The notes under the pieces: model-generated
Databases searched by the model: none
The model's input: the letters and a program-made list of their open reading frames with translations, nothing else
What the model was told of the DNA's origin: nothing
DNA from: an uncultured Gammaproteobacteria bacterium
GTDB taxonomy: Bacteria > Pseudomonadota > Gammaproteobacteria > Arenicellales > JAANXG01
Length of the DNA: 64,000 nucleotides
Assembly (NCBI GenBank): GCA_945787105.1
Contig: CALZGZ010000105.1
Location: forward strand, 19,730 to 83,729
Reading direction: 5' to 3'
In this document: one piece after another, positions 1 through 64,000 of the stretch
Layout: every line of letters starts with the position of its first letter
Position numbering within the stretch: the stretch's first letter is position 1
Made by a program: the position numbers and the translations under genes

Positions 1-665
1 TCGGGGTGCTGTATCGCTATATTACACTGGGTTTCAAACTGACCTCTTTGTCTTCCCAATTTTTGGAGGGCAAAGTCCTGTTTTGGGGCAGTCAGCCGTT
101 TCACTGGGGGATATTGGTAGTATTCCTCGGACATGTCGCGGCATTTGCGATCCCCAGCACGGTATTGGCGTGGAACGGGGAACCGTGGCGTTTGATTATC
201 CTGGAGGTCACCCTGTTTGCCTTCGCCATCGCCGCTTTATTCGGTCTGGTGGTGTTTATCTACAGAAGGATCACCCACTCACGCATTCGCTCGGTGACGA
301 CAAAAATGGACGCGGTGGTGTACATCCTGTTGTTGATACAGATCGTCACTGGGCTGGGTATCGCATTGCTGTACAACTGGGGGTCGTCGTGGTTCGCGTC
401 GTCGGTGACCCCATACCTGCGTTCGATCTTTGTGTTTAATCCGCAGGTCGATACCGTGGCCAGCATGCCCTTTCTGGTACAGCTGCACATTGTTACCGCT
501 TTCAGCATCTTTGGCATCCTGCCGTTCACGCGCCTGATCCATTTCATGGTGTTCCCGTTGAACTACGTATGGCGCAGTTATCAGGTAGTCGTCTGGAACT
601 GGAATCCAAAGAAGATTCGCGCCGAGAGCAGCTACTTTCCGGGTAAGGCATCGACGAATAATTGA
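1..665 (+). CDS. narI: respiratory nitrate reductase gamma subunit NarI, 5' end cut by window edge
   Basis: The ORF is open to the window start. It has a multi-TM cytochrome b-type profile with conserved His in 'FHWGILVVFLGH' and 'VQLHIVTAF', and a C-terminal 'FTRLIHFMVFP'. By family recall about 20-25 N-terminal residues lie upstream of the window. Confidence 0.85.
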   Translation, partial: GVLYRYITLGFKLTSLSSQFLEGKVLFWGSQPFHWGILVVFLGHVAAFAIPSTVLAWNGEPWRLIILEVTLFAFAIAALFGLVVFIYRRITHSRIRSVTTKMDAVVYILLLIQIVTGLGIALLYNWGSSWFASSVTPYLRSIFVFNPQVDTVASMPFLVQLHIVTAFSIFGILPFTRLIHFMVFPLNYVWRSYQVVVWNWNPKKIRAESSYFPGKASTNN

Positions 666-754
666 GCGTTCGATGCATACGGCCAGTCACAGTAAAAATG
701 TTCGTGTGTCCTTGTAAGGAGGACGCCAAGTAAGCACCAATCGAGAACAAAGTC

Positions 755-2431
755 ATGGCAGATACCGATAAATTGGACGCGCAACACCCCACGCAATGGA
801 AGAAAGGTGCTGGCGACAGGAGTCGTGCAGATATTGACACATGGGATGTGGAGGATGACAGCTTCTGGGAAAGCACCGGGAAGAAGATCGCCAATCGGAA
901 TCTGTGGATTTCGATCCCCAGTCTCCTGTGTGGGTTCGCCGTGTGGTTGTACTGGGGCATCATCACCGTGCAGATGATCAATCTCGGGTTTCCTTTTACC
1001 AAACCCGAATTGTTTACCCTTGCGGCGATCGCCGGTCTAACGGGCGCCACGTTACGCATTCCCAGCAGCTTTTTCGTGCGCATTGCGGGTGGCCGCAACA
1101 CCATTTTCTTTACCACCGCCCTGTTGATGATTCCGGCGATTGGCGCGGGATTTGCGCTGCAGGACAAGAACACGCCGTTGTGGGTATTCCAGATACTGGC
1201 ATTCCTGTCCGGCTTTGGTGGCGGTAACTTCGCCTCTTCGATGTCCAATATCAGTTTCTTTTTTCCGAAACGGACCCAGGGCTTGGCGCTGGGCTTGAAC
1301 GCCGGCCTGGGTAATGCGGGCGTCACTACAATGCAGATCCTGGTGCCGCTGGTGATGACGGTCGGGATCTTCGGTGGCGCTCCGATGATTTTGGAAAACA
1401 CGTCGGGGACACTCATCGGCAAGATCCCCGCCGGCAGTGAGACCTACATCCATAATGCGGGCTTCATCTGGTTGTTGTTCCTGGTGCCCCTGGCAGTCGC
1501 CGGCTGGTTCGGTATGAACAATATTCGCACCGAGGAGGTGTCGCCTCAAATCGGTTCACCGCTCGGTGCGTTCGGTAAGATCTCGGGGATGCTACTCGTC
1601 GGCTTCATCACCGCCGCCGTCGGTCTCTACCTGATACTGCCTGCCCCCACCGGTGTGGGACTGCCATCCTGGACCAAGTGGTTCGTCCTGGCGGGGGTCA
1701 TCGCCGCAACCGTGTTCCTGCTCAAATTGATCCCCGGAGACATCAAGCCGAATCTGCAACGGCAGTTCAAGATCTTCGGTAACAAACACACCTGGGTGAT
1801 GAGCGTTATCTACACCATGACCTTCGGATCGTTCATCGGTTACTCCGCTGGATTCGCGTTGGCCATCAAGGTCATCTTCGGTTTCAGTCATGTTATGGGC
1901 GCCGACGGCGTGATGACCCATGACACCATCAATCCCAATGGGCCGAGCGCCTTGATGTATGCCTGGATGGGACCCTTCATCGGCGCGCTGATCCGCCCGC
2001 TGGGTGGATGGATATCGGACCGCATGGGTGGTGCCAAGGTTACTCAGATCGTCGCGATTGTTATGATTGCCAGCGCGCTGGGCGTGGCGTATTACATGCA
2101 CGCGGCGTACCAATCGGCGACACCGGAAGAATACTTCGTGCCGTTCTTCGTGTTGTTCCTGGTACTGTTCGCGGGCACGGGCATCGGCAACGGTTCCACC
2201 TTCCGCACTATCGCCATGGTGTTTCCCAAGGAACAGGCCGGCCCCGCATTGGGCTGGACTTCCGCGGTGGCCGCATACGGTGCCTTTATTATTCCCAAGG
2301 TGTTTGGCGAGCAGATCAAGGCGACCACGCCCGAGTACGCCTTGTACGGTTTTGCCATCTTCTACTTCATCTGCCTGTTGTTGAACTGGTGGTACTACCT
2401 GGGACCCAAGGCGGAGATAAAAAATCCATAA
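755..2431 (+). CDS. narK: NarK-type nitrate/nitrite transporter (MFS, NarK2-like)
   Basis: 558-aa polytopic ORF. Nitrate-signature motifs 'GGGNFASSMSNISFFFPK' and 'NAGLGNAG' are present, and the N-terminal 'RNLWISIPSLLCGFAVW' is typical of NarK2-type proteins. It lies directly downstream of narI. Confidence 0.85.
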   Translation: MADTDKLDAQHPTQWKKGAGDRSRADIDTWDVEDDSFWESTGKKIANRNLWISIPSLLCGFAVWLYWGIITVQMINLGFPFTKPELFTLAAIAGLTGATLRIPSSFFVRIAGGRNTIFFTTALLMIPAIGAGFALQDKNTPLWVFQILAFLSGFGGGNFASSMSNISFFFPKRTQGLALGLNAGLGNAGVTTMQILVPLVMTVGIFGGAPMILENTSGTLIGKIPAGSETYIHNAGFIWLLFLVPLAVAGWFGMNNIRTEEVSPQIGSPLGAFGKISGMLLVGFITAAVGLYLILPAPTGVGLPSWTKWFVLAGVIAATVFLLKLIPGDIKPNLQRQFKIFGNKHTWVMSVIYTMTFGSFIGYSAGFALAIKVIFGFSHVMGADGVMTHDTINPNGPSALMYAWMGPFIGALIRPLGGWISDRMGGAKVTQIVAIVMIASALGVAYYMHAAYQSATPEEYFVPFFVLFLVLFAGTGIGNGSTFRTIAMVFPKEQAGPALGWTSAVAAYGAFIIPKVFGEQIKATTPEYALYGFAIFYFICLLLNWWYYLGPKAEIKNP

Positions 2432-2497
2432 AGTCCAAGACGACCGTGATATCGGTGCAGGGACGCACCCTTTGCTTTTTTACTCTGGGGAGGATCA

Positions 2498-5260
2498 ATG
2501 ACGACACAGACCAGAAAGCAGATCTCCGCATTGACCATGAGTACCTTGGCGTTCACGGTCAACTTCGCCGTGTGGACCATGTTCTCGATCATCGGGATCA
2601 AGATTAAGAGCGAGCTGGGACTCAATAATACGGAGTTCGGACTGCTGGTGGCCACCCCGATCCTCACCGGTTCTCTGGTACGGTTGCCGCTCGGCATCAT
2701 GACGGATCGCTTCGGCGGGCGTATCGTCTTTTTTATCCAGATGTTACTGGTCGCGATCCCCACCTACGGCCTGGTCTACGCCGATCAGTATTGGCAGTAC
2801 CTCATGATCGGGCTTTTCGTGGGTCTGGCTGGTGGGTCGTTTGCCATCGGCATCGCCTATACCGCCGCCTGGTTCAGCAAGGAACGCCAGGGCACGGCGA
2901 TGGGCATCTTCGGCGCCGGAAACGCCGGCGCCGCGGTGACCAACCTGGTTGCGCCCCTGATCCTCGTCGCTTGGGGATGGCGCGCGGTCCCCGTGGTCTA
3001 CTCGATCGCGATGGTGGTGATGGCGGTGGCGTTCTGGTTTTTCACCTACACCGACCCGCAGTTGGAGGAGCGCCGCCGGACCAAGCAAAAGCGTAGCCTC
3101 GCTGATCAGCTCGCGCCCCTGGCTGAGAACCAGGTGTGGCGCTTTGGGCTGGCCTACTATTTCGTCTTCGGCGGTTTCGTGGCACTCGCACTGTGGCTGC
3201 CCAAGTACTATGTGGGTGAGTACGGCCTGGATCTGAAGTCCGCCGCCTTCATCACCATGATCTTTACCCTGCCTTCAGGAGTGATCCGCGCATTGGGCGG
3301 CTGGGTGTCCGACAAATGGGGTGGGGACACCGTAACCTGGTGGGTGTTCTGGGTGAGCATCGTCTGCTTGGTTGTCCTCTCCTACCCACCGACCACCCTA
3401 ACGTTTCACGGTATCTCCGGTGATTTCTCCATCGAGATCGGTCTCGGCGTGGTTTTGTTCACGGTGCTGGTGTTTATCGTCGGCATGGCGCAGGGCATCG
3501 GCAAGGCCAGTGTCTACCGTAGCCTGGCGGATTTTTATCCCACCAACATGGGGTCCGTCGGCGGTCTCGTGGGCGTCATCGGGGGTTTGGGGGGGTTTAC
3601 CATGCCCATCATGTTCGGCGTCGCCGCCGACGCGCTGGACGTGCGCTCCAGCGCCTTCATGCTGATGTCCATCGTGCTCGCCGCAGTGATGATCTGGACC
3701 TGGATGGCGGCCCGTGGGGAACGGGAGGCGATCCTCGAGCGCCAGCCCGCCCTGCGTGAGGAGCTGATCAGGGAGCACCTCCTGGAGGGGCGGCCGACGC
3801 ACGGCCGTTGGTTGTTGGGCTGGCGTCCGGATGATGAGACCCTGTGGGCGCAATCTGGCCGGCGTATCGCGCTGCGCAACCTGTTGTTTTCGATGCCGCC
3901 GCTGTTGCTGTCGTTCGCCGTTTGGATGGTTTGGAGTGTGGTAGTGGTCGAGTTGCCCGAGATCGGCTTCCAATTCACCACCGGCGAGCTGTTTTGGTTG
4001 GCGGCGATCCCGGGTCTCTCGGGCGCGGTCATGCGTCTCGCCTACTCGTTCGTGGTGCCGCTATTCGGGGGCAGGAATTTCACGGTGTTCAGCACCGCAT
4101 CGCTGTTGCTTCCCACCCTGTGGATGGCCTTTGCGGTACAGGACCCCACCACCGATTACGTCGTGTTTGTCGTCATCGCGTTGCTTTGTGGCCTGGGCGG
4201 CGGCAACTTCGCGGCGAGCATGGCCAACATCAGTTTCTTCTTTCCTAAACGCATGCAGGGTACCGCCCTGGGTTGGAACGCCGGCGTCGGTAACCTCGGT
4301 GTGAGCGTCGTGCAGCTGACGGTGCCGCTCGTGATCTACGGTGGCGCGTCGGCCATATTTGGCGGCAGCCCCCAGGCCCAAGTCCAAGATTCGGAGATCG
4401 GGTATTGGAGCGTGCAACGGTTGGTGTGGATGCAGAACGCCGGTTACTTCTGGGTGCCGCTGATCCTGGCCGCGACCCTCGGTGCTTGGTTCGGCATGAA
4501 TAATATCCGCGATGTGCGCGCGTCGTTTAGCGAGCAACTGGTGATCTTCCGGCGCAAGCACGCGTGGTTGCTGTCGTGGCTTTACATGGGCACCTTCGGG
4601 TCGTTCATCGGATTCGCAGCGGCGTTCCCGATACTACTGTCTTCTCAATTTCCGGGCACCGGAGCCGCCCGGTACGCCTTCGTTGGACCGCTGCTGGGTG
4701 CCGTGATACGTCCCCTCGGCGGTTGGCTGGCGGATCGATTCGGCGGGGGAAGGGTCACGTTCTGGAACTTTGCCGTCATGCTGGTGATGGCGGTCAGCAT
4801 TTACGGCTTCCTGCCGTCGGGCGCCGATGTAACCCAGCTCACCGGGTTCTACACGGTTTTCATGCTGCTGTTCGTTGCCACCGGTATCGGAAACGGCTCG
4901 GTATTCCGCATCGTCCCGAACGTTTTCCTGGAATTCCACAAGGCATTGGCCGCTGGCAAGGATGAGGCGGCGCAGGCGCAGGCGGTTCGCGAAGGCGAAA
5001 TCGAGGCGTCGGTTGCCCTCGGGTTCACCGCCGCCATCGCCGCTCTCGGGCTATTCTTGATCCCCGCCATCATCGGTGTGTCGGTGGCGGTTACCGGTAC
5101 GGCCCATGCGGCGATGATGATTTTCGTGCTTTTCTACGCCAGCTGTCTATTGGTGACCTGGACGTATTACGCGCGTGCGGAATCCGGAGATTCACGCCGG
5201 CGCGTACACGAGCCGTTCGCGGCAGACCCGCCGCCCGCCCCATCCGGTTCGACCACGTGA
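2498..5260 (+). CDS. narK: fused double NarK transporter (NarK1-like N half plus NarK2-like C half)
   Basis: 920-aa ORF with a GGGAGG Shine-Dalgarno sequence 5 nt upstream. The N half is a 12-TM MFS with 'GIFGAGNAGAAV'. A soluble linker ('ARGEREAILERQPALREEL...') follows. The C half repeats the NarK2 pattern ('RNLLFSMPPLLLSFAVW', 'GGGNFAASMANISFFFPK', 'NAGVGNLG'). Confidence 0.8.
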   Translation: MTTQTRKQISALTMSTLAFTVNFAVWTMFSIIGIKIKSELGLNNTEFGLLVATPILTGSLVRLPLGIMTDRFGGRIVFFIQMLLVAIPTYGLVYADQYWQYLMIGLFVGLAGGSFAIGIAYTAAWFSKERQGTAMGIFGAGNAGAAVTNLVAPLILVAWGWRAVPVVYSIAMVVMAVAFWFFTYTDPQLEERRRTKQKRSLADQLAPLAENQVWRFGLAYYFVFGGFVALALWLPKYYVGEYGLDLKSAAFITMIFTLPSGVIRALGGWVSDKWGGDTVTWWVFWVSIVCLVVLSYPPTTLTFHGISGDFSIEIGLGVVLFTVLVFIVGMAQGIGKASVYRSLADFYPTNMGSVGGLVGVIGGLGGFTMPIMFGVAADALDVRSSAFMLMSIVLAAVMIWTWMAARGEREAILERQPALREELIREHLLEGRPTHGRWLLGWRPDDETLWAQSGRRIALRNLLFSMPPLLLSFAVWMVWSVVVVELPEIGFQFTTGELFWLAAIPGLSGAVMRLAYSFVVPLFGGRNFTVFSTASLLLPTLWMAFAVQDPTTDYVVFVVIALLCGLGGGNFAASMANISFFFPKRMQGTALGWNAGVGNLGVSVVQLTVPLVIYGGASAIFGGSPQAQVQDSEIGYWSVQRLVWMQNAGYFWVPLILAATLGAWFGMNNIRDVRASFSEQLVIFRRKHAWLLSWLYMGTFGSFIGFAAAFPILLSSQFPGTGAARYAFVGPLLGAVIRPLGGWLADRFGGGRVTFWNFAVMLVMAVSIYGFLPSGADVTQLTGFYTVFMLLFVATGIGNGSVFRIVPNVFLEFHKALAAGKDEAAQAQAVREGEIEASVALGFTAAIAALGLFLIPAIIGVSVAVTGTAHAAMMIFVLFYASCLLVTWTYYARAESGDSRRRVHEPFAADPPPAPSGSTT

Positions 5261-5274
5261 GGAGGAAGATCGCT

Positions 5275-5751
5275 ATGCAGATCAAAAATATCTCGACATT
5301 TGTGATCTTGACGCTCCTTACCTTGATCGTTGGGCAGGTCGCCGCAGACTCATCCGCGGGTAACGGCGAAGCGTTCGTGGATTGGAAGGTGACGGATCTG
5401 GCTATCCAGGGGCCGCTGGCCGGGCTGGAGGGGGATCCGCGACGCGGCCGAACCGTGGTCATCACCCCGACAAAAGGAAATTGCCTGGCCTGTCACGTGA
5501 TGCCGATTGCAGAACAGGAGTTCCACGGCACCATAGGTCCACCTCTTGACGGAGTGGCGTCTCGCTATACCGAAGCCCAGCTCCGACTGGTCCTGGTGGA
5601 CATGAAGCAGCTAAACCCCACGACACTGATGCCGAGTTTCTATAAGAATCCGGCCGAACTTCACCGCGTCGCGAAGCGATATCAGGGCAAGACCGTGCTA
5701 ACGGCACAGGAGATCGAGGACGTGGTGGCCTATCTGGAAACTTTGAAATAA
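5275..5751 (+). CDS. soxX: sulfur-oxidation monoheme cytochrome c SoxX
   Basis: The ATG at 5275 sits 8 nt after GAGGAGGA (5259-5266). The protein has a signal peptide, heme motif 'GNCLACH', and 'GPPLDGV' and 'TLMPSFY' as in the SoxX family. The ORF track start at 5257 is an upstream GTG in the same frame. Confidence 0.75.
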   Translation: MQIKNISTFVILTLLTLIVGQVAADSSAGNGEAFVDWKVTDLAIQGPLAGLEGDPRRGRTVVITPTKGNCLACHVMPIAEQEFHGTIGPPLDGVASRYTEAQLRLVLVDMKQLNPTTLMPSFYKNPAELHRVAKRYQGKTVLTAQEIEDVVAYLETLK

Positions 5752-5765
5752 GCGGGGGGTAGCAA

Positions 5766-6581
5766 ATGTATATTAAGTCCTTAGTACGTTGCGGGTTGGT
5801 GTCCCTTGTTTTCACGCTCGGAGCGGGTGGGGCGTCAGCGGCCATCGCTACTGAATCGCTGTCCATGGCCAAGACTACCGGGCCCGTCTCCGGTTATGAC
5901 TTCTTGCAAAAAGAAACGCAACAGATGCAGGACGATGACTTCCTCAACCCAGGTATGCAGTGGGTGGACGCGGGGCGAGAGATGTTCAACAACCTGCAAA
6001 GCAAAGACGACAAGACCTGTGCGTCCTGCCACGGTAAGAACGGCAGCAAGCTCGATCCAAAGAGGATCGCCCAGTACCCGGTATTCAACGAGAAGCTGGG
6101 CAAACCCGTCACTCTGCAGGGACAGGTAAACGCCTGCTGGACCAAGCAGTTGGGCTATCATCCGCTTCCTTACGATAGTGAGGCGGTGATCAAGCTGGAG
6201 GTATTTGTTCATAACCTCGCTCGTGGAGAGAAGGTGAACGTGCAAGTCGATGGCCCCTTGAAGCCCTATTACGAAAGAGGTGAGACGATCTACCGGACCC
6301 GGGCGGGACAGCTGGATATGGCATGTTCAGTTTGCCACGATAATAACATCGGCAAAAAAATCCGGGGAAACACTTTGTCTCAGGGGCAAGCCAATGGCTA
6401 TCCCGCTTACCGTCTTCAGCATGGCAGAGTCGACGGTCTGCACAGTACGTTCAACGAGTGTTATCGCCTGTTCCGTGCCAGCGAGATGCCGCCCGGCAAC
6501 GACGATTATACGGCCTTGGAAGTTTACGTCACCGGGCGCGGTAACGGGCTGACAATTGAAACCCCCGGAGTTCGCTTCTGA
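5766..6581 (+). CDS. soxA: sulfur-oxidation diheme cytochrome c SoxA
   Basis: 271 aa with a signal peptide and two heme motifs, 'CASCH' and 'CSVCH'. A C-terminal conserved Cys context 'FNECYRLFRA' matches SoxA. It is adjacent to soxX. Confidence 0.8.
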   Translation: MYIKSLVRCGLVSLVFTLGAGGASAAIATESLSMAKTTGPVSGYDFLQKETQQMQDDDFLNPGMQWVDAGREMFNNLQSKDDKTCASCHGKNGSKLDPKRIAQYPVFNEKLGKPVTLQGQVNACWTKQLGYHPLPYDSEAVIKLEVFVHNLARGEKVNVQVDGPLKPYYERGETIYRTRAGQLDMACSVCHDNNIGKKIRGNTLSQGQANGYPAYRLQHGRVDGLHSTFNECYRLFRASEMPPGNDDYTALEVYVTGRGNGLTIETPGVRF

Positions 6582-6595
6582 TTTGTACTTCTCAA

Positions 6596-7530
6596 ATGCT
6601 TAATTTCGAACAGTTTGTTGGCCTCTCTGTTCGCCACCTTAGTGCAATGTGCGGGCCAGAGCGCGCCGCGCGTCAGTTGAGCCTGTTAGTGGCATTTGTT
6701 TTCCTCGTTTTTGCTGCTTTTGCCGCCACCGCCCAGGAAGGGAGCGGTGTTCGTACGGTAATGCAGAAGCTCGCCGTCCTCAATCAATACTTCGCATCCC
6801 CAACTGCTGAGCGGATCCTCGCGAGCAATGCTGGGGAGTGGCGACGGCCCTCGCTCGCACTCGTGGGCTGATGGTGGATGCCCGCGACTCGCTGGATGCT
6901 GGTGACGTCGATCGGGCCAAAGAACTCGCGGACGCAGCGTTGAAAGAGTTATCGGCGGCATCTCGACTCGCGAACCGGCAGGCTTCACCACCCGCTCTGC
7001 ATCGCGCACGTTTTGAAGAACTTTTCGCGGGGGTGCGCACCTTCCGGCAACCGTTGGAAGCGGCGTTAAAGGCAAGGCCTGCTGCAAAGACGATACTCAT
7101 CGAAGTGGAAAGCCTAGATGCAGAGTTGGCGCAGGCGGCTAAACTCGCCAAGATGGGTCAATACGAAAAAGCCAATGAGGTCCTGGTTGATGTCTACGAA
7201 ACTATTGCCGCCGGCCTCTCGTCGCTGCACGGATCCGAAACGATAATCTATCGGCTCGAGTTCGCGACACCGGCAGCCGAATTCGATTATGAGAAACAGC
7301 GGTATCAGACGCAACAAGCTTTGGCGCAGATGGTTCTGGAGAAAGGCAGTGCTGCCGCCGGTATTCGCAAGCTCGTGGAACGCTACATCAGTAAGGGTCG
7401 GAAAGCACACGAAACGGCCGAGGCACAGGTCGCGGCAAACGATTACGAGACAGCCATTGCCGGCATGGAGCAGGCTAACGAACACCTGACACGCGGGCTG
7501 GCGATGCTCGGTCTGCCGGTGATGCCGTGA
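6596..7530 (+). pseudogene. secreted alpha-helical protein encoded as two overlapping ORFs (6596..6871 and 6838..7530); apparent 1-nt frameshift
   Basis: The upstream ORF carries a Sec-type signal ('MCGPERAARQLSLLVAFVFLVFAAFAATAQEG', from 6647) and stops at 6871. The downstream ORF is open from 6811 in another frame. Adding one G to the G4 run at 6833-6836 fuses them ('...SNAGGVATALAR...'). The function is unknown. Confidence 0.5.
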
Positions 7531-8375
7531 GCACGCGGAGGCCTGACAAGCCAGTCCGGGGGTATATTGGTTTGCCCAACAAGACCATTCACGGATCATT
7601 GGGGTTCCTCGCATTGTGGATAATGCTGTTAGTGCTACCCTGTGGTGTACCGGTCGGGTATGCGGATGACGCAGCGCTTGCAGCCGCAGTAAACGTAGCG
7701 GGGCGTCAGCGTATGCTCAGCCAGCGTATAGTCAAGGCGTATTGTGAAATCGGCCTCGATGTGTTGCCCGAGCGCGCCAGCAAGGACTTGAAAGAGGCGG
7801 TAGCCTCATTCGATCGGCAACTCGAGTATCTGCAGCGCCTCGACGTAAATAAGGAAACACAGAATGCACTGTTCCGAGTCTCGAAACTCTGGTTTGAATT
7901 CAAACCACTCGCCCTGGGTACGGTTAGCCGCAAAAATGCGGGCCCGTTACAGGCTCTCAGCGAAGAGTTGTTGAACGCCTCTCAGCGCGTAGTGGAGTTG
8001 TTGGAGACCCAAGCAGGTGGATCCGTGGCGCCACTCGTGAACATCGCGGGTCGTCAACGTATGCTTTCGCAGCGACTCGCCAAGCTCTACATGCTGTACT
8101 CGTGGGGATTCAAAGATCCTCAAATCAACGACCAAATCAAAGTCGCTAATAAACAGTTCAGCGACGCCCTGGACGCTCTCATCGCCGCGCCAGAAAACAC
8201 CGATGAGATATTGCGGGAACTCAATGCAGTTGATGTTTTATGGATGTGGTTTGAGATCTCTCTCGAACTCAAAGACGCTAATTCGTTCCGTCTCGTCGTG
8301 AGTGAATCCAGCGGGTCGATCCTCGTGAGCATGGATGCAATCACACGCATGTACGAACGCTTGGCCGTCAAGTAA
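7527..8375 (+). CDS. periplasmic protein with two PilJ/NarX-type sensing modules (type IV pili MCP N-terminal domain family), no output domain
   Basis: There is an N-terminal hydrophobic anchor/signal. The motif 'AGRQRMLSQR' occurs twice (nt 7698-7727 and 8046-8075) with different codons. The GTGA start/stop overlap with the upstream ORF lies at 7527-7530. Confidence 0.7.
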   Translation: MSTRRPDKPVRGYIGLPNKTIHGSLGFLALWIMLLVLPCGVPVGYADDAALAAAVNVAGRQRMLSQRIVKAYCEIGLDVLPERASKDLKEAVASFDRQLEYLQRLDVNKETQNALFRVSKLWFEFKPLALGTVSRKNAGPLQALSEELLNASQRVVELLETQAGGSVAPLVNIAGRQRMLSQRLAKLYMLYSWGFKDPQINDQIKVANKQFSDALDALIAAPENTDEILRELNAVDVLWMWFEISLELKDANSFRLVVSESSGSILVSMDAITRMYERLAVK

Positions 8376-8555
8376 GATAATCGGTAACATGTCGTTCATG
8401 GTGGTGACCGAATTTCCCGCTCGGATCCGTGAAGTGGTACGCCGGATCGAAAGAAATACCGGTTTTGACCGTGTATGATATGTCACAATAGGAGAAGTTT
8501 TGCGTAGAATTGAACTTCACTATTCGAGTTGACAACAAATAACGGAGGTAAGGCT

Positions 8556-8873
8556 GTGTCATACATCAATACGATTTTCATCATGATAGCGTTGGCGTTG
8601 AGCGTGCAGGGTAACGTGGCCCTGGCAGGTGATGCCGCCAAGGGAAAGGCCAAGACCGCAACATGTGCCGCCTGTCATGGCGCCACCGGGATCAGCGCCC
8701 TCCCGGCTAACCCCAATTTGGCTGGGCAGCAGGAAGGGTACCTGGTTAAGTCCATGAATGACTACAAATCGGGAAAACGTGACGATGCCACCATGAAGGC
8801 CATGGTCGGCGCCCTGTCGGACGAAGATATCAAGGATATTGCCGCGTTTTATGCGAGTCAGGCGTGTAAGTAA
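8556..8873 (+). CDS. class I monoheme cytochrome c (c4/c553-like half domain)
   Basis: The GTG at 8556 follows 'ACGGAGGT'. The protein has a signal peptide 'MSYINTIFIMIALALSVQGNVALA', heme motif 'CAACHG', and C-terminal 'DIKDIAAFYASQ'. Confidence 0.8.
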   Translation: MSYINTIFIMIALALSVQGNVALAGDAAKGKAKTATCAACHGATGISALPANPNLAGQQEGYLVKSMNDYKSGKRDDATMKAMVGALSDEDIKDIAAFYASQACK

Positions 8874-8918
8874 GCGAGAGTATTTTTCTCCATATTACAG
8901 GCCGCAACACAAGACCCA

Positions 8919-9155
8919 GCCTGCATTTCTTACCAGGATCCCGGATGCTGACTCAGGGGTCGCGCAGCCGCGCGCCGCGCCTGGAGTGAGACCCATGCTT
9001 TGGGTCGAATGAAGCTCAAGCGCAGGTGTGGGAGGGCGAGTCAGGCCCGGGATAGCCGCGATTGCAGTAACACCCTGTACAACGTGGCGTTGGCCCGATG
9101 CCTTACACTCTACCGCGGAGTCGGAGTTTGCGCCGCCCTGGTCAGGAATGCGGGC
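8919..9155 (+). repeat. MITE-like element, copy A (degenerate)
   Basis: The left end 'GCCTGCATTTCTTACCAGGATCCCGGA' and right end 'CCTGGTCAGGAATGCGGGC'+TA align with the termini of copies B-D. The interior aligns with the conserved core ('...ACCCATGCTTTGGGTCGAATGAAGC...GGCCCGGGATAGCCGCGATTGC'). Confidence 0.6.
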
Positions 9156-9306
9156 TAGGTGCAGTAGACGATCGGCGGCATCCGGGCGAGATGGATGACC
9201 GTCTCATCGAGGCGGTCCGCGCCGGTCTGCTGCGCGCGGCGTGGCCCAATCACTTCGTTATCATCCGGTATGGTTGGTGCCCTATGCGGGCGGGGAACAC
9301 GTGTAA

Positions 9307-9825
9307 ATGAGCGGCATCCAGCAGATTTTCGTCAACTACGTCCCTGCCCAGGACCGCATACTGGTACGTGTCAGCACCATCGACAACACCGAGATGCGTA
9401 TGTGGCTGACGCGCCGGTTCATAACAGTCCTGTGGCCGGTGATGCTACAGATGCTCGAGTCCGATCCAAGTGTCGTTGGACAATCGGACACCCGGTCCAA
9501 GCAAGAAGTGCTTTCGTTCCGGCATGAGGAGGCGATCAGCAAAACTCGGTTCACCAAGAGCTACCAAACCCCGCCTCAGCTCAAACCGGTCAATCAGGTT
9601 CCGTTCCTGATCACCAAGCTCAGCACCAAGCGATTGGATAATGGCCGCACGCAGATGATATTCGGTACCGCTAAGGGCCGCAGCGTGCAGTTCGTTGTGG
9701 ATCGCACGCTCACCCATTCGTTGTGCAAACTGATCGCCGACTGCACGTCAAAAGCCAATTGGGGTCTTGAGTTGAAAATCGCCAAGTCCGCGGCGGCAGC
9801 GCCGGCTGACCGCACCATCAACTAG
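9307..9825 (+). CDS. hypothetical protein (172 aa)
   Basis: This is the only long ORF in the interval, with no competing ORF of similar length. I recognise no motif. Confidence 0.5.
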   Translation: MSGIQQIFVNYVPAQDRILVRVSTIDNTEMRMWLTRRFITVLWPVMLQMLESDPSVVGQSDTRSKQEVLSFRHEEAISKTRFTKSYQTPPQLKPVNQVPFLITKLSTKRLDNGRTQMIFGTAKGRSVQFVVDRTLTHSLCKLIADCTSKANWGLELKIAKSAAAAPADRTIN

Positions 9826-9965
9826 TGCGTGTTCTCCACATACCTGGGACCAAGATAGTCAAACTACGGGACAGTGCCTTTCCCCTGCTTTGCGGGGACC
9901 ATTCAGGCACGATACCTCGCAGCTCGCGGGTCCCCTTCAGCAAGACACATGCGGCACCCACGCAG

Positions 9966-10979
9966 TCATTCGTCAGTATTTCCCAATAAAGATTGTAACT
10001 TGTCGTGTAAGGTTCGGGGGATGTTGATGAACTCTGCGTCCGCGCGGGCGTCGCGGCGCCGGCTGCCCGGCAGACGCGTGCCGGGTTGCTCGAGCACCGC
10101 CGCGATGAGCGTCTCGAGGCGTTTGGTCAAGGTGCCGCCGGACAACGCCTCCCCATGCATTGCGATCATCAGTTGACCGACGCCGGGCGGCGGTCCGTCG
10201 GCGTTAAAAAACGACGACGCCTCGAATCCAAAATTGGCCCCGGTCAACGCCGCCGCGAGGATCTCCACCATCATCACCAAGGCGGCCCCCTTGGCGTCGC
10301 CCATCGGCAGCATGGTGCCCGCCATCGCCGCCTGCGGATCGGTGGTCGGGTGTCCCTCGGGATCTAGGGCCCAACCGGGGTCGATGGGTTCCGCGCGCTG
10401 GGCGGCGACCATGATCTTGCCGCGCGCGATCTTGCTTAAAGAAAGGTCGATGACCAACGGCGGCTGGTTGGCGCGCGGTACCGCAAACGCGATCGGGTTG
10501 GTGCCGAACACCCCGCTTCGTCCTCCCCACGGGGCAATCGCCTTGGGACTGTTGCCGAAGATCAGGCCCACCCGCCCACGCAGGGCAAGTTGCTCCACGT
10601 GATAACCCGCCTGACCGAAATGATGAGACCGATGCACCGCAGCGACCGCGATCCCGGTGTCGGCGACCAGGGTATCCAGTTCGCTGATCGCTCTAGCTAG
10701 TGCCGGAAACGCGAAGCCGTTGCCCGCGTCCACACGCACCGCCGCCGCAGCCACATGCCGGACAACCGGCAGCGCATGACCGTCGACCTTACCCGCCGCC
10801 GCCTGCGCGGCGTAACTCGGCAATCGGGACAAACCGTGTCCGGACTGACCGTCGATCTCGGCGGCGATGAGCGCATCGGTCACGCACTCGGCATTTTCCT
10901 GACTGGTGTTGTGGTGCAGCAGGATCGCGACGCCCAGCGACCGGCATTGATCGACGGGTAATGCGATAACATCGTTCAT
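9966..10979 (-). CDS. Ldh_2 family (malate/L-lactate/sulfolactate dehydrogenase type 2) oxidoreductase
   Basis: 337 aa with family-typical 'AEIDGQSGHGLSRLPSY' and 'HHFGQAGYH'. An ATGA start/stop overlap with the upstream gene lies at 10976-10979. Confidence 0.8.
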   Translation of the reverse strand: MNDVIALPVDQCRSLGVAILLHHNTSQENAECVTDALIAAEIDGQSGHGLSRLPSYAAQAAAGKVDGHALPVVRHVAAAAVRVDAGNGFAFPALARAISELDTLVADTGIAVAAVHRSHHFGQAGYHVEQLALRGRVGLIFGNSPKAIAPWGGRSGVFGTNPIAFAVPRANQPPLVIDLSLSKIARGKIMVAAQRAEPIDPGWALDPEGHPTTDPQAAMAGTMLPMGDAKGAALVMMVEILAAALTGANFGFEASSFFNADGPPPGVGQLMIAMHGEALSGGTLTKRLETLIAAVLEQPGTRLPGSRRRDARADAEFINIPRTLHDKLQSLLGNTDE

Positions 10980-11905
10980 GCCATTGCCAACACCCGCTTT
11001 ACGTTACTGGCGGTTACCGCGCTGACCCGTACGTTGGATTCCTCCGTCACCCCGGCGATGTGCGGCGTCAAGATGAGATTCGGTACGTTCCGAAAACAGC
11101 CACCTGCGGCGGCGGTCAATGGTTCGGTTGCGTAGACATCCAGCGCCGCACCGCCGAGCCGGCCAGCGACCAGCGCGTCGATGACCGCTTGTTCATCGAC
11201 GATGCCGCCGCGCGCGGTGTTGACCAACACCGCTTCGGGTCGCATGTCCGCGAGCAATGTCGCGTCGACCAGCCCACGGGTGGCGTCGTTGAGTGGGACA
11301 TGGATGCTGACTACGTCCGCGCCCGCGAACACCGGTCCCAGCTCCAGCTTCTGGACGCCGTCCCACGCGGCATCGTCGCCGGCCACGAACGGGTCGTGAG
11401 CAGCCACCGTCATGCCCAGTGCCCGGGCGCGGTCTGCGGTCTGGCGTGCAATACCGCCGAAACCCACGAGGCCCAGCATCTTGCCCTGAATTTCCCGGCC
11501 GACGCATGGTTGCCGCGGCCAATCCCCGGCAATGACCGCGGCATTGGCCCGGTAGCAGCCGCGTAGTAGAAACATTGCGGTAGCGATGACGTATTCCGCC
11601 ACCGCAGCATCGTTGGCGCCGGTGGCGGGACACACGGTAATGCCGCGCTGTTCGCATTCCGCGACGTTGATGTTGTCCAGCCCCACTCCCAGGCGGCCGA
11701 CCACCCGTAAGCGCTGCGCTCGCTCCAGCAATGCGCCGCGAACCGGGGTTCGATTGCGCACCACCAAGCCGTCGGTGTCGGTTATGCGTTTCAACAGCTG
11801 TTCGGGCTTGTCCACCAGATCCGGATCGTAGTAAACCTCAAAGTCGCGACGCAAATCATCGACCGCGGCTTCATCCATAAACTCGGTGATCAGGATCTTA
11901 GCCAT
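10976..11905 (-). CDS. D-isomer-specific 2-hydroxyacid dehydrogenase family, NAD-binding
   Basis: 309 aa with Rossmann motif 'GLVGFGGIARQ', plus 'NTARGGIVDE' and 'LTPHIAGVT' (catalytic His context). Confidence 0.85.
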   Translation of the reverse strand: MAKILITEFMDEAAVDDLRRDFEVYYDPDLVDKPEQLLKRITDTDGLVVRNRTPVRGALLERAQRLRVVGRLGVGLDNINVAECEQRGITVCPATGANDAAVAEYVIATAMFLLRGCYRANAAVIAGDWPRQPCVGREIQGKMLGLVGFGGIARQTADRARALGMTVAAHDPFVAGDDAAWDGVQKLELGPVFAGADVVSIHVPLNDATRGLVDATLLADMRPEAVLVNTARGGIVDEQAVIDALVAGRLGGAALDVYATEPLTAAAGGCFRNVPNLILTPHIAGVTEESNVRVSAVTASNVKRVLAMA

Positions 11906-11906
11906 C

Positions 11907-13076
11907 TCAGTCCTCGGTAAGACGTTGCAATTCAGCGTATAGGTCTTGCTTTAGTTCCACGCCAATACCCGGGGTGTCGTGACCGTGGGTGTAACCGTCG
12001 ACGATGGGTATGGCATCGGCGAATCCACCAAACGGTTGAAACACGCCGGGATAGGATTCCGCACCGCCGGTCTGGAGACCCAAGGCGATGTTCAACGCCA
12101 ACTGATGTCCGCCATGGGGAATGAGCCGACGCCGCGACCAACCGTGGGCCTCGGTCGCCTCCACTACCCGCATATATTCGGTGAGCCCGTAACTCAGGGC
12201 AGGGTCGAGCTGAACCCAATCCCGGTCCGGCCGCAATCCACCGTAACGCAACAGGTTTACCAGGTCCTGATGAGAAAACAGATTCTCCCCGGTGGCGATG
12301 GCGGCGGGATAATGCTGCGCCAAGGTGGCGTGCAGCAAGTAATCCAGCGGGTCCCCGGGTTCCTCGTACCAGAATAGATCATAGTCGCGCATCGCCTCGC
12401 CATACGCCAACGCCTGCCGCAAGTCGAAGCGGCCGTTCGCATCCACCGCGAGATTGTGGCCGTCACCGACCACCTCGAGCACTGCTTCAATACGACGCCG
12501 GTCGGTGTCGAGGTCGGCGCCGCCGATTTTCATCTTCACCACCCGATAGCCGGCGTCACGATATCCCCGCATCTCGGTCTGGAGCTGCGCGAGTTCTTTT
12601 CCCGGGTAGTAGTAGCCGCCACCGGGGTATACCAGGACCCGCTGATCACATTGGCCACCGTTGTATCGATCGGATAACAACCGCCATAACGGCTGCCCCG
12701 CGATCTTGGCCACCGCGTCCCATACCGCCATGTCCAAGGCGCCGGCCGCCACCGCCCGGTCGCCGTGTCCCCCCGGTTTCTCATTGGCCATGAATGTGTC
12801 CCAAATCTTGAAAGGATCGAGATTGTCACCGGCGTCGGTGCGCAGGCGTTCGGGATCGGCATCCATAATGCGGGGGATAAATCGCTCTCGCAGTATGCCG
12901 CCTTGTGCATACCGCCCGTTGGAGCAGAAACCGTAGCCGACGACCGGCGAACCGTCACATACCACATCGGTGATCAACGCGACGACGCTGACTGTCATGC
13001 GGCTGAAATCAATGTAGGCATTGCGTATTGACGAACCAATAGACGCGTTGCGCTCGCGTATTTCGACAATCCGCAT
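11907..13076 (-). CDS. enolase-superfamily (mandelate racemase/muconate lactonizing enzyme family) acid-sugar or tartrate-type dehydratase
   Basis: Motifs present: 'VVKMKIGG' (KxK), 'LAVDANGRF', 'LFWYEEPGDP', 'AIATGENLF'. The start is chosen at 'MRIVEIRE' (13076), which removes the overlap with tctB. The ORF track start at 13184 would run through tctB. Confidence 0.8.
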   Translation of the reverse strand: MRIVEIRERNASIGSSIRNAYIDFSRMTVSVVALITDVVCDGSPVVGYGFCSNGRYAQGGILRERFIPRIMDADPERLRTDAGDNLDPFKIWDTFMANEKPGGHGDRAVAAGALDMAVWDAVAKIAGQPLWRLLSDRYNGGQCDQRVLVYPGGGYYYPGKELAQLQTEMRGYRDAGYRVVKMKIGGADLDTDRRRIEAVLEVVGDGHNLAVDANGRFDLRQALAYGEAMRDYDLFWYEEPGDPLDYLLHATLAQHYPAAIATGENLFSHQDLVNLLRYGGLRPDRDWVQLDPALSYGLTEYMRVVEATEAHGWSRRRLIPHGGHQLALNIALGLQTGGAESYPGVFQPFGGFADAIPIVDGYTHGHDTPGIGVELKQDLYAELQRLTED

Positions 13077-13080
13077 AGAC

Positions 13081-13551
13081 CTATCCGATAAAAAGACGTC
13101 CGGTAGGGAGGGGGACCAACAATACCTTGGTGAATAGAAAATAGAATCCCAACACAATGGCGGATCCAACCAGCGGATAGACAATTAACCGCCCACGCGT
13201 CCACGGATCGTACATCGCCAGCCACACGATCGCGGCAAATGCCAACAGGCCGGATAACAAGAACCCGGTGTAGGGCATCAGCACCGCGGCGATCAGCATC
13301 GCGGTCACCAGGCCCACGCGGCGTGGTGTCGATTCGGCTCCTCGCGATTCGACGTCAATCGGGCGTACCAGACTCCAGGCGATCAAGGCGATACAAAAAA
13401 CGATCATCGATCCGGCAACGGTGCGGGGAAACACAAACGAGTCGGCATCGGTGTAATCGAAGGTGTCCCACAACGCTAACACGCCGATCAAAATGAAAAT
13501 CGCGGCGACGATCATGCCGCCGGTGTCGCGGGATTGCAGCTCAGTCGGCAC
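13081..13551 (-). CDS. tctB: tripartite tricarboxylate transporter small membrane subunit TctB
   Basis: 156-aa four-TM protein lying between the tctA and dehydratase genes. It overlaps the tctA stop by 11 nt. Confidence 0.75.
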   Translation of the reverse strand: MPTELQSRDTGGMIVAAIFILIGVLALWDTFDYTDADSFVFPRTVAGSMIVFCIALIAWSLVRPIDVESRGAESTPRRVGLVTAMLIAAVLMPYTGFLLSGLLAFAAIVWLAMYDPWTRGRLIVYPLVGSAIVLGFYFLFTKVLLVPLPTGRLFIG

Positions 13552-15049
13552 GGGCCATCTCCCGTTTGACGCGAAAACGGCTCAACAACAGAGGTGAAAA
13601 CAAAGACAACAAAATGAATGCGAAGATGCCCACCGAGATCGGCCGGCCGAAGAACTCGCCCCATAGATTCTCTGCCGCCGCGCCGATGATCCATCCTTGC
13701 ACGAAACCCTGCTCGGCGATAGATCCCAGTATCAGTCCCAACACGATGGGTGATGCGCTGAATCCGAACCGCCCCAGGACCCATCCCAATACGCCGAGGA
13801 TGATCATGATCGCGACATCGGAAACACTATTTCGAATCGCATAGGTCCCGATCAACGTCATGAAAGCGACGGTGGGCACCAGCAGCGCCTTGGGCACGGT
13901 GACGATGGAACGATAGGCGTAACGGCCGATCAACAAGCCGATCGGCAACATGAGCACGGTGGCGATCAACAGTCCCCAAATAAAGACATAGACAATTGAG
14001 CCATGTTCGGTAAACAAGTTGGGACCGGTGCGTACGCCTTGGATCAGCAACGCACCGAGGATCACGGCGTCCGGGGGCGTGCCGGGGATGCCGAGCACCA
14101 GGGTGGGGATGAAACCACCGCCCACGGTCGCGTTGTTGGCCGACTCAGTGGCCTGAACCCCCTCCGGGGCGCCATGGCCGAAGCTTCCCTGCTGTTTCGA
14201 CGATCGCCGCGCTTCGGAATAGGCGACCAATCCGGCAATGGAACCCCCGGCCCCCGGCAAGATCCCGACCAGGGTGCCAAGCACAGAGCTGCGCGCCAGG
14301 TTGAACTTGTTTCGCCACGAGATACCCAGCGCCTCATGCAGCCGGTATCCGCGTGAGACATTTTCCACCTTGAGATGGCGGTCGGGGGTCGCGACGAGAT
14401 CGATCAAAACCGGAATGCAATACAGGCCGATCAACGCCGAGACCGTTTCGATGCCACCGAGCAGGGTCTGGCTGTCAAAGGTCAAGCGCACGTCGGCGCT
14501 GATTTCAGCGACACCGATACAGGACAGCAACAATCCAAAACAGGCCCCGATCAGGCCCTTAAGCAGATTTCCCTGTGACAGCGCCGAGATCAGGGTCAGG
14601 CCGAGGATCGCCAGCCAGAAATACTCGACGGGTCCGAAGGAGAGCGCCACATTGGCGAGCGGTGGTGCCAGAAACAACAAGAACAGCGCCCCGACCAACC
14701 CCCCGCATACCGAAGCAATGCACGCGAGGGTAATCGCTAGATCGCCGTCGCCGCGTTTGGCCATCGGATAACCGTCGAAGGTGGTGGCGATCGCCGACGG
14801 CGTACCGGGTGTATTCAGCAGGATCGCGGCGTAGGCGCCACCGTAGATGGCGCCGGTATAAATGGCACCCATTAGGATCAACGCCGATGCCGGTTGCATG
14901 GAGAAGGTGATCGGTATCAACACCGCCACCGCCATGGTGGCGGTCAGCCCCGGCAGCGAGCCGACGACGGTTCCCGCCACCACGCCGCCGATTGCCAGCG
15001 CTACATGGTAGGGCGTGAGCGCTGCGAGTAAATAACCGAGGCTGTCCAT
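13541..15049 (-). CDS. tctA: tripartite tricarboxylate transporter large permease TctA
   Basis: 502-aa polytopic protein with family-typical 'GSLPGLTATMAVAVLIP' and 'GILPGAGGSIA'. Confidence 0.85.
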   Translation of the reverse strand: MDSLGYLLAALTPYHVALAIGGVVAGTVVGSLPGLTATMAVAVLIPITFSMQPASALILMGAIYTGAIYGGAYAAILLNTPGTPSAIATTFDGYPMAKRGDGDLAITLACIASVCGGLVGALFLLFLAPPLANVALSFGPVEYFWLAILGLTLISALSQGNLLKGLIGACFGLLLSCIGVAEISADVRLTFDSQTLLGGIETVSALIGLYCIPVLIDLVATPDRHLKVENVSRGYRLHEALGISWRNKFNLARSSVLGTLVGILPGAGGSIAGLVAYSEARRSSKQQGSFGHGAPEGVQATESANNATVGGGFIPTLVLGIPGTPPDAVILGALLIQGVRTGPNLFTEHGSIVYVFIWGLLIATVLMLPIGLLIGRYAYRSIVTVPKALLVPTVAFMTLIGTYAIRNSVSDVAIMIILGVLGWVLGRFGFSASPIVLGLILGSIAEQGFVQGWIIGAAAENLWGEFFGRPISVGIFAFILLSLFSPLLLSRFRVKREMARAD

Positions 15050-15092
15050 ACGACTGGCCGCCGCGAGTCAGCGGCGGCCAACCTCGATGAAA

Positions 15093-16052
15093 TTACTTAA
15101 TGACGCCGGCTTCCTTGGCGGCTGCGACATAGCCTTTCCTTTTTTCCTCCATGAATGCCTGCATGCCCTTGTAATCCACATTTACCAGTGCAAATCCATC
15201 GTTTTCCATTTTTTTCTTGAACTCGGCATCGGCGTTGATCTGGTCAATTAAAGAGGATAATTTTGCGCGGATGTCTTCAGGCGTCGAGTTCGGTACCGCG
15301 ATACCGCGATAGGCGCCGGAGACGATGTCAAAACCCAGCTCTTTGAATGTGGGCACATCGGGAAATCTGGGATGCCGTTGTTCCATCGCCACCGCCAATA
15401 AGCGTACCTTGTCGGAGTGTTTGGCTCCCACCGAGGTGTAGCCCCATTGCCCCATCACCTGATTACCCAACAACGCGGTCACCGATGCGCCGGTTCCTTT
15501 GAAGGCCACATAGGTCGTCTTGGTGCCAGCCAGTTTGTCAAACGTCACTTGGGCGAGATGATTGGCAGTGCCCTTGCCGGAGCCCGAGAACGTGACCTTG
15601 CCCGGATTCTTCTTGGCGTGGTCGATCAGATCTTGCAGGGTCTTGAACTGGCTGTCCGTCGTCACCACCACCGCATCCGGGGTGTAGTGAAACATGTAGA
15701 TAACCGCCAGGTCGTTAGTTTTAAAACCCACATCCTTTTGCAGCGGCTTGACGATAATGTGGGGGAGGTTGACGCCCATGATGTTATAGCCGTCGCCAGG
15801 CATGTCGTTGAGCTGCGCCCAACCGACCGCGCCACCCCCACCAGGCTTGTAGGAAACGACTAGGTCCTTTCCAAACTTCTTTTTGAAGAACGGTTGCTGG
15901 TGGCGGGCGGTGATATCGGATTCGCCGCCCGGTCCGAATGGAATCACGTAACTTATTGCTTTTTCCGGATATTCGGCGATAGCCCCCGCCGACAATAGCA
16001 TCAACGCCGCAGTCAACGGCGCCAGGATTACCCGCTTTACAGTGGTCAACAT
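15093..16052 (-). CDS. tctC: tripartite tricarboxylate transporter substrate-binding protein TctC (Bug family)
   Basis: 319 aa with a signal peptide, then 'YPEKAISYVIPFGPGGESD' and 'VSYKPGGGGAVG', typical of Bug/TctC binding proteins. Confidence 0.85.
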   Translation of the reverse strand: MLTTVKRVILAPLTAALMLLSAGAIAEYPEKAISYVIPFGPGGESDITARHQQPFFKKKFGKDLVVSYKPGGGGAVGWAQLNDMPGDGYNIMGVNLPHIIVKPLQKDVGFKTNDLAVIYMFHYTPDAVVVTTDSQFKTLQDLIDHAKKNPGKVTFSGSGKGTANHLAQVTFDKLAGTKTTYVAFKGTGASVTALLGNQVMGQWGYTSVGAKHSDKVRLLAVAMEQRHPRFPDVPTFKELGFDIVSGAYRGIAVPNSTPEDIRAKLSSLIDQINADAEFKKKMENDGFALVNVDYKGMQAFMEEKRKGYVAAAKEAGVIK

Positions 16053-16086
16053 TTTTACCTCCCGTTAGATCGTTAATACAAACCTT

Positions 16087-17185
16087 CTACGCGCTTCGAT
16101 ATAATTTTGTGAGCACGAACTCACGGTGGCCCAGGGCCTCCGCTGCCGTCAGCCGGCCGTTGCAGGTGCGAATCATCGTTTCGATTAATTGATCGCCTGC
16201 CTCTTCCAAATTCATTTCGCGGCGCAATAAGCCGGACACATCGAGATCCACGTGTTCGCTCATAGTGCGTACGGTACGAGGATTTCCAGTGAGTTTAATT
16301 ACCGGTTCAATAAGATTACCAATGATATTGCCTTGGCCGGTCGGAAACAAATGGACCACAAAACCCGCCGCCGCCTGCAGGGTAACACACTCCGCCGCCG
16401 CCGATGATGTATCCGTGAAATACAATCCCGGACCCTTGCTGGGCTGTTCCGCGGGTGTTAACACATCGATATAGCGGGTTTTCTTTCCAATCTTTTCCAG
16501 ATTACCGAAGGCCTTTTCCTCAATAGCCGTAAGCCCACCCTCGATATTGCCTTTAGTGGGTTGGCTTTCCGATAAATCGCTGGTCTTGTACGGCTCGATG
16601 ACCTCGGCCATGTAGGCTTGCCAGGGGTCCTTGAATTTCTTAGCCACTTCCGGCGTTTTCGCCCGCGCAGCACAAATCTCTTCGGCGCCGGTGATTTCCG
16701 AAGTCTCTCCGAAACACGTGGTGGCGCCAACGGGATCCAACTTATCGATCAGATTACCGACCGTTGGGTTGGCGGCGAGTCCCGAGGTGGTGTCCGATTC
16801 GCCGCATTTGACCGAGATCCACAAATCGGACACACCACACTCTTCGCGCCTGAGTTCCGATGCCCATTGCAAGAATTCTTTCGCCTTACGACTCGCGGCG
16901 GCGATAGTGCTGATATCACCGTTTTTTTGCGATGGCAAACCCCGCCACCGGTTTTCCGGTGTTGGCGATTCCGTCCACCACCCGATTAGTCCAACCGGGC
17001 TCGATGCCGATTACAACTGCCGCAGCGACGTTGGGGTTGGCGCCGGTGCCGATCAGGGTGCGGAAGAACAATTCCAGATCCTCGCCAAACTGCAGGCGGC
17101 CGTAAGCGTGTGGGATCGCCATAGTGCCCTTGATATTGTTAGCGGCTGCCTCGGCGGCGGCGTTGGATAGATCATCCAACGGCAA
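16087..17185 (-). pseudogene. UxaA-family (altronate/galactarate dehydratase large domain) gene, frameshifted and N-terminally truncated
   Basis: ORFs 16916..17185 ('[33 protein letters not shown]') and 16087..16938 ('[22 protein letters not shown]') are consecutive parts of one UxaA-type protein in different frames. The break is at the T7/A7 run 16922-16928, and removing one base gives '...[12 protein letters not shown]...'. An in-frame stop lies 4 codons upstream of the first codon. About 20-25 family N-terminal residues and the usual Cys residues ('HQHGC', 'LGCE') are missing. Confidence 0.7.
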
Positions 17186-17292
17186 GAAATTGAATCATGC
17201 ACAAACTCCCGGATGTCAGTGGGGTATAGCGGCGACTTTAGGACACCGCCATCATTCAATCAACTAATTGATTTAGATGAATTAACGACACC

Positions 17293-17541
17293 ATGAATGA
17301 AGCCTGTTACATCGGCAGTACCACCACCGGTCCGCGGTATATGGCGGTACAACATGAAATCGTCAACAACCTGATGCAAGGAGAGCGGATACCGGGACAG
17401 GCCATTCCCAATGAGTTTCGGTTGGTGCAACGTTATCGGGCCAGCATTGGGACATCGCGCAAGGTGATAGAAGGCATGGTCGCGGCGAGCATATTGATCC
17501 GCCACCCGGGTCGCGATTACACCGGAAGGGTTTATGGATAA
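17293..17541 (+). pseudogene. GntR-family winged-helix domain only (82 aa); effector domain absent
   Basis: 'GERIPGQAIPNEFRLVQRYRASIGTSRKVIEGMVAASILIRHPGRDYTGRV' matches the GntR HTH pattern. The ORF stops right after it, and only 88 nt remain before the next gene. It is divergent from the decayed uxaA-like gene. Confidence 0.55.
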
Positions 17542-17629
17542 CGTGCAGTGATAAATTTGCGCGCCGATCTTGCATTGTGGGCCAATCCTGATTGTTTCGG
17601 CCGTGATGCAAAGGGAAGAAAGATTGATA

Positions 17630-18034
17630 CTACCTTTTGACCGTCGCCGTGAAGAACTCGTCTACGAAGGCCTCCGACTCCGAAGTCGTGGTACGCATGG
17701 CATTCGCGGACAATAGTCCGTTGGCTTGCAGGGCATCGACGAAATCAATTTCTTCAGCCAGCTTGCCAATACCGTACCTGAAACTTCCATTGGGCGAACT
17801 ATCGGGTATCATCCACGCTACTGACACCTGTGCTATCAATTGATTGACGATGAGTGTTAATTCGGGTTCATCCGGTAACCGCCGATGCGTGGAGATGCAC
17901 ATGCCCGATTTTGAAACATTCAGGATTGTGAATGGGATATTATCATCGCCGGGAGCGAGATTAATATAACCCTCAATGGCGCCTTTTACTTGATATCTGA
18001 CCTCGCGCCGATGCTCGAGTCCCTGGTCGTTCAT
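17630..18034 (-). CDS. PilZ domain protein (putative c-di-GMP binding)
   Basis: 134 aa with 'RREVRY' (RxxxR) followed by 'NVSKSG' (D/NxSxxG) at PilZ-typical spacing. Confidence 0.75.
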   Translation of the reverse strand: MNDQGLEHRREVRYQVKGAIEGYINLAPGDDNIPFTILNVSKSGMCISTHRRLPDEPELTLIVNQLIAQVSVAWMIPDSSPNGSFRYGIGKLAEEIDFVDALQANGLLSANAMRTTTSESEAFVDEFFTATVKR

Positions 18035-18272
18035 CGCAGGATATCTCCACTATCTGCATCTGTTATGTAGCAGTACAAGAACGTCCCCATCTTCGGTGGG
18101 CTGGATAACCTTAAGTCTAGTACGAAGGTTTGGACTTCTCCATGCGGCGTTAGATATTCTTATAACATTACATATTTTTGAACAGATAGTTAGAGCGCAA
18201 TGATTGATTTGTACCCAGCCCCGGGAGCATCCGATCTGCTAATGCCACGTACAGCCTAACCGGTTTTTCCGA

Positions 18273-19277
18273 ATGAATTTGTATATCCAGCTTATAGGGT
18301 CACTGGTCATTATCGTCGTCGCCGCCGAAATCTTTACCAATGCCCTGGAGCATCTTGGCGAGCGGTTGAAAATTTCCGAGGGCGTGACCGGATCTTTGTT
18401 TGCCGCTGTGGGCACGGCGATGCCAGAAAGCATGATCCCGATACTTGCTTTGCTCGCCGGAACCCAAAGTCAAGAACTCAATGAAGAGATCGGTGTGGGG
18501 GCAATTCTCGGGGCTCCGCTGATGCTATCCACCGTGGCCTTGTGTCTGATGGCGTTGTCAGTGGCACGTCGCCGTGGTTTGTCCGGTGTATTGAGACCCG
18601 AACGAACTGGTCTGGAACGTGATACCAACTTTTTTCTTTTCGCGTTTGGATTGGCGACCGTCGCGTTGTTTATTCCTCATCGGTGGATGGCGATAAGGGC
18701 CATGATTGCAGCCGGATTGGTAGTCACCTATTTTATTTACGTGCTGATGACCTTGCGAATGTCAGCAAAGTTGGTGAAAGACGGACACGGTACCGAAAGT
18801 CACAAGAACTTATTGATCATGTGGTTGGGGCTGCCGGATACCATGCCGATCGTCATGTTTCAAATAGCACTCGGTTTGGCCTTGCTAGTAGCCGGTGCCA
18901 AGGGTTTTATTCATAGTGTCGCACACACGGCAAGCATGCTCGGTGTATCGGCGCTTTTACTGTCACTGCTCATCATCCCGATCGCCACGGAGCTGCCCGA
19001 GAAGGTCAACAGCATCCTTTGGATTCGGCGTGGGAAGGACACTTTGGCATTTGGCAACATCACCGGCGCCATGGTGTTCCAGGGTACGTTACTGCCGGCA
19101 ATCGGGATTTTGCTTACCCCCTGGGAACCGCGGCGCGAGGTCGCCCTGGGTGTGATGATTACATACGTTGCGGCATTATGGGTGCGCGCGGCAATGCAAC
19201 GGGGAAAGCTCAAGATATGGCAGTTGTGTGTGAATGGTGGTTTATATCTGGTTTATCTGGTATCGGTCCTGGCCTGA
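18273..19277 (+). CDS. sodium/calcium exchanger family (CaCA) membrane protein
   Basis: 334-aa polytopic protein with two alpha-repeat-like motifs, 'GSLFAAVGTAMPES' and 'GNITGAMVFQGTL'. Confidence 0.8.
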   Translation: MNLYIQLIGSLVIIVVAAEIFTNALEHLGERLKISEGVTGSLFAAVGTAMPESMIPILALLAGTQSQELNEEIGVGAILGAPLMLSTVALCLMALSVARRRGLSGVLRPERTGLERDTNFFLFAFGLATVALFIPHRWMAIRAMIAAGLVVTYFIYVLMTLRMSAKLVKDGHGTESHKNLLIMWLGLPDTMPIVMFQIALGLALLVAGAKGFIHSVAHTASMLGVSALLLSLLIIPIATELPEKVNSILWIRRGKDTLAFGNITGAMVFQGTLLPAIGILLTPWEPRREVALGVMITYVAALWVRAAMQRGKLKIWQLCVNGGLYLVYLVSVLA

Positions 19278-19304
19278 TGCGCCAACCATGGCAGACGCCG
19301 CCGC

Positions 19305-19478
19305 TCAGGCCAAAAAACCAAACATGATCAACCCAACTACGACCGTGGCGGTGGCCAGCACAACAGCACCTATTCCGAAACCAGAAATTTGCGGATTGGG
19401 ATCGTGATGGAAGATATTCACCCCATCATAACGACGTTTGCTTAGCCGATATTCACGAGCGCAGTTGAATTTACTCAT
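19305..19478 (-). CDS. small tail-anchored membrane protein (57 aa), below the ORF-track cutoff
   Basis: Read by hand: a GGAGAG Shine-Dalgarno sequence lies 7 nt upstream of the ATG at 19478. The peptide is 'MSKFNCAREYRLSKRRYDGVNIFHHDPNPQISGFGIGAVVLATATVVVGLIMFGFLA', a basic N part followed by one C-terminal TM helix. Confidence 0.4.
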   Translation of the reverse strand: MSKFNCAREYRLSKRRYDGVNIFHHDPNPQISGFGIGAVVLATATVVVGLIMFGFLA

Positions 19479-19778
19479 CTCTTGTCTCTCCGAGCTGCGG
19501 TAATCGAAGAGTCACCTCCTCATTTAGCGTAAAGCATAGTTCATGCCACAATGAAAGCAATACCATTGATAACGGCATTTCGAGCCTCGGGTCATGCGGT
19601 GACGAACTCGCTTGGACGTCGGGTGGGTTGCGGTGAGATATAGAGCAAACTTATTCCACGCGGCGGAAAGTATCGAGCTGTGGCCTCTTTCCCCGGGGTG
19701 AAAAAGATACCTGACAAAAATTCGCGTTAATAATGCAGGAATCACAGTTGCGGTGCTGATTCCAATTTTCATGTGATT

Positions 19779-20594
19779 TTAGACGACCTTGATGTGCCAC
19801 GGTTCATAACGCACCCCGAGGAGGTTGTCCGGGGGATAGCGTAACCGTGCGTAGCCCAGATCGACCAATTTTTTGAACTCGTCGGTTTTCGCAAAGTCTG
19901 AAGTAAAATTGCGCGCCCCCCATCCTCGCTTCCCGACATCGAAATCACCCGCGGCATGAAATGAGTAGCCCGGTGGGGCCAGTGAACGTGATGCGCTCGA
20001 GAGGTTGCCTTTGGTGTGTTGTGCCTTAGCGAGAAACAAATACATCTGTTTGGTAATTCCCCGTACACCCGAAGTGAGCACGACATCTTTCCCCAACTTG
20101 TCACGTATTTGCTTATAAGTCACCAATGGCGTCCCCTTAAACAGGTATTGCCCGGTGCGACGAACTTTGGTGCGGTTCCGATTGGGTACCCGATCGGTAA
20201 GGCCACTCAAGACCTTTTCCCCGTAAAATCCATAACGCGCTGCATCCCGGTAAAATATGTCTTCAAGAAAGTCAATTTCCTTTTTCATGAATCGCCCGAT
20301 CTTGGAATAGTTCCTACTGACGCGTAGCGTTTTGTCAAAATCCAATAACGCAAAATTGCCATGACCTACGATACCGCGCACGCGCCGCAGCCGGGCCACC
20401 ACCGATTTCAAGATGACCATTTGATCTGAGGAGAGGTGAACATCATCGACGTGGTCCGCATCAAAATTGCGCACCTTTTCAAAATAGGAATCTTCAGGGC
20501 GGCAGATCAGTGCATAGGCCGAGGTGGACACACCACCTGCGGAGGCCGAAATGAGAATCCCCCCTACCGTCTTTAAGAACCGTCTCTTGTCCAC
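19779..20594 (-). CDS. peptidase M15 (VanY/D-Ala-D-Ala carboxypeptidase-like) with Tat-type signal
   Basis: 271 aa with N-terminal 'RRFLKTVGG', zinc-ligand motifs 'SFHAAGDFDV' (SxHxxGxAxD type) and 'EPWHI'. Confidence 0.75.
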   Translation of the reverse strand: MDKRRFLKTVGGILISASAGGVSTSAYALICRPEDSYFEKVRNFDADHVDDVHLSSDQMVILKSVVARLRRVRGIVGHGNFALLDFDKTLRVSRNYSKIGRFMKKEIDFLEDIFYRDAARYGFYGEKVLSGLTDRVPNRNRTKVRRTGQYLFKGTPLVTYKQIRDKLGKDVVLTSGVRGITKQMYLFLAKAQHTKGNLSSASRSLAPPGYSFHAAGDFDVGKRGWGARNFTSDFAKTDEFKKLVDLGYARLRYPPDNLLGVRYEPWHIKVV

Positions 20595-20786
20595 CGTTTT
20601 TGTTTAAACTCTTGATGAACCAAACATAAGCACTTTTTGTTTACGTCAACTGTTAAAGTTTAACAAAGGTTGGCGATAATGGAAGCTAAATATTGAGTCG
20701 TCGCGCGACAAAAGTAGTCCTGCTGCGGACTGACGGCTACTGGTCTGAAGACAGTGATGTGCCGAAAATTCCCCGGGTCGGTCTCT

Positions 20787-23700
20787 CTAGAGGAGCACAC
20801 GCTCGATCCCGCCCGAATTTACCTTGCTCACGAACGTGTCCAGCCAGTCGTCACCCGTTAATCGCTTGATCAGCTCCACTACAATATAATCTACCTTCAG
20901 CCCAGTGTCATCGGCGTAGCGTGCCAAACCTTGCTGACAGGCAGGGCACGCTGTGAGCAGTTTTACCGCGCCGTTTTGAACGCGCCGCTTGCCGATTAAC
21001 TTGCGAATTCCTCTCTCTAATTCCTCCTGTTTACGGAAACGCACCTGGGTTGCGATGTCCGGACGCGCCACCGCAAATGTTCCCGCTTCACCGCAGCACC
21101 TATCAGACAGCAATACGGGTTGACCGATCAGTTTTGAAGCAACGCTTAACGGGTTATGCGTTTTCATCGGACTGTGACATGGATCGTGGTACATATATTC
21201 AATAGCGCTCACGCCTTCGAGGCCGTATCCTTTTTCCATAAGATACTCATGAATATCGAGTAATCGGCATCCAGAAAAGATTTGCTCAAATTCGTAGGTA
21301 AGCAATTGATCCATGCATGTTCCACAGGAAACAATCACTGTTTTGATATCTAAGTAGTTAAGGGTATTGGCGACCCGATGAAACAGTACTCTGTTCTCGG
21401 TGGTGATTTGACTGCCTTTAATAATGTCGCCGCTGGATGTTTGAGGATAACCGCAACAAAGATATCCCGGAGGTAACACCGTCTGCACGCCCGCCTCGTA
21501 CAACATCGCGAGCGTCGCGAGGCCGATCTGGCTGAATAGCCGTTCCGATCCGCACCCCGGAAAGTAGAACACCGCCTCGGAGTCCTCGGTAACTCTGACC
21601 GGATCGCGCAGGATCGGTATGGTCTCATGGTCTCCTAGCTGCAACAGCGATCTCATCGGCTTGCGCGGCAGCGTCTTCGGCAGGGGCCGGTTCACGAAAT
21701 GGATGACTTGTTCCGTGACTGTTGGTTTACGTGTGGTCGCCGGCGGTCGTTGTTTATCGGTGTGGAGACCAGGAATACCCTGGAACAAACGGTAAGCGGC
21801 CCGCTGTCCCCGGTATCCCCATTCGATCATAGCTTTGCGCATGATGTTGATCATCGCCGGATCCTTGACGTTGAGAAACGCCATCGCCAGTGTGGTGCCA
21901 ATGCTAGAATGCCGCTTGCCGCGTTCTCTTAGAATCTTACGCATGTGTATCGTCACGTCACCGAAATCGATGTCTACCGGGCACGGATTGACACATTTGT
22001 GACAGATCGTGCAGTGGTCCGAGACGTCGTTCATTTCGTCAAAGTGCCGCAGTGACAATCCGCGACGTGTTTGTTCTTCGTAGAGAAATGCCTCGATGAT
22101 TAACCCGGTGGCGAGAATTTTATTTCGCGGCGAGTATTGCAGGTTTGCTCTGGGCACATGGGTATTACACAATGGTTTACACTTCCCACAACGCAGACAA
22201 TGTTTGATCATGTCATTGAGCTTGCCGAGCTCACTTTCTTCCAGGATCAACGCCTCTTGTTGCACTAATCTCAATGACGGTGTATAGGCATTTTGTAAGC
22301 CCGACCCGACGAGTAACTTTCCGCGATTGAAGCGTCCGTCGGGATCCACTTGTTGTTTGTACCTCGCGAACGCCTGCACCGCTGCGGGTTCGAGATAGCG
22401 TATCTTGGTGAGACCGATTCCATGTTCGCCAGAGATCACCCCACCCAGCGAACGCGCCAGGGACATGACCCGATCGACAATGCGTTCTGCACAGTGCAGC
22501 ATCTCATAGTCATTGGAGTTCACAGGAATGTTCGTATGCACGTTGCCGTCTCCCGCATGCATATGCAGGGCGACGAATAAGCGACTACTGCGAATGTCGG
22601 CGTGTATGGCATCCAATTGGTCACGTACCACCTGCATGTCGCCGCCGCTAAAGATATCCTTCAGCGGTTTTTCCATCTCGCTGCGATAGGAAATGCGCAG
22701 TTGCCGGCGCAGGAGCAACCCGAGAAGGGTGCCGTCCTTCGGCGCATCGGCGGCAAAGGTCTTGGGTAACATGTTCTGCGCTTCGGCCACCGGCGTGTCG
22801 AGATGATCCAAGATGGATTGCCAGCGTTGGCTGGCGTCGGCTATAACGCCTAGCGCCGTTGTGCGTTTGTCAACCAAAATGGCGCTGGTCTCATCACTGG
22901 GTTCCAACTCGGTTCCCGCCTGTAACCCCCGCACATCACCGGTGAGATAGTCGGTGACCGCAGCGGCAATGCGCAGCTTATTTTTAATCGACTGCTCTAT
23001 ATTGATCCGCTCGATGCCTTCACTGTAATCCGCGAGCTTATCCAGTGGGATGACCACATCTTCATTAATCTTGAAAGCGTTGGTATGTGCGGCGATCGCG
23101 GCGGTGCGCGCGCGATCGAGCCAGAACCGTTGCCGGGCCTTGGGACTGGTGGCGATAAACCCCTCAGCGTCGCGGAGGTTGGCTATGCGCACCACTTCGG
23201 AGGCCGCTTGCGCCACGGCCTGCCGATCATTGCCGGAGATATCCGCGATCAGAATCATCTTGGGTAATTCACCCCGGGAGGCCTTGGGGCTGTAATCCAC
23301 CGCCTTTACATAACGATCATCCAAATGCTCGAGTCCGGAAAGCGCGACGCCGTCGCGCCCGTCGACATGGTGCTTGATCTCAACAATGGCCGGTACCGCG
23401 CGCCTAAGATCGCGGCCATAAAACTCGAGGCACACCGTGTAAGTGAACCGCGGCATGTCATGCAGCACGAATACCCCGGATGTGATAATTCCATCGCAGC
23501 CTTCCTTTTGCACCCCGGGCAGCCCACCGAGAAACTTGTCGGTGACATCTTTTCCAAGTCCATGTTTGCGCAACGATTGCCCGGAGAAGCGCAGTGTTTC
23601 AGGTGTACCGACCGGCGCTCCCCCCAACTCCTTGAATCTCGTGACCTGGAACTCCACTTGATCCTGCTCATGGATCTTGCCGAGGTTACGCCCCAGGCGC

Positions 23701-24644
23701 TTCACCTCCAGCCATTCGCCGCTTGGGGTGACCATCCGCCAGGACAGAAGGTTGTCGAGGGTGGTGCCCCACATCACCGCCTTTTTACCCCCTGCGTTCA
23801 TGGCGATGTTGCCGCCGATGGTTGAAGCGTCCTGGGACGTGGGATCGACCGCAAACACCTTGCCATGCTCCGCCGCCAGTTCAGCCACCCGGCGGGTTAC
23901 GATGCCGGCTTCCGCCCGCACTGTGGCAATCGGTTGTGTCATGCCGGAGACCGATACCATCTGCACGTCGCTCAGGCGTTCGAGTTTTTCTGTGTTCACA
24001 ACTACCGAGTCTTCGTTCAGTGGCACCGCTCCACCGGTGTAACCCGTGCCCCCGCCTCGAGGAATGATGGTCAAGCCAAGTTCGATGCATGCTCGAACAA
24101 TGGCTGCTACCTCAGCTTCACCATCGGGATAGATGACCACAAGCGGTAACTCCACCCGCCAGTCGGTGGCGTCGGTAACGTGGGATACGCGGGCCAGGCC
24201 GCTGAAATCGATGTTGTCGTCGCGTGTGCAGCGGCGTAACCGCTGACGCACCACACGGCGCTGCTGAGTGATGCGATCGAACCAGCTGGAGAAGCGTTGC
24301 AACGCGTCGCGGGCCGAGGACGACAAAGCCAACGCATCGTTATTACCCTGTGCGCGTGTCACAATCTGATCGAGACGCTGATGCATCACTTGACTCATCG
24401 CATTTCGGCGTTTCCGGTTAGCAAGCAGATCGTCTTGAATGAACGGATTTCTTGTCACCACCCACATATCGCCCAGTACATCGAACATCATGCGCGCGGA
24501 ACGCCCGGTCCGTCGTGAACCGCGTAAGCGATTCAATAAGTTCCAATTGTCTTCGCCCAGAAATCGGATCACGATCTCACGATCCGAGAATGACGTGTAG
24601 TTGTATGGTATCTCGCGGATACGTACGCTGGGTTGAGGGCTCAT
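20787..24644 (-). CDS. large fusion oxidoreductase: DUF3683-like N domain, FAD-linked oxidase (GlcD-like), 2x[4Fe-4S] and CCG (GlcF-like) domains
   Basis: Motifs in order: '[17 protein letters not shown]' (DUF3683-type N terminus), '[16 protein letters not shown]' (FAD_binding_4), '[12 protein letters not shown]', '[11 protein letters not shown]' and '[12 protein letters not shown]' (ferredoxin-type), '[10 protein letters not shown]' and 'YHDPCHSP' (CCG). The start is taken at 'MSPQPS' (24644); the ORF track start is 24710. Confidence 0.85.
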
Positions 24645-25096
24645 CGCGATCTTGGGTTGAAAGTTACGGTCGGACTGCGAATTGTAAAGGAGCCGGCAAA
24701 CGCCAAACACCCGCCGTGATCAAAGCGTGGCCGATTTGTGGGTCAAAAATCAGGATCAAAGTGTTGTTGCTGGCGCTACGGCCATAATCTGCGCAAATAT
24801 ATTTTTCGTTGTCATAGATCGATGTCCTTGCCCGCCTTCATTGCCAGGTAAACCAGTAAGCAAAGAAGCACGAGTCGCAGGATCCAACCATGCGGTGCGA
24901 ATAGCATCACTAAAAAAGCAAACCCAGCCAGTCCTGTCTGGATAGGATGGGACTTTAATGTAGTTTACAATCTGATCTGGCATAACGACTCCTGGCTGCA
25001 ATAGTCTGATTAGGTTAACACTAAGCTGAAATTGCCGCGATCGCACAAACCGCGGCACACGCTGCTATAGTTGGAACATATCCCTAGTATGCGACC

Positions 25097-26176
25097 ATGT
25101 TCACCGCTCTCATACGATTTACGTTCGCGCTGATTGCCGCCGCCGTGGTGGGCTTGACGGTCTATGAATTGCGGGATCGATACTCCGCTGCGTCATTGGT
25201 ACTGACGGTCGACCCAATGGAAAGGGCGGAGCAACTCGCGCAGCAACGCCGTTGGGCCGAGACCAAGTGGCTCGCGGACTTCACGCGGGATCATCCTGCT
25301 ATCGGAGATATGGGGCATGCGCGGCGTTTGTCGCTCGAGGCGGAGTCTCATCTACGCGGCGTACGTGAACGCGCCGCCCGGTTTGTGTCTGGCGCCGTCA
25401 CTGGGGAACCGGCGGATTTGTTCAGCTTGATGGGCAGCTTGTCTCTCGATCTTTTTGTCATCGGCGATATTCGCGACATCGCCGTTCAGGGCTGGAAGCA
25501 GATGCATTACGGGTCCGGTGATGAGATCGTGCTCGCCCTGTCCGCGACCGGCCTGGCGACCACGCTAATGCCGCATATGGATTGGGCGCCGGCGTTGCTC
25601 AAGGCGCTCAAGCGGGTTGGGGCATTGAACGCGAGGCTGATTCAAACCCTCAAAGTGACCAGCCGGCACGCCTTACGCACCGGTGATTTCGGTAAACTGA
25701 GTGTAATGGTCAAAGATGTTGGCGACGTAGCCTGGAGGCTTGGGCCGGGCCCTTTGCGCGGGGCGATGCCCGCCGTTGAGACCGCGGCTGATTTGTCGAA
25801 ACTGGCCGATGCAGCGAAAGTCAATGCACGGGACACCTATGTGTTGACTTCGCTATTCGGAACTCGCGGGATCCGGCGCTTACACGCAGGTGGTAGTAAC
25901 ATCACCGGCCTCGTGGAGTCGATAAAAATGGGGTCCCGCGCCGCAAAAATAGCCAAGAAAATTATTGGCACAATAAGTCCGGCTTGGTTGCTGTTATTGC
26001 TCGGCGCCTCGATATTAACGCTTTGGTGGAGTGCGTGGCCACGGCGGGCGCGGCGCAAGAGGCGAGCGCCAAGACGTCAGCGAATCGAACCGGTTCTGAG
26101 TGCCACGTTAGCACCTCAAATGAGTCACGCCGCTGACACTACGACCCCTCCTGCGCTACGCCCGTTGATCAGGTAG
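25097..26176 (+). CDS. hypothetical membrane protein (359 aa)
   Basis: Long ORF with an N-terminal TM ('FTFALIAAAVVGLTVY'), a C-terminal TM ('WLLLLLGASILTLWW'), and an Arg-rich tail 'PRRARRKRRAPRRQR'. No recognised family. Confidence 0.55.
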   Translation: MFTALIRFTFALIAAAVVGLTVYELRDRYSAASLVLTVDPMERAEQLAQQRRWAETKWLADFTRDHPAIGDMGHARRLSLEAESHLRGVRERAARFVSGAVTGEPADLFSLMGSLSLDLFVIGDIRDIAVQGWKQMHYGSGDEIVLALSATGLATTLMPHMDWAPALLKALKRVGALNARLIQTLKVTSRHALRTGDFGKLSVMVKDVGDVAWRLGPGPLRGAMPAVETAADLSKLADAAKVNARDTYVLTSLFGTRGIRRLHAGGSNITGLVESIKMGSRAAKIAKKIIGTISPAWLLLLLGASILTLWWSAWPRRARRKRRAPRRQRIEPVLSATLAPQMSHAADTTTPPALRPLIR

Positions 26177-26291
26177 CCACGCATGGTGGGTGTGAAAATC
26201 GATGCTGTTGGGTGCTGATTCGCGATTGAATTGACATCCGCTGCTTGACATCGGACACAAGAAAGAAGAACCTGATTCATATTGCCGTTCA

Positions 26292-26975
26292 TTGGTTTTA
26301 CTGATGGGACAAATTGCGTTTGCCGAACTTCGACGGTTGATGCTGAAAGTCATCGCGGCCCACGCCCAGGTATCCAGCGAAATGACTGGTCGGGCGGTAT
26401 TGGCTCCGCGGGTGGTGGAGGTCATGGGAGAAGTGCCACGTCATGAATTCGTTCCTGAGGAGTACCAGGCGTACGCGTATGAAGATGGTCCACTCCCGAT
26501 CGGTCACGACAAGACCATCTCGCAGCCGTTTATCGTCGCTTTGATGGTGGATCTATTGGATCTGAATGACAAGGACACAGTGTTAGAGGTCGGAACCGGT
26601 CTTGGCTATCAAGCGGCGGTGATGAGCCGCTTGGCGTCCAAGGTATACACCATGGACATCATGCAGGATTTGGCAACGGATGCCGTGGATCGTCTGAAAG
26701 ACCCGGCCGGTTATGACAACGTGGAAGTTCGAATCGGCAATGGCTACTACGGCTGGTTAGATTATGCGCCCTTCGACAAGATCATCGTTGCCGCCGCGCC
26801 GGAGCATATCCCTTCGCCCCTAGTGGAACAGTTGAAGCCAGGTGGGCGCATGGTGTTGCCGCTCGGTACGCTCGATGATCAACAGTTGGTGGTGGTTGAA
26901 AAGGACCGAGCCGGGGAAATCAAAACCCATCCCATATTACCGGTCCGGTTTGCGCAATTGGTAATCGCACATTAA
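26292..26975 (+). CDS. pcm: protein-L-isoaspartate O-methyltransferase
   Basis: Motifs 'VPRHEFVP', 'TISQPFIVALM', SAM motif 'VLEVGTGLGYQAAV', and 'GGRMVLPLG'. Confidence 0.85.
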   Translation: MVLLMGQIAFAELRRLMLKVIAAHAQVSSEMTGRAVLAPRVVEVMGEVPRHEFVPEEYQAYAYEDGPLPIGHDKTISQPFIVALMVDLLDLNDKDTVLEVGTGLGYQAAVMSRLASKVYTMDIMQDLATDAVDRLKDPAGYDNVEVRIGNGYYGWLDYAPFDKIIVAAAPEHIPSPLVEQLKPGGRMVLPLGTLDDQQLVVVEKDRAGEIKTHPILPVRFAQLVIAH

Positions 26976-26979
26976 GTGA

Positions 26980-28071
26980 TTACTTCAGATAGATGGGTGG
27001 AATCTCGCGCTGCCGTTTGTAATCCTTGATGTAGAAAATAATCGGTACGCGCAGTTCTAGTTCATTGCCGACGATCTCGGGCGGCATCGTAGGAAACGGA
27101 TCCGCCCGCTTCACCATCTGCATGGCCTCTCCATCCAATAACGTATGCCCGGAACTGCGCTCTAACCTGGAGGTTAATACGTTGCCGTCGCGCCCAATGG
27201 TAAAAAGGACGATGACCGTGCCTTGTTGTCCCTCCAACCACGCATCCCGTGGATATCGCATGTTGCGTTGTAACCATCCCTTGAGCACCCCGGCGTACTG
27301 TGCGGTCACTCCGCGCACCAGCCGTTGTTGAACCGGTGAGGTAGGTGTTGGCGCAGCACGCGCGATCACATCCTCCGCAGGTGTCAACGGTTCGGTTTCC
27401 ACAGCGGGTCGTTCGGGAACACTTTTGATCTGTTGAGGAATCGCCGACGTGAGTTCGTCGAATTGGTTCCGCGGTGATGGAACGTACTCTACCGACGCGA
27501 CATCCTTGCCCGTTACTACATTTGGATGAATGGCCTCTAATTGTAATGATGTCACAGCCACTGGTGGCGCTGCGGTTGAAACGTCTCTCACCACTCGCTC
27601 CGCTTCGTAGACAATCTGGTTTTTTTCAGTCTCCGCACCCGTGGCTTGAGGATTTGGGAGCGACGCCTCGGCCTGGATCTCCGGGTTGGTAATAGTATTT
27701 ACCGGGGGTTCTTCCAACACCAACGGTGGCGCACTCAATACGTCCGATGCCTCACTGGTAAGCGCCTTGGTTGGTTCCGGTGGCGAGGCCGGTGGCGCCG
27801 GTTTGGCGGGTCGGATACTTGCGGCATCCAATGCATTACGCGGCTGAGTCAACTGGCTTCTTATATCGCTAACTGATTCGGCAGGCTGCGGCACAGGTGC
27901 GGCATGCTCCCGTTGTTGTCTAAGCTTGTCTTCCAGTGCAATGACGATGCCGGTGCTCACCATAGGTGGATCAACGCGTGCTGTCGGTTGGCTCAACCAG
28001 AGAAGCCCGAAAACATGAGTGGCGGTCGCCACCGATAGCGCCGCCCACCAGTGTGATGCGCGAATAACCAT
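26980..28071 (-). CDS. tonB: energy transducer TonB
   Basis: N-terminal anchor 'MVIRASHWWAALSVATATHVFGLLWL', a Pro-rich spacer, and a C-terminal TonB domain ('YPRDAWLEGQQGTVIVLFTIGRDGNV...LDGEAMQMVKRADPFP'). The start is set at 28071. The ORF track start at 28164 lies inside the inserted repeat. Confidence 0.8.
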   Translation of the reverse strand: MVIRASHWWAALSVATATHVFGLLWLSQPTARVDPPMVSTGIVIALEDKLRQQREHAAPVPQPAESVSDIRSQLTQPRNALDAASIRPAKPAPPASPPEPTKALTSEASDVLSAPPLVLEEPPVNTITNPEIQAEASLPNPQATGAETEKNQIVYEAERVVRDVSTAAPPVAVTSLQLEAIHPNVVTGKDVASVEYVPSPRNQFDELTSAIPQQIKSVPERPAVETEPLTPAEDVIARAAPTPTSPVQQRLVRGVTAQYAGVLKGWLQRNMRYPRDAWLEGQQGTVIVLFTIGRDGNVLTSRLERSSGHTLLDGEAMQMVKRADPFPTMPPEIVGNELELRVPIIFYIKDYKRQREIPPIYLK

Positions 28072-28073
28072 TA

Positions 28074-28390
28074 GCCCATATATTTCACCAAGGATCCCGG
28101 AAGCTGGCGAAGGGACTTGTCCTGCGCGTAGTTCCCCTGCTGTCCCCCTGCTGTGCGGGGACAAGGCGGGGACAAGTGCCGCGCTAGAACGAAATCCATA
28201 GCCGCAGCTATGGGTTGAGTGAATCGCAGGTTCAGGCGTTCGAGATAGAGCCAGGGCCGGGATAGCCCTGCGACTATTCTCCCGGAATAACCTGGAGACT
28301 CGTATGTTGCCATTTCAATTAAGTTACACGGTAAAGTTCTTAGCTTGGCACCATGAATAGTCGCAGCGCGCCTTGGTGCACTATGCGGGT
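28074..28390 (+). repeat. MITE-like element, copy B (317 bp), flanked by TA/TA
   Basis: Terminal inverted repeats: 'GCCCATATATTTCACCAAGG' (28074-28093) and the reverse complement of 28371-28390, 'ACCCGCATAGTGCACCAAGG' (15/20). TA lies at 28072-73 and 28391-92. The core 'GAAATCCATAGCCGCAGCTATGGGTTGAGTGAATCGCAGGTTCAGGCGTTCGAGATAGAGCCAGGGCCGGGATAGCC' is shared with copies C and D. Confidence 0.8.
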
Positions 28391-28800
28391 TACGGTTCGG
28401 GTCTTTCGGTCAACAACAGCAGTCGTTTCACACCGGCGTCCTTCAAGTGTTCCATAAGCCGAATTAGTGTAACAGCATCTAATCCAGCATCGGCTTTTAT
28501 TCTCACCCTCATCGCCGGTTCTTCATCCAGCAATTGTGTCACCGCGCTCAGCAGCAGATCTTGCTCCATTTCGTTATCATCGAGCGCTACGCGACCATCA
28601 TTGGAGATCAGGATCAGAATGTCGCGACGGGTATCGATCTGACCTCCGCTCGCGGAGGCCGGCGGCTGTATGTCCAGCACTTCCGGCGATGTGATTCGTC
28701 CCAACAACATGAAGAAGATAAGTAGCAGAAATACAATATTAACCAGCGGAACAATACTCGGTTCCTTGTAACCTCGGTCGCTAACCCCTCGCAGCTTCAT
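28390..28800 (-). CDS. exbD: biopolymer transport protein ExbD/TolR
   Basis: 136 aa with 'IVPLVNIVFLLLIFFML' as a single TM, followed by a periplasmic domain. Confidence 0.85.
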   Translation of the reverse strand: MKLRGVSDRGYKEPSIVPLVNIVFLLLIFFMLLGRITSPEVLDIQPPASASGGQIDTRRDILILISNDGRVALDDNEMEQDLLLSAVTQLLDEEPAMRVRIKADAGLDAVTLIRLMEHLKDAGVKRLLLLTERPEP

Positions 28801-28809
28801 GCTGTGTGC

Positions 28810-29235
28810 CTATTTACGTACCAAGGAAATGTCTTGCACGCCGGTCGCGTACAGCGCATCGAGCACTACGACAACCCGCTGTAATGCCACGCCTTTGTCT
28901 GGCTGTACCAAGAACTGACGCTCCCCGACGGTTTGGATGAATTGCGCCGCACGTGCCTGCAGCTGGTTCACAGTAATTGGTTCTCCATTAAGGTCCAAAC
29001 TACCGTTACGTTTCACGCGCAGCAAAACCGTTTTCGACGTGCGCGCCGACTCAGCGATCGCGGGCGTCATTAATCCCACGGCGCGCTGATCTGAAAAGCT
29101 TGAGGCGAGCATAAAAAATACAAGCAGGATAAAGACGACGTCGACCAGTGGCGTCAGACTGACAAGCGGTCGGCGATGCCGAATGCTGTTATTCGACGCT
29201 TTGGCGAGTATTTGCGTGTAGGTTTGGGATTCCAT
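28810..29235 (-). CDS. exbD: biopolymer transport protein ExbD/TolR (second paralog)
   Basis: 'LTPLVDVVFILLVFFML' TM plus a periplasmic domain. The start is taken at 'MESQTY' (29235), which overlaps the exbB 3' end by 47 nt. The ORF track start is 29286. Confidence 0.8.
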   Translation of the reverse strand: MESQTYTQILAKASNNSIRHRRPLVSLTPLVDVVFILLVFFMLASSFSDQRAVGLMTPAIAESARTSKTVLLRVKRNGSLDLNGEPITVNQLQARAAQFIQTVGERQFLVQPDKGVALQRVVVVLDALYATGVQDISLVRK

Positions 29236-29881
29236 GGGTCCAGGGTTGCTGCTGTATCGCCACGGTGAACACCTGAGTCGCTGCACTTTCCATGGTGTGA
29301 GCGGTTTTTTGTACGATGCGTTCCAACCAGTTGAGCACTGCTAGCACCGGTATTGCAATCGCAAGCCCGGCGGCGGTGGTCAACAATGCCTCCCATATGC
29401 CGCCCGACAGAATAGAGGCGTTGATGCGATTTCCCGCCTGCTCGAGTTGTTGGAAGGCGTCGATCATGCCGAGAACCGTGCCTAACAGACCCAGCAAGGG
29501 ACTCAAGGCTGCGATAACCTCGAGCCCCCGCAAATACGAACGAAGTTGTTCCAGATGTTCAGTCGCCACGCGATCTACCTCTTCGCGTATTAGGTGTTCA
29601 TCGAGATCTCGTCGTTGCCTTCCCTCGATAGCGACTTCGAGCACTCTGGCCACCGGGCTTCGGCGCCTACTCAATACGTGTATTGCGTCTTGAATTCTTC
29701 CGGAACGATAGTGGTTTAGTACAAGAGGAACAAATCCCTGGTCTCTGACACGAAGAAGCGCGAACTGCAAAAACTTGATCAAGATGATGGCGAGCGCAAT
29801 GGTTGAGAGCACAAACAAAACCACCAAGACTGGGCCGCCCAGTCTAAGTGCTTCGATCGCTTTTGTGAAAAGTTCCTCCAT
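29189..29881 (-). CDS. exbB: MotA/TolQ/ExbB proton channel protein
   Basis: 230 aa with three TM segments and family motif 'LSPLLGLLGTVLGMIDAF'. Confidence 0.85.
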   Translation of the reverse strand: MEELFTKAIEALRLGGPVLVVLFVLSTIALAIILIKFLQFALLRVRDQGFVPLVLNHYRSGRIQDAIHVLSRRRSPVARVLEVAIEGRQRRDLDEHLIREEVDRVATEHLEQLRSYLRGLEVIAALSPLLGLLGTVLGMIDAFQQLEQAGNRINASILSGGIWEALLTTAAGLAIAIPVLAVLNWLERIVQKTAHTMESAATQVFTVAIQQQPWTHGIPNLHANTRQSVE

Positions 29882-29939
29882 TTGTTGAGTCTTTGTGGGG
29901 CGTTAGTGGACTATGCACGTGCCCTCGGTTCAATTCGGG

Positions 29940-30422
29940 TTACTTGAATAGAGGAACTTCGTTCTTCGAGCTGGCGGTGACCATTTCAATACAACCATCC
30001 ATCTTTTCACCAGCCGAATCCTGACAATTTATGACATCGTTCAATAAAATTCGGCCGATAGTTTCACATTTCAGGCCACTAATCTCGAACAATTTTACAC
30101 TGGTCTTGTCTTTCGGGAGTGGACCACCTTCAATTGCCAACCGTTTGCTAATTACTCCATCTAGTCCAAACATAACGAGATCCAATTTCAGCGACTGAAA
30201 TGCGCTCGCGGCTTTATTCTCAAATAATAAATAAGCTCGACATGCACCATCCGCTTCCTCCAGCTTGTTCAGTTCTATCTTGAGTCCATCTGCGCCAACG
30301 ACTGGTCCGGCCAACAAGGCAGTGACCAGAAAGACGGAGTAACCGATCAATTTACTCAACGAGTAGAATTTCGTTGCTCTTCGCTTTGATACGTATTGCG
30401 CATCGGTAATTTTCATTGACAT
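29940..30422 (-). CDS. hypothetical exported protein upstream of exbB
   Basis: 160 aa with a signal-like 'KLIGYSVFLVTALLAGPVVGA'. It lies in an AT-richer stretch, on the same strand as exbB and 58 nt upstream of it. No recognised family. Confidence 0.5.
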   Translation of the reverse strand: MSMKITDAQYVSKRRATKFYSLSKLIGYSVFLVTALLAGPVVGADGLKIELNKLEEADGACRAYLLFENKAASAFQSLKLDLVMFGLDGVISKRLAIEGGPLPKDKTSVKLFEISGLKCETIGRILLNDVINCQDSAGEKMDGCIEMVTASSKNEVPLFK

Positions 30423-30833
30423 ACGGACCTCGATCCCGCCGCGAATCCTGCCGAGGGGTTATTATACCCGTCAAATCCAAATACTCCCGTGGTTTCTCCG
30501 GCGATACCCGGCGACCACACAACGCTAATGGGAAATCCGGTTTCACCCCATCCAACACGCCGTCATCAAATCACGATGCGTGGTGCGGAAATTTTGCGAT
30601 TTCACAATGGTGATTTTGTCCCCCAAACCATACAATTTATACGGAACATCCGGTACAAGATAGCGACTATGCCCCACAAACCACACTCTTATCGCGCAAT
30701 CAATGCGTCGCGTGAACGAGTTGGCGGTGTTGGTCCACAGCAACCTCTCACGATGTAATTCGAGCAAAAGACGTATATATTTCAAGCCCAATCCGGTACC
30801 GGCATCTTGCACCGAACTAGTTGGAGCATGCAC

Positions 30834-31322
30834 ATGAAGAAACTCATTTTATCCTTTTTTGTGGGCGGTGTTCTTGGTGGTGTTGCCGGGTTTGCCGTTG
30901 GCATCTTCGTGTATCCGTACATCTTTCTCGCCGATATTGTTGCGGATGAGAGAATCGGTAATGTCGAAAGTAAACAAAAGGTGGCAATTGGAGAATTCAT
31001 ACATGCCAACCCGATCGATCCAGTTCACTATGGTGGTGGTAAGACCTCGGTGTACAAGGATATCGTCCACTTAGAACAAGATTTTGAAGTGGGCCCGGGG
31101 CCCGCCTATCACGTCTACCTCGTGCCGGGCGATGGGGATGTTACCCCCGACACGGATGTAGCCGCGACGATGTTTGTTGATCTCGGGCGGTTGCGCGCGT
31201 TCAAGGGAAGTCAAATCTACCCGATCCCCCAGGGGGTCGACGTCAAGAAATACGGCAGTGTTGTGATTTGGTGTGAACATTTTGGCGTGTTGATTTCTCC
31301 CGCCAAGCTCGTGTATCGGTGA
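30834..31322 (+). CDS. DM13 domain-containing membrane-anchored protein
   Basis: The start 'MKKLILSFFVGGVLGGVAGFAV' gives an N-terminal TM. After it, 'GEFIHANPIDPVHYGGGKTSVY...GPGPAYHVYLV...SVVIWCEHFGVLISPA' resembles the DM13 fold pattern. This is a recognition-level call. Confidence 0.55.
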   Translation: MKKLILSFFVGGVLGGVAGFAVGIFVYPYIFLADIVADERIGNVESKQKVAIGEFIHANPIDPVHYGGGKTSVYKDIVHLEQDFEVGPGPAYHVYLVPGDGDVTPDTDVAATMFVDLGRLRAFKGSQIYPIPQGVDVKKYGSVVIWCEHFGVLISPAKLVYR

Positions 31323-31344
31323 GCGCACAAAATCCCAAGTTTGT

Positions 31345-32562
31345 TTGCACCGCTGTCATATTACGCATACGACTTTTGTCGTTGCTGCGTTGACGACATC
31401 TAGATCCATTATTCATGTTGACATGGATGCGTTTTATGCGTCTGTGGAGATTCGTGACCGGCCGGAGCTTAAGGGCAAACCGGTACTGGTCGGAGGGTCT
31501 CCGCGTGGCCGCGGTGTGGTGGCCGCAGCGAGTTATGAGGCGCGTCAATTCGGTATCCACAGCGCCATGCCTGCCAGTCGTGCTCAGCGGTTGTGTCCAC
31601 ACGCGATATTTCTCAAACCGCGCCATGATTATTACGCTGAAATATCAAGGCAAATCCGGGACATTCTTGATCGCTATACCCCATTGGTGGAACCGTTGGC
31701 GCTGGACGAGGCGTTTTTAGATGTTACCGCCAGTCGCAATCTGTGGGGGGAGGGCCCCAACATTGGGCGCGCCATCAAGCACGAGATCCGTGAAGAGTTG
31801 AGATTGGTCGCCTCGGTGGGCGTGGCACCCAACAAGTTTTTAGCCAAACTCGCCAGCGATTTCGACAAGCCCGACGGCTTTGTAGTGATTCCGGCCGAAC
31901 ATGTGCAAGACTTTCTGGATCCCTTGCCCATCTCCCGGCTTTGGGGGGTAGGCAAGTCTACCGACCGCGCGCTAACCGAACTTGGTATCGCCACGATCGC
32001 ACAACTACGAGGACTTCCGCGGAAAATATTGGAACGGCGATTGGGTGAGTGGGGTCATCAATTTTGGCAACTCGCACACGGTGTAGACAACCGGCTTGTG
32101 GTCAGCGATCGCGAGGCCAAGTCGATCTCACACGAGACTACCTTTGAGCGGGACATTAACGATGTCGATACCCTCAAGTCGGTGTTGCTGGAGCTGACCG
32201 AGCAGGTCGCTCACCGTTTGCGCAGCCACCAACGCCGCGCGCGAACCGTCGAAATCAAGGTTCGATTTGCTGACTTTACTACCATCACACGTTCCAAGCG
32301 CCTGATACAAAGCACCGATGTAACTACACATTTTTGGCACACGGCAGAAAGATTGTTGGTTAAAGCATTACAGAATTCATCTCTTGCAGTCCGTTTATTG
32401 GGTATCGGAGTCAGCACGTTTGATCATGACTTAGATCCGCAGTTCGAACTTTTCAAGGATATTGCCGAGAAAAAGCAATCGAAATTGGATAGTGTTGCTG
32501 ATCAAATCCAGGATCGGTTTGGGATCGGGACGATCCACCGAGGTTGGAGGTCTAGGGATTGA
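31345..32562 (+). CDS. dinB: DNA polymerase IV (Y-family)
   Basis: 'IIHVDMDAFYASVEIRDRPELKGKPVLVGG', 'ALDEAFLDVT', 'ASVGVAPNKFLAKLASD'. The true start may be a TTG near 31389. Confidence 0.85.
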   Translation: MHRCHITHTTFVVAALTTSRSIIHVDMDAFYASVEIRDRPELKGKPVLVGGSPRGRGVVAAASYEARQFGIHSAMPASRAQRLCPHAIFLKPRHDYYAEISRQIRDILDRYTPLVEPLALDEAFLDVTASRNLWGEGPNIGRAIKHEIREELRLVASVGVAPNKFLAKLASDFDKPDGFVVIPAEHVQDFLDPLPISRLWGVGKSTDRALTELGIATIAQLRGLPRKILERRLGEWGHQFWQLAHGVDNRLVVSDREAKSISHETTFERDINDVDTLKSVLLELTEQVAHRLRSHQRRARTVEIKVRFADFTTITRSKRLIQSTDVTTHFWHTAERLLVKALQNSSLAVRLLGIGVSTFDHDLDPQFELFKDIAEKKQSKLDSVADQIQDRFGIGTIHRGWRSRD

Positions 32563-32618
32563 GATGTGTGTGATTATTCGCGGCTTGTGTTCATAGCCCC
32601 ATGCATGAGTAAGTATCG

Positions 32619-34250
32619 TTGATGAAAAGCATCTATCACTGGATCGACCGGAATATCCTTGAGCTTGGGCGGGAGATGCGTCTGGCCTATCTGCCGCCAC
32701 TGATGGTGTATGTGGCGGCCGGTGTTTCGGGGCTCACTGGAATTGTCGGCACATTCTTCGTCAAGGATTATCTCGGCTTGTCTGCCACATTTCTCGCTGC
32801 CTTGGGATTTTGGGCCGGGATCCCCTGGGCGCTCAAGATGCCTTTGGGGCATCTAGTGGATCTGTTCTGGCGTTGGAAGTCGGCGCTGGTCTTTCTCGGC
32901 GCGACCCTCATCGCGCTGAGTCTTGTGATCATGATTGGTCTGCTCGGGTACCCCGATTTTATGCGCGAACTCCTGCCGGTAGATGCCTGGTACGTCGTCA
33001 GCGCGTTATTGGCGCCGGTAGGTTATGTGATTCAGGATGTGGTCGCGGATGCCATGACCGTGGAGGCGGTCCCGCGGGTAGATGACGAGGGGAAACCGAT
33101 TGATAGCGAGACCCGCCGCCTCATGCACACCACCATGCAGACTTTAGGGCGCGTGGCCATTATTGGCGGTAGTGTACTGGTGGCGGTGGTGAATATTGTG
33201 ATGTTTCAGGGTGCGGTGTCGTTGCCGGAGGCCGAGAAAGTTGACATATACCAGATGATCTACTCCCTGGCGTTGGCAATTCCGGTGATATCCGTATTGG
33301 GTGTGGTGCTCAGCGAAATGCTCAAGATCCGGGATGCCCGCCGTCTGCGACTCAAGGGGTTTGGCAAACAGGAAGTCAAGCTGATGCTCAAGGCGCAAAC
33401 CGAAGCGCCAGAGCCCAATTGGTGGATACTAGGCGGCAGTTTGCTGTTTGTGGTGTTCACTCTCTCGATCGGGCTGAGCGGTGTCTCCTACAACCAGGAA
33501 ATTATTTTCGCCGGATCGATGATCATTGTGTTGTTTCTGATCAATCGCCTGATTCGGTCCCTGGATAAAGATGCGCGTAGAATCCTGGTCGGCACTGCAT
33601 TGCTGGTGTTTGTGTTCCGGGCATTACCGAGTCCCGGCGCCGGATCCACATGGTGGATGATTGACGAGTTGAAGTTTGACCAACAGTTCCTCTCTGTTTT
33701 GTCCCTAATTGGTGGCAGCCTGACATTGCTGGGCATGTTTATATTTCGGCGATTTATGGCCGAACGATCGATGGCCTATATCATCGGCTTTCTAACGGTT
33801 GCCGGCACCACACTCTCGTTGCCAATTCTAGGGATGTTCTATGGTCTGCACGAGTGGACCGCCGCCCATACCAACGGTGTGGTCGACGCGCGATTCATTG
33901 CTCTGGTGGACACGGCGCTGGAGTCGCCACTGGGGCAGATCGCGATGATCCCAATGCTGGCTTGGATCGCTCACTCTGCGCCGTCTGATCTCAAGGCGAC
34001 CTTTTTTGCAGTGATGGCTTCGTTCACTAATTTGGCGCTGTCGTTGAGTCAGCTCGGCACCAAATACCTGAACCAGTTATTCAACATCACGCGTGAAGTC
34101 AAAGATCCTGCGGGGGCGATTATAATCCCGGCGGACTACGGTGATCTGGGCATGCTGCTGATCACGGTTTCGATCATCGGCTTCGCGCTACCGGTGCTCA
34201 CCATCGTGTTCGTGAAAATCAGCCCCCTCAAAGGAGTAGGGGATAAATGA
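32619..34250 (+). CDS. MFS-type membrane transporter (folate-biopterin transporter BT1-like)
   Basis: 543-aa polytopic ORF. 'GIPWALKMPLGHLVDLFWRWK' resembles the BT1 'PW.iKpl.G..sD' motif. The substrate is unknown. Confidence 0.55.
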   Translation: MMKSIYHWIDRNILELGREMRLAYLPPLMVYVAAGVSGLTGIVGTFFVKDYLGLSATFLAALGFWAGIPWALKMPLGHLVDLFWRWKSALVFLGATLIALSLVIMIGLLGYPDFMRELLPVDAWYVVSALLAPVGYVIQDVVADAMTVEAVPRVDDEGKPIDSETRRLMHTTMQTLGRVAIIGGSVLVAVVNIVMFQGAVSLPEAEKVDIYQMIYSLALAIPVISVLGVVLSEMLKIRDARRLRLKGFGKQEVKLMLKAQTEAPEPNWWILGGSLLFVVFTLSIGLSGVSYNQEIIFAGSMIIVLFLINRLIRSLDKDARRILVGTALLVFVFRALPSPGAGSTWWMIDELKFDQQFLSVLSLIGGSLTLLGMFIFRRFMAERSMAYIIGFLTVAGTTLSLPILGMFYGLHEWTAAHTNGVVDARFIALVDTALESPLGQIAMIPMLAWIAHSAPSDLKATFFAVMASFTNLALSLSQLGTKYLNQLFNITREVKDPAGAIIIPADYGDLGMLLITVSIIGFALPVLTIVFVKISPLKGVGDK

Positions 34251-34255
34251 AACGC

Positions 34256-34744
34256 CTAAATCTCATTGTCGTTGGTGAGCAGGATCAGTCCCTGACGATC
34301 CGTGGTGTTCGGTAAGCCAACGGCCAAAGTTCCGTGGGGATAGATGGCAAGAATCTGGAGAAATTCCCGGGTTATGTTTCCATTGGTATACCCCTGAAGC
34401 TCGATGGCACATGTTCCATCCCTTTCTCGATTGCTGACCCAAGCCAGCAGGTAGGCAAGTCTCGCAGGATCGTTGTTAGTGGTGACTTGGAAAAAATCCG
34501 GCGAGCCTTGGATGCGGACGAAGGTTATTTCAGTGGTATTGGAGGTAATGAAATTCGATATCGAGATTTCCTGCTGGTCGGGTAGGTCATTAAACATCCG
34601 CGTCTTGAGCAGATACATGTTGTCTATTTTTAGATTTTTGGTTCCCTCTAAGGGAATGTTTTGACACGTGAACAGCAGCGCGTGTCCGTCCAGTGTCCAT
34701 GCCATCGCGAATAAAAACATCAAAGACCCTAACTTTTTTTGCAT
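34256..34744 (-). CDS. hypothetical secreted protein
   Basis: Signal peptide 'MQKKLGSLMFLFAMAWTLDGHA', in an AT-rich island. No recognised family. Confidence 0.5.
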   Translation of the reverse strand: MQKKLGSLMFLFAMAWTLDGHALLFTCQNIPLEGTKNLKIDNMYLLKTRMFNDLPDQQEISISNFITSNTTEITFVRIQGSPDFFQVTTNNDPARLAYLLAWVSNRERDGTCAIELQGYTNGNITREFLQILAIYPHGTLAVGLPNTTDRQGLILLTNDNEI

Positions 34745-35034
34745 CGAACTTACCCCGTTGAGCATCTAAATCTAAGTGTAGCGGAGTAGCCCTTGTGGGA
34801 CTCCGAGCAGCAGGCGCTGCGGGTATAGACCGCGCGATTTGGCTATTGTTTCTTTGCCGCCCCGGCAGGTCCGGCGCACCGCCGATTATCGGCGAAACAT
34901 GCCGGTGGCAGTCCATGATCCGGGCACGAAGCCTAAACTACCATACCGATCGGACGGGAATTGCAAAGTCGCCGAGTCACCCATGAGGCTGGTGGGCGTA
35001 TTTTGATGTAGCGCAAACACAGCGCCGCGTAGGC

Positions 35035-36780
35035 ATGTATGATCGCCTGATGAACCATACACGAGAACTCAATTCGCGATCCATGGCGTTGATAGGCTCG
35101 GGCGGCGCCGGCGTCGTGACCGTGGGCAACCTGTTATTGGAGGCGGCTGCCGTTGATGGAAGTTATGGGCTGATGCGGCGTTCCGCAGGCCCGCAGATAC
35201 GCGGCGGCGAATCCGCGGCGTTGTTGCGCTTCGCTGATACGCCGGTGGAATACGCCGGCGACTATTACCAGCTATTGATCGCCTTCGATTGGCGGCATGC
35301 AGAGCGATTTATCGACGAGATTCGCCTCGCTGCCTCCAGTTGCGTATTACATGATCCGGCGGGCGGTGATGTCCCAGAGCCAATCGTGCATACCGGTGCC
35401 CGTTTGATTCCCATTGAGATGCAAACCCAGGCGAGGGAAATCGAATGTGGCCGTGCCAATATGATTGCCCTGGGTCTGGTGTCTTCAATCACCGGGCTGA
35501 AGCTCGAAACCATATCCAGCACCGTAAGTCGCTCACTGTCCGCTAAGGGTGAGAACGTGATAGCCGGCGCTTGTGCCTGCCTTGAACGCGGTGCCAACAT
35601 GGGTCAGTCGTTAGGCATTGAGCTGCCGCTACCGATTGCCCACGTTGGCACTGAGGATCGCTGGACCATCACCGGTAATCAGGCGTGCGGTTTGGGCGCG
35701 TTAAAAGGCGGAGTGCGTTTCGTGGCTGGTTATCCGATCACCCCGGCGAGCGAGATGTTGGAATGGCTGGCGCCAAGACTCGCAAAGATGGGCGGGTGTC
35801 TGATCCAGGCCGAGGACGAACTGGCATCGGTGAACATGATCCTGGGCGCTTCCTACGGTGGTGTCCCGGCGATGACCGTTACCTCTGGCCCCGGGTTGGC
35901 GTTGATGACCGAGGGAATCGGTCTGGCGGTTGCCAGTGAAACGCCGATTGTGGTGATCGACGTCATGCGCGGCGGGCCGTCTACCGGCATCCCCACCAAG
36001 TCGGAACAAACTGATCTCAACATCGCGCTGTATGGTATGCACGGCGAGGCGCCGCATGTGGTCGTCGCGCCCGTTTCGATACCGGACAGCGTGTTCACCA
36101 CGCAATGGGCGGTGCATCTGGCGGAGTCTTTGCAAACCGCGGTGATCGTATTAAGCGATCAGCAATTGGCCCAGTCCCGTATGGTCGTGAACCGTCCGCC
36201 GGATATCGGCTTTGTCACCCGCCGGGTTACCGCTCAAGCCGGGGTCGAAAATTATCGACGCTACGCGCTGCGTGCCGACGGTGTGTCGGCGATGGCGATC
36301 CCCGGAACGATCGGCGTGAACTATACCGCCGATGGTCTCGAGCATGATGAACGCGGCACGCCGTCGACCGGATCCCACGATCACCTGCGGCAACTTAATA
36401 AACGCGCAACCAAATTGACCGGTTTCGATTATGGCGATCATTGGGCCGACATCGAGGGCGACGGGACGATTGCAGTCGTAACCTGGGGTTCGTGTACCGG
36501 TGCCGTCAAGGAGGCCATCCGCAGAGTCGGTGAGCAGGGTGTGCCGGTGCGCTTGATCGCCCTGCGACTGTTGGCGCCGCTATGTAAGCAACAACTAAAC
36601 CAAGCACTCGAGGGTGTAGAGCGCGTACTGGTGGTCGAGCAGACATTTTCGCGACAGTTCTATCATTACTTGCGTTCACAGGTTGATCTCCCCAAGTTCA
36701 CCGAAAGTCTGGCACGCCCGGGACCGTTGCCTCTGGCAGCAAGTGAGATCAGCGCAATGTTGTTAGTGGACGGGGCGTGA
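35035..36780 (+). CDS. korA: 2-oxoacid:ferredoxin oxidoreductase alpha subunit (fused gamma-alpha, KorA-type)
   Basis: The N-terminal gamma-like domain has 'GSGGAGVVTVGNLL...GPQIRGGES'. The alpha domain has 'GNQACGLGALKGGVRFVAGYPITPASEM'. The start may be at M17 (35083). Confidence 0.8.
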   Translation: MYDRLMNHTRELNSRSMALIGSGGAGVVTVGNLLLEAAAVDGSYGLMRRSAGPQIRGGESAALLRFADTPVEYAGDYYQLLIAFDWRHAERFIDEIRLAASSCVLHDPAGGDVPEPIVHTGARLIPIEMQTQAREIECGRANMIALGLVSSITGLKLETISSTVSRSLSAKGENVIAGACACLERGANMGQSLGIELPLPIAHVGTEDRWTITGNQACGLGALKGGVRFVAGYPITPASEMLEWLAPRLAKMGGCLIQAEDELASVNMILGASYGGVPAMTVTSGPGLALMTEGIGLAVASETPIVVIDVMRGGPSTGIPTKSEQTDLNIALYGMHGEAPHVVVAPVSIPDSVFTTQWAVHLAESLQTAVIVLSDQQLAQSRMVVNRPPDIGFVTRRVTAQAGVENYRRYALRADGVSAMAIPGTIGVNYTADGLEHDERGTPSTGSHDHLRQLNKRATKLTGFDYGDHWADIEGDGTIAVVTWGSCTGAVKEAIRRVGEQGVPVRLIALRLLAPLCKQQLNQALEGVERVLVVEQTFSRQFYHYLRSQVDLPKFTESLARPGPLPLAASEISAMLLVDGA

Positions 36781-37616
36781 TGAATCCGCTATCCGACAAA
36801 ATTGAACCCAAGGACTACAAATCGGACGTGAAGCCGGTGTGGTGTCCGGGATGCGGCGATTTCGGGGTTCTAAACGCCATTACCAAGGCGTTGGCCTCGT
36901 TACGGCTGGCACCGGAACAGGTGGCGTTGATTTCCGGAATAGGGTGCTCGTCACGAGTGCCCGCCTACACCAACGTATATGGATTCCACGGTATTCATGG
37001 CCGCGCCTTGGCACTCGGCGCGGGCTTGAAGGCGGCAAGGCCGGATCTACACATAGTGGTGGCCGGTGGTGACGGTGACGGCTTCTCTATTGGCGGCAAC
37101 CATTTTCTGCATGCGTGCCGGCGCAATATGGACATGACTTATATCGTTATGGACAACGAAGTGTATGGCATGACCAAAGGCCAAGCGTCTCCGACCACGG
37201 CGCCGGATTGGACGGAAAGCGAACTCACGCCATCCGGTACCCACGCACGACCTTTCCAACCCGCTGCCATCGCCCTGGCGGCCGGCGCCACCTTCATCGC
37301 GCGCGCCTTCTCGGGTAAACCCAATACCTTGGCGCAGATGGTGGTGCTCGCGATGCAACATCCGGGCTTCGCGTTCATCCAGGTGTTGAGTCCCTGTCCC
37401 ACTTTTCGCCCCGAACAAAAAGAGTGGAAAAACATCGTGCGGCCGTTCGCCGTGGATGCGTTGCCAACGAGCGATCCGGCCCTGGCTGCTCTGCATTGTC
37501 AACGCGACGATGGGATGTCTACCGGTGTCATCTACGTTGAGGCCAGACCGGTATGGAAACGTAGCGACATGCAGGAGATTGCAATCGACGATATCGAGCA
37601 GGAGTTCCGTATATGA
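36777..37616 (+). CDS. korB: 2-oxoacid:ferredoxin oxidoreductase beta subunit (TPP-binding, KorB-type)
   Basis: 'WCPGCGDFGVLNAI', 'GGDGDGFSIGGNHF'. The GTGA/TGATG overlap with the korA stop lies at 36777-36782. Confidence 0.85.
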   Translation: MMNPLSDKIEPKDYKSDVKPVWCPGCGDFGVLNAITKALASLRLAPEQVALISGIGCSSRVPAYTNVYGFHGIHGRALALGAGLKAARPDLHIVVAGGDGDGFSIGGNHFLHACRRNMDMTYIVMDNEVYGMTKGQASPTTAPDWTESELTPSGTHARPFQPAAIALAAGATFIARAFSGKPNTLAQMVVLAMQHPGFAFIQVLSPCPTFRPEQKEWKNIVRPFAVDALPTSDPALAALHCQRDDGMSTGVIYVEARPVWKRSDMQEIAIDDIEQEFRI

Positions 37617-38131
37617 CCAACCCGCAAGAAATCGCGACCAAGGCGGAGTTCCTGGCGCACGCGTTCGCCTTGGAACAGGAGTCCGTGGACCGGTACGAGG
37701 AACTTGCCGACGCGATGGATACACACAATAACCTGGAGGTCGCGGGTCTATTTCGCAAGATGGCGGAATTCGGGCGCAAGCATGCGGTCGAGGTCGAGCG
37801 CTTGGCGGCCGGCAGCGACCTGCCGACGCTGGAACCGTGGGATTTCAAATGGGCGGACGATGAAGGGCCGGAGACTGGTGATTACGCGGATATCGATTAC
37901 ATGATGACGCCGGTGCAGGCACTGCAGTTCGCACTTGCCAACGAGAAACGTAGCCGTGATTTCTATGGGCTGGTAGCGTCGCACTCGCCGAATCAGACGG
38001 TGCGTGAATTGGCAGGCGAATTTACCCAGGAAGAAGCGGAACACGTCACCCTGTTGGAACGTTGGATTGCACGCCACGATTCCGATACCACGATAGCGGA
38101 CGATCTTGATCCCCCCAACATCGTGGACTAA
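37613..38131 (+). CDS. ferritin-like/rubrerythrin-like four-helix-bundle protein
   Basis: 172 aa, acidic and helical, with 'FTQEEAEHVTLLE' (ExxH) and 'ALANEKRSRDFY'. An ATGA overlap with the korB stop lies at 37613-37616. Confidence 0.6.
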   Translation: MTNPQEIATKAEFLAHAFALEQESVDRYEELADAMDTHNNLEVAGLFRKMAEFGRKHAVEVERLAAGSDLPTLEPWDFKWADDEGPETGDYADIDYMMTPVQALQFALANEKRSRDFYGLVASHSPNQTVRELAGEFTQEEAEHVTLLERWIARHDSDTTIADDLDPPNIVD

Positions 38132-38157
38132 ACGAGGTCAGACTCCGCCACGTGGTC

Positions 38158-39000
38158 CTAATTTGCCACCGATCCGTTAATGGCGTGGGCGCGAGTACGT
38201 AGCGCGGCAAATCCCGGATACTGAACGGCTTCGAGTACATATTTCTCCACGCTGTCGCGCCACGGCTCGCCTGTTTGCATGCGCGCGAGCAAAGTGTCCG
38301 CGTCGATCACCCGCGACCCGCCGACCGCGTGCACCCCCCTTACGAACAATGGGTCCGGCAGGCAGCCGGCCGAAGGCCCGATGACGGTGATCCATGTCGC
38401 GTCAGCGCAGTGGGGCAAGATATCGTCGATGGTATCGTTCAGCAGCGTGGCCGCGGTGCACAGGATCTTGTTACAGGTGTTGAGTTGCGCCGCGTCGAGG
38501 GTCACCTGAAAATTGATCTCCGATTGCATCAGTTCGGTCCGTTGTTCGATGACCGTCAACGGAATCCCGCGCTGACGCAGGTGATCGACGAGGGTCGGGA
38601 ACAGGCCGACCATACCCACGTGATCCTGCGGCTTAAAGTCCATGCCGCGCTGGCTCGGCGTCTTGTAACCCGCGCGCTTCAGAAAATGCTGGGTGATTGC
38701 ACTGATCGCGCCGAAGGCCAGGCCGCGCCGCCCGGCATCGTGGGAATTCAATTCACGGGCCAACGCCCACGCCGGTGAACCGGTCGTGGTTTCCTTGGTT
38801 GCCGCGCGCAGACGGGTAAGCGATTCTTCCTGGGATACATAGAACAGGCCCGCGCTGCCGTCGTCGAGGACTACCAAACCAAAGTCGGCGTGTGCCTTAT
38901 CATGCCGCACCGGTGGCACATAGACACGACCCACACGTGGTAGCGTAAATTCATCGTGAATAGTTCGAGTCAATGCGAGAATTTCGGGTACGATACTCAT
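38158..39000 (-). CDS. DUF364/DUF4213-like (putative metal-chelation Rossmann-like) protein
   Basis: 280-aa ORF. The overall pattern ('VGMVGLFPTLVDHL...PLTVIEQ', 'ILCTAATLLNDTID') recalls DUF364. This is a recognition-level call only. Confidence 0.5.
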   Translation of the reverse strand: MSIVPEILALTRTIHDEFTLPRVGRVYVPPVRHDKAHADFGLVVLDDGSAGLFYVSQEESLTRLRAATKETTTGSPAWALARELNSHDAGRRGLAFGAISAITQHFLKRAGYKTPSQRGMDFKPQDHVGMVGLFPTLVDHLRQRGIPLTVIEQRTELMQSEINFQVTLDAAQLNTCNKILCTAATLLNDTIDDILPHCADATWITVIGPSAGCLPDPLFVRGVHAVGGSRVIDADTLLARMQTGEPWRDSVEKYVLEAVQYPGFAALRTRAHAINGSVAN

Positions 39001-39078
39001 TCCGATTGATTAAAGCCGGGTTCTGTATCTCGCGTCAAACCAGGGCACGGTGGAGCCGGTGACCTTTACATATTTGTC

Positions 39079-39471
39079 ATGACGAATCTTGTTGCATTGC
39101 ATACCGGTAGACCCAATGCCCCTACCAAGGATGAGGAACGTATCTATGAGGCGCATATCGTGATTCAACTCGGCGCCGGACGCGCCATCTACTGCGAACG
39201 GCTTGGGCGGCTGTACTTCTTCGACGCCCCCGACAAGCAGATCGGGACTACCGTGCGAGCGGCACTACGAGGCCTGGGGCATAAAGCCGACATTCAGCCG
39301 GTGGAGCTCGACCAACACCGGTATATGGCGGTCGGCAAGAAGGTGCAATTGGACGACTCGCAGTTGGAGACGGTGTTTTCCGCCCTCGCATTATTGGGCG
39401 TCGCCGTCGAACGGGGTGATTCCGATATTCTGCGCCGCGCAATGTTGGGCGCCGGGCGGTCTTCTGGTTGA
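39079..39471 (+). CDS. hypothetical protein (130 aa)
   Basis: The ORF fills the gap between two convergent or divergent genes. No motif recognised. Confidence 0.4.
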   Translation: MTNLVALHTGRPNAPTKDEERIYEAHIVIQLGAGRAIYCERLGRLYFFDAPDKQIGTTVRAALRGLGHKADIQPVELDQHRYMAVGKKVQLDDSQLETVFSALALLGVAVERGDSDILRRAMLGAGRSSG

Positions 39472-39477
39472 GGTGCC

Positions 39478-40452
39478 TCAGCGTGCCGGTGCAACGAATG
39501 CCAAGCTGGTCGCTAGCGTCAGACCATGGGCCAGGGCGCTGGTAATAGTCAGTTTGATTGGTGTCACGAGTCGCGCGGATTGTTCGGCATACTGGATCAA
39601 ATATGCCGCCGCCCGTGCCGCGATGACCAAGGGTAGCAACGATAATAACGTGATGGCCGGCGCGATTCCGGTTATGACCGCAATCAGCAAAATGCTGCTC
39701 GCGGCGAACACATTGGCGACATAGATCCATTTTCCGCGTTCTGGACCCAAGCGCACCACCCAATGATGCTTACCGGCCGAGGCGTCGGCCAGGCGATCCG
39801 GAAACTGGTTGATATAAAGTATATTGGTTACCAGCAGGCCGTAGGGTAGACACAGCAGCAGCAACTCCCAATCCCAGCTCTGCCGTTGCACAAAGTCGGT
39901 GCCCATGGGTATCAAAATACCGAAACCCAACGCGACACAAGGCTCCCCCCAACCGCGGCTGTTGAGATTGAAAGGCGGCGCCGAATACGCCCAACCGACG
40001 AACACACCGATGGCGCCAATGGCTAGTAAACTCCAGTGGCTGGCAAAGGTCAGTAGCAGACCGATGCCAATTCCGCCGGCGAGCAACGTTAAGCCGTAGT
40101 GCAGGGTTTGTGTTTCGGTGAGCACCTTATTCTGGATGAACCGGCTGCCCCCGGTGAACGGGAATATGCGTTCGTTGTTATGGGTGTCACTGCCGTTCAA
40201 CGCGTCGTAGTAGTCGTTCAGCACGTTGATGGCAGCGTGAATAGCCGTCGCCCCGATGAGCGTCAACAACACTGTGGTCCAATTCAAAAACCCGCCGCGA
40301 TAGTGTGCATAGGCAAGGCCCAACATGAATCCCGCAACCGTGATGGTGAGAAACGGCGGCCGTGTCGCCAACCAGTAACGCCGCAACGGATTCTTCAATG
40401 TCTCCGATGTGGGCTCGAGCGTTGCTGGCTGTACAGAGTCTGCCTTCATCAA
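39478..40452 (-). CDS. UbiA-family prenyltransferase (MenA-like)
   Basis: 324-aa polytopic protein with Asp-rich motif 'NVLNDYYDALNGSD' and a MenA-like N terminus 'YWLATRPPFLT'. Confidence 0.7.
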   Translation of the reverse strand: MMKADSVQPATLEPTSETLKNPLRRYWLATRPPFLTITVAGFMLGLAYAHYRGGFLNWTTVLLTLIGATAIHAAINVLNDYYDALNGSDTHNNERIFPFTGGSRFIQNKVLTETQTLHYGLTLLAGGIGIGLLLTFASHWSLLAIGAIGVFVGWAYSAPPFNLNSRGWGEPCVALGFGILIPMGTDFVQRQSWDWELLLLCLPYGLLVTNILYINQFPDRLADASAGKHHWVVRLGPERGKWIYVANVFAASSILLIAVITGIAPAITLLSLLPLVIAARAAAYLIQYAEQSARLVTPIKLTITSALAHGLTLATSLAFVAPAR

Positions 40453-40872
40453 CGTTGATCGTGTGCTGGTTATGAGTGGATTGGATAGGCTGCCGACCCC
40501 TATTATGCAACGATTCGTCGCGAAGGAAATTGCCGGTCTGGGGTGGCGCTTGGAGTCATCGTGACCGTGTCCGGGTTATTGGAGGTCACTTACCGGCTCA
40601 GGCCCCAAAGGCACTTAATTTAGGTTTCGGGCCAAACTGAACCGCGGAAAAAGTTCCAGGACCCGCCGTAAATACGTCCATGTAGGCTCGACGCCAGCAT
40701 CCCTGCTGGCGACGGTCCCGGAAATTCTCCCTCAATTCAGTCCTCGCAGCTCCTTTTAGGTCGCAACTACTCTGACCCCGTATGTGCTAACGGTGATTGT
40801 AGGCAGTACGGGTAAACTGTCGGCAATCCCCACGTCATGCAAGTAGCCCGCAGTATGCACCAATGTGGGCTA

Positions 40873-41117
40873 GCCTGCATATTGTACCAAGGCGGCGAAA
40901 TAATGGTTTATCAACTTGATTGTATTCAATAATTCGGTCTTAGGCGAATAGTACAGTTTGTGCTTCGGCAATCGCCTATCCTGGCTCTGGCTCGATCTCG
41001 AACGCCTGCACTTGCGCTTCACTCAACCCATAGCTCGCTATGGGTTTCGTTCCAGCGCGGCGTTCAGACGCCCGATCTCTTCGCCAGCTTCCGGGATCCT
41101 TGGTGCAATATGCAGGC
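40873..41117 (-). repeat. MITE-like element, copy C (245 bp), inverted relative to copies A, B and D, flanked by TA/TA
   Basis: Terminal inverted repeats: 'GCCTGCATATTGTACCAAGG' (40873-40892) against the reverse complement of 41098-41117, 'GCCTGCATATTGCACCAAGG' (19/20). TA lies at 40871-72 and 41118-19. The interior reverse-complements to the core shared with copies B and D. Confidence 0.8.
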
Positions 41118-41210
41118 TAGCCATTGGTTTGAATGAAGAGACTCGCGCAATTTTCCGTGTGACGGTTTGTACCCGGGTAGGCGTCTAGTCGCTTTGTTGC
41201 AATATACGGG

Positions 41211-42737
41211 CTAAAGCTGTAGGACCGCTATTAAGCGATCCCAATCCGGGGCCGACGTGGTGTCTACGTCAATGCACAGACCCCGCTCATCCGCCGTCAG
41301 CGGCTCGCGTGATTGTAATTGCTGCTGCAGCACCGCCACCGTCGCCTCTGAGGCATCCGGCCGTGCTTGCGCCCGTTTCTCGATACGTTGTACCAATTCC
41401 GCCGGGCCCGCGTGGCAGTGCAGGATGTGGAACGGCACACCGAGGCGCGCGGCCAACTCGCGGAATTGCCGCCGTCGCCCGGCGTTGATGAAGGTAGCGT
41501 CGACGACCACCGGGTAGCCGCAACCGATAATTCGTTCGGCGAGCTGCAGCAAGCCTTGATACACACGCTCGATGTTCTGTTGACTGTAGCGTGCGACAGC
41601 GTTGATGCCGGACCGCCGGCGCTCAATATCGGAGCGGATGCGGGTGATGCCGGTACGCTCGACAAGCCGTTCGGTGAGCCAGGTTTTGCCGGAACCGGAC
41701 ACGCCGTGGGTGATGATCAATGGTAGTGACGTTGGTTGGTGCATCAAGGTCGCGGCCAGGGACAGGTGGCGCACCACATCTCGGTCCTGGCGCCGGCGCA
41801 ACGCGTGGAATTGTTGGCGTTGTATGCACGCGACTTTGGCGCGCACCAGTGCCCGGTACACCAAGTAGTAGCGCAGCACCGACAGCGCCTCATAATCACC
41901 GGTGTGTTCCAGGTAACGTAGCCACAGCCGCTGGGAGAAGTCTTTCCGATCATGGTAATCAAGATCCATCATCGCGAATGCGACGTCGCTGGCGACGTCG
42001 ATCCATCTCAATTGTGGGTTGAATTCCAGACAGTCGAACAGGCGGACCTCGCCGTTGACCAGCACCATGTTTGCCAAATGCATGTCCCCGTGGCATTCAC
42101 GAACCGACCCTTGGACGAGCCTGCCGGTGAACGCTGCGGCGAGCCGCTTTGCCGAGTCTTGCGTCCAATCATGCAGGTTCTGCAGTTGCTTTTGTTCTTG
42201 GCCGTTAACGCAAGGGTTGATGTGCGGGAAGTTATCCATGGCGCGCTCGCGTACCCGCTCAGCGGTGGAGTAACCCGACTCGGGAGCGGCGACCTTCGCC
42301 TGCTGATGAAATTCGGCCACATGTTGCGCCAAGTCGTCGATGTGTTCCGACTTGATGTGGCCCGCGCGAACCATGTGATCCAAACGGTCCGGTTCATGGA
42401 ACTGACGCATTTTTACCGCGTATTCAATCACCTTACCGTCGCCGCCGACGCGGGGATCGTCTTCACTACCGGTAATCGGAACCACGCCCAGATACAGCTC
42501 CGGCGCCATTCTCCGGTTCAAGCGCAGCTCCTCCTCGCAAAAAAACAGGCGCTTCTCGAGGGTGGAGAAGTCGAGGAAGCCGAGGTCGACCGGTTTTTTG
42601 ATTTTGTAGGCAACGTTACCGGTCAGCAGGATGTACGAGATGTGCGTCTCCATCACCTCGAAGCCGGTCACCGGGTGATCGAACAACTCCGGCCGTTGCA
42701 GACGCTCGATCAACACCGGCCGCTGTGACTCAACCAT
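41211..42737 (-). CDS. bifunctional protein: aminoglycoside-phosphotransferase-like kinase domain plus P-loop (AAA_33-type) kinase domain
   Basis: The N part has the Brenner-type motif 'CHGDMHLANMVL' and 'IDVASD'. The C part has Walker A 'HGVSGSGKTW'. Confidence 0.75.
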   Translation of the reverse strand: MVESQRPVLIERLQRPELFDHPVTGFEVMETHISYILLTGNVAYKIKKPVDLGFLDFSTLEKRLFFCEEELRLNRRMAPELYLGVVPITGSEDDPRVGGDGKVIEYAVKMRQFHEPDRLDHMVRAGHIKSEHIDDLAQHVAEFHQQAKVAAPESGYSTAERVRERAMDNFPHINPCVNGQEQKQLQNLHDWTQDSAKRLAAAFTGRLVQGSVRECHGDMHLANMVLVNGEVRLFDCLEFNPQLRWIDVASDVAFAMMDLDYHDRKDFSQRLWLRYLEHTGDYEALSVLRYYLVYRALVRAKVACIQRQQFHALRRRQDRDVVRHLSLAATLMHQPTSLPLIITHGVSGSGKTWLTERLVERTGITRIRSDIERRRSGINAVARYSQQNIERVYQGLLQLAERIIGCGYPVVVDATFINAGRRRQFRELAARLGVPFHILHCHAGPAELVQRIEKRAQARPDASEATVAVLQQQLQSREPLTADERGLCIDVDTTSAPDWDRLIAVLQL

Positions 42738-42767
42738 CGATGGATGTGCTGCGGTTAGCCCATGCGG

Positions 42768-43235
42768 CTATTCTTTGACCGAAAAACTCGCGATCTTAGG
42801 CCGTACGAGCTTGTCAAAGTCGTCGTACGCAAGGCGCACTACCTGTGTATGGGTACCGGCATTGAAGGCAATGTCGTCGTCCTCCTTGAGCATTTCGTCG
42901 ACATAGGTGTCCATACCGTATAGGTTGCCAAACGGTGGCATGGCGCCCACCTCGCAGCCGGGAAACAACTGTTGAAACTCCTGCTCGGTGGCAAGACTGG
43001 TGTCGCCAGCGCCTGCCGCGGTCGCCAGCCTGTCTAGATCGACGTGCCGAGACGCGGGCACCACCGCCATGGCGATGTTTCCGTCTATCTTCACCATCAC
43101 CGCTTTAGCGAACTCACGCCTTGGCACCAGCGTCGACGCGGCCACCTCGCGGGCGGTGTACACCGGCGAATGATCGATGGTGATGTACTTAATGTGATGG
43201 CTGTCAAGGAATTCCCTGAGTTTTTCAACCGGCAT
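42768..43235 (-). CDS. YbaK/aminoacyl-tRNA-synthetase-associated (deacylase-like) domain protein
   Basis: 155 aa. 'AKAVMVKIDGNIAMAVVPASRHVDLDRL...GAMPPFGNLYGM' fits the YbaK/ProX-type fold pattern. Confidence 0.65.
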   Translation of the reverse strand: MPVEKLREFLDSHHIKYITIDHSPVYTAREVAASTLVPRREFAKAVMVKIDGNIAMAVVPASRHVDLDRLATAAGAGDTSLATEQEFQQLFPGCEVGAMPPFGNLYGMDTYVDEMLKEDDDIAFNAGTHTQVVRLAYDDFDKLVRPKIASFSVKE

Positions 43236-43362
43236 GATTGTTCTCGCTATATAAATCTCATTGAAAGCACTTCACCACGAAAAGAGGTGTAACAACCATG
43301 ACTTCGGTCAAGTGACCGCTGCGGAACCACACAGCCCGCAGCGTCGTACTTTGGAGTGGCTA

Positions 43363-43653
43363 ACCCCCATATTGCACCAAGGATCCGGGATGATGGCGAC
43401 GGGATCGGGTGGCTGGTTCCCCTGCTGCGCGGGGACAAGCGCCGGACTGGAGTGAAATGCATAGCCGTAGCTAAGGGTTGAGTGAAGCGCAAGTCCAGGC
43501 GTTCGAGACCGAGCCAGCGCCGGGATAGACCCGCCTCTATTCATGGTCTGCACCGGGGAGACCCGCAACGTCTCGTCTATGATGTGGCGAAATTCGATTC
43601 TCAAAGTTGCTTGGCAAGAATAGAGGCGGGGTGCCTTGGTGCAATATGCGGGT
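43363..43653 (+). repeat. MITE-like element, copy D (291 bp), flanked by TA/TA
   Basis: Terminal inverted repeats: 'ACCCCCATATTGCACCAAGG' (43363-43382) against the reverse complement of 43634-43653, 'ACCCGCATATTGCACCAAGG' (19/20). TA lies at 43361-62 and 43654-55. The core is shared with copies B and C. Confidence 0.85.
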
Positions 43654-45083
43654 TAACCCTTGACGCACACCACTGGGGTAACGCGCGCCACCTTACGCGC
43701 CAATCCGGCGCGGTCGGCGACGTCCACGACTGCGTCTACGTTTTTGTATGCGCCCGGCGCCTCCTCGGCAATGCCTCTCATCGACGGGCTGCGCACGACG
43801 ATGCCACGCGCCGCCAACTCATCCACCACATGGCGTCCACGCCAGGTCTTGGTGGCCCGCCGGCGGCTCATACTGCGTCCGGCGCCATGGCAGGCGGATT
43901 CGAATGACAACGCATCGTTTCCGGAATTGCCGGCGAGGACATGGGACGCGGTGCCCATGGAACCGCCTATTAAAACCGGTTGTCCCACTTCCTGGAACGC
44001 ATCGGGCAACTCCGGATGTCCAGGGCCGAATGCCCGGGTGGCGCCCTTGCGGTGAACATAGAGGCGTCTAATCTCACCGTCAATTTCGTGTTGTTCCAGT
44101 TTGCAGGTGTTGTGCGACACGTCAAACAGCAACTCCAACCGCGCCTGCGGCAGGATCTTCGCAAACACCTGGCGGGTCAGGTGGGTGATGATCTCCCGGT
44201 TGGCCAACGCGCAGTTGATGGCCGCACGCATCGCGCCTAGATAACGCTTGCCTGCCGGTGAGCGAATCGGTGCGCATGCCAGTTCACGGTCCGGCAGATC
44301 GATGCCGTGTTGATGCGCAGCCTGGGCCATGTCCTTGAGGAATTCGGTGCCGATCTGGTGTCCCAGGCCGCGCGAGCCGCAATGTATGGTGACCACGATA
44401 TCACCGGTGTGCAGCCCGAAAACTTCCGCGGTGTGCTGGTCATAAATCTCGGACACTTCCTGAATCTCCAGGTAATGATTGCCGGAACCCAGGGTGCCCA
44501 TTTCGTTTCGTTGTCGTTTTTTAGCGCGCGCCGACACCTCATCGGGCAGCGCATCGCGCATCACTCCGTGCTCCTCGCTGCGCTCCAGGTCTGCCGGGCT
44601 TCCCCAACCTTGCTCTACTGCCCACTTGGCGCCGCCGGTCAACATCTCGTCCATTTGCGCATCATCCAGCCGAATACGGCCGGTGCTGCCGACGCCCACC
44701 GGAATCTCTTCATAAAGCGTGTCGGCGATGATGAATTTTTTTAGCTCGAGGTCGGCAACCTGGAGACCGGTATGCAGGGTGCGAACGCCGCATGAAATGT
44801 CGAACCCGACGCCGCCGGCCGAGACCACGCCTCCCTGATCGGCATCAAAAGCGGCCACGCCGCCGATCGGAAAGCCATATCCCCAGTGTGCGTCGGGCAT
44901 TGCGTAGCTGGCGGTCACGATCCCCGGCAGGGTGGCGACATTGATTGCCTGGTGTAATACCTTGTCATCCATGTCGGCGATCAAATCGCGATTACCATAG
45001 ATGATTACCGGCACGCGCATGCGCCCTCGCGGCGCCAGTTGCCAGGTGTATTCCGAACTCTGCGTCAGGTCGACTACATCCAC
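43653..45083 (-). CDS. rtcB: RNA 3'-phosphate/5'-OH ligase RtcB
   Basis: 'GYGFPIGGVAAFD', 'GSGNHYLEIQ', 'HCGSRGLGHQ', C-terminal '...VVCVKG'. Confidence 0.9.
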   Translation of the reverse strand: MDVVDLTQSSEYTWQLAPRGRMRVPVIIYGNRDLIADMDDKVLHQAINVATLPGIVTASYAMPDAHWGYGFPIGGVAAFDADQGGVVSAGGVGFDISCGVRTLHTGLQVADLELKKFIIADTLYEEIPVGVGSTGRIRLDDAQMDEMLTGGAKWAVEQGWGSPADLERSEEHGVMRDALPDEVSARAKKRQRNEMGTLGSGNHYLEIQEVSEIYDQHTAEVFGLHTGDIVVTIHCGSRGLGHQIGTEFLKDMAQAAHQHGIDLPDRELACAPIRSPAGKRYLGAMRAAINCALANREIITHLTRQVFAKILPQARLELLFDVSHNTCKLEQHEIDGEIRRLYVHRKGATRAFGPGHPELPDAFQEVGQPVLIGGSMGTASHVLAGNSGNDALSFESACHGAGRSMSRRRATKTWRGRHVVDELAARGIVVRSPSMRGIAEEAPGAYKNVDAVVDVADRAGLARKVARVTPVVCVKG

Positions 45084-45095
45084 GGTGCTATCAGG

Positions 45096-45533
45096 CTAGA
45101 CGTCGATGATACATTGGGCAACCCACACCCCGTCGTCATTGGCAACACGCAACTCCGTATAGGTTGCCCCTTTGACTTCAACTGCCGGTTGATGACGGAA
45201 TCGGTTTACCCGCTCGCCCCACACCTGGGCCTGCAAATGGCAGTCGTCGATGTGCACCTGGAAATGACCGAACAACATCTTGCGCACCGCCATTTCGTAG
45301 ATTAACGCATTTAACCACTCGAACAGCAACGTCTCCAAGTCGGTGGATGCAAAATCCAGTTGCACCGAATCATCGTAACGGACCTTTGACGGCTCGGTGA
45401 TGGCTGCGGTCAGCGCCACCGCCGCTTGTGCAAAGGCCTCGTCGACAGTGGCGCCCACCCCCCGTATGCCGACATCCGCCATATGGGAAAAGTGTTCCCA
45501 ATGCCCGGGATAGTCTGCCGCACGGTGCACCAT
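45096..45533 (-). CDS. archease (RtcB activator family)
   Basis: 'WEHFSHMADVGIRGVGATVDEAFAQAAVAL' matches the archease N-terminal signature. The gene lies 12 nt upstream of rtcB. The start is taken at 'MVHRAAD' (45533). Confidence 0.75.
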   Translation of the reverse strand: MVHRAADYPGHWEHFSHMADVGIRGVGATVDEAFAQAAVALTAAITEPSKVRYDDSVQLDFASTDLETLLFEWLNALIYEMAVRKMLFGHFQVHIDDCHLQAQVWGERVNRFRHQPAVEVKGATYTELRVANDDGVWVAQCIIDV

Positions 45534-45768
45534 AATGTCCAAGGATATACCTGGGATTAGAGATGTCGTTGATTTCAATCAATAATTTCCGAGAAGACGC
45601 CTAGGTGTTGTTGACTTCAATCAAAACCGTAATCATTGCTACCGCTACACTAGCCACCGCATCGGAGCGGCGGCGTCACCGTGTGCAGTCACCCCGCAAC
45701 ATACTTGCCGCCACGCGGGGGTCGGTGATGCGTCTGCGCATGGGTGTGGATGGGCGCATGAAGTCGGG

Positions 45769-47505
45769 GTGACGGTAGTGAGGATTGGTAACGAAGACAT
45801 CGCCAACGCCTTGGATGAGATCGCGAATCTACTCGAGATCGACAACGCCAATCCGTTCCGCGTGCGTGCCTATCGCAACGCCGCCCGCACCGTCCGCGGG
45901 CTGGGGAAGAACCTTGAGACGCTGGTGCAGCAAGGCCGGGATCTGAAGTCCCTTCCCGGGATCGGTCGCGACCTCGCCGCCAACATCGAACAGATGCTGG
46001 ACACCGGACACATGGCGGCGCTCGAAGAGTTGCACAAGAAATTCCCGGCGAGTCTGGAGGATCTGTTGCGCATATCCGGGATGGGGCCTAAACGGGTGCA
46101 GGCTCTCTATCACCAGCTTGGTATCAAGAGCGTGCCGCAACTCGAGCGGGCGGCACGATCGGGGCGGTTATGCGAGCTGCCCGGATTTGGGTCCAAGCTG
46201 CAACAACAGATTCTCGATGCCATCGCGGCGCAAAAAGTTGCTGAGGTGCGTTGGCCGCGCGCGCAAGCGGCGATGTATGCCGAACAGCTTGTTGGGTACT
46301 TGAAATCGATACCGGGTGTTAGCGAAGTCTTGGTCACCGGTAGTTACCGCCGTGGTAAGGAGACCGTGGGTGATCTCGACATTCTGGTGACCGCCGCCAA
46401 AACCGATCCGGTCATGCAAAGCATCATCGCATATCAGGATGTAAAACAGGTGCTGTCCGCGGGGTCCACCCGCTCGTCGGTGATTCTCGAGAATGGCCTG
46501 CAAGTGGATGTGCGCGCGGTTAACCAGCAGAGCTTAGGCGCCGCGTTGCATTATTTTACCGGCAGCAAAGCTCACAATATTCAGCTTCGGCGTCTGGGAC
46601 AAAAGCGTGGGCTCAAGATCAACGAGTACGGGGTGTTCAAAGGCAAGCGTCACGTTGCCGGCAACACCGAGAAACAGGTGTTTCGATCGGTGGGCCTGCC
46701 GTGGATTCCGCCGGAGCTGCGCGAGGGAGGCGGGGCGATCGATGCCGCCCGGCGCCGCGCACTCCCGCAACTCATCGAGCGCGACGATTTAAAGGGCGAC
46801 TTGCATACCCACACCCAGGCCACTGACGGTCAGGCCACCATCGAAGAAATGGTCAATGCGGCGCAACGCCACGGCTTGCGCTATATCGCCATCACCGATC
46901 ATTCACGGCACCTGACGGTAGCCCATGGACTGGACCGCAAGCGGCTGTTGCGTCAGATCGAGCACATCGATCGCATTAACGAAGCCATAAAAGGAATCAC
47001 TGTGCTCAAGGGTATCGAGGTGGATATTCTCGAAGACGGTAGCCTGGATCTGCCGGACGCGGTGCTGGCGCGGCTGGATCTCGTCATTGGGGCGGTGCAC
47101 AGCCGCTTTCAACTGCCGCGCAAGAAACAGACCGAACGCATCCTGCGGGCCATGGACGATCGTTATTTTTCTATGTTGGCGCATCCTAGCGGCCGGCTGA
47201 TCGGCGCACGGCAGGCCTATGACGTCGACATGGAACGGCTCGTGCGTCATGCCGCAGAGCGCGGTTGTTTTCTGGAACTAAACGGCCAGCCCCAGCGCTT
47301 GGACCTGAACGATGTATATTGCCGCATGGCGCAAGAACACGGTGTATTGATCAGTATCAACAGCGACGCACACAGCGTGGCCGGCTTCGGTAATCTCGAT
47401 CATGGCATCGTGCAAGCACGGCGCGGATGGCTGTCCAAGAAAGACGTGTTGAACACCCGACCGGTTAATGCACTCAAGCGTTTATTGAGGCAGACCCGGT
47501 CTTGA
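45769..47505 (+). CDS. family X DNA polymerase with C-terminal PHP phosphoesterase domain (PolX)
   Basis: 'NPFRVRAYRNAARTV' (HhH region), 'GSYRRGKETVGDLDILV' (pol-beta-type catalytic Asp residues), PHP 'GDLHTHTQATDG' and 'ITDHS'. Confidence 0.85.
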   Translation: MTVVRIGNEDIANALDEIANLLEIDNANPFRVRAYRNAARTVRGLGKNLETLVQQGRDLKSLPGIGRDLAANIEQMLDTGHMAALEELHKKFPASLEDLLRISGMGPKRVQALYHQLGIKSVPQLERAARSGRLCELPGFGSKLQQQILDAIAAQKVAEVRWPRAQAAMYAEQLVGYLKSIPGVSEVLVTGSYRRGKETVGDLDILVTAAKTDPVMQSIIAYQDVKQVLSAGSTRSSVILENGLQVDVRAVNQQSLGAALHYFTGSKAHNIQLRRLGQKRGLKINEYGVFKGKRHVAGNTEKQVFRSVGLPWIPPELREGGGAIDAARRRALPQLIERDDLKGDLHTHTQATDGQATIEEMVNAAQRHGLRYIAITDHSRHLTVAHGLDRKRLLRQIEHIDRINEAIKGITVLKGIEVDILEDGSLDLPDAVLARLDLVIGAVHSRFQLPRKKQTERILRAMDDRYFSMLAHPSGRLIGARQAYDVDMERLVRHAAERGCFLELNGQPQRLDLNDVYCRMAQEHGVLISINSDAHSVAGFGNLDHGIVQARRGWLSKKDVLNTRPVNALKRLLRQTRS

Positions 47506-47538
47506 CCTAGGAATCCGACTTAGGCGCCGTGCATCATT

Positions 47539-47569
47539 GATAGGGGCGGCCTGTGGGGCCGCCCCTATC
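47539..47569. terminator. 13-bp GC-rich hairpin between convergent genes
   Basis: 'GATAGGGGCGGCC' (47539-47551) pairs perfectly with 'GGCCGCCCCTATC' (47557-47569) around a 5-nt loop. There is no clear U-tract on either strand. Confidence 0.5.
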
Positions 47570-47616
47570 AGGTTGCATCCATGGTGTCGTTAATGGCCTC
47601 AGCCGTCGTCTCTGGT

Positions 47617-48390
47617 TTACTGATATGTTCCAGGAAGAACGACAACGCTCGGATCCAAGGCACGATAGCTGGTGACGATGTTCAAGTGGGTTCTGTTGTC
47701 GACACCCTCGCGCACCGGTATCTTCTCACCGCCGTGCTCGAATACGAAGTCTTCGACCGCCTTGATTTCCAGAAAATAGCCCGGACAAATGACGCCTGCG
47801 GTCAGGGCGCTGGCCATGGACACATTGCATTCCGTGGGCACATAGATATCGGCATCGAATAGCTCTTCGACCTCTTCCAGGCTGCTCTCTGGGTTTTCAG
47901 TCAACCAGTGCAGGTGGGTGTAGCTCCCCGGCTGCGGGATCATGCTGCGGGTGCCGCGCAGTCCGCCGTCGTCATCGACACGCGGACCGATCATCCATAC
48001 CGGATGGTCATGGAAGTGGTACAAAAACATCGCCTCGCACCCATTCACCTCCTTGATACAGGGTTTGGCCTTAATGGTCCAGTCGGCAAAGCAGCCCTCA
48101 TCATAATGGTCCTGTGTGGTGCAATGCTTGGCGATGAGATCGCCGTCGTCGGTGTACTCCTCGGTCCAGTAGATATAGAAATAACCCTGGAGATCGCCGT
48201 TTTCTGCAACCGGGTCTCCTGATGGGTATCGATATGATTGCCGAATAAGAAGGCGTAAGGCGGCGCGTGATCTCGCCACTCACGCCCGTCGCCGCTACTG
48301 CTGTCGTCACTGTTGTTGCCGTCCTTGGCGACCGCAACGCCCGACAAGGCCATCGCCATGATGGTGAAAAATTAATGTGAGTTTTTGCAT
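47617..48390 (-). pseudogene. Cys/His-rich secreted protein interrupted by two compensating 1-nt frameshifts
   Basis: A GGAG sequence precedes the ATG at 48390, which opens frame 0 ('MQKLTLIF...') but stops after 27 codons. Frame 2 (48045..48359) continues 'IMAMALSGVAVAKDGNN...FGNHIDTHQETRLQK'. Frame 0 resumes with 'NGDLQGYFYIYWTEEY...'. The breaks map to the A5 run at 48367-48371 and the T4 run at 48200-48203. Confidence 0.55.
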
Positions 48391-48515
48391 CGTCGCTCCC
48401 CAGAGCATGGTTGTATATGGTGGCGCGTATTGTTGGGATTGACGTCAACAAAACCTAGTGTTTGTATCAGTTTTAGAATGTGATCCAGGTCAAAAATAAA
48501 GAAAAAAGAGGGGGA

Positions 48516-50684
48516 TCAAAGGCCAAACCGGTATCGAAGATGCATGCCGGTATACAAGTTTCGATCCGGGGCGGGTTCAAAGTAGCGGCCACCGAACGCG
48601 TTGATGCGCACATTGGCGGCATAGGCCGCGTCGAACAGGTTATTTACGCCGAGATACAGCGTCCATTCCCAGTTATCGTGATCGCCTGCATAACCTGCCT
48701 TGGCGTTGGAAACGGTATAGGAATCGTTCTTTTCGCTGTTGGCGTTGTCGACATAAAAATCGCCGACGTGAAGCAACTCCCAGTCGGCGAAAAACCCCCG
48801 GCGCTGATACGAGAGGTCAGCATGCAGCAGATGCTTTGGAACACCTGGGATCCGGTTACCATCAAACACACTGCCCTGACTATCTGCAAAGCGGTCGAAC
48901 ACGAAGTCCGAATAGGTGTAGCTCACCGATGCGCTCAAGTGGGGCGTGACCGGAGCCGATAAGGTGAGTTCAACGCCGTCGCGGGTCGATTCACCCGCGT
49001 TGACGAAAAAAGTGCGGCCGGGTTGTGTTGCGACTTCAAACGGGATCAGCTCGTCTTTGATGTCGATGTGAAACAGCGCGGCCTCATAACGGATCCCGCT
49101 CGCTATGGTTCCTTTTATTCCAAGTTCATAGTTGGTGGCCGTTTGCGGCTCGAGCTTCGGGTTGAATCCGCCTTGACCGGATGGATTTGCAAACTCCGCT
49201 GTCGTTGGGGTCTCGAAGGAAGTTGACACGTTGGCGTATAGGTTCGTCCGCGGCGATAAATCGTAGACGATTCCGATCATCGGGCTCACTTGCTCGATGA
49301 TGCGCTGGCCCGAGTCATCGCCGTTGGTCAAGAACCGGTCGTCGACGTCAAACTCGATCCTGTCGTAGCGGGCACCCACAAACAGATCGAGTTGTTCCGT
49401 TGCGCTGAGCTCACTGCGCACGAACGCCCCGGCGCCGGTCACCGTTTCTTTCTGGTCGAAAGCCAGCGCCCCGAGAACCCCCTGATTATTGTCGAACCTT
49501 CGGCGATCATCATTCTGCTTATCGAGATCGATACCTGCGACCAGCCGGTTATTCAATCCCATTATGTCGCCGTCATGGGTATACAACACGCCACCACCGA
49601 GAAAAAATCGATCCAGTCGCACTGCGCCTCCGCCCGCGAACGGTAATCGGTTCTCAAAATCACGCCACACGTAATAATTCCGGACAGTCAGTTTGCGGTG
49701 GTTATCAAACATCTTGTTGTATACAAAGCTGAGTTTCTCTTGCTCGACTTGCTCGCCGGCATCGAAGATGACGTTGCGCTGACTTGCTTGCGTCGGATCA
49801 ACATTCATCTCGTCACGGGTCAACGCCCCCGGATCCTGAGCAACCGGTGAGTCGGTCAAATTCACCAAAGCGACCAGCTTAGAACTTTCATCAATCAAGA
49901 AGCGTACCTTTGAGTTGAACAGCTTATTCTCGACCTGGCTGTGATCGCGATAGCCGTCCAATTCCAGTCGCGACCCGTTCGCTAGATAGTTGACGCTGCC
50001 ACGGTCGCCGGCGGCCTTGAGCTGGTATTTCCGATAACCGAAATCCCCCAACGCCGCGCCTGCGTCCACGAATGGCTGCAGCGGACCGTCTTCAGTGGTG
50101 ATGTTGATGACGCCGCCGGATGCGTTGCCCCACAGTGAGGAAGCGGGCCCTCTAATCACGTCGATCTGCTGGGTGGATCCCAGGTCAATGCTGTCCACCT
50201 GTCCTTGTCCGTCCGGTAATGTCTGCGGCACGCCGTCGACCAGGATCTTGATGCCGCGAATTCCAAAGTTTGCCCGCGCGCCAAAGCCACGCATGGAAAT
50301 CCGCAGGTCTTGCGCGAAATTGTAGCGATTCTGCATGAACAAACCGGGGACACCGGCCAGTGACTCGTCCAAACCAAGTTGCTGCGTGCCCCGCTGCATT
50401 TTATCTTGGTCGACTACCGAAATAGCGGCCGGCACCCGGTCTACGGGTGAGGCGATTCGGCCACCGGTAATGGTAATGACGATCGGCTCGTCCGCCGGTG
50501 GCGCGTTGTCCTGAGCAAGCCCCACGGAGGCGCACCAAAAACCTAGACCGAACAACAACGTTTGCGCCGTGTGTGTCGCTATCGGCGCGGCGCCGGGGTG
50601 ACGGCGACTACTGATTTGTCTTATTGCCTCCCCGCTGTGTGATTGACCGTTACCGTTGGTGATGTCTGCCCGTGTGGAAAACAA
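48516..50684 (-). CDS. TonB-dependent outer-membrane receptor
   Basis: 722 aa. Plug motifs 'DESLAGVPGLFMQNRYNFAQDLRISMRGFGAR' and 'IKILVDGVPQ', followed by a long beta-barrel region. Confidence 0.85.
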   Translation of the reverse strand: MFSTRADITNGNGQSHSGEAIRQISSRRHPGAAPIATHTAQTLLFGLGFWCASVGLAQDNAPPADEPIVITITGGRIASPVDRVPAAISVVDQDKMQRGTQQLGLDESLAGVPGLFMQNRYNFAQDLRISMRGFGARANFGIRGIKILVDGVPQTLPDGQGQVDSIDLGSTQQIDVIRGPASSLWGNASGGVINITTEDGPLQPFVDAGAALGDFGYRKYQLKAAGDRGSVNYLANGSRLELDGYRDHSQVENKLFNSKVRFLIDESSKLVALVNLTDSPVAQDPGALTRDEMNVDPTQASQRNVIFDAGEQVEQEKLSFVYNKMFDNHRKLTVRNYYVWRDFENRLPFAGGGAVRLDRFFLGGGVLYTHDGDIMGLNNRLVAGIDLDKQNDDRRRFDNNQGVLGALAFDQKETVTGAGAFVRSELSATEQLDLFVGARYDRIEFDVDDRFLTNGDDSGQRIIEQVSPMIGIVYDLSPRTNLYANVSTSFETPTTAEFANPSGQGGFNPKLEPQTATNYELGIKGTIASGIRYEAALFHIDIKDELIPFEVATQPGRTFFVNAGESTRDGVELTLSAPVTPHLSASVSYTYSDFVFDRFADSQGSVFDGNRIPGVPKHLLHADLSYQRRGFFADWELLHVGDFYVDNANSEKNDSYTVSNAKAGYAGDHDNWEWTLYLGVNNLFDAAYAANVRINAFGGRYFEPAPDRNLYTGMHLRYRFGL

Positions 50685-50851
50685 GATCGTAGATCTCCTG
50701 TGGCGGAATATGACGTGTTATGTTCTGTGCCACACTGCGCAGGCGACGGCAATTCGGATCGCCCACGCGGCGCATGTCGAGAACCGATTGCTTTCTATGA
50801 GCCGCTTATGCAATCACCGATATAGCGGAGGCACTCGCAGGCGCTTTCGGC

Positions 50852-51166
50852 CTACGGTGGCGTCTCGACACTGAGTTTAAGACTCGCGTAGTAGGCGGCG
50901 AGGTCTTCGATGTCCGCATCGGAAAGCTGTTGCGCGATGACCCCCATCACCGGATGGGCGCGTTCTCCGGAGCGGTACTTGGCGAGTTGGTCGCGCAGGT
51001 AGACCGCGACCTGTCCAGCGATGTGGGGTGCATCCGGTTGACGGCTCAGGCCATCCAATCCGTGGCAGGTGCGGCATGCTGTAGCCTTCTCCCGGCCCGC
51101 TGCCGGGTCACCGGCCTCGGCACCGCCCGGCCCGCCGATGGCCAACACCAACCACGCCAGCCGCAT
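50852..51166 (-). CDS. class I monoheme cytochrome c
   Basis: Signal 'MRLAWLVLAIGGPGGAEA', heme motif 'CRTCHG', and C-terminal 'DIEDLAAYYASL', which is paralogous in pattern to the 8556..8873 protein. The ORF track start at 51310 overlaps the upstream gene. Confidence 0.75.
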   Translation of the reverse strand: MRLAWLVLAIGGPGGAEAGDPAAGREKATACRTCHGLDGLSRQPDAPHIAGQVAVYLRDQLAKYRSGERAHPVMGVIAQQLSDADIEDLAAYYASLKLSVETPP

Positions 51167-51294
51167 CACGGATCTCAATCGCGGGTTTGTTTGTTTACTT
51201 CCACCCATGGGCCGATAACCGGAACGTTTGGCCACGAGAATGGAAAGCACCGCGCGAGCTCCGCAGTGCTTTCCGGTTCTCCTGTGCGATGCGC

Positions 51295-52551
51295 TCAGCC
51301 GTCGTACCAAATACGATAGATCGCGCCGGTGAGGTCATCCGAGACCAGAATCGAACCGTCGAGATACTGAATCACGTCAACAGGCCGACCGAAGTACTCG
51401 CCGGTGTCCTCATTCAACCAACCTGACGCAAAGACCTCGGTGGCCGCCGCGCTTCCGTCTTCGTTCAGCGGCGTGAACATGATCCGCGCGCCAATCGGTG
51501 TGGTGCGATTCCATGAACCATGCTGCGCGCTGAAGATGCCGCCTTGGTATTTTTTGGGAAACATCTTGCCGGTGTAAAACATCATCCCCAAATCCGCGGC
51601 GTGGGCCACCATTTCAACCTCCGGAAACACCGCGTCGGTGGGTGGCTCCGAGTCCTTGTACTCCGCGGTCCGTACGTTGCCGCCCCCATACCAGGGAAAG
51701 CCGAAATGTTGTCCCGGGCCGGTCACTCGGTTGAGTTCACCCGGGGGAATGTCGTCACCCATGCCGTCGACCTGATTGTCGGTGAACCACAGTTCACCGT
51801 TGGCCGGGTTGAAGGCAAGGCCGACGGAATTGCGGATGCCTTTGGCATAGACTTCCCAATTCTTGCCGTCACGGTCCATGCGCACGATAGCACCGACGCC
51901 GGCGCGGTCATATTTCTCCATTTTCTCCGGCGCAAACACATTGTACGGCTGTCCCTGAGCGACATAAAGCTTATTGTCCGGTCCAATGTCACACACCCGC
52001 GCCCCGTGGTTGAATGATTCTTCCTCCCTGGGGACTAGCGGCTCCTTGACGATACCCACTGCGACGTCGGGCCCTTCGTAGAAGAACTCCGCAGCTGGGA
52101 ACACCAGCAAGCGGTTGTGCTCGACAATATAAAGGAAGCCGTCTTTGCTAAAGCACATGCCGTTGGGGACCTTGAAGTCGATGCTCGGGGCGAAGCGTTT
52201 CACCTCGTCAGCGACACGATCCCGGTCCCGGTCAGTGACCGCCCACGCCGCAGTCTTGCGGGTGCCCACGAATACGGTGCCGACGTTGTTGCCCACCGCC
52301 ATGTGCCGGGCATCGGGAACGATGGCGTAAAGTCCGATCTTAAATCCACTCGGCAGCTTGATGCGCTCGAGAATGTTGCTGAGTGCTTCGGCCTGGGGGC
52401 CGGTTTGGGGCACGGTCTCCAACTCGAGCGCAGTGCCGGTGGCCTTAAAGTCCTGCAGCTTGTTGAGATTCTGGGCAGCGGCACTGGTCGCACCGGCGTT
52501 CATCAGCGCAACAACGCTGGCGTAGACTATTTGTTTGGTTGTAAATGGCAT
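51295..52551 (-). CDS. PQQ-dependent sugar (glucose/sorbosone-type) dehydrogenase, soluble beta-propeller
   Basis: A GGAGA Shine-Dalgarno sequence precedes the ATG at 52551, and there is a signal peptide. 'GLAFNPANGELWFTDNQVDGMGDDIPPGELN' and 'HFGFPWYGG' are typical of the GSDH family. Confidence 0.8.
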   Translation of the reverse strand: MPFTTKQIVYASVVALMNAGATSAAAQNLNKLQDFKATGTALELETVPQTGPQAEALSNILERIKLPSGFKIGLYAIVPDARHMAVGNNVGTVFVGTRKTAAWAVTDRDRDRVADEVKRFAPSIDFKVPNGMCFSKDGFLYIVEHNRLLVFPAAEFFYEGPDVAVGIVKEPLVPREEESFNHGARVCDIGPDNKLYVAQGQPYNVFAPEKMEKYDRAGVGAIVRMDRDGKNWEVYAKGIRNSVGLAFNPANGELWFTDNQVDGMGDDIPPGELNRVTGPGQHFGFPWYGGGNVRTAEYKDSEPPTDAVFPEVEMVAHAADLGMMFYTGKMFPKKYQGGIFSAQHGSWNRTTPIGARIMFTPLNEDGSAAATEVFASGWLNEDTGEYFGRPVDVIQYLDGSILVSDDLTGAIYRIWYDG

Positions 52552-52966
52552 GATCTCCTCTCTTATCCTTGGTGTGTAGGCCAAAGGTTTAATTGGTATT
52601 GGACGACTACAGGCATAATCCTACCGCGAATTGGGGTCATGCGGGACCGATTAATAGCGGGCTGATACGCCAGTTTTGGATGAAAGGTCTTAGATCCGGG
52701 GCGAACGGATAGCCACAGCGAGGATAGGGAATTCCGGCTCGCTGCACCGCAACAATCCGGCCGCCCCAGGGGGTGGTCGGTGTGTTGGCAGCGGGGATCG
52801 ACACGCCGCGGCCGTGGGCATGGCTTCCAGTCCCAAGGTGGCAAGAGTGAGTTATGAACCATCTTGTCGACATGGGCACAATCAGCTACGAATTGATTTT
52901 CATCAAGGAGTATGCGGTAAAGGCGACGCACACTTACCCCAGGTCCAATCATTACGAGATAAGCCG

Positions 52967-55378
52967 ATGCCGCGATTCGAACCATTGCCCATCGAGGCCT
53001 TGTACACCTCTTGTGACACAAGCCGGTTGCCGTTCAAGGACACCGCGGAGTTGGAAGAATTTGATGGCGTTATTGGTCAGCCACGCGCCCTAGGGGCGAT
53101 CCATTTCGGTACCGGTATCGACCGCGACGGGTTCAATATCTATGCGATGGGTTCGTCGGGAACCGGCCGTTTCACCATCGTCACGCGCATCCTGGAACAA
53201 CAGGCAGCCAAACGGGATGCGCCCTCGGACTGGTGTTACGTGTATAACTTCAAACAAACCCATAAACCCAAAGCGTTGCGCTTGCCGGCCGGACACGGCG
53301 TCACGCTGCGGTCCGATATGGAGCAACTGATTGAAGATCTGGGATCGGCAATCCCGTCGGCATTCGAAACCGAAGAATATCATTCTCGCATCGAGAAACT
53401 GGAACAGGAGTTGACCGAGCGGCGTGACAACGCACTGAATGAATTGGCAACAGAAGCCGGTCAACACAATGTTCGCTTCTTACACACGCCCGCCGGCTTT
53501 GCGTTTGCGCCGTTGGATAAGAAAGGCGAGGTGATCCGGCCGGAAACATTTGAAAAGTTGCCGCAAGACGAAAAACAAAGTATCGAGCAAACTGTCGAGG
53601 ACCTGCAGAAGAAATTACAACGGATTATTCGGCAGATTCCGATCTGGCAGAAAGAGACGCGGGAGAAGATGAAGGAGCTGGATCGCGAAATCGGACGTTA
53701 CGCGGTGGATCATTTGATCGGCCTCATCAAAGAGCATCACCAAGCTTTGCCTGAAGTGGTGGCCTACCTGGACGATGTCGAACACGATATCGTCGAACAT
53801 GTACGCGATTTTCGCGCGGAATCTGAACCGCAGCCGGTGTTGTTTGGCGTGGCCGCGAAACCTGAAGTGCTTCATCGTTACAACGTCAATGTCATTATTG
53901 ATCATGACGGTGAACAGGCGGCGCCGGTCGTATATCAGGACTTGCCCACACACTCCAATATGGTGGGACGTGTCGAATACCGGGCGCAGATGGGGACCTT
54001 GGTCACCGACTTCATGTTGATCAAGGCCGGTGATCTGCATCAGGCGAACGGCGGTTACTTGATCCTAGACGCGATTCGAGTGTTGACACAGCCTTTCGCG
54101 TGGGACAGCCTAAAGCGAGCGCTACGTTCGCGAGAGATTCGCATCGAGCCGCTCGAGAAGGCGTTGGGCTTCATGAGCACAGTGTCGCTCGAACCGGAAC
54201 CGATCCCATTGGATGTGAAGGTGGTTTTGATCGGGGAGCGTATCCTCTACTACCTGTTGTGCCAATTTGACCCGGAATTCTCGGATCTATTCAAGGTAGC
54301 CGCAGACTTCGAAGAGCGTATGGGTCGTGACCAGGATTCCAATCTCCAGTTTGCACACTTGCTCGGCCGTATTGCCAAACAGGAATCTTTGTTGTGTTTA
54401 GATCAAAGCGCGGTAGCGCGCATCATTGAACACAGTTCGCGACTCGCGGAAGATACAGAGAAGTTGTCCATTCATATGCGCGAAATCGTTGATATTATGC
54501 AGGAGGCGGATTTTCGCGCGCGCCAGGGCGGTCAAGAGATTATCTCCCGGGAACATGTGCAACGCGCGATCGACGATAAGATCTACAGGTTGGACCGCAT
54601 TCGAGACCACATCTATGAAGCAATTCGTCGGGGTACGCTTAAAATCGATACCGAGGGATCCAAGGTGGGTCAGATCAATGGTTTATCCGTCATTGATCTT
54701 GGTGGATTTTCTTTCGGACAGCCTGCCAGGATCACCGCAACCACGCGGCTGGGCTCGGGAAAGGTGATCGATATTCAACGTGAGACCGAGCTTGGTGGAA
54801 ACATTCACTCCAAGGGCGTACTGATATTGTCCAACTATCTCGCGTCGCATTACGCCAAAGGGCATCCACTGTCGATGTCAGCGAGTCTGGTATTCGAGCA
54901 ATCCTACGGATTGGTGGAGGGAGACAGCGCTTCCCTGGCGGAACTGTGCGCATTGCTTTCGGCATTGTCCGGCCTGGCAATCAACCAGTCGTTGGCGGTG
55001 ACCGGTTCCATTAACCAACTCGGCGAGGTGCAGGCAATCGGTGGAGTGAACCAGAAGATAGAAGGATTCTTTGATATCTGTCGGGCCGCTAAGTTAACCG
55101 GGCAACAAGCAGTGCTTATTCCGAAATCCAACGTGGCGCATCTGATGCTCCGTCACGACGTGGTCGTGGCAGTTGAGCGCGGCGACTTCAGAGTCTATGC
55201 AGTAGAGACCGTAGACGAAGCCATAGAGCTATTGACAGGCGTCACGGCGGGAGCCCGGGACCAGAAAGATGAATATCCTTCCGAGTCGGTAAACGGCAGA
55301 GTCGAAAAGACGCTCGTTGATTTAGCAACGCGACGCAGAGACTATGCGCGTGAACATCAAGAACGTGAACAACAGTGA
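52967..55378 (+). CDS. LonC-like protease: degenerate AAA (AAA_32-type) module with helical insertion plus Lon S16 protease domain
   Basis: The P-loop-like 'GSSGTGRFT' has Arg where Walker A Lys is expected. 'YLILDAIRV' lacks the Walker B Glu. A long coiled-coil insertion is present ('EEYHSRIEKLEQELTERRDNALNEL...'). The protease domain has 'GDSASLAELCALLSAL' (Ser) and 'IGGVNQKIEGF' (Lys). The start is taken at 'MPRFEPLPIEAL'. Confidence 0.8.
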   Translation: MPRFEPLPIEALYTSCDTSRLPFKDTAELEEFDGVIGQPRALGAIHFGTGIDRDGFNIYAMGSSGTGRFTIVTRILEQQAAKRDAPSDWCYVYNFKQTHKPKALRLPAGHGVTLRSDMEQLIEDLGSAIPSAFETEEYHSRIEKLEQELTERRDNALNELATEAGQHNVRFLHTPAGFAFAPLDKKGEVIRPETFEKLPQDEKQSIEQTVEDLQKKLQRIIRQIPIWQKETREKMKELDREIGRYAVDHLIGLIKEHHQALPEVVAYLDDVEHDIVEHVRDFRAESEPQPVLFGVAAKPEVLHRYNVNVIIDHDGEQAAPVVYQDLPTHSNMVGRVEYRAQMGTLVTDFMLIKAGDLHQANGGYLILDAIRVLTQPFAWDSLKRALRSREIRIEPLEKALGFMSTVSLEPEPIPLDVKVVLIGERILYYLLCQFDPEFSDLFKVAADFEERMGRDQDSNLQFAHLLGRIAKQESLLCLDQSAVARIIEHSSRLAEDTEKLSIHMREIVDIMQEADFRARQGGQEIISREHVQRAIDDKIYRLDRIRDHIYEAIRRGTLKIDTEGSKVGQINGLSVIDLGGFSFGQPARITATTRLGSGKVIDIQRETELGGNIHSKGVLILSNYLASHYAKGHPLSMSASLVFEQSYGLVEGDSASLAELCALLSALSGLAINQSLAVTGSINQLGEVQAIGGVNQKIEGFFDICRAAKLTGQQAVLIPKSNVAHLMLRHDVVVAVERGDFRVYAVETVDEAIELLTGVTAGARDQKDEYPSESVNGRVEKTLVDLATRRRDYAREHQEREQQ

Positions 55379-56175
55379 GCGACCCGAACACTAAAACCAA
55401 GACCCGGGTTACGGTAGTGATCGACACCTCCCGGGGGAGTCTCGATACCTTGAGGACGGCGGCGGACCTTGCGGCGCAGGTACAAGCGCACCTGGTGGCG
55501 CTGTTTATTGAGGACATCAACCTGTTTTCTCTTGCCGACTTGCCCTTTGCGAGGGAACTCGACCGCACCAGTGGCGCGACCCGGCCCCTTGATCGGAATG
55601 CGGTTACCGAGGCGTTACAAGCAGACGCCAAACGTATCCGTCAGTTGCTACAGACCGAGTCCGAGCAGCGTCAAATCATGACGTCACTGAAAGTGGTGCG
55701 GGGGCATTATGTCAGCGCGGCTATGGAAGCGGCAGAACAAACCGATGTTGTAATCCTGAGTAACGTTACCGGGGTCCGATTGCGGACAATCAATGCGGCC
55801 GAGCGGGCACGACCGTGGCCGAGAACTCGCGCCGGTGGCGCCAAACCGGTGTGGACCTTGTTCGATGGGTCTGCGGCGGCCGGCCGGGCGCTTGCGATGG
55901 CAAGGTATGTCAGCGAGCAGCGCGAGACAGAATTAGTGGTATTGATCGCAAACAAGGCTTTCAAGCGACTGGTCGGCCAGGCGAAAGATTTACTTGGAGA
56001 CACACCCGCGCGATACCAGCCAATTGCAGCGGTAGAAGCTAGGGAGATATTGAATGCGATGATAGCGGAAGGATCTAGCATGTTTTTTTGGCCGCGTGGG
56101 AAGTCATCGTTGTCCGATAAACTGCCCGCTTTTCTGTTGGATGAGCTTGTCTGTCCACTAGTCGTGGTTTCATGA
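55375..56175 (+). CDS. tandem universal-stress-protein-like (adenine-nucleotide alpha-hydrolase fold) protein
   Basis: 266 aa with two repeats of the USP-like pattern ('RVTVVIDTSRGSLDTLRTAADLA...HLVALFIED' and 'PVWTLFDGSAAAGRALAMARYVS...ELVVLIAN'). A GTGA overlap with the Lon-like stop lies at 55375-55378. This is a recognition-level call. Confidence 0.5.
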   Translation: MSDPNTKTKTRVTVVIDTSRGSLDTLRTAADLAAQVQAHLVALFIEDINLFSLADLPFARELDRTSGATRPLDRNAVTEALQADAKRIRQLLQTESEQRQIMTSLKVVRGHYVSAAMEAAEQTDVVILSNVTGVRLRTINAAERARPWPRTRAGGAKPVWTLFDGSAAAGRALAMARYVSEQRETELVVLIANKAFKRLVGQAKDLLGDTPARYQPIAAVEAREILNAMIAEGSSMFFWPRGKSSLSDKLPAFLLDELVCPLVVVS

Positions 56176-56195
56176 ACTACGAGTGAGTATGACTG

Positions 56196-58016
56196 ATGCC
56201 GGTCACGGATCCTTTTATCTGTGATGTCTCTAAACGGGTTTGGCGAGCCAAGTATCGATACAAAGATGGCGACACGGTTTATGATCGGACCATTGATGAT
56301 ACCTGGCGACGGGTTGCCCGCGCCGCCGCCGCCGTTGAGGATGACTCTGATCTTTGGTCGCAGTCTTTTTACGGCGCCCTGAAGGACTTTCGATTTATCC
56401 CTGGGGGACGGATCCTGGCAGGAGCCGGCACCGGCCGCAGGGTGACTTTATTCAACTGTTTTGTGATGAACGTTATCGAAGATTCGATTGATGGAATCTT
56501 CGATGCACTCAAGGAAGGCGCTATCACAATGCAACAAGGCGGTGGTGTAGGTTACGATTTCTCGACCCTGCGACCAGCGGGGACCTACACACGCACGGTG
56601 GGAAGTATCGCCTCAGGACCGGTGTCATTTATGCGGATCTGGGACAAGATGTGCGCAACCATACTCTCCACCGGTGCCCGGCGCGGCGCGATGATGGCAA
56701 CTTTGCGTTGTGATCATCCCGATGTTGAATTGTTTATTGATGCAAAAAAAGACAAGCACGAGCTGCGTCATTTCAATCTATCGGTATTAGTGAGCGACGC
56801 GTTCATGGATGCAGTGCGCAACGATCATCAATGGCCGCTGGTGTTTCCCGCCGATAGATTGGAAGACAACAGTGAAAATGCCGAGACCATTATGACCCTG
56901 TGGTCGGATTCCAACCGTCCAGTCGCGTGTCGCGTGATCAAACGCGTTCGTGCACAGGAACTTTGGGGGCGATTGATGCAGGCAACCTACGATTACGCTG
57001 AACCCGGCGTGTTGTTTTTGGATCGCATCAATGAAACCAATCCGTTGTCGTACCGGGAGCGAATTACGGCCACCAATCCGTGTGGCGAAGTGCCCTTGCC
57101 TCCATACGGCGCGTGTAATCTAGGATCGATTAATTTGACCCGCTTTGTTTTGCATGCTTTTCAAAAAGATGCCTGCATAGACTGGGCGGATCTGATTGAA
57201 ACCACAAAGACCGCGATACGATTCCTGGACAATGTGATCGATATATCCCGGTATCCGCTTGAAGCGCAGCGTGATCAAGCACTGGGGACTCGGCGTATTG
57301 GTTTGGGTATCACCGGTTTGGGCGATGCCTTAGCGATGTTGGGCCTGCATTACGATTCCGACGCGGGACGCGAGCAGGCGCAGCGATGCATTGCCGGCAT
57401 ATGCCACACGGCGTACCGTACGTCTACCGAACTGTCGCGCATAAAGGGGAGTTTTCCAGCGCTGGAAAGGAGTCTCCATCTCGGCGGCGCTTTTGTTCAA
57501 TCACTGCCGCACGACATACGCGACAGTATCGCCGAGAGCGGCCTGCGCAACAGTCACTTGCTCGCCATTGCTCCCACTGGATCGATAAGCTTGTTGGCGA
57601 ACAATGTATCGAGCGGTGTCGAACCCATTTATGATTTCACGTTCACGCGGCGTATTGTGGAACCGGATGGCGAATACTCCATGCACTCCGTCGATGATTT
57701 TGCTTGGCGGCTGTGGTGTGCGAAGCATGAACAGTGTAAGCCTCCTGCTTATTTTGTTACTGCGCGCAAGATCCGTCCGCAAGCTCATTTACAGATGCAG
57801 GCGGTGCTGCAGCCATACGTGGATCAAGCAATATCCAAGACGATTAATGTCAGCGAGGACGTGGCGTTCTCAGACTTCAAGGAACTCTATCATTGTGCCT
57901 ACGAAATGGGGCTGAAGGGATGCACGACCTACCGCTCCAATCCGATCACCGGTGAAGTGCTGTCTCCGGACCAGGATAATATCCACTGTTGCGTCATCGA
58001 GCGGGAGGGGGACTGA
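56196..58016 (+). CDS. nrdJ: adenosylcobalamin-dependent (class II) ribonucleotide reductase
   Basis: 'ATNPCGEVPLPPYGACNLGSINL' (class II thiyl-Cys loop), 'GGGVGYDFSTLRP', 'RRGAMMATL'. Confidence 0.85.
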   Translation: MPVTDPFICDVSKRVWRAKYRYKDGDTVYDRTIDDTWRRVARAAAAVEDDSDLWSQSFYGALKDFRFIPGGRILAGAGTGRRVTLFNCFVMNVIEDSIDGIFDALKEGAITMQQGGGVGYDFSTLRPAGTYTRTVGSIASGPVSFMRIWDKMCATILSTGARRGAMMATLRCDHPDVELFIDAKKDKHELRHFNLSVLVSDAFMDAVRNDHQWPLVFPADRLEDNSENAETIMTLWSDSNRPVACRVIKRVRAQELWGRLMQATYDYAEPGVLFLDRINETNPLSYRERITATNPCGEVPLPPYGACNLGSINLTRFVLHAFQKDACIDWADLIETTKTAIRFLDNVIDISRYPLEAQRDQALGTRRIGLGITGLGDALAMLGLHYDSDAGREQAQRCIAGICHTAYRTSTELSRIKGSFPALERSLHLGGAFVQSLPHDIRDSIAESGLRNSHLLAIAPTGSISLLANNVSSGVEPIYDFTFTRRIVEPDGEYSMHSVDDFAWRLWCAKHEQCKPPAYFVTARKIRPQAHLQMQAVLQPYVDQAISKTINVSEDVAFSDFKELYHCAYEMGLKGCTTYRSNPITGEVLSPDQDNIHCCVIEREGD

Positions 58017-58217
58017 GCGCTGTTGCCGCCGGCAAGCCTCATGTCTGACTGGTTTAGTTGATCTACGAGAGTTCATCGGGGCGCGGGGAGAGGAGAGCGC
58101 AAAGTGGAGAGTGAGACAGTTGGATACATCCCCGGGACAGGTTTCGCGCAGACTTGTACTGCGGTATGTGTAGAATATGCCTTATTTCAAATACTCATTC
58201 AGCTTGGAGAATGGAAC

Positions 58218-58685
58218 ATGGCAATAGAAGAGGGGAAAGCGGCGCCGGCGTTTACACTAAAAGACAGAAACGGCGACAAAATCGCATTACGGGACCTGCG
58301 CGGTAAGAATGTAATTGTGTATTTTTATCCGCGGGATGACACCCCGGGTTGCACCAAGGAGGCCTGCGGTTTTCGCGACTTGTGGAAGAAGATCCAAAAA
58401 TTTGACACTGTCGTTTTGGGTATCTCTCCGGACAGCGAGGCGTCGCATGAGAAATTCGCCACCAAGTACAAGCTGCCATTCACATTGTTGTCGGATCCCG
58501 ATCGGAAAGTGATGACTAAATATGGCGCGTATGGTGAAAAAATGATGTATGGAAAAAAGACCATGGGCGTGATTCGATCCACGGTGTGGGTTGGGCCTAA
58601 CGGCAAAGTAAGAAAACACTGGAAAAAGGTGGCCAAGGCCGCCGATCATCCGGCGAAAGTTTTGGAGGCCCTGAACGCGGAATAG
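58218..58685 (+). CDS. bcp: thiol peroxidase Bcp (peroxiredoxin)
   Basis: A GGAGA sequence lies 8 nt upstream of the ATG at 58218. 'VIVYFYPRDDTPGCTKEACGFRD' carries the peroxidatic and resolving Cys. Confidence 0.9.
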   Translation: MAIEEGKAAPAFTLKDRNGDKIALRDLRGKNVIVYFYPRDDTPGCTKEACGFRDLWKKIQKFDTVVLGISPDSEASHEKFATKYKLPFTLLSDPDRKVMTKYGAYGEKMMYGKKTMGVIRSTVWVGPNGKVRKHWKKVAKAADHPAKVLEALNAE

Positions 58686-58865
58686 GAATGGTTACAAGAA
58701 AATGGAGATGTAATTATCCAGGTTGACGTGTGAAGTATAATAAGATCTTTGCTGGGCATGGTGCATAGGTCTTGTGTTTTGGGTTGCGCGGGTAAGACGC
58801 GAAGGTTTTGTTCCATCCAGATTCTGATCCCCAGCGACGCTTGAGGTGCAGTCATTCGAATCATT

Positions 58866-59288
58866 ATGTACCGGTTTGCCATCAGCGTATTGTGTTGCTT
58901 GGGTGTCACTTTGGCCGGTTGCGGTGGAAATAGCACCAGCAGCGGCGGGCCCACGCCTCTTGCCGGAACCTATGATGGGTCGGTGAGCGTGGCCGGCGTC
59001 GGCTCTAACGCGCTGACCATCGTCATTGCCGTAAACGGAGAGATCACCTTTGAAGTCTCCGGTGGCGGCATTGTGTGTAGGGGCGATGTCCCCGAGGATT
59101 TGGAACTGGATGGCGATTCGTTTGACGCCTCCGACAGCGGGGAATGTTTAATTGGCGGTTTCCCGTGCCCAACGACGACCGTGATCACGGGCGTGATCTC
59201 CGGGGGCACCATCACCGGATCGGGCCAGGTGTTGGTGGGATGCCCGGCGTCCTTTCAACCTTTTGATTTTAGATTTGTCGCCCGGTAG
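58866..59288 (+). CDS. hypothetical lipoprotein
   Basis: Lipobox 'VTLAGC' after a hydrophobic leader. The mature part is Gly/Ser-rich. Confidence 0.6.
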   Translation: MYRFAISVLCCLGVTLAGCGGNSTSSGGPTPLAGTYDGSVSVAGVGSNALTIVIAVNGEITFEVSGGGIVCRGDVPEDLELDGDSFDASDSGECLIGGFPCPTTTVITGVISGGTITGSGQVLVGCPASFQPFDFRFVAR

Positions 59289-59590
59289 CGGTTGCACGTC
59301 ATGTTGACCGGACCGCTACGCAACGGTCGCCTGTTATCCACGAGTACGCGGCGCCGGCAATGCCGCGGTATGCAATGAATGTTCATCCTCACCACTCTAG
59401 TCGGTATAAGTATTATGGCGATGTACGGTACGCCTTAGGTAATCAGGATCCAGACAGTGCGAATAGGCGTGGGTTCAATTTTCTGATCAACAAGACACAC
59501 GCATCAGCGGCTCAGCACCGCCTTCCGGTTCGTATGAATCGAATAGCACTTTCGGTAGCGGAGCGGGAGCGGTAACGGGCTTATCGGTAA

Positions 59591-59611
59591 GAATGTTATT
59601 ATATAAACATC
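59591..59611. promoter_or_regulatory. Zur-box-like AT-rich inverted repeat upstream of znuA
   Basis: 'GAATGTTATTATATAAACATC' has half-sites ATGTTAT and ATGTT(T)AT (reverse complement) with one indel. It lies 44-64 nt upstream of the znuA start. Confidence 0.5.
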
Positions 59612-59654
59612 AGAGTCTTGGGTTTACGCATGTCGCCAGAAACGATGTAGTTCG

Positions 59655-60521
59655 GTGTCAACGAAACAAACGGTGTTATGGATATTGATCGTTTTGTGGA
59701 CCCTACCGGCCGCGGCGTCACGGTTATCCGTATTTGTGAGCGTCGTGCCGCAACGCTATTTCCTGGAACGAATTGGTGGGGAGCATGTTCGTGTATCGGT
59801 TCTGGTAAAACCGGGCCACAGTCCCACCACGTACGAGCCGACACCGAAACAAATGACCGCTTTGGCGGCTGCCGATCTGTATATACGTATCGGAGTACCG
59901 TTTGAAGACGCATGGATGGAGCGCATCGCATCATCCAACCCGAACTTGATGGTCATCGATGCGCGTGACGGATTACCACTGCGGGATATGACCGCGCATC
60001 AGGACCCCGGAGGGCAGCATCCGACTCATAGCGGAAGAAAAGATCCCCATATCTGGTTGAGTCCCCCATTGGCCTTGAAGATGGCCGCGCAATTATTCGA
60101 CAGGTTGAGTGAACTCGATCCCGGCCACCGCGCAGATTATGAAAAAAACTATCGTCATCTCGCAGCCGATCTTGAACGACTCGATCAAGACATCCGGACC
60201 TTGTTAGCGAATCTCCACAAGCGTAGTTTCATGGTATTTCATCCAGCCTGGGGCTATTTTGCCGATACCTATGGGTTGCAACAGGTCCCCATCGAAGTCG
60301 AGGGGAAAGTGCCCGGCCCCAGATCCTTGGCGCGGCTGATCGACAGCGCCAGAGCACAGGGAGTGAAGACCGTGTTCGTGGACCGTCGAATCAGTCACAA
60401 ACACGCTCATACCGTCGCGGACGCGATCGGTGGTCGGGTCGTTACCATTGATCCACTGGCAGAAGACTATATGCAGAACTTACGCCAGGTGGCCCGGATC
60501 TTGGCATCGGTGAACCAATGA
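59655..60521 (+). CDS. znuA: zinc ABC transporter substrate-binding protein (cluster 9 SBP)
   Basis: Signal peptide, 'KPGHSPTTYEP', 'DPHIWLSP', and a His-rich loop 'AHQDPGGQHPTHSGRKDPH'. Confidence 0.8.
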   Translation: MSTKQTVLWILIVLWTLPAAASRLSVFVSVVPQRYFLERIGGEHVRVSVLVKPGHSPTTYEPTPKQMTALAAADLYIRIGVPFEDAWMERIASSNPNLMVIDARDGLPLRDMTAHQDPGGQHPTHSGRKDPHIWLSPPLALKMAAQLFDRLSELDPGHRADYEKNYRHLAADLERLDQDIRTLLANLHKRSFMVFHPAWGYFADTYGLQQVPIEVEGKVPGPRSLARLIDSARAQGVKTVFVDRRISHKHAHTVADAIGGRVVTIDPLAEDYMQNLRQVARILASVNQ

Positions 60522-61246
60522 CAGCGGTGATAAGCGTTAAAGATGTCACCTTTTCCTATGGCGGTCCGGTGGTGCTGGAAGACGTACACCTCGATGTCGA
60601 AGATGGTGAATTTCTCGGTGTCGTCGGACCCAACGCTGGGGGGAAAAGTACATTACTCCGACTCATGCTCGGACTGCTGGAGCCGACAACCGGCAGCATT
60701 GAGGTCGGTGGCCGAGACCCAAGTGAAGGATCTCGAGCGATCGGTTACGTTCCCCAATATCCACCGTTTGCCCGCGATTTTCCAATCACAGTGGAACAAA
60801 CCGTTCTACTGGGGCGGTTAGGAACCGCCCGCGCGCTGGGCGGGTACTCACGACGGGATCGTGACGTCGCCAATCGGGTGATGACGGAGACCGAAAGCTT
60901 GAATATTCGCGGCCGGCGTCTCAACACGCTGTCCGGGGGGCAGTTGCAAAGGGTGTTATTGGCCCGCGCCCTGGCCAGCGAGCCCAAGATCTTGATGCTG
61001 GACGAACCGACGGCAAATATTGATGTGCGTATGGAATCGGATATTTATGAATTGCTCAGGAACCTCAATCAGCGGGCGACGATCATCGTGGTTTCGCACG
61101 ACATCGGATTCATCTCGCAGTACGTTGGGCGAGTCGCGTGCGTCAACCGAACTTTGATTTGTCATGCAACGCTTGCCATCGATGGCAAGGTGATTCAGGA
61201 GCTTTATGGCGGTGATGTGCATATGGTCGAGCATTCGCATGGTTAG
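60518..61246 (+). CDS. znuC: zinc ABC transporter ATP-binding protein
   Basis: Walker A 'GPNAGGKST', signature 'LSGGQLQRV', Walker B 'ILMLDEP'. A 4-nt overlap with znuA. Confidence 0.85.
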   Translation: MTAVISVKDVTFSYGGPVVLEDVHLDVEDGEFLGVVGPNAGGKSTLLRLMLGLLEPTTGSIEVGGRDPSEGSRAIGYVPQYPPFARDFPITVEQTVLLGRLGTARALGGYSRRDRDVANRVMTETESLNIRGRRLNTLSGGQLQRVLLARALASEPKILMLDEPTANIDVRMESDIYELLRNLNQRATIIVVSHDIGFISQYVGRVACVNRTLICHATLAIDGKVIQELYGGDVHMVEHSHG

Positions 61247-61255
61247 CGCGAGCTG

Positions 61256-62098
61256 ATGGAATTTCTTCAGTCGCTGACACAACACGCGTTTTTACAGCAC
61301 GCTGTACTGGCAGGACTGCTGGCGAGTATTGGATGTGGTGTCATGGGCAGTTACGTGGTCGTGAAACGGATCGGGTTCTTGGCTAGCGGAATCGCCCATG
61401 CGGTGCTTGGCGGAATGGGTGCTGCATTCTTCTTCGGCGCCGAACCGATGTATGGTGCTCTGATTGCGGCGATTATGGTGGCATTGCTCATCGGCTGGGC
61501 TACCCTCGGCTGCCGACAGCAGGAAGACACCTTGATTGGTGCGATGTGGGCCGTAGGGATGGCCACCGGCATATTGTTCATTTCCCAAACACCGGGTTAT
61601 CAGGTTGATCTGATGACTTATTTATTCGGCAACATCCTGTTAGTGACGTCACAAGATCTGTGGTTGATGATGGCGCTGGATATACTGCTGCTGTTGCTGG
61701 TGATGCTGTACTACCGTCAGTTTCTCGCAGTCGCCTTCGATGAGGAATTCGCACGTCTTCGAGGCGTCCCGGTGGCATTGTTCTATATGCTGTTGCTCTG
61801 TTTGGTCGCCGTGTCCGTGGTATTGCTGATTCGAATTGTGGGATTGGTTTTGGTAATTGCCTTGCTCACATTGCCGGCAGCCATCGCATTACAGTTTGTC
61901 CACACCGTTGGCCGCATGATGATTGTTGCAACCGTTTTAGGCGCATTGTTTTGCGTCTTGGGACTTGCCGTTTCTTATCAGCCAGATTTACCCGCCGGTG
62001 CTACGATCATTCTCGTGGCAGGCATGGCCTATTTATTTTCCACACTTTTTACTAGTCTTCGTCAAAGATACAGAGCTCGAGTAATTTCGACACGATAA
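61256..62098 (+). CDS. znuB: zinc ABC transporter permease
   Basis: 280-aa polytopic protein in the ABC-3 family pattern, downstream of znuC. Confidence 0.85.
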   Translation: MEFLQSLTQHAFLQHAVLAGLLASIGCGVMGSYVVVKRIGFLASGIAHAVLGGMGAAFFFGAEPMYGALIAAIMVALLIGWATLGCRQQEDTLIGAMWAVGMATGILFISQTPGYQVDLMTYLFGNILLVTSQDLWLMMALDILLLLLVMLYYRQFLAVAFDEEFARLRGVPVALFYMLLLCLVAVSVVLLIRIVGLVLVIALLTLPAAIALQFVHTVGRMMIVATVLGALFCVLGLAVSYQPDLPAGATIILVAGMAYLFSTLFTSLRQRYRARVISTR

Positions 62099-62193
62099 AC
62101 GTGTTGAATTAATTTCAAGTAAATCTGTGACTATGTGACAAAACCGCTATTACCGAATCTTAATGTCAGTTACACTGCTTAGCGCACGGTCTA

Positions 62194-62676
62194 TTGACTC
62201 ACATGGAATTGTTTATTGTGACGATGTCACCAAACAAGTTAACAGATCGACGTATCGGTTCCGATCGACGTCAACGTCGCTTTCGCGCTTTTTTGTATCA
62301 ATTTACACATCAGCGACGCCGCAGTGATCGGCGATGTACCGCAACGGCTTGCTATGTTGATGTTCATGAACCAATGCTGTTGCTTATTACCCTGACTGCT
62401 TTGTTGTTGTGCATCATCGATAGCTACAACACATTGTTGTTGTTGGACTTGGGCGGCGTGGAAATCAATCCGTTGATGCGCGAGTTGGTCGACCGCGATG
62501 CTACGTTATTTTTCGGCGTCAAGTATGTCATCACCGCGTTTTGCCTCATGATATTGGTGGTCCACAAGCGCTTTTTGTTATTGAAAATTGTGTCCGGCTA
62601 CCACATTATCATCGCGGTGATTTTTGGCTATACAATACTCATCGGCTACCAGTATCGTTTACTAGCTCTAATCTAG
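62194..62676 (+). CDS. small membrane protein with Arg-rich 'DRR' repeat N terminus (DUF5658-like)
   Basis: The N terminus is 'LTDRRIGSDRRQRRFRAF...QRRRSDRRC', followed by 3-4 TM helices. It lies in an AT-rich stretch. The start is uncertain (in-frame ATGs at 62203 and 62224 downstream of the ORF-track start). Confidence 0.5.
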   Translation: MTHMELFIVTMSPNKLTDRRIGSDRRQRRFRAFLYQFTHQRRRSDRRCTATACYVDVHEPMLLLITLTALLLCIIDSYNTLLLLDLGGVEINPLMRELVDRDATLFFGVKYVITAFCLMILVVHKRFLLLKIVSGYHIIIAVIFGYTILIGYQYRLLALI

Positions 62677-63336
62677 CTTCTTTACATCACTATCTAACAT
62701 TCGCACGACCTCTTGGTGACCGCGGGCTTTGGCAAGATCCAGCGCGGTCGCATCCCACCGGTTTTTGATGTTTGGGATGGCGCCCCGCTCGAGCAGCAGC
62801 GCGACGACTTCACGATGCCCGGCGAGGGCGGCTTCATGGAGTGGTGTCGAGTGGCCAACATTAAAAGCATTGATATTTGCGCCGGTATCCAACAACAACC
62901 GGATCATTCTGACCCGTCCTCGCGCCGCCGCATGATGCAGCGGCGTGAGCCCGAATTCGTCATAGATATTGAGATTCGCGCCCTCGGAGACTAGCAATTT
63001 AACTAGATAGTAGTGATCGAACAGCACGGCACCGTTCAGCGCTGTCAAATGCTTAGGCCCGAGTATGTCTAGATCGGCGCCGGCCCGCACCAGAGTTTCC
63101 ACAACCTGGTAGTGCCCACGAATGCTTGCTTGGGTCAGGGCAGTGCGGTGTCTATCATCCTTGCTGTTGACGGCGACGCCTTGCTGGATGAGTCGCTGCA
63201 CGGTATCCAAGTCGCCGCGCGCTGCGGCGTCAATGAAATGCGCGCTGGTCTGTGCCGACGATGCGGGAGGTTGTTGTGAGACCGCGGTACCGCACCAACC
63301 TATCAACAGTAGTAGCAGAACAAGAAACTGGTTCAC
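62668..63336 (-). CDS. secreted ankyrin-repeat protein
   Basis: The GTG start at 63336 gives the signal 'VNQFLVLLLLLIGWCGTAVS'. There are at least 5 ankyrin repeats ('TPLHHAAARGRVRMIRLLLDTGANIN', 'TPLHEAALAGHREVVALLLERGA'). Confidence 0.8.
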   Translation of the reverse strand: MNQFLVLLLLLIGWCGTAVSQQPPASSAQTSAHFIDAAARGDLDTVQRLIQQGVAVNSKDDRHRTALTQASIRGHYQVVETLVRAGADLDILGPKHLTALNGAVLFDHYYLVKLLVSEGANLNIYDEFGLTPLHHAAARGRVRMIRLLLDTGANINAFNVGHSTPLHEAALAGHREVVALLLERGAIPNIKNRWDATALDLAKARGHQEVVRMLDSDVKKLD

Positions 63337-63359
63337 GCCGTTTACTATATAACTAATGG

Positions 63360-63395
63360 GCGTAAAGAAGGGGCCTTGCGGCCCCTTCTTTACGC
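63360..63395 (-). terminator. perfect 16-bp hairpin 12 nt downstream of soxB
   Basis: 'GCGTAAAGAAGGGGCC' (63360-63375), loop TTGC, 'GGCCCCTTCTTTACGC' (63380-63395). It is followed on the minus strand by an AT-rich 'CCATTAGTTATATAG'. Confidence 0.6.
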
Positions 63396-63406
63396 GAATC
63401 AATCGG

Positions 63407-64000
63407 CTAGCTCATTGATATACCCGGGTTGCCTTCGATGCCCTTGACTACCGGAACGTTAGCGTCGACTTCTTTGATCACCTTCTTGTCACGCAGGTAT
63501 TCGGCAACGACATCCCATACCTCGGGCAGGCTGTCCGGCTGCGGATTGACGCTCGCCCAACCGGCTACCATGTAGGTCTTTGAAGCGTCCAATGGCTTAC
63601 CGTTGAGTTCCAGATTGGACAACCGTTGCCCAATCTTCTGCGTCGGGTCAATGGTGTACTTGAGACCACCGATGCGTACCATGTCTCCGCCCATCTGATA
63701 GTAGGGATCGACATTGAAAAGATTGTCCGCAATGTCTTCCAGGATATTCTTTATCAGCTCTCCATTCATCTCGTTTAGAGTCGACTTCGCGTACGTGATG
63801 CCGGTTTGATCCATCAGTCGTTCCATCGTGATGGTATCGCCGGGCAGCAGGCTGGTGCCCCAACGGAACCCCGGTGAGAACGCGATGTCGGCTCCGCGTA
63901 CATCTATTAATGCATCTACGATCAATTGATCAAACGTGCCGTTGAAATTACCTCTCCGATAAAGAGTGGTTTCGGTGAGCGCCAGTTCTTCCGCCAGCTT
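63407..64000 (-). CDS. soxB: thiosulfohydrolase SoxB, C-terminal part (5' end beyond window)
   Basis: The frame is open to the window edge ('KLAEELALTETTLYRRGNFNGTFDQLIVDALIDVRGADIAFSPGFRWG...'). It has a 5'-nucleotidase C-terminal-domain pattern and a SoxB-like tail 'VVKGIEGNPG'. Confidence 0.8.
   Translation of the reverse strand, partial: KLAEELALTETTLYRRGNFNGTFDQLIVDALIDVRGADIAFSPGFRWGTSLLPGDTITMERLMDQTGITYAKSTLNEMNGELIKNILEDIADNLFNVDPYYQMGGDMVRIGGLKYTIDPTQKIGQRLSNLELNGKPLDASKTYMVAGWASVNPQPDSLPEVWDVVAEYLRDKKVIKEVDANVPVVKGIEGNPGISMS

Follow-up and report, generated by a model that had tools for sequence, protein, structure and literature searches.

The window analysed here, a stretch of 64,000 nucleotides from an uncultured Gammaproteobacteria bacterium, contains four copies of a short non-coding repeat, at 8919–9155 (copy A), 28074–28390 (copy B), 40873–41117 (copy C) and 43363–43653 (copy D). 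Copy C lies on the minus strand and the other three on the plus strand. As the original prediction had it, each copy sits between co-directional genes, and the four intervals belong together. They align end to end, with similarity that spans their whole length rather than short low-complexity stretches, and the only full copies that a four-copy nhmmer profile detects in the window are these same four (E-values 1e-95 to 1e-61). Beyond them, the profile search returned one older degenerate copy that hosts the nested copy C, and a fragment adjoining copy A. The copies are only 237–317 bp long and thus unable to encode a transposase, and no transposase domain was found among the window genes, including the Pfam list of the same-strain locus L190.

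The features first ascribed to the repeats can be read from the sequence. The terminal inverted repeats (TIRs) match at 19/20 positions in copy C, 19/20 in copy D and 15/20 in copy B. The alignment contains the subterminal block GATCCCGGAAGCTGGCGAAG and the core hairpin CCCATAGC..GCTATGGG, and the core terminates in GGATAG. TA brackets copies B, C and D on both sides; at copy A it is present only on the right, the left side reading CA.

Copy A (nhmmer, 203 bits) is the oldest and most degenerate of the four window copies. Its element proper spans 8920–9154, with a hairpin domain at about 8936–9056, and is flanked by CCAG (8916–8919) and CTAG (9155–9158); the left CA is read here as a CTAG mutated to CCAG. 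A weakly matching degenerate left-end fragment, comprising TIR and subterminal block, adjoins it on the minus strand at about 9243–9291 (nhmmer E=3.5e-4, reading GCCCGCATAGGGCACCAACCATACCGGATGAT) and may be the remnant of an element that copy A abuts or is nested in. Copy B (element proper 28075–28389) is flanked by TTAG (28071–28074) and TTAC (28390–28393), the latter overlapping the stop codon of an ExbD/TolR-like gene (28390–28392, minus strand). Inside its hairpin domain (about 28092–28266), a 22-nt GC hairpin module is tandemly duplicated. Copy C (element proper 40874–41116) is the canonical 245-bp form, with CTAG on both sides (40870–40873 and 41117–41120), a hairpin domain at 40975–41099 on the minus strand and an AT-rich right-hand module; MAG ES_M_Gamma_066 carries near-identical copies. 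The degenerate short copy into which copy C is inserted lies on the minus strand at 40847–41210 and has about 120 bp of its own sequence, recognised from weak nhmmer matches and from TIR remnants, GCCCGCAGTATGCACCAATG (plus strand from 40846) and GCCCGTATATTGCAACAAAG (minus strand from 41211). Its flanks are GTAG (40843–40846) and CTAA (41211–41214), and the CTAA holds the stop codon of an AAA_33 kinase-like gene. Copy D (element proper 43364–43652) has a hairpin domain at about 43381–43528 and lies between CTAA (43360–43363) and TTAA (43653–43656); the right flank forms the rtcB stop codon (43653–43655, minus strand).

Family anatomy, abundance and empty sites

Across the family, the TIRs are 19–20 bp long (CCYGCATATTGCACCAAGG) and are conserved in more than 60 copies. 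An imperfect hairpin domain of about 125 nt, running from GGATCC to GGATAGG, lies immediately inside the left TIR, and the right-hand module of 60–130 nt varies between subfamilies. Element size ranges from 77 to 382 bp, and no ORF is preserved across the aligned copies. The left end occurs at 65 loci in species-representative genomes, 26 of which belong to a single MAG. Nearly all hosts are uncultured Gammaproteobacteria, Lysobacterales or Wenzhouxiangellaceae MAGs; two of the 65 left-end loci, those of a Ruminococcus and an Anaerolineales MAG, probably match by chance. Alignment of 39 full-length copies yields a young 245-bp cluster and several subfamilies. Copies nest in each other and decay, and some have lost the hairpin. 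The high copy number suggested by the window is borne out by dozens more copies with unrelated flanks in related MAGs and metagenomes; copies with both ends number more than 60 there, and their flanks differ beyond YTAR.

Relatives also provide orthologous unoccupied sites at two insertion points. The rtcB/ybaK spacer, in which copy D resides, is filled in the window and in the related locus L066 and empty in L067 and L068. The empty allele in L067 reads CAAGGGG-TA-GCC, and in the window and L066 the element is bracketed by TTAA...TTAG. The site of the outer element at copy C is likewise empty in L067, reading AGCTT-TA-GTTGCATGACG. The empty allele has a single TA-containing tetranucleotide, and the filled allele has one on each side. 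The elements insert. The empty sites and dispersed copies support the original MITE-like reading, in which the repeats are TIR-bounded, non-coding, multi-copy and mobile. With TIRs, a target duplication relative to the empty allele, small size without a transposase and many dispersed copies, the four repeats very probably represent a family of non-autonomous DNA transposons (MITEs) with many members in one group of uncultured Gammaproteobacteria. The element is of an ordinary kind, but the family frequently inserts at stop codons, and the conservation of its strand-specific internal hairpin is unusually good.

Target site and partner transposase

TA is present at 56 of 65 left ends and 51 of 65 right ends, and the junction tetranucleotide is YTAR at 102 of 130 ends. 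Most of these are CTAG, the rarest tetranucleotide in this genome, found in the window at 0.23 of expectation. The predicted TA duplication stands insofar as TA is duplicated at filled relative to empty sites; however, base statistics make a 4-bp YTAR containing TA the likelier unit. When a 4-bp duplication was tested against a 2-bp one, the inner-left and outer-right bases were identical (Fisher p=4.7e-5), as were the outer-left and inner-right bases (p=0.002), and the complementarity of the two inner bases was not significant (p=0.23). Judged from these statistics, the duplicated target is most likely the whole YTAR, mostly CTAG, and not TA alone. IS5 is reported to target 5'-YTAR-3' and to duplicate the entire tetranucleotide (PMC5009759). 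The flanks of the present family fit the same habit, and both the junction counts and the direct-repeat statistics point to the 4-bp YTAR duplication that marks the IS5 group. A duplication of this kind weakens the earlier suggestion of an IS630/Tc1-type transposase and favours an IS5-like insertion habit.

IS630 itself duplicates only TA within a preferred CTAG. An IS630/Tc1-mariner-type MITE would do the same, and its terminal R...Y bases would belong to the element. TA is indeed the invariant centre of the flanks, and the 4-bp fit is statistical rather than absolute, as 9 of 43 informative copies suit TA-plus-TIR better; nine copies have complementary end bases and unequal tetranucleotides. 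The D site adds to this, since its unequal flanks (TTAA and TTAG) are the same in the window and L066 despite different right-hand internal modules, which is easier to obtain through a 2-bp duplication and two independent insertions. A precedent is RUP of S. pneumoniae, a 107-bp MITE of high copy number with a TA-containing target, attributed to IS630-Spn1 and mobilised in trans (PMC2229807). The present family resembles RUP in being small, non-coding, TIR-bounded, abundant and inserted at TA-containing targets. However, RUP is 107 bp long and its TIRs match a known IS, whereas the present elements are 245–320 bp, have no partner found, probably duplicate 4 bp and contain a long conserved internal hairpin. 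Several features argue against a 2-bp duplication. The bases beside TA covary as direct and not as inverted repeats. Nine copies with non-complementary end bases nevertheless have identical, non-palindromic tetranucleotides (CTAA/CTAA or TTAG/TTAG), and in the young 245-bp cluster the supposed first base of the element alternates between G and A in an otherwise invariant TIR. The related loci contained no IS630-type gene near the copies. The IS630/Tc1-type candidate is thus left unsupported, and we regard this origin as unlikely.

A REP/BIME/REPIN-type palindromic repeat, spread via single-stranded DNA by a RAYT (Y1 HUH) transposase, would account for the strand-specific hairpin described below, and the present elements are abundant and intergenic. 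This reading is nonetheless highly improbable given the clear 19–20-bp TIRs and the target duplication at filled versus empty sites; to our knowledge, REP/REPIN elements have neither. Typical of REP/REPIN elements is a short GC hairpin headed by a conserved tetranucleotide, and the present elements measure 245–320 bp and include a non-palindromic right module. Furthermore, a paralogue screen of all ORFs in the related loci, which was not RAYT-specific, revealed no multi-copy gene of any kind.

A full-length IS with the same TIRs, named in the original prediction as something to look for, was not found. No autonomous element with these TIRs occurs in 190 related loci (~1.2 Mb), in PLSDB plasmids or in the window, and the transposase family is therefore a candidate only. 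TIR pairs 0.9–2 kb apart and ORFs beside lone TIRs yielded no partner in the related loci, and neither a whole copy nor the left end matched anything in plasmid searches. A single viral-contig match, which lacked a YTAR flank, was set aside as chance. The TIR strings are not mentioned in the searchable literature. The present elements end in CC..GG and start CCYGCAT, whereas ends of the IS5 group are GG/GA, those of IS5 starting GGAAGG; IS5 is also autonomous and about 1.2 kb long, and no IS5-type gene was linked to these TIRs in the loci searched. The IS1380 family, with CC ends and a 4–5-bp duplication, offers another lead for the partner.

In the mechanism we propose, a DDE-type transposase supplied in trans would cut YTAR (mostly CTAG) with a 4-bp stagger, and the cut tetranucleotide would be duplicated as in IS5; both steps have good statistical support. 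Because YTAR contains the TAR stop, many insertions would fall on stop codons, and the duplicated tetranucleotide would restore the stop. About a third of copies lie on the TA of a gene's stop codon with the stop regenerated; at 24 of 65, the flank TA plus the next base serves as the stop codon of an adjoining ORF of at least 80 codons.

The internal hairpin

The original prediction placed a short hairpin in a conserved core. Core and hairpin are both present, but they do not constitute a separate motif: they are the 3' arm of a long hairpin, the 5' arm of which is the subterminal block. The MFE z-score of copy C is -8.7. Two subfamilies were analysed apart; a mixed alignment misaligned the hairpin. 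In the distant subfamily, 94.8% of cells are paired and 21 of 48 pairs are changed on both sides; in the window subfamilies, the values are 94.5% and 11 of 40. None of 500 shuffles equalled either result. G·U cells outnumber A·C cells (54 vs 4 and 49 vs 14); read on the opposite strand, these G·U pairs would become A·C mismatches. The top strand is the stabler one in 27 of 27 sequences, by a mean of 14–21 kcal/mol. The right module has no comparable strand asymmetry. On these alignments, compensatory changes have preserved the hairpin in both of the diverged subfamilies. The excess of G·U over A·C and the stability of one strand suggest a single-stranded, RNA-like role. We infer, less firmly, that the left hairpin may function in single-stranded form with a fixed polarity, most likely as RNA; it could be a transcript leader of the parent element or belong to the MITE itself as a cis-acting part.

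A coding role for the core was considered and rejected. Its frame reads L-S-E-A-Q-V-Q-A-F-E-I-E-P-x-P-G-stop with some third-position changes, but upstream 2-nt loop indels disrupt it, as does a TAA in copy D, and it has no start codon or ribosome-binding site. The frame is also absent from the distant subfamily, and the same bases form the 3' arm of the covarying hairpin. Short ORFs in the right modules of copies B and D were dismissed as well; they lack conservation, and a covarying stem is formed by their ends. Rfam gave no match at gathering score in the window and chance-level matches only for copy C and one distant-subfamily copy. A promoter and terminator consensus scan of copy C found none inside the element.

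The conserved hairpin could be a working RNA module, such as a small RNA, a 3'-UTR stabiliser or a processing site at gene ends, in which case selection would act partly at the level of the host and the element would not be purely selfish. Compensatory changes and the strong G·U excess are what such a module would display, and insertion at stop codons places copies in 3' UTRs. Correia and ERIC elements provide a parallel, as they are reported to alter mRNA processing and stability (PMC10969869). However, orientation relative to the abutting gene is mixed, with reading into the right end in 16 cases and into the left end in 8, so host read-through would mostly make the weaker-folding strand. 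The sites are also polymorphic between close relatives, copies decay and lose the hairpin, and the Rfam and consensus searches provide no match. An RNA module serving the host is, on this evidence, decidedly doubtful. Also tentative, and in our judgement unlikely, is the broader proposal that the ~125-nt hairpin is a functional strand-specific element, either one that the MITE needs (as RNA, or as single-stranded DNA for mobilisation or transposase control) or an RNA module delivered to gene 3' ends. If true, a MITE lineage would have evolved under selection for an internal structure, and its partner transposase might come from an undescribed group (CC..GG ends, YTAR target).

Hairpin-forming repeats in other bacteria share some of these properties. 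Correia elements also duplicate TA. In Neisseria, RNase III processes the hairpin-folding transcripts of Correia/NEMIS elements (PMC10969869). Like the present family, they are bacterial MITEs with hairpin-folding sequence; however, their hairpin is formed by the TIRs and they carry promoters and an IHF site, whereas the hairpin of the present family is internal, separate from the TIRs and adjacent to one of them, and the scan of copy C revealed no promoter consensus. The CIR repeats of Caulobacter and Brucella have a predicted RNA with two hairpin arms and a linker instead of one end-to-end stem (PMC2229807). They are comparable as intergenic repeats with separate hairpin arms, but bear only a partial resemblance to MITEs, unlike the present family with its TIRs, target duplication and empty sites. 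ERIC/IRU elements are imperfect palindromes at gene 3' ends that change transcript stability (PMC10969869). The present family is likewise often inserted at 3' ends of genes, but ERIC is a single 127-bp palindrome with no sequence relation to it.

Significance for the host lineage

Many MITE families have already been catalogued in large surveys, and such elements are common; thus, one more family is no surprise. Because insertions are polymorphic between close relatives, the family serves as a marker of recent genome dynamics in an uncultured gammaproteobacterial lineage. The rare CTAG/YTAR target, often located at stop codons, illustrates how a transposon can become dense in a compact genome while leaving genes intact. 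The copies will mislead gene callers, which extend start codons into them and meet stop codons that the junction provides. Among the features described, only the covarying, strand-specific hairpin could reward experimental work. Were it required for mobilisation or active as RNA, it would be an unusually clear case of selection on structure inside a bacterial MITE.

The Element Family in the Window and Beyond

The original prediction of four noncoding copies bounded by terminal inverted repeats (TIRs) holds on reading and alignment. The intervals 8919-9155 (copy A, +), 28074-28390 (copy B, +), 40873-41117 (copy C, -), and 43363-43653 (copy D, +) share the TIRs, the GATCCCGGAAGCTGGCGAAG block, the CCCATAGC..GCTATGGG hairpin, and a core ending in GGATAG. 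Across the 64 kb of the window, a profile derived from the alignment matches these four intervals, and no others, as full copies (E-values 1e-95 to 1e-61), and extra TIR-like ends match it weakly. The predicted TIR match counts (19/20, 19/20, and 15/20), the TA flanks (CA/TA at copy A), and the co-directional genes on either side of all four copies are also correct. A degenerate left-end fragment adjoins copy A. Additionally, an isolated sequence resembling a TIR, GCCCGCACATTGCACTAAGG (17/20 matches to the consensus, then TGGCGAA), lies in an intergenic spacer at 6590-6656 (-). No partner end was seen, and this sequence is possibly a remnant, or else matches by chance.

The window is ordinary chromosome with 56% G+C. 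Its genes include those for a nitrate reductase gamma subunit, NarK-family nitrate/nitrite transporters, c-type cytochromes, TctA and TctC transporter components, TonB-ExbBD, RtcB, the ribonucleotide reductase large subunit, Lon, and Znu. Neither a domain search of the window genes nor the Pfam list of a same-strain locus (L190) revealed a transposase domain. The longest ORF of a TonB-family gene (26980-28164, -) begins at a TTG within copy B, and 90 nt of its predicted N-terminus is MITE sequence. The true start is probably downstream of this TTG, and the extended ORF exemplifies how MITE copies can mislead gene callers.

A left-end scan with CATATTKCACCAAGGATCC, using one genome per species, found 65 loci, which agrees with the predicted presence of further copies. 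Nearly all are in uncultured Gammaproteobacteria, Lysobacterales, or Wenzhouxiangellaceae MAGs, with 26/65 in one MAG and 15/65 in another. The 39 full-length copies recognized by the profile in the scanned loci and the window form three groups. The first, which includes copy C, is a young cluster of 245-bp copies that are nearly identical. The second comprises longer subfamilies of the copy B and D types, with a common left half and different right-hand modules. The third is a more distant subfamily of 244 bp from other MAGs; it retains the TIRs, GGATCC, the apical CATAGC..GCTATG hairpin, and CCGGATAGGAC. Scanning metagenomes yielded further copies along with deletion derivatives (77-380 bp). 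Flanks are unrelated between copies past four bases. One MAG contig (L052) holds three copies within 2.4 kb (3928-4196, 5745-6012, and 6038-6283), two of them just 25 bp apart. The right-hand module of the 245-bp type (40873-40974 in copy C) has 41-44% G+C, compared with 56% for the genome; within it lies the palindrome ATCAAGTTGAT, a possible protein-binding site.

Mobility and Target Duplication

Relatives of the kinase-like gene between copies C and D (81-89% identity) lie on contigs syntenic with the window, and these contigs provide the anticipated empty sites. The D site, in the rtcB/ybaK spacer, is empty in two of them, L067 and L068 (CAAGGGG-TA-GCCACTCC in L067), and filled in the window and in L066, with a TA-containing tetranucleotide on both sides. 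Copy C is nested within an older, degenerate short copy (40847-41210, -), whose own site is empty in L067. L190 (99.95% identity) has both C and D. Together, the empty alleles, the nesting, and the decay indicate transposable-element behavior. In a BT1-family transporter gene (32619-34250), a stretch of ~62 bp (33068-33130) is missing from the otherwise 99.95% identical L190 contig, CALZIS010000009.1, with products of 543 aa in the window and 521 aa in L190. This stretch is not a repeat, and its absence may reflect either strain variation or the assembly.

In a set of 65 two-ended copies (130 ends), TA is found at 56/65 left and 51/65 right ends, and the junction tetranucleotide is YTAR at 102/130 ends (CTAG 57, CTAA 19, TTAG 17, and TTAA 9). 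Either TA alone is duplicated and the adjoining R...Y bases belong to the TIR, or YTAR is duplicated and the element begins at CC. As expected for YTAR, the bases beside TA behave as direct repeats in the 39 informative copies: the inner-left base agrees with the outer-right one (Fisher p=4.7e-5), and the outer-left base with the inner-right one (p=0.002). The complementarity of the two inner bases that TA alone would require is not significant (p=0.23). Moreover, nine copies read CTAA...CTAA or TTAG...TTAG despite non-complementary "end" bases, and this "end" base varies in the young cluster while the remaining TIR is invariant. Nine copies fit TA alone, and at the D site the flanks are unequal in one and the same way in two genomes with different right-hand modules, which is easier to explain by TA alone. 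Because of the direct-repeat base matching, the nine non-palindromic cases, and the young-cluster variation, the duplicated target is probably the 4-bp YTAR, on statistical evidence. YTAR duplication is the reported habit of IS5 (PMC5009759); thus, apart from the copies that fit TA only, the flank statistics do not match the IS630-type habit originally proposed.

At the D site, the copies in L066 (5107-5375) and the window (43363-43653) occupy one rtcB-stop-codon site with flanks TTAA / TTAG. Their right-hand modules are unalignable, and one lacks the GC hairpin module described below. This may reflect one old insertion followed by exchange of internal modules between MITE copies, or two independent TA-type insertions into the same site.

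CTAG is rare in the window (57 observed vs 243 expected, 0.23); CTAA and TTAG reach about 0.38-0.39 of their expected counts, and TTAA reaches 0.59. MITE copies border several of the 57 CTAG sites. For 24/65 copies, the flank TA and the next base form the stop codon of an ORF at least 80 codons long; the window has three such genes: exbD/tolR (copy B), rtcB (copy D), and the kinase-like gene (outer element at C). Since the insertion either duplicates the tetranucleotide or brings an element that starts with R, the gene always regains a TAG or TAA stop and is therefore not lengthened.

A Covarying Hairpin in the Left Half

The predicted "subterminal block" and "core" are both present; rather than separate motifs, they are the two arms of one hairpin. 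In the fold of copy C (z = -8.7), the stretch from GGATCC to GGATAGG makes up a single long, imperfect hairpin with the CCCATAGC..GCTATGGG stem as its cap. The distant subfamily (12 sequences) and the window subfamilies (15 sequences) were analyzed apart. Respectively, 94.8% and 94.5% of cells are paired (32-42% and 20-38% in slid controls), and 21/48 and 11/40 pairs are changed on both sides, which 0/500 shuffles reached in either set. G·U cells outnumber A·C cells (54 vs 4 and 49 vs 14). For example, ATCCCGG/CCGGGAT becomes ATCGCGG/CCGCGAT, ATCCGG/CCGGAT, or ATTTGGG/CCCAAAT, and TTTACAG/CTGTAAA becomes TTTGCGCAG/CTGCGCAAA. In two copies, an unrelated perfect hairpin replaces the apical stem in the same place, and in a series of deletion derivatives the hairpin is lost symmetrically, starting at the apex. 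The RNA strand reading inward from the left TIR is the stabler in 27/27 sequences, by 14-21 kcal/mol on average; no strand bias was found in the right-hand module. A 22-24-nt GC hairpin module, TTCCCCTGCTGTGCGGGGACAAG, has a fixed place inside the MITE hairpin (28134-28176 and 43417-43439), is tandemly duplicated within copy B, and is confined to these elements in all DNA searched (16/16 occurrences). A stand-alone hairpin at 9880-9902, between convergent genes, resembles it with 3 mismatches.

The compensatory upkeep and the one-strand G·U excess point to a hairpin that acts as a single strand of fixed polarity, most simply RNA. Many insertion sequences fold their 5' ends, blocking outside transcription or hiding the ribosome-binding site, and the hairpin would fit the leader of a parent element's transcript. 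It would also fit a cis-acting part of the MITE itself, as the retention of one 244-245-bp architecture in two diverged subfamilies suggests. The hairpin is less likely to serve the host in 3' UTRs, given that genes read into the right end 16 times but into the left end 8 times, that insertion sites are polymorphic, and that a search of copy C for promoter or terminator consensus found none.

Candidate Partners and Relationship to Known Elements

A full-length element with these TIRs did not turn up among TIR pairs at IS-like spacing or ORFs beside lone TIRs, nor in paralogous ORFs, in plasmids, in viral contigs, or in the literature. The transposase could be IS5-like, judging by target habit, or belong to IS630 if TA alone is duplicated. 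An IS1380-like enzyme is also a candidate, given the CC ends and 4-5-bp duplication of that family. In one Lysobacterales MAG, three contig ends (L010 4637-4896, L033 910-1133, and L030 1-340) have the left end of the distant subfamily, which breaks off at the apical hairpin and gives way to a multi-copy sequence (…GGTGATATTGCCATGTTCAG…), part of which occurs in both orientations. This sequence might be another hairpin-targeting mobile element or a lead to the autonomous partner.

The family has all structural hallmarks of a MITE except a known partner, and it resembles RUP, Correia, and ERIC in its way of working (PMC2229807, PMC10969869). A REP/REPIN identity was rejected based on the TIRs and duplication, and a known RNA family was rejected because Rfam gave no match. 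This is a new MITE family within a known class of element, and its strand-specific covarying hairpin and YTAR/stop-codon targeting are worth follow-up.

Follow-up and report, generated by a model that had tools for sequence, protein, structure and literature searches.

How can tonB still be translated when a transposon has been driven into the few bases that it apparently once shared with exbD? The question is raised by an exbB-exbD-exbD-tonB cluster in the window, i.e. the whole 64,000-nucleotide stretch of gammaproteobacterial DNA analysed here. The gene order is identical in the gene calls of relatives, and the cluster consists of the following:

29189..29881, minus strand: exbB, first gene of the cluster, 230 aa (ORF; Pfam MotA_ExbB, 2e-30)
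28810..29235, minus strand: exbD1, 141 aa, the length also called for its orthologues (Pfam ExbD, 5.6e-23)
28390..28800, minus strand: exbD2, 136 aa, stop codon TAA at 28392-28390 (Pfam ExbD, 1.1e-21)
26980..28071, minus strand: tonB, 363 aa, ATG at 28071-28069 (Pfam TonB_C, 7.5e-16, and TonB_2)

An exact-sequence look-up of exbD2 matched GCA_945787705.1 only. Direct reading of the minus (coding) strand across the junction gives exbD2 ...CCC GAA CCG TA/A CCCGCATAGTGCACCAAGG ... CCTTGGTGAAATATATGGGC/TA/ATG GTT ATT (tonB), from which the parts of the insertion can be delimited:

28074..28390, minus strand: MITE copy B, 317 bp, delimited by its repeat family and by empty alleles
28391..28392, no strand: TA target-site duplication, exbD-side copy (direct reading)
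28072..28073, no strand: TA target-site duplication, tonB-side copy, which with A28071 makes a TAA overlapping the tonB ATG
28371..28390, minus strand: exbD-proximal TIR, ACCCGCATAGTGCACCAAGG, 1 mismatch to the family consensus RCCYGCATATTGCACCAAGG
28074..28093, minus strand: tonB-proximal TIR, CCTTGGTGAAATATATGGGC, 3 mismatches to the same consensus
28166..28279, minus strand: conserved family core, CTATCCCGG...CCATAGCTGCGGCTATGGATTTCGTTC..., defined by repeat and copy alignment

On the coding strand copy B runs from its R end, which lacks GGATCC after the TIR, to its L end, where GGATCC follows the TIR. The TIRs are 20 nt each and pair at 15 of the 20 positions; GGTGA occurs at 28089-28085 in the tonB-proximal one, where the outward-facing ATG of the consensus has been lost. 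An earlier note on this DNA had placed the element exactly in a one-base TAATG overlap of the exbD stop and the tonB start, and the coordinates and the empty alleles of relatives agree in placing it there. As the note had also read directly, the element contributes, with its terminal base, the third base of the exbD2 stop (28390), and tonB keeps its ATG at 28071, with 318 nt (28072-28389) between the exbD2 stop and the tonB start.

The uninterrupted TAATG that the note expected in element-free relatives is present in two close relatives whose flanks are near-identical to those of the filled allele. L055 (GCA_947259395.1) reads CCCGAACCG-TAATG, in a fuller junction ...CGACCCGAACCG TAATG ATCATTCGC, and L006 (Logan SRR12825418) reads CCCGAACCC-TAATG, in a fuller junction ...AGACCCGAACCC TAATG GTTATTCGCGCATCACACTGGTGGGCGGC; in the gene calls of both, exbD overlaps a 363-aa tonB by one base. 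Overlap is the rule in this clade, because the exbD-tonB junctions of more distant relatives are TGATG, ATGA or ATGGTAA overlaps. A junction with neither TA nor overlap had been named as evidence that would speak against the proposed origin. The TGATG of L002 and L003 fits this description in lacking the TA, yet it keeps the one-base overlap, and both fall outside the TAA-bearing clade, which holds all filled alleles. Eight orthologous TonB proteins have the common start MVIRASHWW... and begin at the same ATG; therefore tonB did initiate at 28071 and not elsewhere, as the note had assumed, and the N-terminal membrane anchor of TonB, which starts at this ATG, is intact. To judge from these alleles, the ancestral exbD2 stop and the tonB ATG shared one base (TAATG). 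Copy B, a non-autonomous MITE, went into the TA of that TAA stop. Neither the exbD stop (TA+A) nor the tonB start (TA+ATG) was lost, since the terminal base of the element is a purine and target-site duplication leaves a TA on either side; the sole change brought by the insertion is 318 nt of spacer.

That the element belongs to a repeat family, also proposed in the note, is borne out by the window, which contains three complete copies plus remnants; its sequence has 11 occurrences of the 15-nt TIR core, with 1.8 expected. The other two complete copies are:

40873..41117, minus strand: MITE copy A, 245 bp, the modal family length, flanked by TA/TA in a CTAG target
43363..43653, plus strand: MITE copy C, 291 bp, flanked by TA/TA, in the stop codon of a 476-aa ORF (43653..45083, minus strand)

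In a scan of species-representative genomes with an exact 22-mer, all 40 matches fell in four related uncultured gammaproteobacterial MAGs. Many family matches lie within the MAG ES_M_Gamma_066, and the family TIR was also found on 65 metagenome stretches. Among the 34 complete MAG copies, 245 bp is the modal length and the target-site duplication is TA, which stands on both sides in 25, as it does in most of the metagenome copies (27 in all). The target used most often is C-TA-G (16/34 MAG copies), a preference replicated in the metagenome copies (11/27). IS630 elements duplicate TA and prefer 5'-CTAG-3'. The consensus TIR is perfect in many copies, and the indels that distinguish copies have lengths that are not multiples of three. 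Short, bounded by TIRs, flanked by a target-site duplication, multi-copy, polymorphic for empty sites and devoid of conserved coding capacity, the family is an IS630-like MITE, new but unsurprising, from uncultured marine Gammaproteobacteria. The target of copy B itself, G-TA-A, departs from the family consensus. In about 110 loci no TIR pair at IS-like spacing was found to enclose a transposase, nor did a transposase-like ORF adjoin the unpaired TIRs, and the 65 metagenome loci contain no IS-sized TIR pair. A TIR-bounded span of 1.96 kb in L047 was considered as a partner element and set aside since it contains ordinary genes; ORFs adjoining unpaired TIRs likewise proved to be ordinary genes, e.g. 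PlsX, FabH, GspL and L3. A structured RNA in the conserved core was also rejected, the consensus fold being weak (-13.3 kcal/mol) and covariation about zero; its only compensatory pair probably reflects one change within a subfamily.

Family members almost always end in a purine, so that wherever a stop codon is the target, TA plus that last base again makes TAA or TAG. This property, combined with TA duplication, helps to explain the many copies on stop codons: 17 of the 34 MAG loci (background, 17 of 88 free CTAG sites) and 6 of 27 on the short metagenome contigs. A strong stop-codon preference of the family is partly supported by these counts. An element of this kind can insert at a stop codon, including one that overlaps a start, and leave both ORFs unharmed, and copy B is in this respect a clean, fairly ordinary small transposon tolerated within an operon with both genes intact.

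The TA of the exbD2 stop is also occupied in L053 (GCA_947259875.1) and in a Logan lineage (L005/L008/L054), each of which has an intact tonB. For the pair of window and L053 the dN/dS of tonB is 0.28, compared with 0.16-0.24 in other pairs; dN/dS rises likewise at short distances in exbB, exbD1 and exbD2. By this measure tonB remains under purifying selection (dN/dS 0.28), and it is so in both the empty and the filled state. One internal module differs strongly between the window copy and the L053 copy (59.6% identity), so that the two may not share an origin, on which the time for which tonB has survived with the insert depends. A 24-nt module (ACTACGCGCAG.ACAAG) does not serve as a marker unique to these two copies, as six other copies in a 31-copy alignment have it.

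What the spacer does to tonB expression was approached by modelling. In the empty alleles, the region upstream of tonB binds the anti-SD at -0.9 kcal/mol or more weakly, whereas the GGUG of the TIR binds it at -5.3 to -5.8 kcal/mol (both calculated with the canonical 16S tail, which may not be that of the host); at some 13 nt from the tonB AUG, this GGUG is too distant to make a good SD. The empty alleles present a coupling-type stop/start overlap followed by a tonB without an SD of its own. In the window this overlap no longer holds, the genes being 318 nt apart. For both filled alleles, the TIRs are paired in the MFE and in the centroid fold, as are the flanking AACCGU and AUGGUU (z = -3.4 and -2.3). 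The predicted cost of opening the region from -18 to +12 around the tonB AUG is 20.8 and 20.1 kcal/mol in the filled alleles and 7.1-11.7 kcal/mol in the empty ones. With a ribosome footprint placed on the exbD stop, it drops to 10.1 and 14.1 kcal/mol in the filled alleles, i.e. a ribosome at that position would roughly halve the cost of opening the tonB start.

Tentatively, and with somewhat less than even confidence, we favour the explanation that the MITE in the shared TAATG is read through and that TIR pairing keeps tonB translation dependent on exbD. Beyond the intactness of both ORFs, each of its steps is computational. In the empty alleles, where tonB has no SD, its translation would have been coupled to exbD termination. 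After insertion, operon transcription would continue through copy B. In the mRNA of the filled allele the TIRs would pair and the stem would extend into the flanks (exbD AACCGU with tonB AUGGUU); through this pairing the exbD stop and the tonB start would come to lie at the base of one long stem, with the tonB start sequestered. A ribosome arriving at the exbD stop would melt the 5' arm and transiently free the tonB start, so that tonB translation would stay exbD-dependent by unmasking rather than by termination-reinitiation, probably with a lower yield. The TIR would also contribute its GGUG motif, and its usual out-of-frame outward ATG would no longer interfere, as it is gone. Arguing against unmasking is the decay of the TIR stem, which retains about 15 of 20 pairs and bears no sign of selective maintenance. 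Read-through could be lowered by a weakly terminator-like sense hairpin between the genes. A mini-ORF that would permit local re-initiation, ATG-GGC-TAA-TG, is confined to the window lineage. It and two other reading frames formed by the element are:

28071..28079, minus strand: mini-ORF ATG GGC TAA, ATGGGCTAATG, whose stop overlaps the tonB ATG, with GGTGA 5 nt upstream
28162..28164, minus strand: TTG in the tonB frame, 31 codons upstream of the tonB ATG, unconserved
28071..28313, minus strand: 80-codon ORF inside copy B, ending in a TAA that overlaps the tonB ATG, unconserved in L053

L053 has ACG at the position equivalent to the mini-ORF start. The 80-codon ORF, whose product has no Pfam match, is judged to be a chance frame.

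Two other explanations are both unlikely, to a similar degree. In one, the stem acts on the transcript: RNase III would cut the TIR duplex, or an RNase E site would be exposed, leaving exbBD and tonB transcripts of different stability, and the TonB:ExbBD ratio would be reset mainly via mRNA decay and not via coupling. The TIRs are predicted to pair over some 20-30 positions, and there is precedent in the cleavage of Correia TIRs by RNase III and in the effects of ERIC on mRNA stability in Yersinia (PMC10969869, PMC2229807); the stem is broken by 4-5 mismatches, however, and tonB would still lack an SD after cleavage. Such processing and the unmasking of tonB are compatible and not exclusive. 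The other explanation takes copy B as a partial barrier to transcription or translation, resulting in less TonB, which is tolerated or mildly advantageous, with coupling gone. It is based on a hairpin, CCAUAGCUGCGGCUAUGG then AUUUCGUUCU, and on the loss of re-initiation. This hairpin, at 28213-28196 inside the core, is a weakly terminator-like match on the coding strand, in the exbD-to-tonB direction, but the call is marginal (4 found against 3.0 expected) and is made neither in L053 nor in consensus copies. The strongly sequestered tonB start (about 20 kcal/mol) is consistent with attenuation, as is the orientation of the stop-codon-adjacent copies, 13 of 17 of which are entered by the upstream gene at the R end (p = 0.049); against it, tonB is under purifying selection and so must be expressed.

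Less likely again is a stronger form of the preferred explanation, in which pairing of the TIRs forms an RNA bridge that replaces the lost overlap, and in which the TonB:ExbD ratio is selected and not merely tolerated. The SD-less tonB start would be kept next to the exbD stop by this pairing and would open only upon exbD termination. Three lineages would have taken a hit at the same TA or retained the insert, and the interfering TIR ATG would have been lost convergently; 26 of the 29 other L ends retain this ATG, which is altered (G to A) in each of the three filled exbD-tonB alleles. If true, this would be a long-range translational coupling created by a transposon. An outward promoter in copy B that drives tonB independently of exbB, which the earlier note had suggested and for which the promoters carried by some MITEs, such as Correia, offer a parallel (PMC10969869), is very improbable: a scan for sigma-70 consensus promoters found none inside the window copy, L053, copies A and C or the consensus copy, and no sigma-70-like site lies on the coding strand of the window, L053 or consensus copies. 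Hardly credible is a longer TonB from 28164 (where the note had the distance of 31 codons right, although the codon is TTG and not ATG) or coupling of tonB to the 80-codon ORF ending in TAATG, for both frames are present in the window, but neither is conserved in L053, where the tonB frame offers a single upstream start, a TTG at a distance of 72 codons, and the TAA frame extends back 3 codons before it closes, or in the Logan allele, where both differ again, and the extension would precede the TonB signal-anchor helix.

Among known systems, one of the closest is the Chunjie MITE in the pst operon of Geobacter uraniireducens Rf4 (Chen et al. 2008, Genetics 179:2291, as summarised in PMC10969869 and PMC3184786). 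In these summaries it is likewise a recently recognised, lineage-restricted MITE between operon genes, with the operon structure reportedly undisturbed. Its transcript is described as having a very stable TIR stem, comparable to the TIR stem predicted here by folding, but Chunjie is A+T-rich and its direct repeats are 9 bp, in contrast to the TA duplication and CTAG preference of the present family. Unlike Chunjie as summarised there, copy B lies precisely inside a one-base stop/start overlap, and empty orthologous alleles give the exact junction before insertion. RUP of Streptococcus pneumoniae and other IS630-mobilised MITEs share TA duplication, short TIRs, lack of coding capacity and tens of copies per genome (PMC2229807). 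RUP is unrelated in sequence, and its partner IS630-Spn1, with matching TIRs, is known (PMC2229807), whereas none was found here in about 110 loci. Like ERIC and the Correia elements, copy B would place a TIR-bearing repeat in a polycistronic mRNA. According to the summaries of De Gregorio et al., Correia elements of Neisseria are cleaved by RNase III at their TIRs (PMC10969869), and ERIC sequences co-transcribed in Yersinia operons alter mRNA stability in an orientation- and ribosome-dependent manner (PMC2229807). Their hairpins are described as interacting with translating ribosomes and RNases and as shifting the relative expression of flanking genes by orientation (PMC2229807, PMC10969869). 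In those accounts the effects were measured, whereas for copy B they are predicted only; no sequence similarity to ERIC or Correia elements was seen, and an Rfam search of 27500-29000 gave no match with E <= 1.

In an otherwise ordinary MITE insertion, the locus offers a natural before/after experiment on translational coupling, with an SD-less tonB overlapping exbD (TAATG) on one side and a structured 318-nt insert on the other, and a testable way in which operon stoichiometry could be rewired by a transposon. The junctions of the empty alleles are exactly those known from UAAUG, UGAUG and AUGA coupling, with a tonB that lacks an SD, whereas in the window the overlap is destroyed and its two half-sites stand 318 nt apart.

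Four genes, all assigned by Pfam, follow one another on the minus strand of the window, and a 317-bp MITE, copy B, lies between the third and the fourth:

29881-29189, minus strand, exbB, first gene
29235-28810, minus strand, exbD1, second gene
28800-28390, minus strand, exbD2, third gene
28071-26980, minus strand, tonB, fourth gene

On the coding strand, the passage from exbD2 to tonB reads ...CCC GAA CCG TA/A CCCGCATAGTGCACCAAGG......CCTTGGTGAAATATATGGGC/TA/ATG GTT ATT. Direct reading of the sequence confirmed the element at 28074-28390 with TA copies at 28391-92 and 28072-73, its terminal base as the third base of the exbD stop, and the tonB ATG at 28071, 318 nt from exbD2. The in-frame upstream start of tonB that the earlier note placed at 28164 exists at that position, but its codon is TTG, not ATG. 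Neither the TTG extension of tonB nor an 80-aa ORF in the element is conserved. The target comes close to a palindrome, AACC-GTAAT-GGTT, in which AACCG belongs to the exbD end and TGGTT to tonB codons 1 and 2 (window 28385-28400 and 28040-28100).

The same note had proposed that the element splits an ancestral TAATG, in which the exbD stop overlapped the tonB ATG by one base. Junctions were compared in the contigs (L-numbers) carrying the genes for the nearest ExbD2 and TonB homologues. In support of the proposal, the uninterrupted TAATG is present in the two nearest relatives with an empty site, L055 and L006.

Junctions between exbD2 and tonB in relatives of the window
L055 (ES_Gamma_065, GCA_947259395.1), empty, CGACCCGAACCG-TAATG-ATCATT
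L006 (Logan SRR12825418), empty, AGACCCGAACCC-TAATG-GTTATTCGCGCATCACACTGGTGGGCGGC
L002 and L003, empty, TGATG
L007 and L009-L012, empty, ATGA
L004, empty, ATGGTAA
L053 (FCS_M_Gamma_074, GCA_947259875.1), filled at the same TA and in the same orientation as the window, 315-bp copy at L053:4684-4998
L005, L008 and L054 (Logan lineage), filled at the same TA and in the same orientation, about 570 bp, degenerate and composite, ...CAGTC TA GTT TAATG

A stop/start overlap is the rule across the clade, and all eight TonB orthologues begin at the same ATG (MVIRxSHWW). The window is matched by contig CALZIS010000034.1 of MAG GCA_945787705.1 (sampled sequence identical), in whose public gene calls tonB begins at an internal ATG (327 aa) and exbB has 126 rather than 230 aa; in element-free relatives the calls give 363 aa for tonB and 230 aa for exbB. 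The 327-aa call would cost TonB its conserved N-terminal membrane anchor. In the Logan lineage, the tonB-side junction has five extra bases (L054:470-500, Logan SRR34261238) and the spacer of about 570 nt contains an internal TIR, from which it appears to be either a nested insertion or a full copy in tandem with a truncated one.

A neighbor-joining tree of exbD2 and tonB groups the window with L053 (100%) and both with L055 (91%), followed by the Logan lineage, L006, L002, L003 and L004. Since the empty L055 falls among filled lineages, the filled state is not monophyletic: either one TA was hit repeatedly, or L055 lost a single old insertion precisely or had it replaced through recombination. 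Sequence internal to the element does not settle the matter. The window and L053 copies are mutual best matches in the core (90.4%) and the L terminus (92.9%), whereas their R modules are only 59.6% identical, that of the window matching copies elsewhere (L014, L043) at 82.8%. Taken as a whole, the two copies are 81% identical; the corresponding K of 0.22 is comparable to the dS of the flanking genes (0.14-0.28). Neither copy is very recent, as the TIRs are decayed in both. The window and L053 give a tonB dN/dS of 0.28 (dS 0.19), other pairs 0.16-0.24; the modest rise at short distances is shared by exbB, exbD1, exbD2 and the neighbouring methyltransferase, and tonB is thus still under purifying selection.

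How tonB is expressed across the insert was approached by computation. No sigma-70-like promoter site was found in any element copy scanned. Binding of the anti-SD sequence by the 22 nt that precede tonB is -0.9 kcal/mol or weaker in empty alleles, which suggests that tonB ancestrally depended on coupling. In both filled alleles the TIRs are paired in the MFE and centroid folds, with the stem running into the flanks (exbD AACCGU with tonB AUGGUU), so that the predicted fold would set the exbD stop and the tonB start at the base of one stem. The exbD side of L053 reads AACUA, and pairing with AUGGUU is kept there through U-G and A-U pairs. For the two filled alleles, opening -18 to +12 around the tonB AUG has a computed cost of 20.8 and 20.1 kcal/mol, versus 7.1-11.7 kcal/mol for empty ones; with a ribosome footprint forced on the exbD stop it drops to 10.1 and 14.1 kcal/mol. 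The TIR contributes GGUG (-5.3 to -5.8 kcal/mol), though at a distance of about 13 nt from the tonB AUG; a new ATG, confined to the window, yields ATG-GGC-TAA-TG with GGTGA 5 nt upstream. In the preferred model, transcription would read through the element and ribosomes terminating on exbD would unmask the tonB start, probably with a lowered yield of TonB. The two main rivals are compatible with this model. In one, the TIR duplex is processed by RNase III or RNase E; the literature describes TIR duplexes of Correia elements as possible RNase III substrates (PMC10969869) and ribosome-dependent RNase E effects of ERIC in Yersinia operons (PMC2229807, PMC10969869). In the other, the element simply attenuates tonB by polarity, in favor of which the core hairpin followed by AUUUCGUUCU forms a marginal terminator-like match in the sense orientation.

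BLAST and repeat searches revealed two further complete copies in the window, each flanked by TA on both sides, and remnants. Copy A occupies 40873-41117; copy C is listed with its target:

43363-43653, copy C, TA/TA, in the stop codon of a 476-aa ORF (43653..45083, minus strand)

At the copy C junction (43363-43655) the current stop TAA consists of the duplicated TA and the element's terminal A; the reconstructed original is TAG. Copy A is adjoined by a 25-nt piece, GCCCACATTGGTGCATACTGCGGGC (40846-40870; region 40844-40872), with TA on both sides, which looks like two fused TIR ends, a minimal derivative or the remnant of an internal deletion. A decayed copy lies at 8925-9293, and lone TIR-like matches occur at 6637-6651 (2 mismatches) and 41192-41206 (3 mismatches).

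In a scan of one genome per species, all 40 matches to the 22-nt end motif fell in four related MAGs labelled uncultured Gammaproteobacteria (FCS_M_Gamma_074, FCS_M_Gamma_075, ES_M_Gamma_066 and ES_Gamma_065). The 34 complete copies that could be delimited measure 101 to 382 bp (mode 245 bp), share the TIR consensus RCCYGCATATTGCACCAAGG and have TA on both sides in 25 cases; the commonest target, in 16, is C-TA-G, which is the IS630 target. C-TA-G also ranks first as a target among 27 complete copies on the 65 metagenome stretches that carry the TIR. The family is modular, the TIRs, a core of about 95 nt and a subterminal L segment being conserved, with interchangeable variable modules between them. 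The consensus fold of the core is weak, Rfam gave no match for the element, and none of the loci examined yielded a transposase partner. IS630 relatives can mobilise TA-duplicating MITEs such as RUP, with IS630-Spn1 (PMC2229807), and a MITE within an operon is described for Chunjie in the Geobacter pst operon (PMC10969869, PMC3184786). The present insertion resembles Chunjie and ERIC in its location within an operon and RUP in its TA duplication. The kind of system is thus not new; its unusual features are how precisely the element was inserted, into a shared stop/start pentanucleotide, and the existence of filled and empty alleles.

In 17/34 MAG copies, TA and the terminal purine together close a frame of 100 codons or more, with a reconstructed pre-insertion codon of TAG or TAA in 14 of these 17; as background, 17/88 free non-coding CTAG sites are stop-codon sites. 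The closure occurs in only 6/27 copies on short metagenome contigs, so that the enrichment is moderate and partly an effect of survivorship. Like exbD, the upstream gene reads into the R end in 13 of the 17 stop-codon copies (p = 0.049; 34 copies, L013-L053 and the window). The core hairpin and the T-rich run after it are terminator-like only in this read-in direction.

An outward ATG forms part of the TIR consensus (GGTGCAATATGCAGGC/TA); at the exbD-tonB site it would open an ORF that crosses the tonB start out of frame. This ATG is kept at 26/29 other L ends. On the tonB side its third base is changed from G to A (ATATGC to ATATA.) in all three filled alleles (L053:4684-4998, L054:1-499 and window 28074-28093). 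At other TIR ends the change is rare, at about 7%, and either shared descent or convergent selection against interference could explain it. At L034:1215-1483 a copy lies in the TAA of an upstream gene, where this gene once overlapped a pseudopilin-like gene by 14 nt (originally MKKANAGFTLLE...). There the outward ATG now gives the pseudopilin-like gene an in-frame replacement start (MRANAGFTLLE...), by which the element seems to have rescued the gene that it split.
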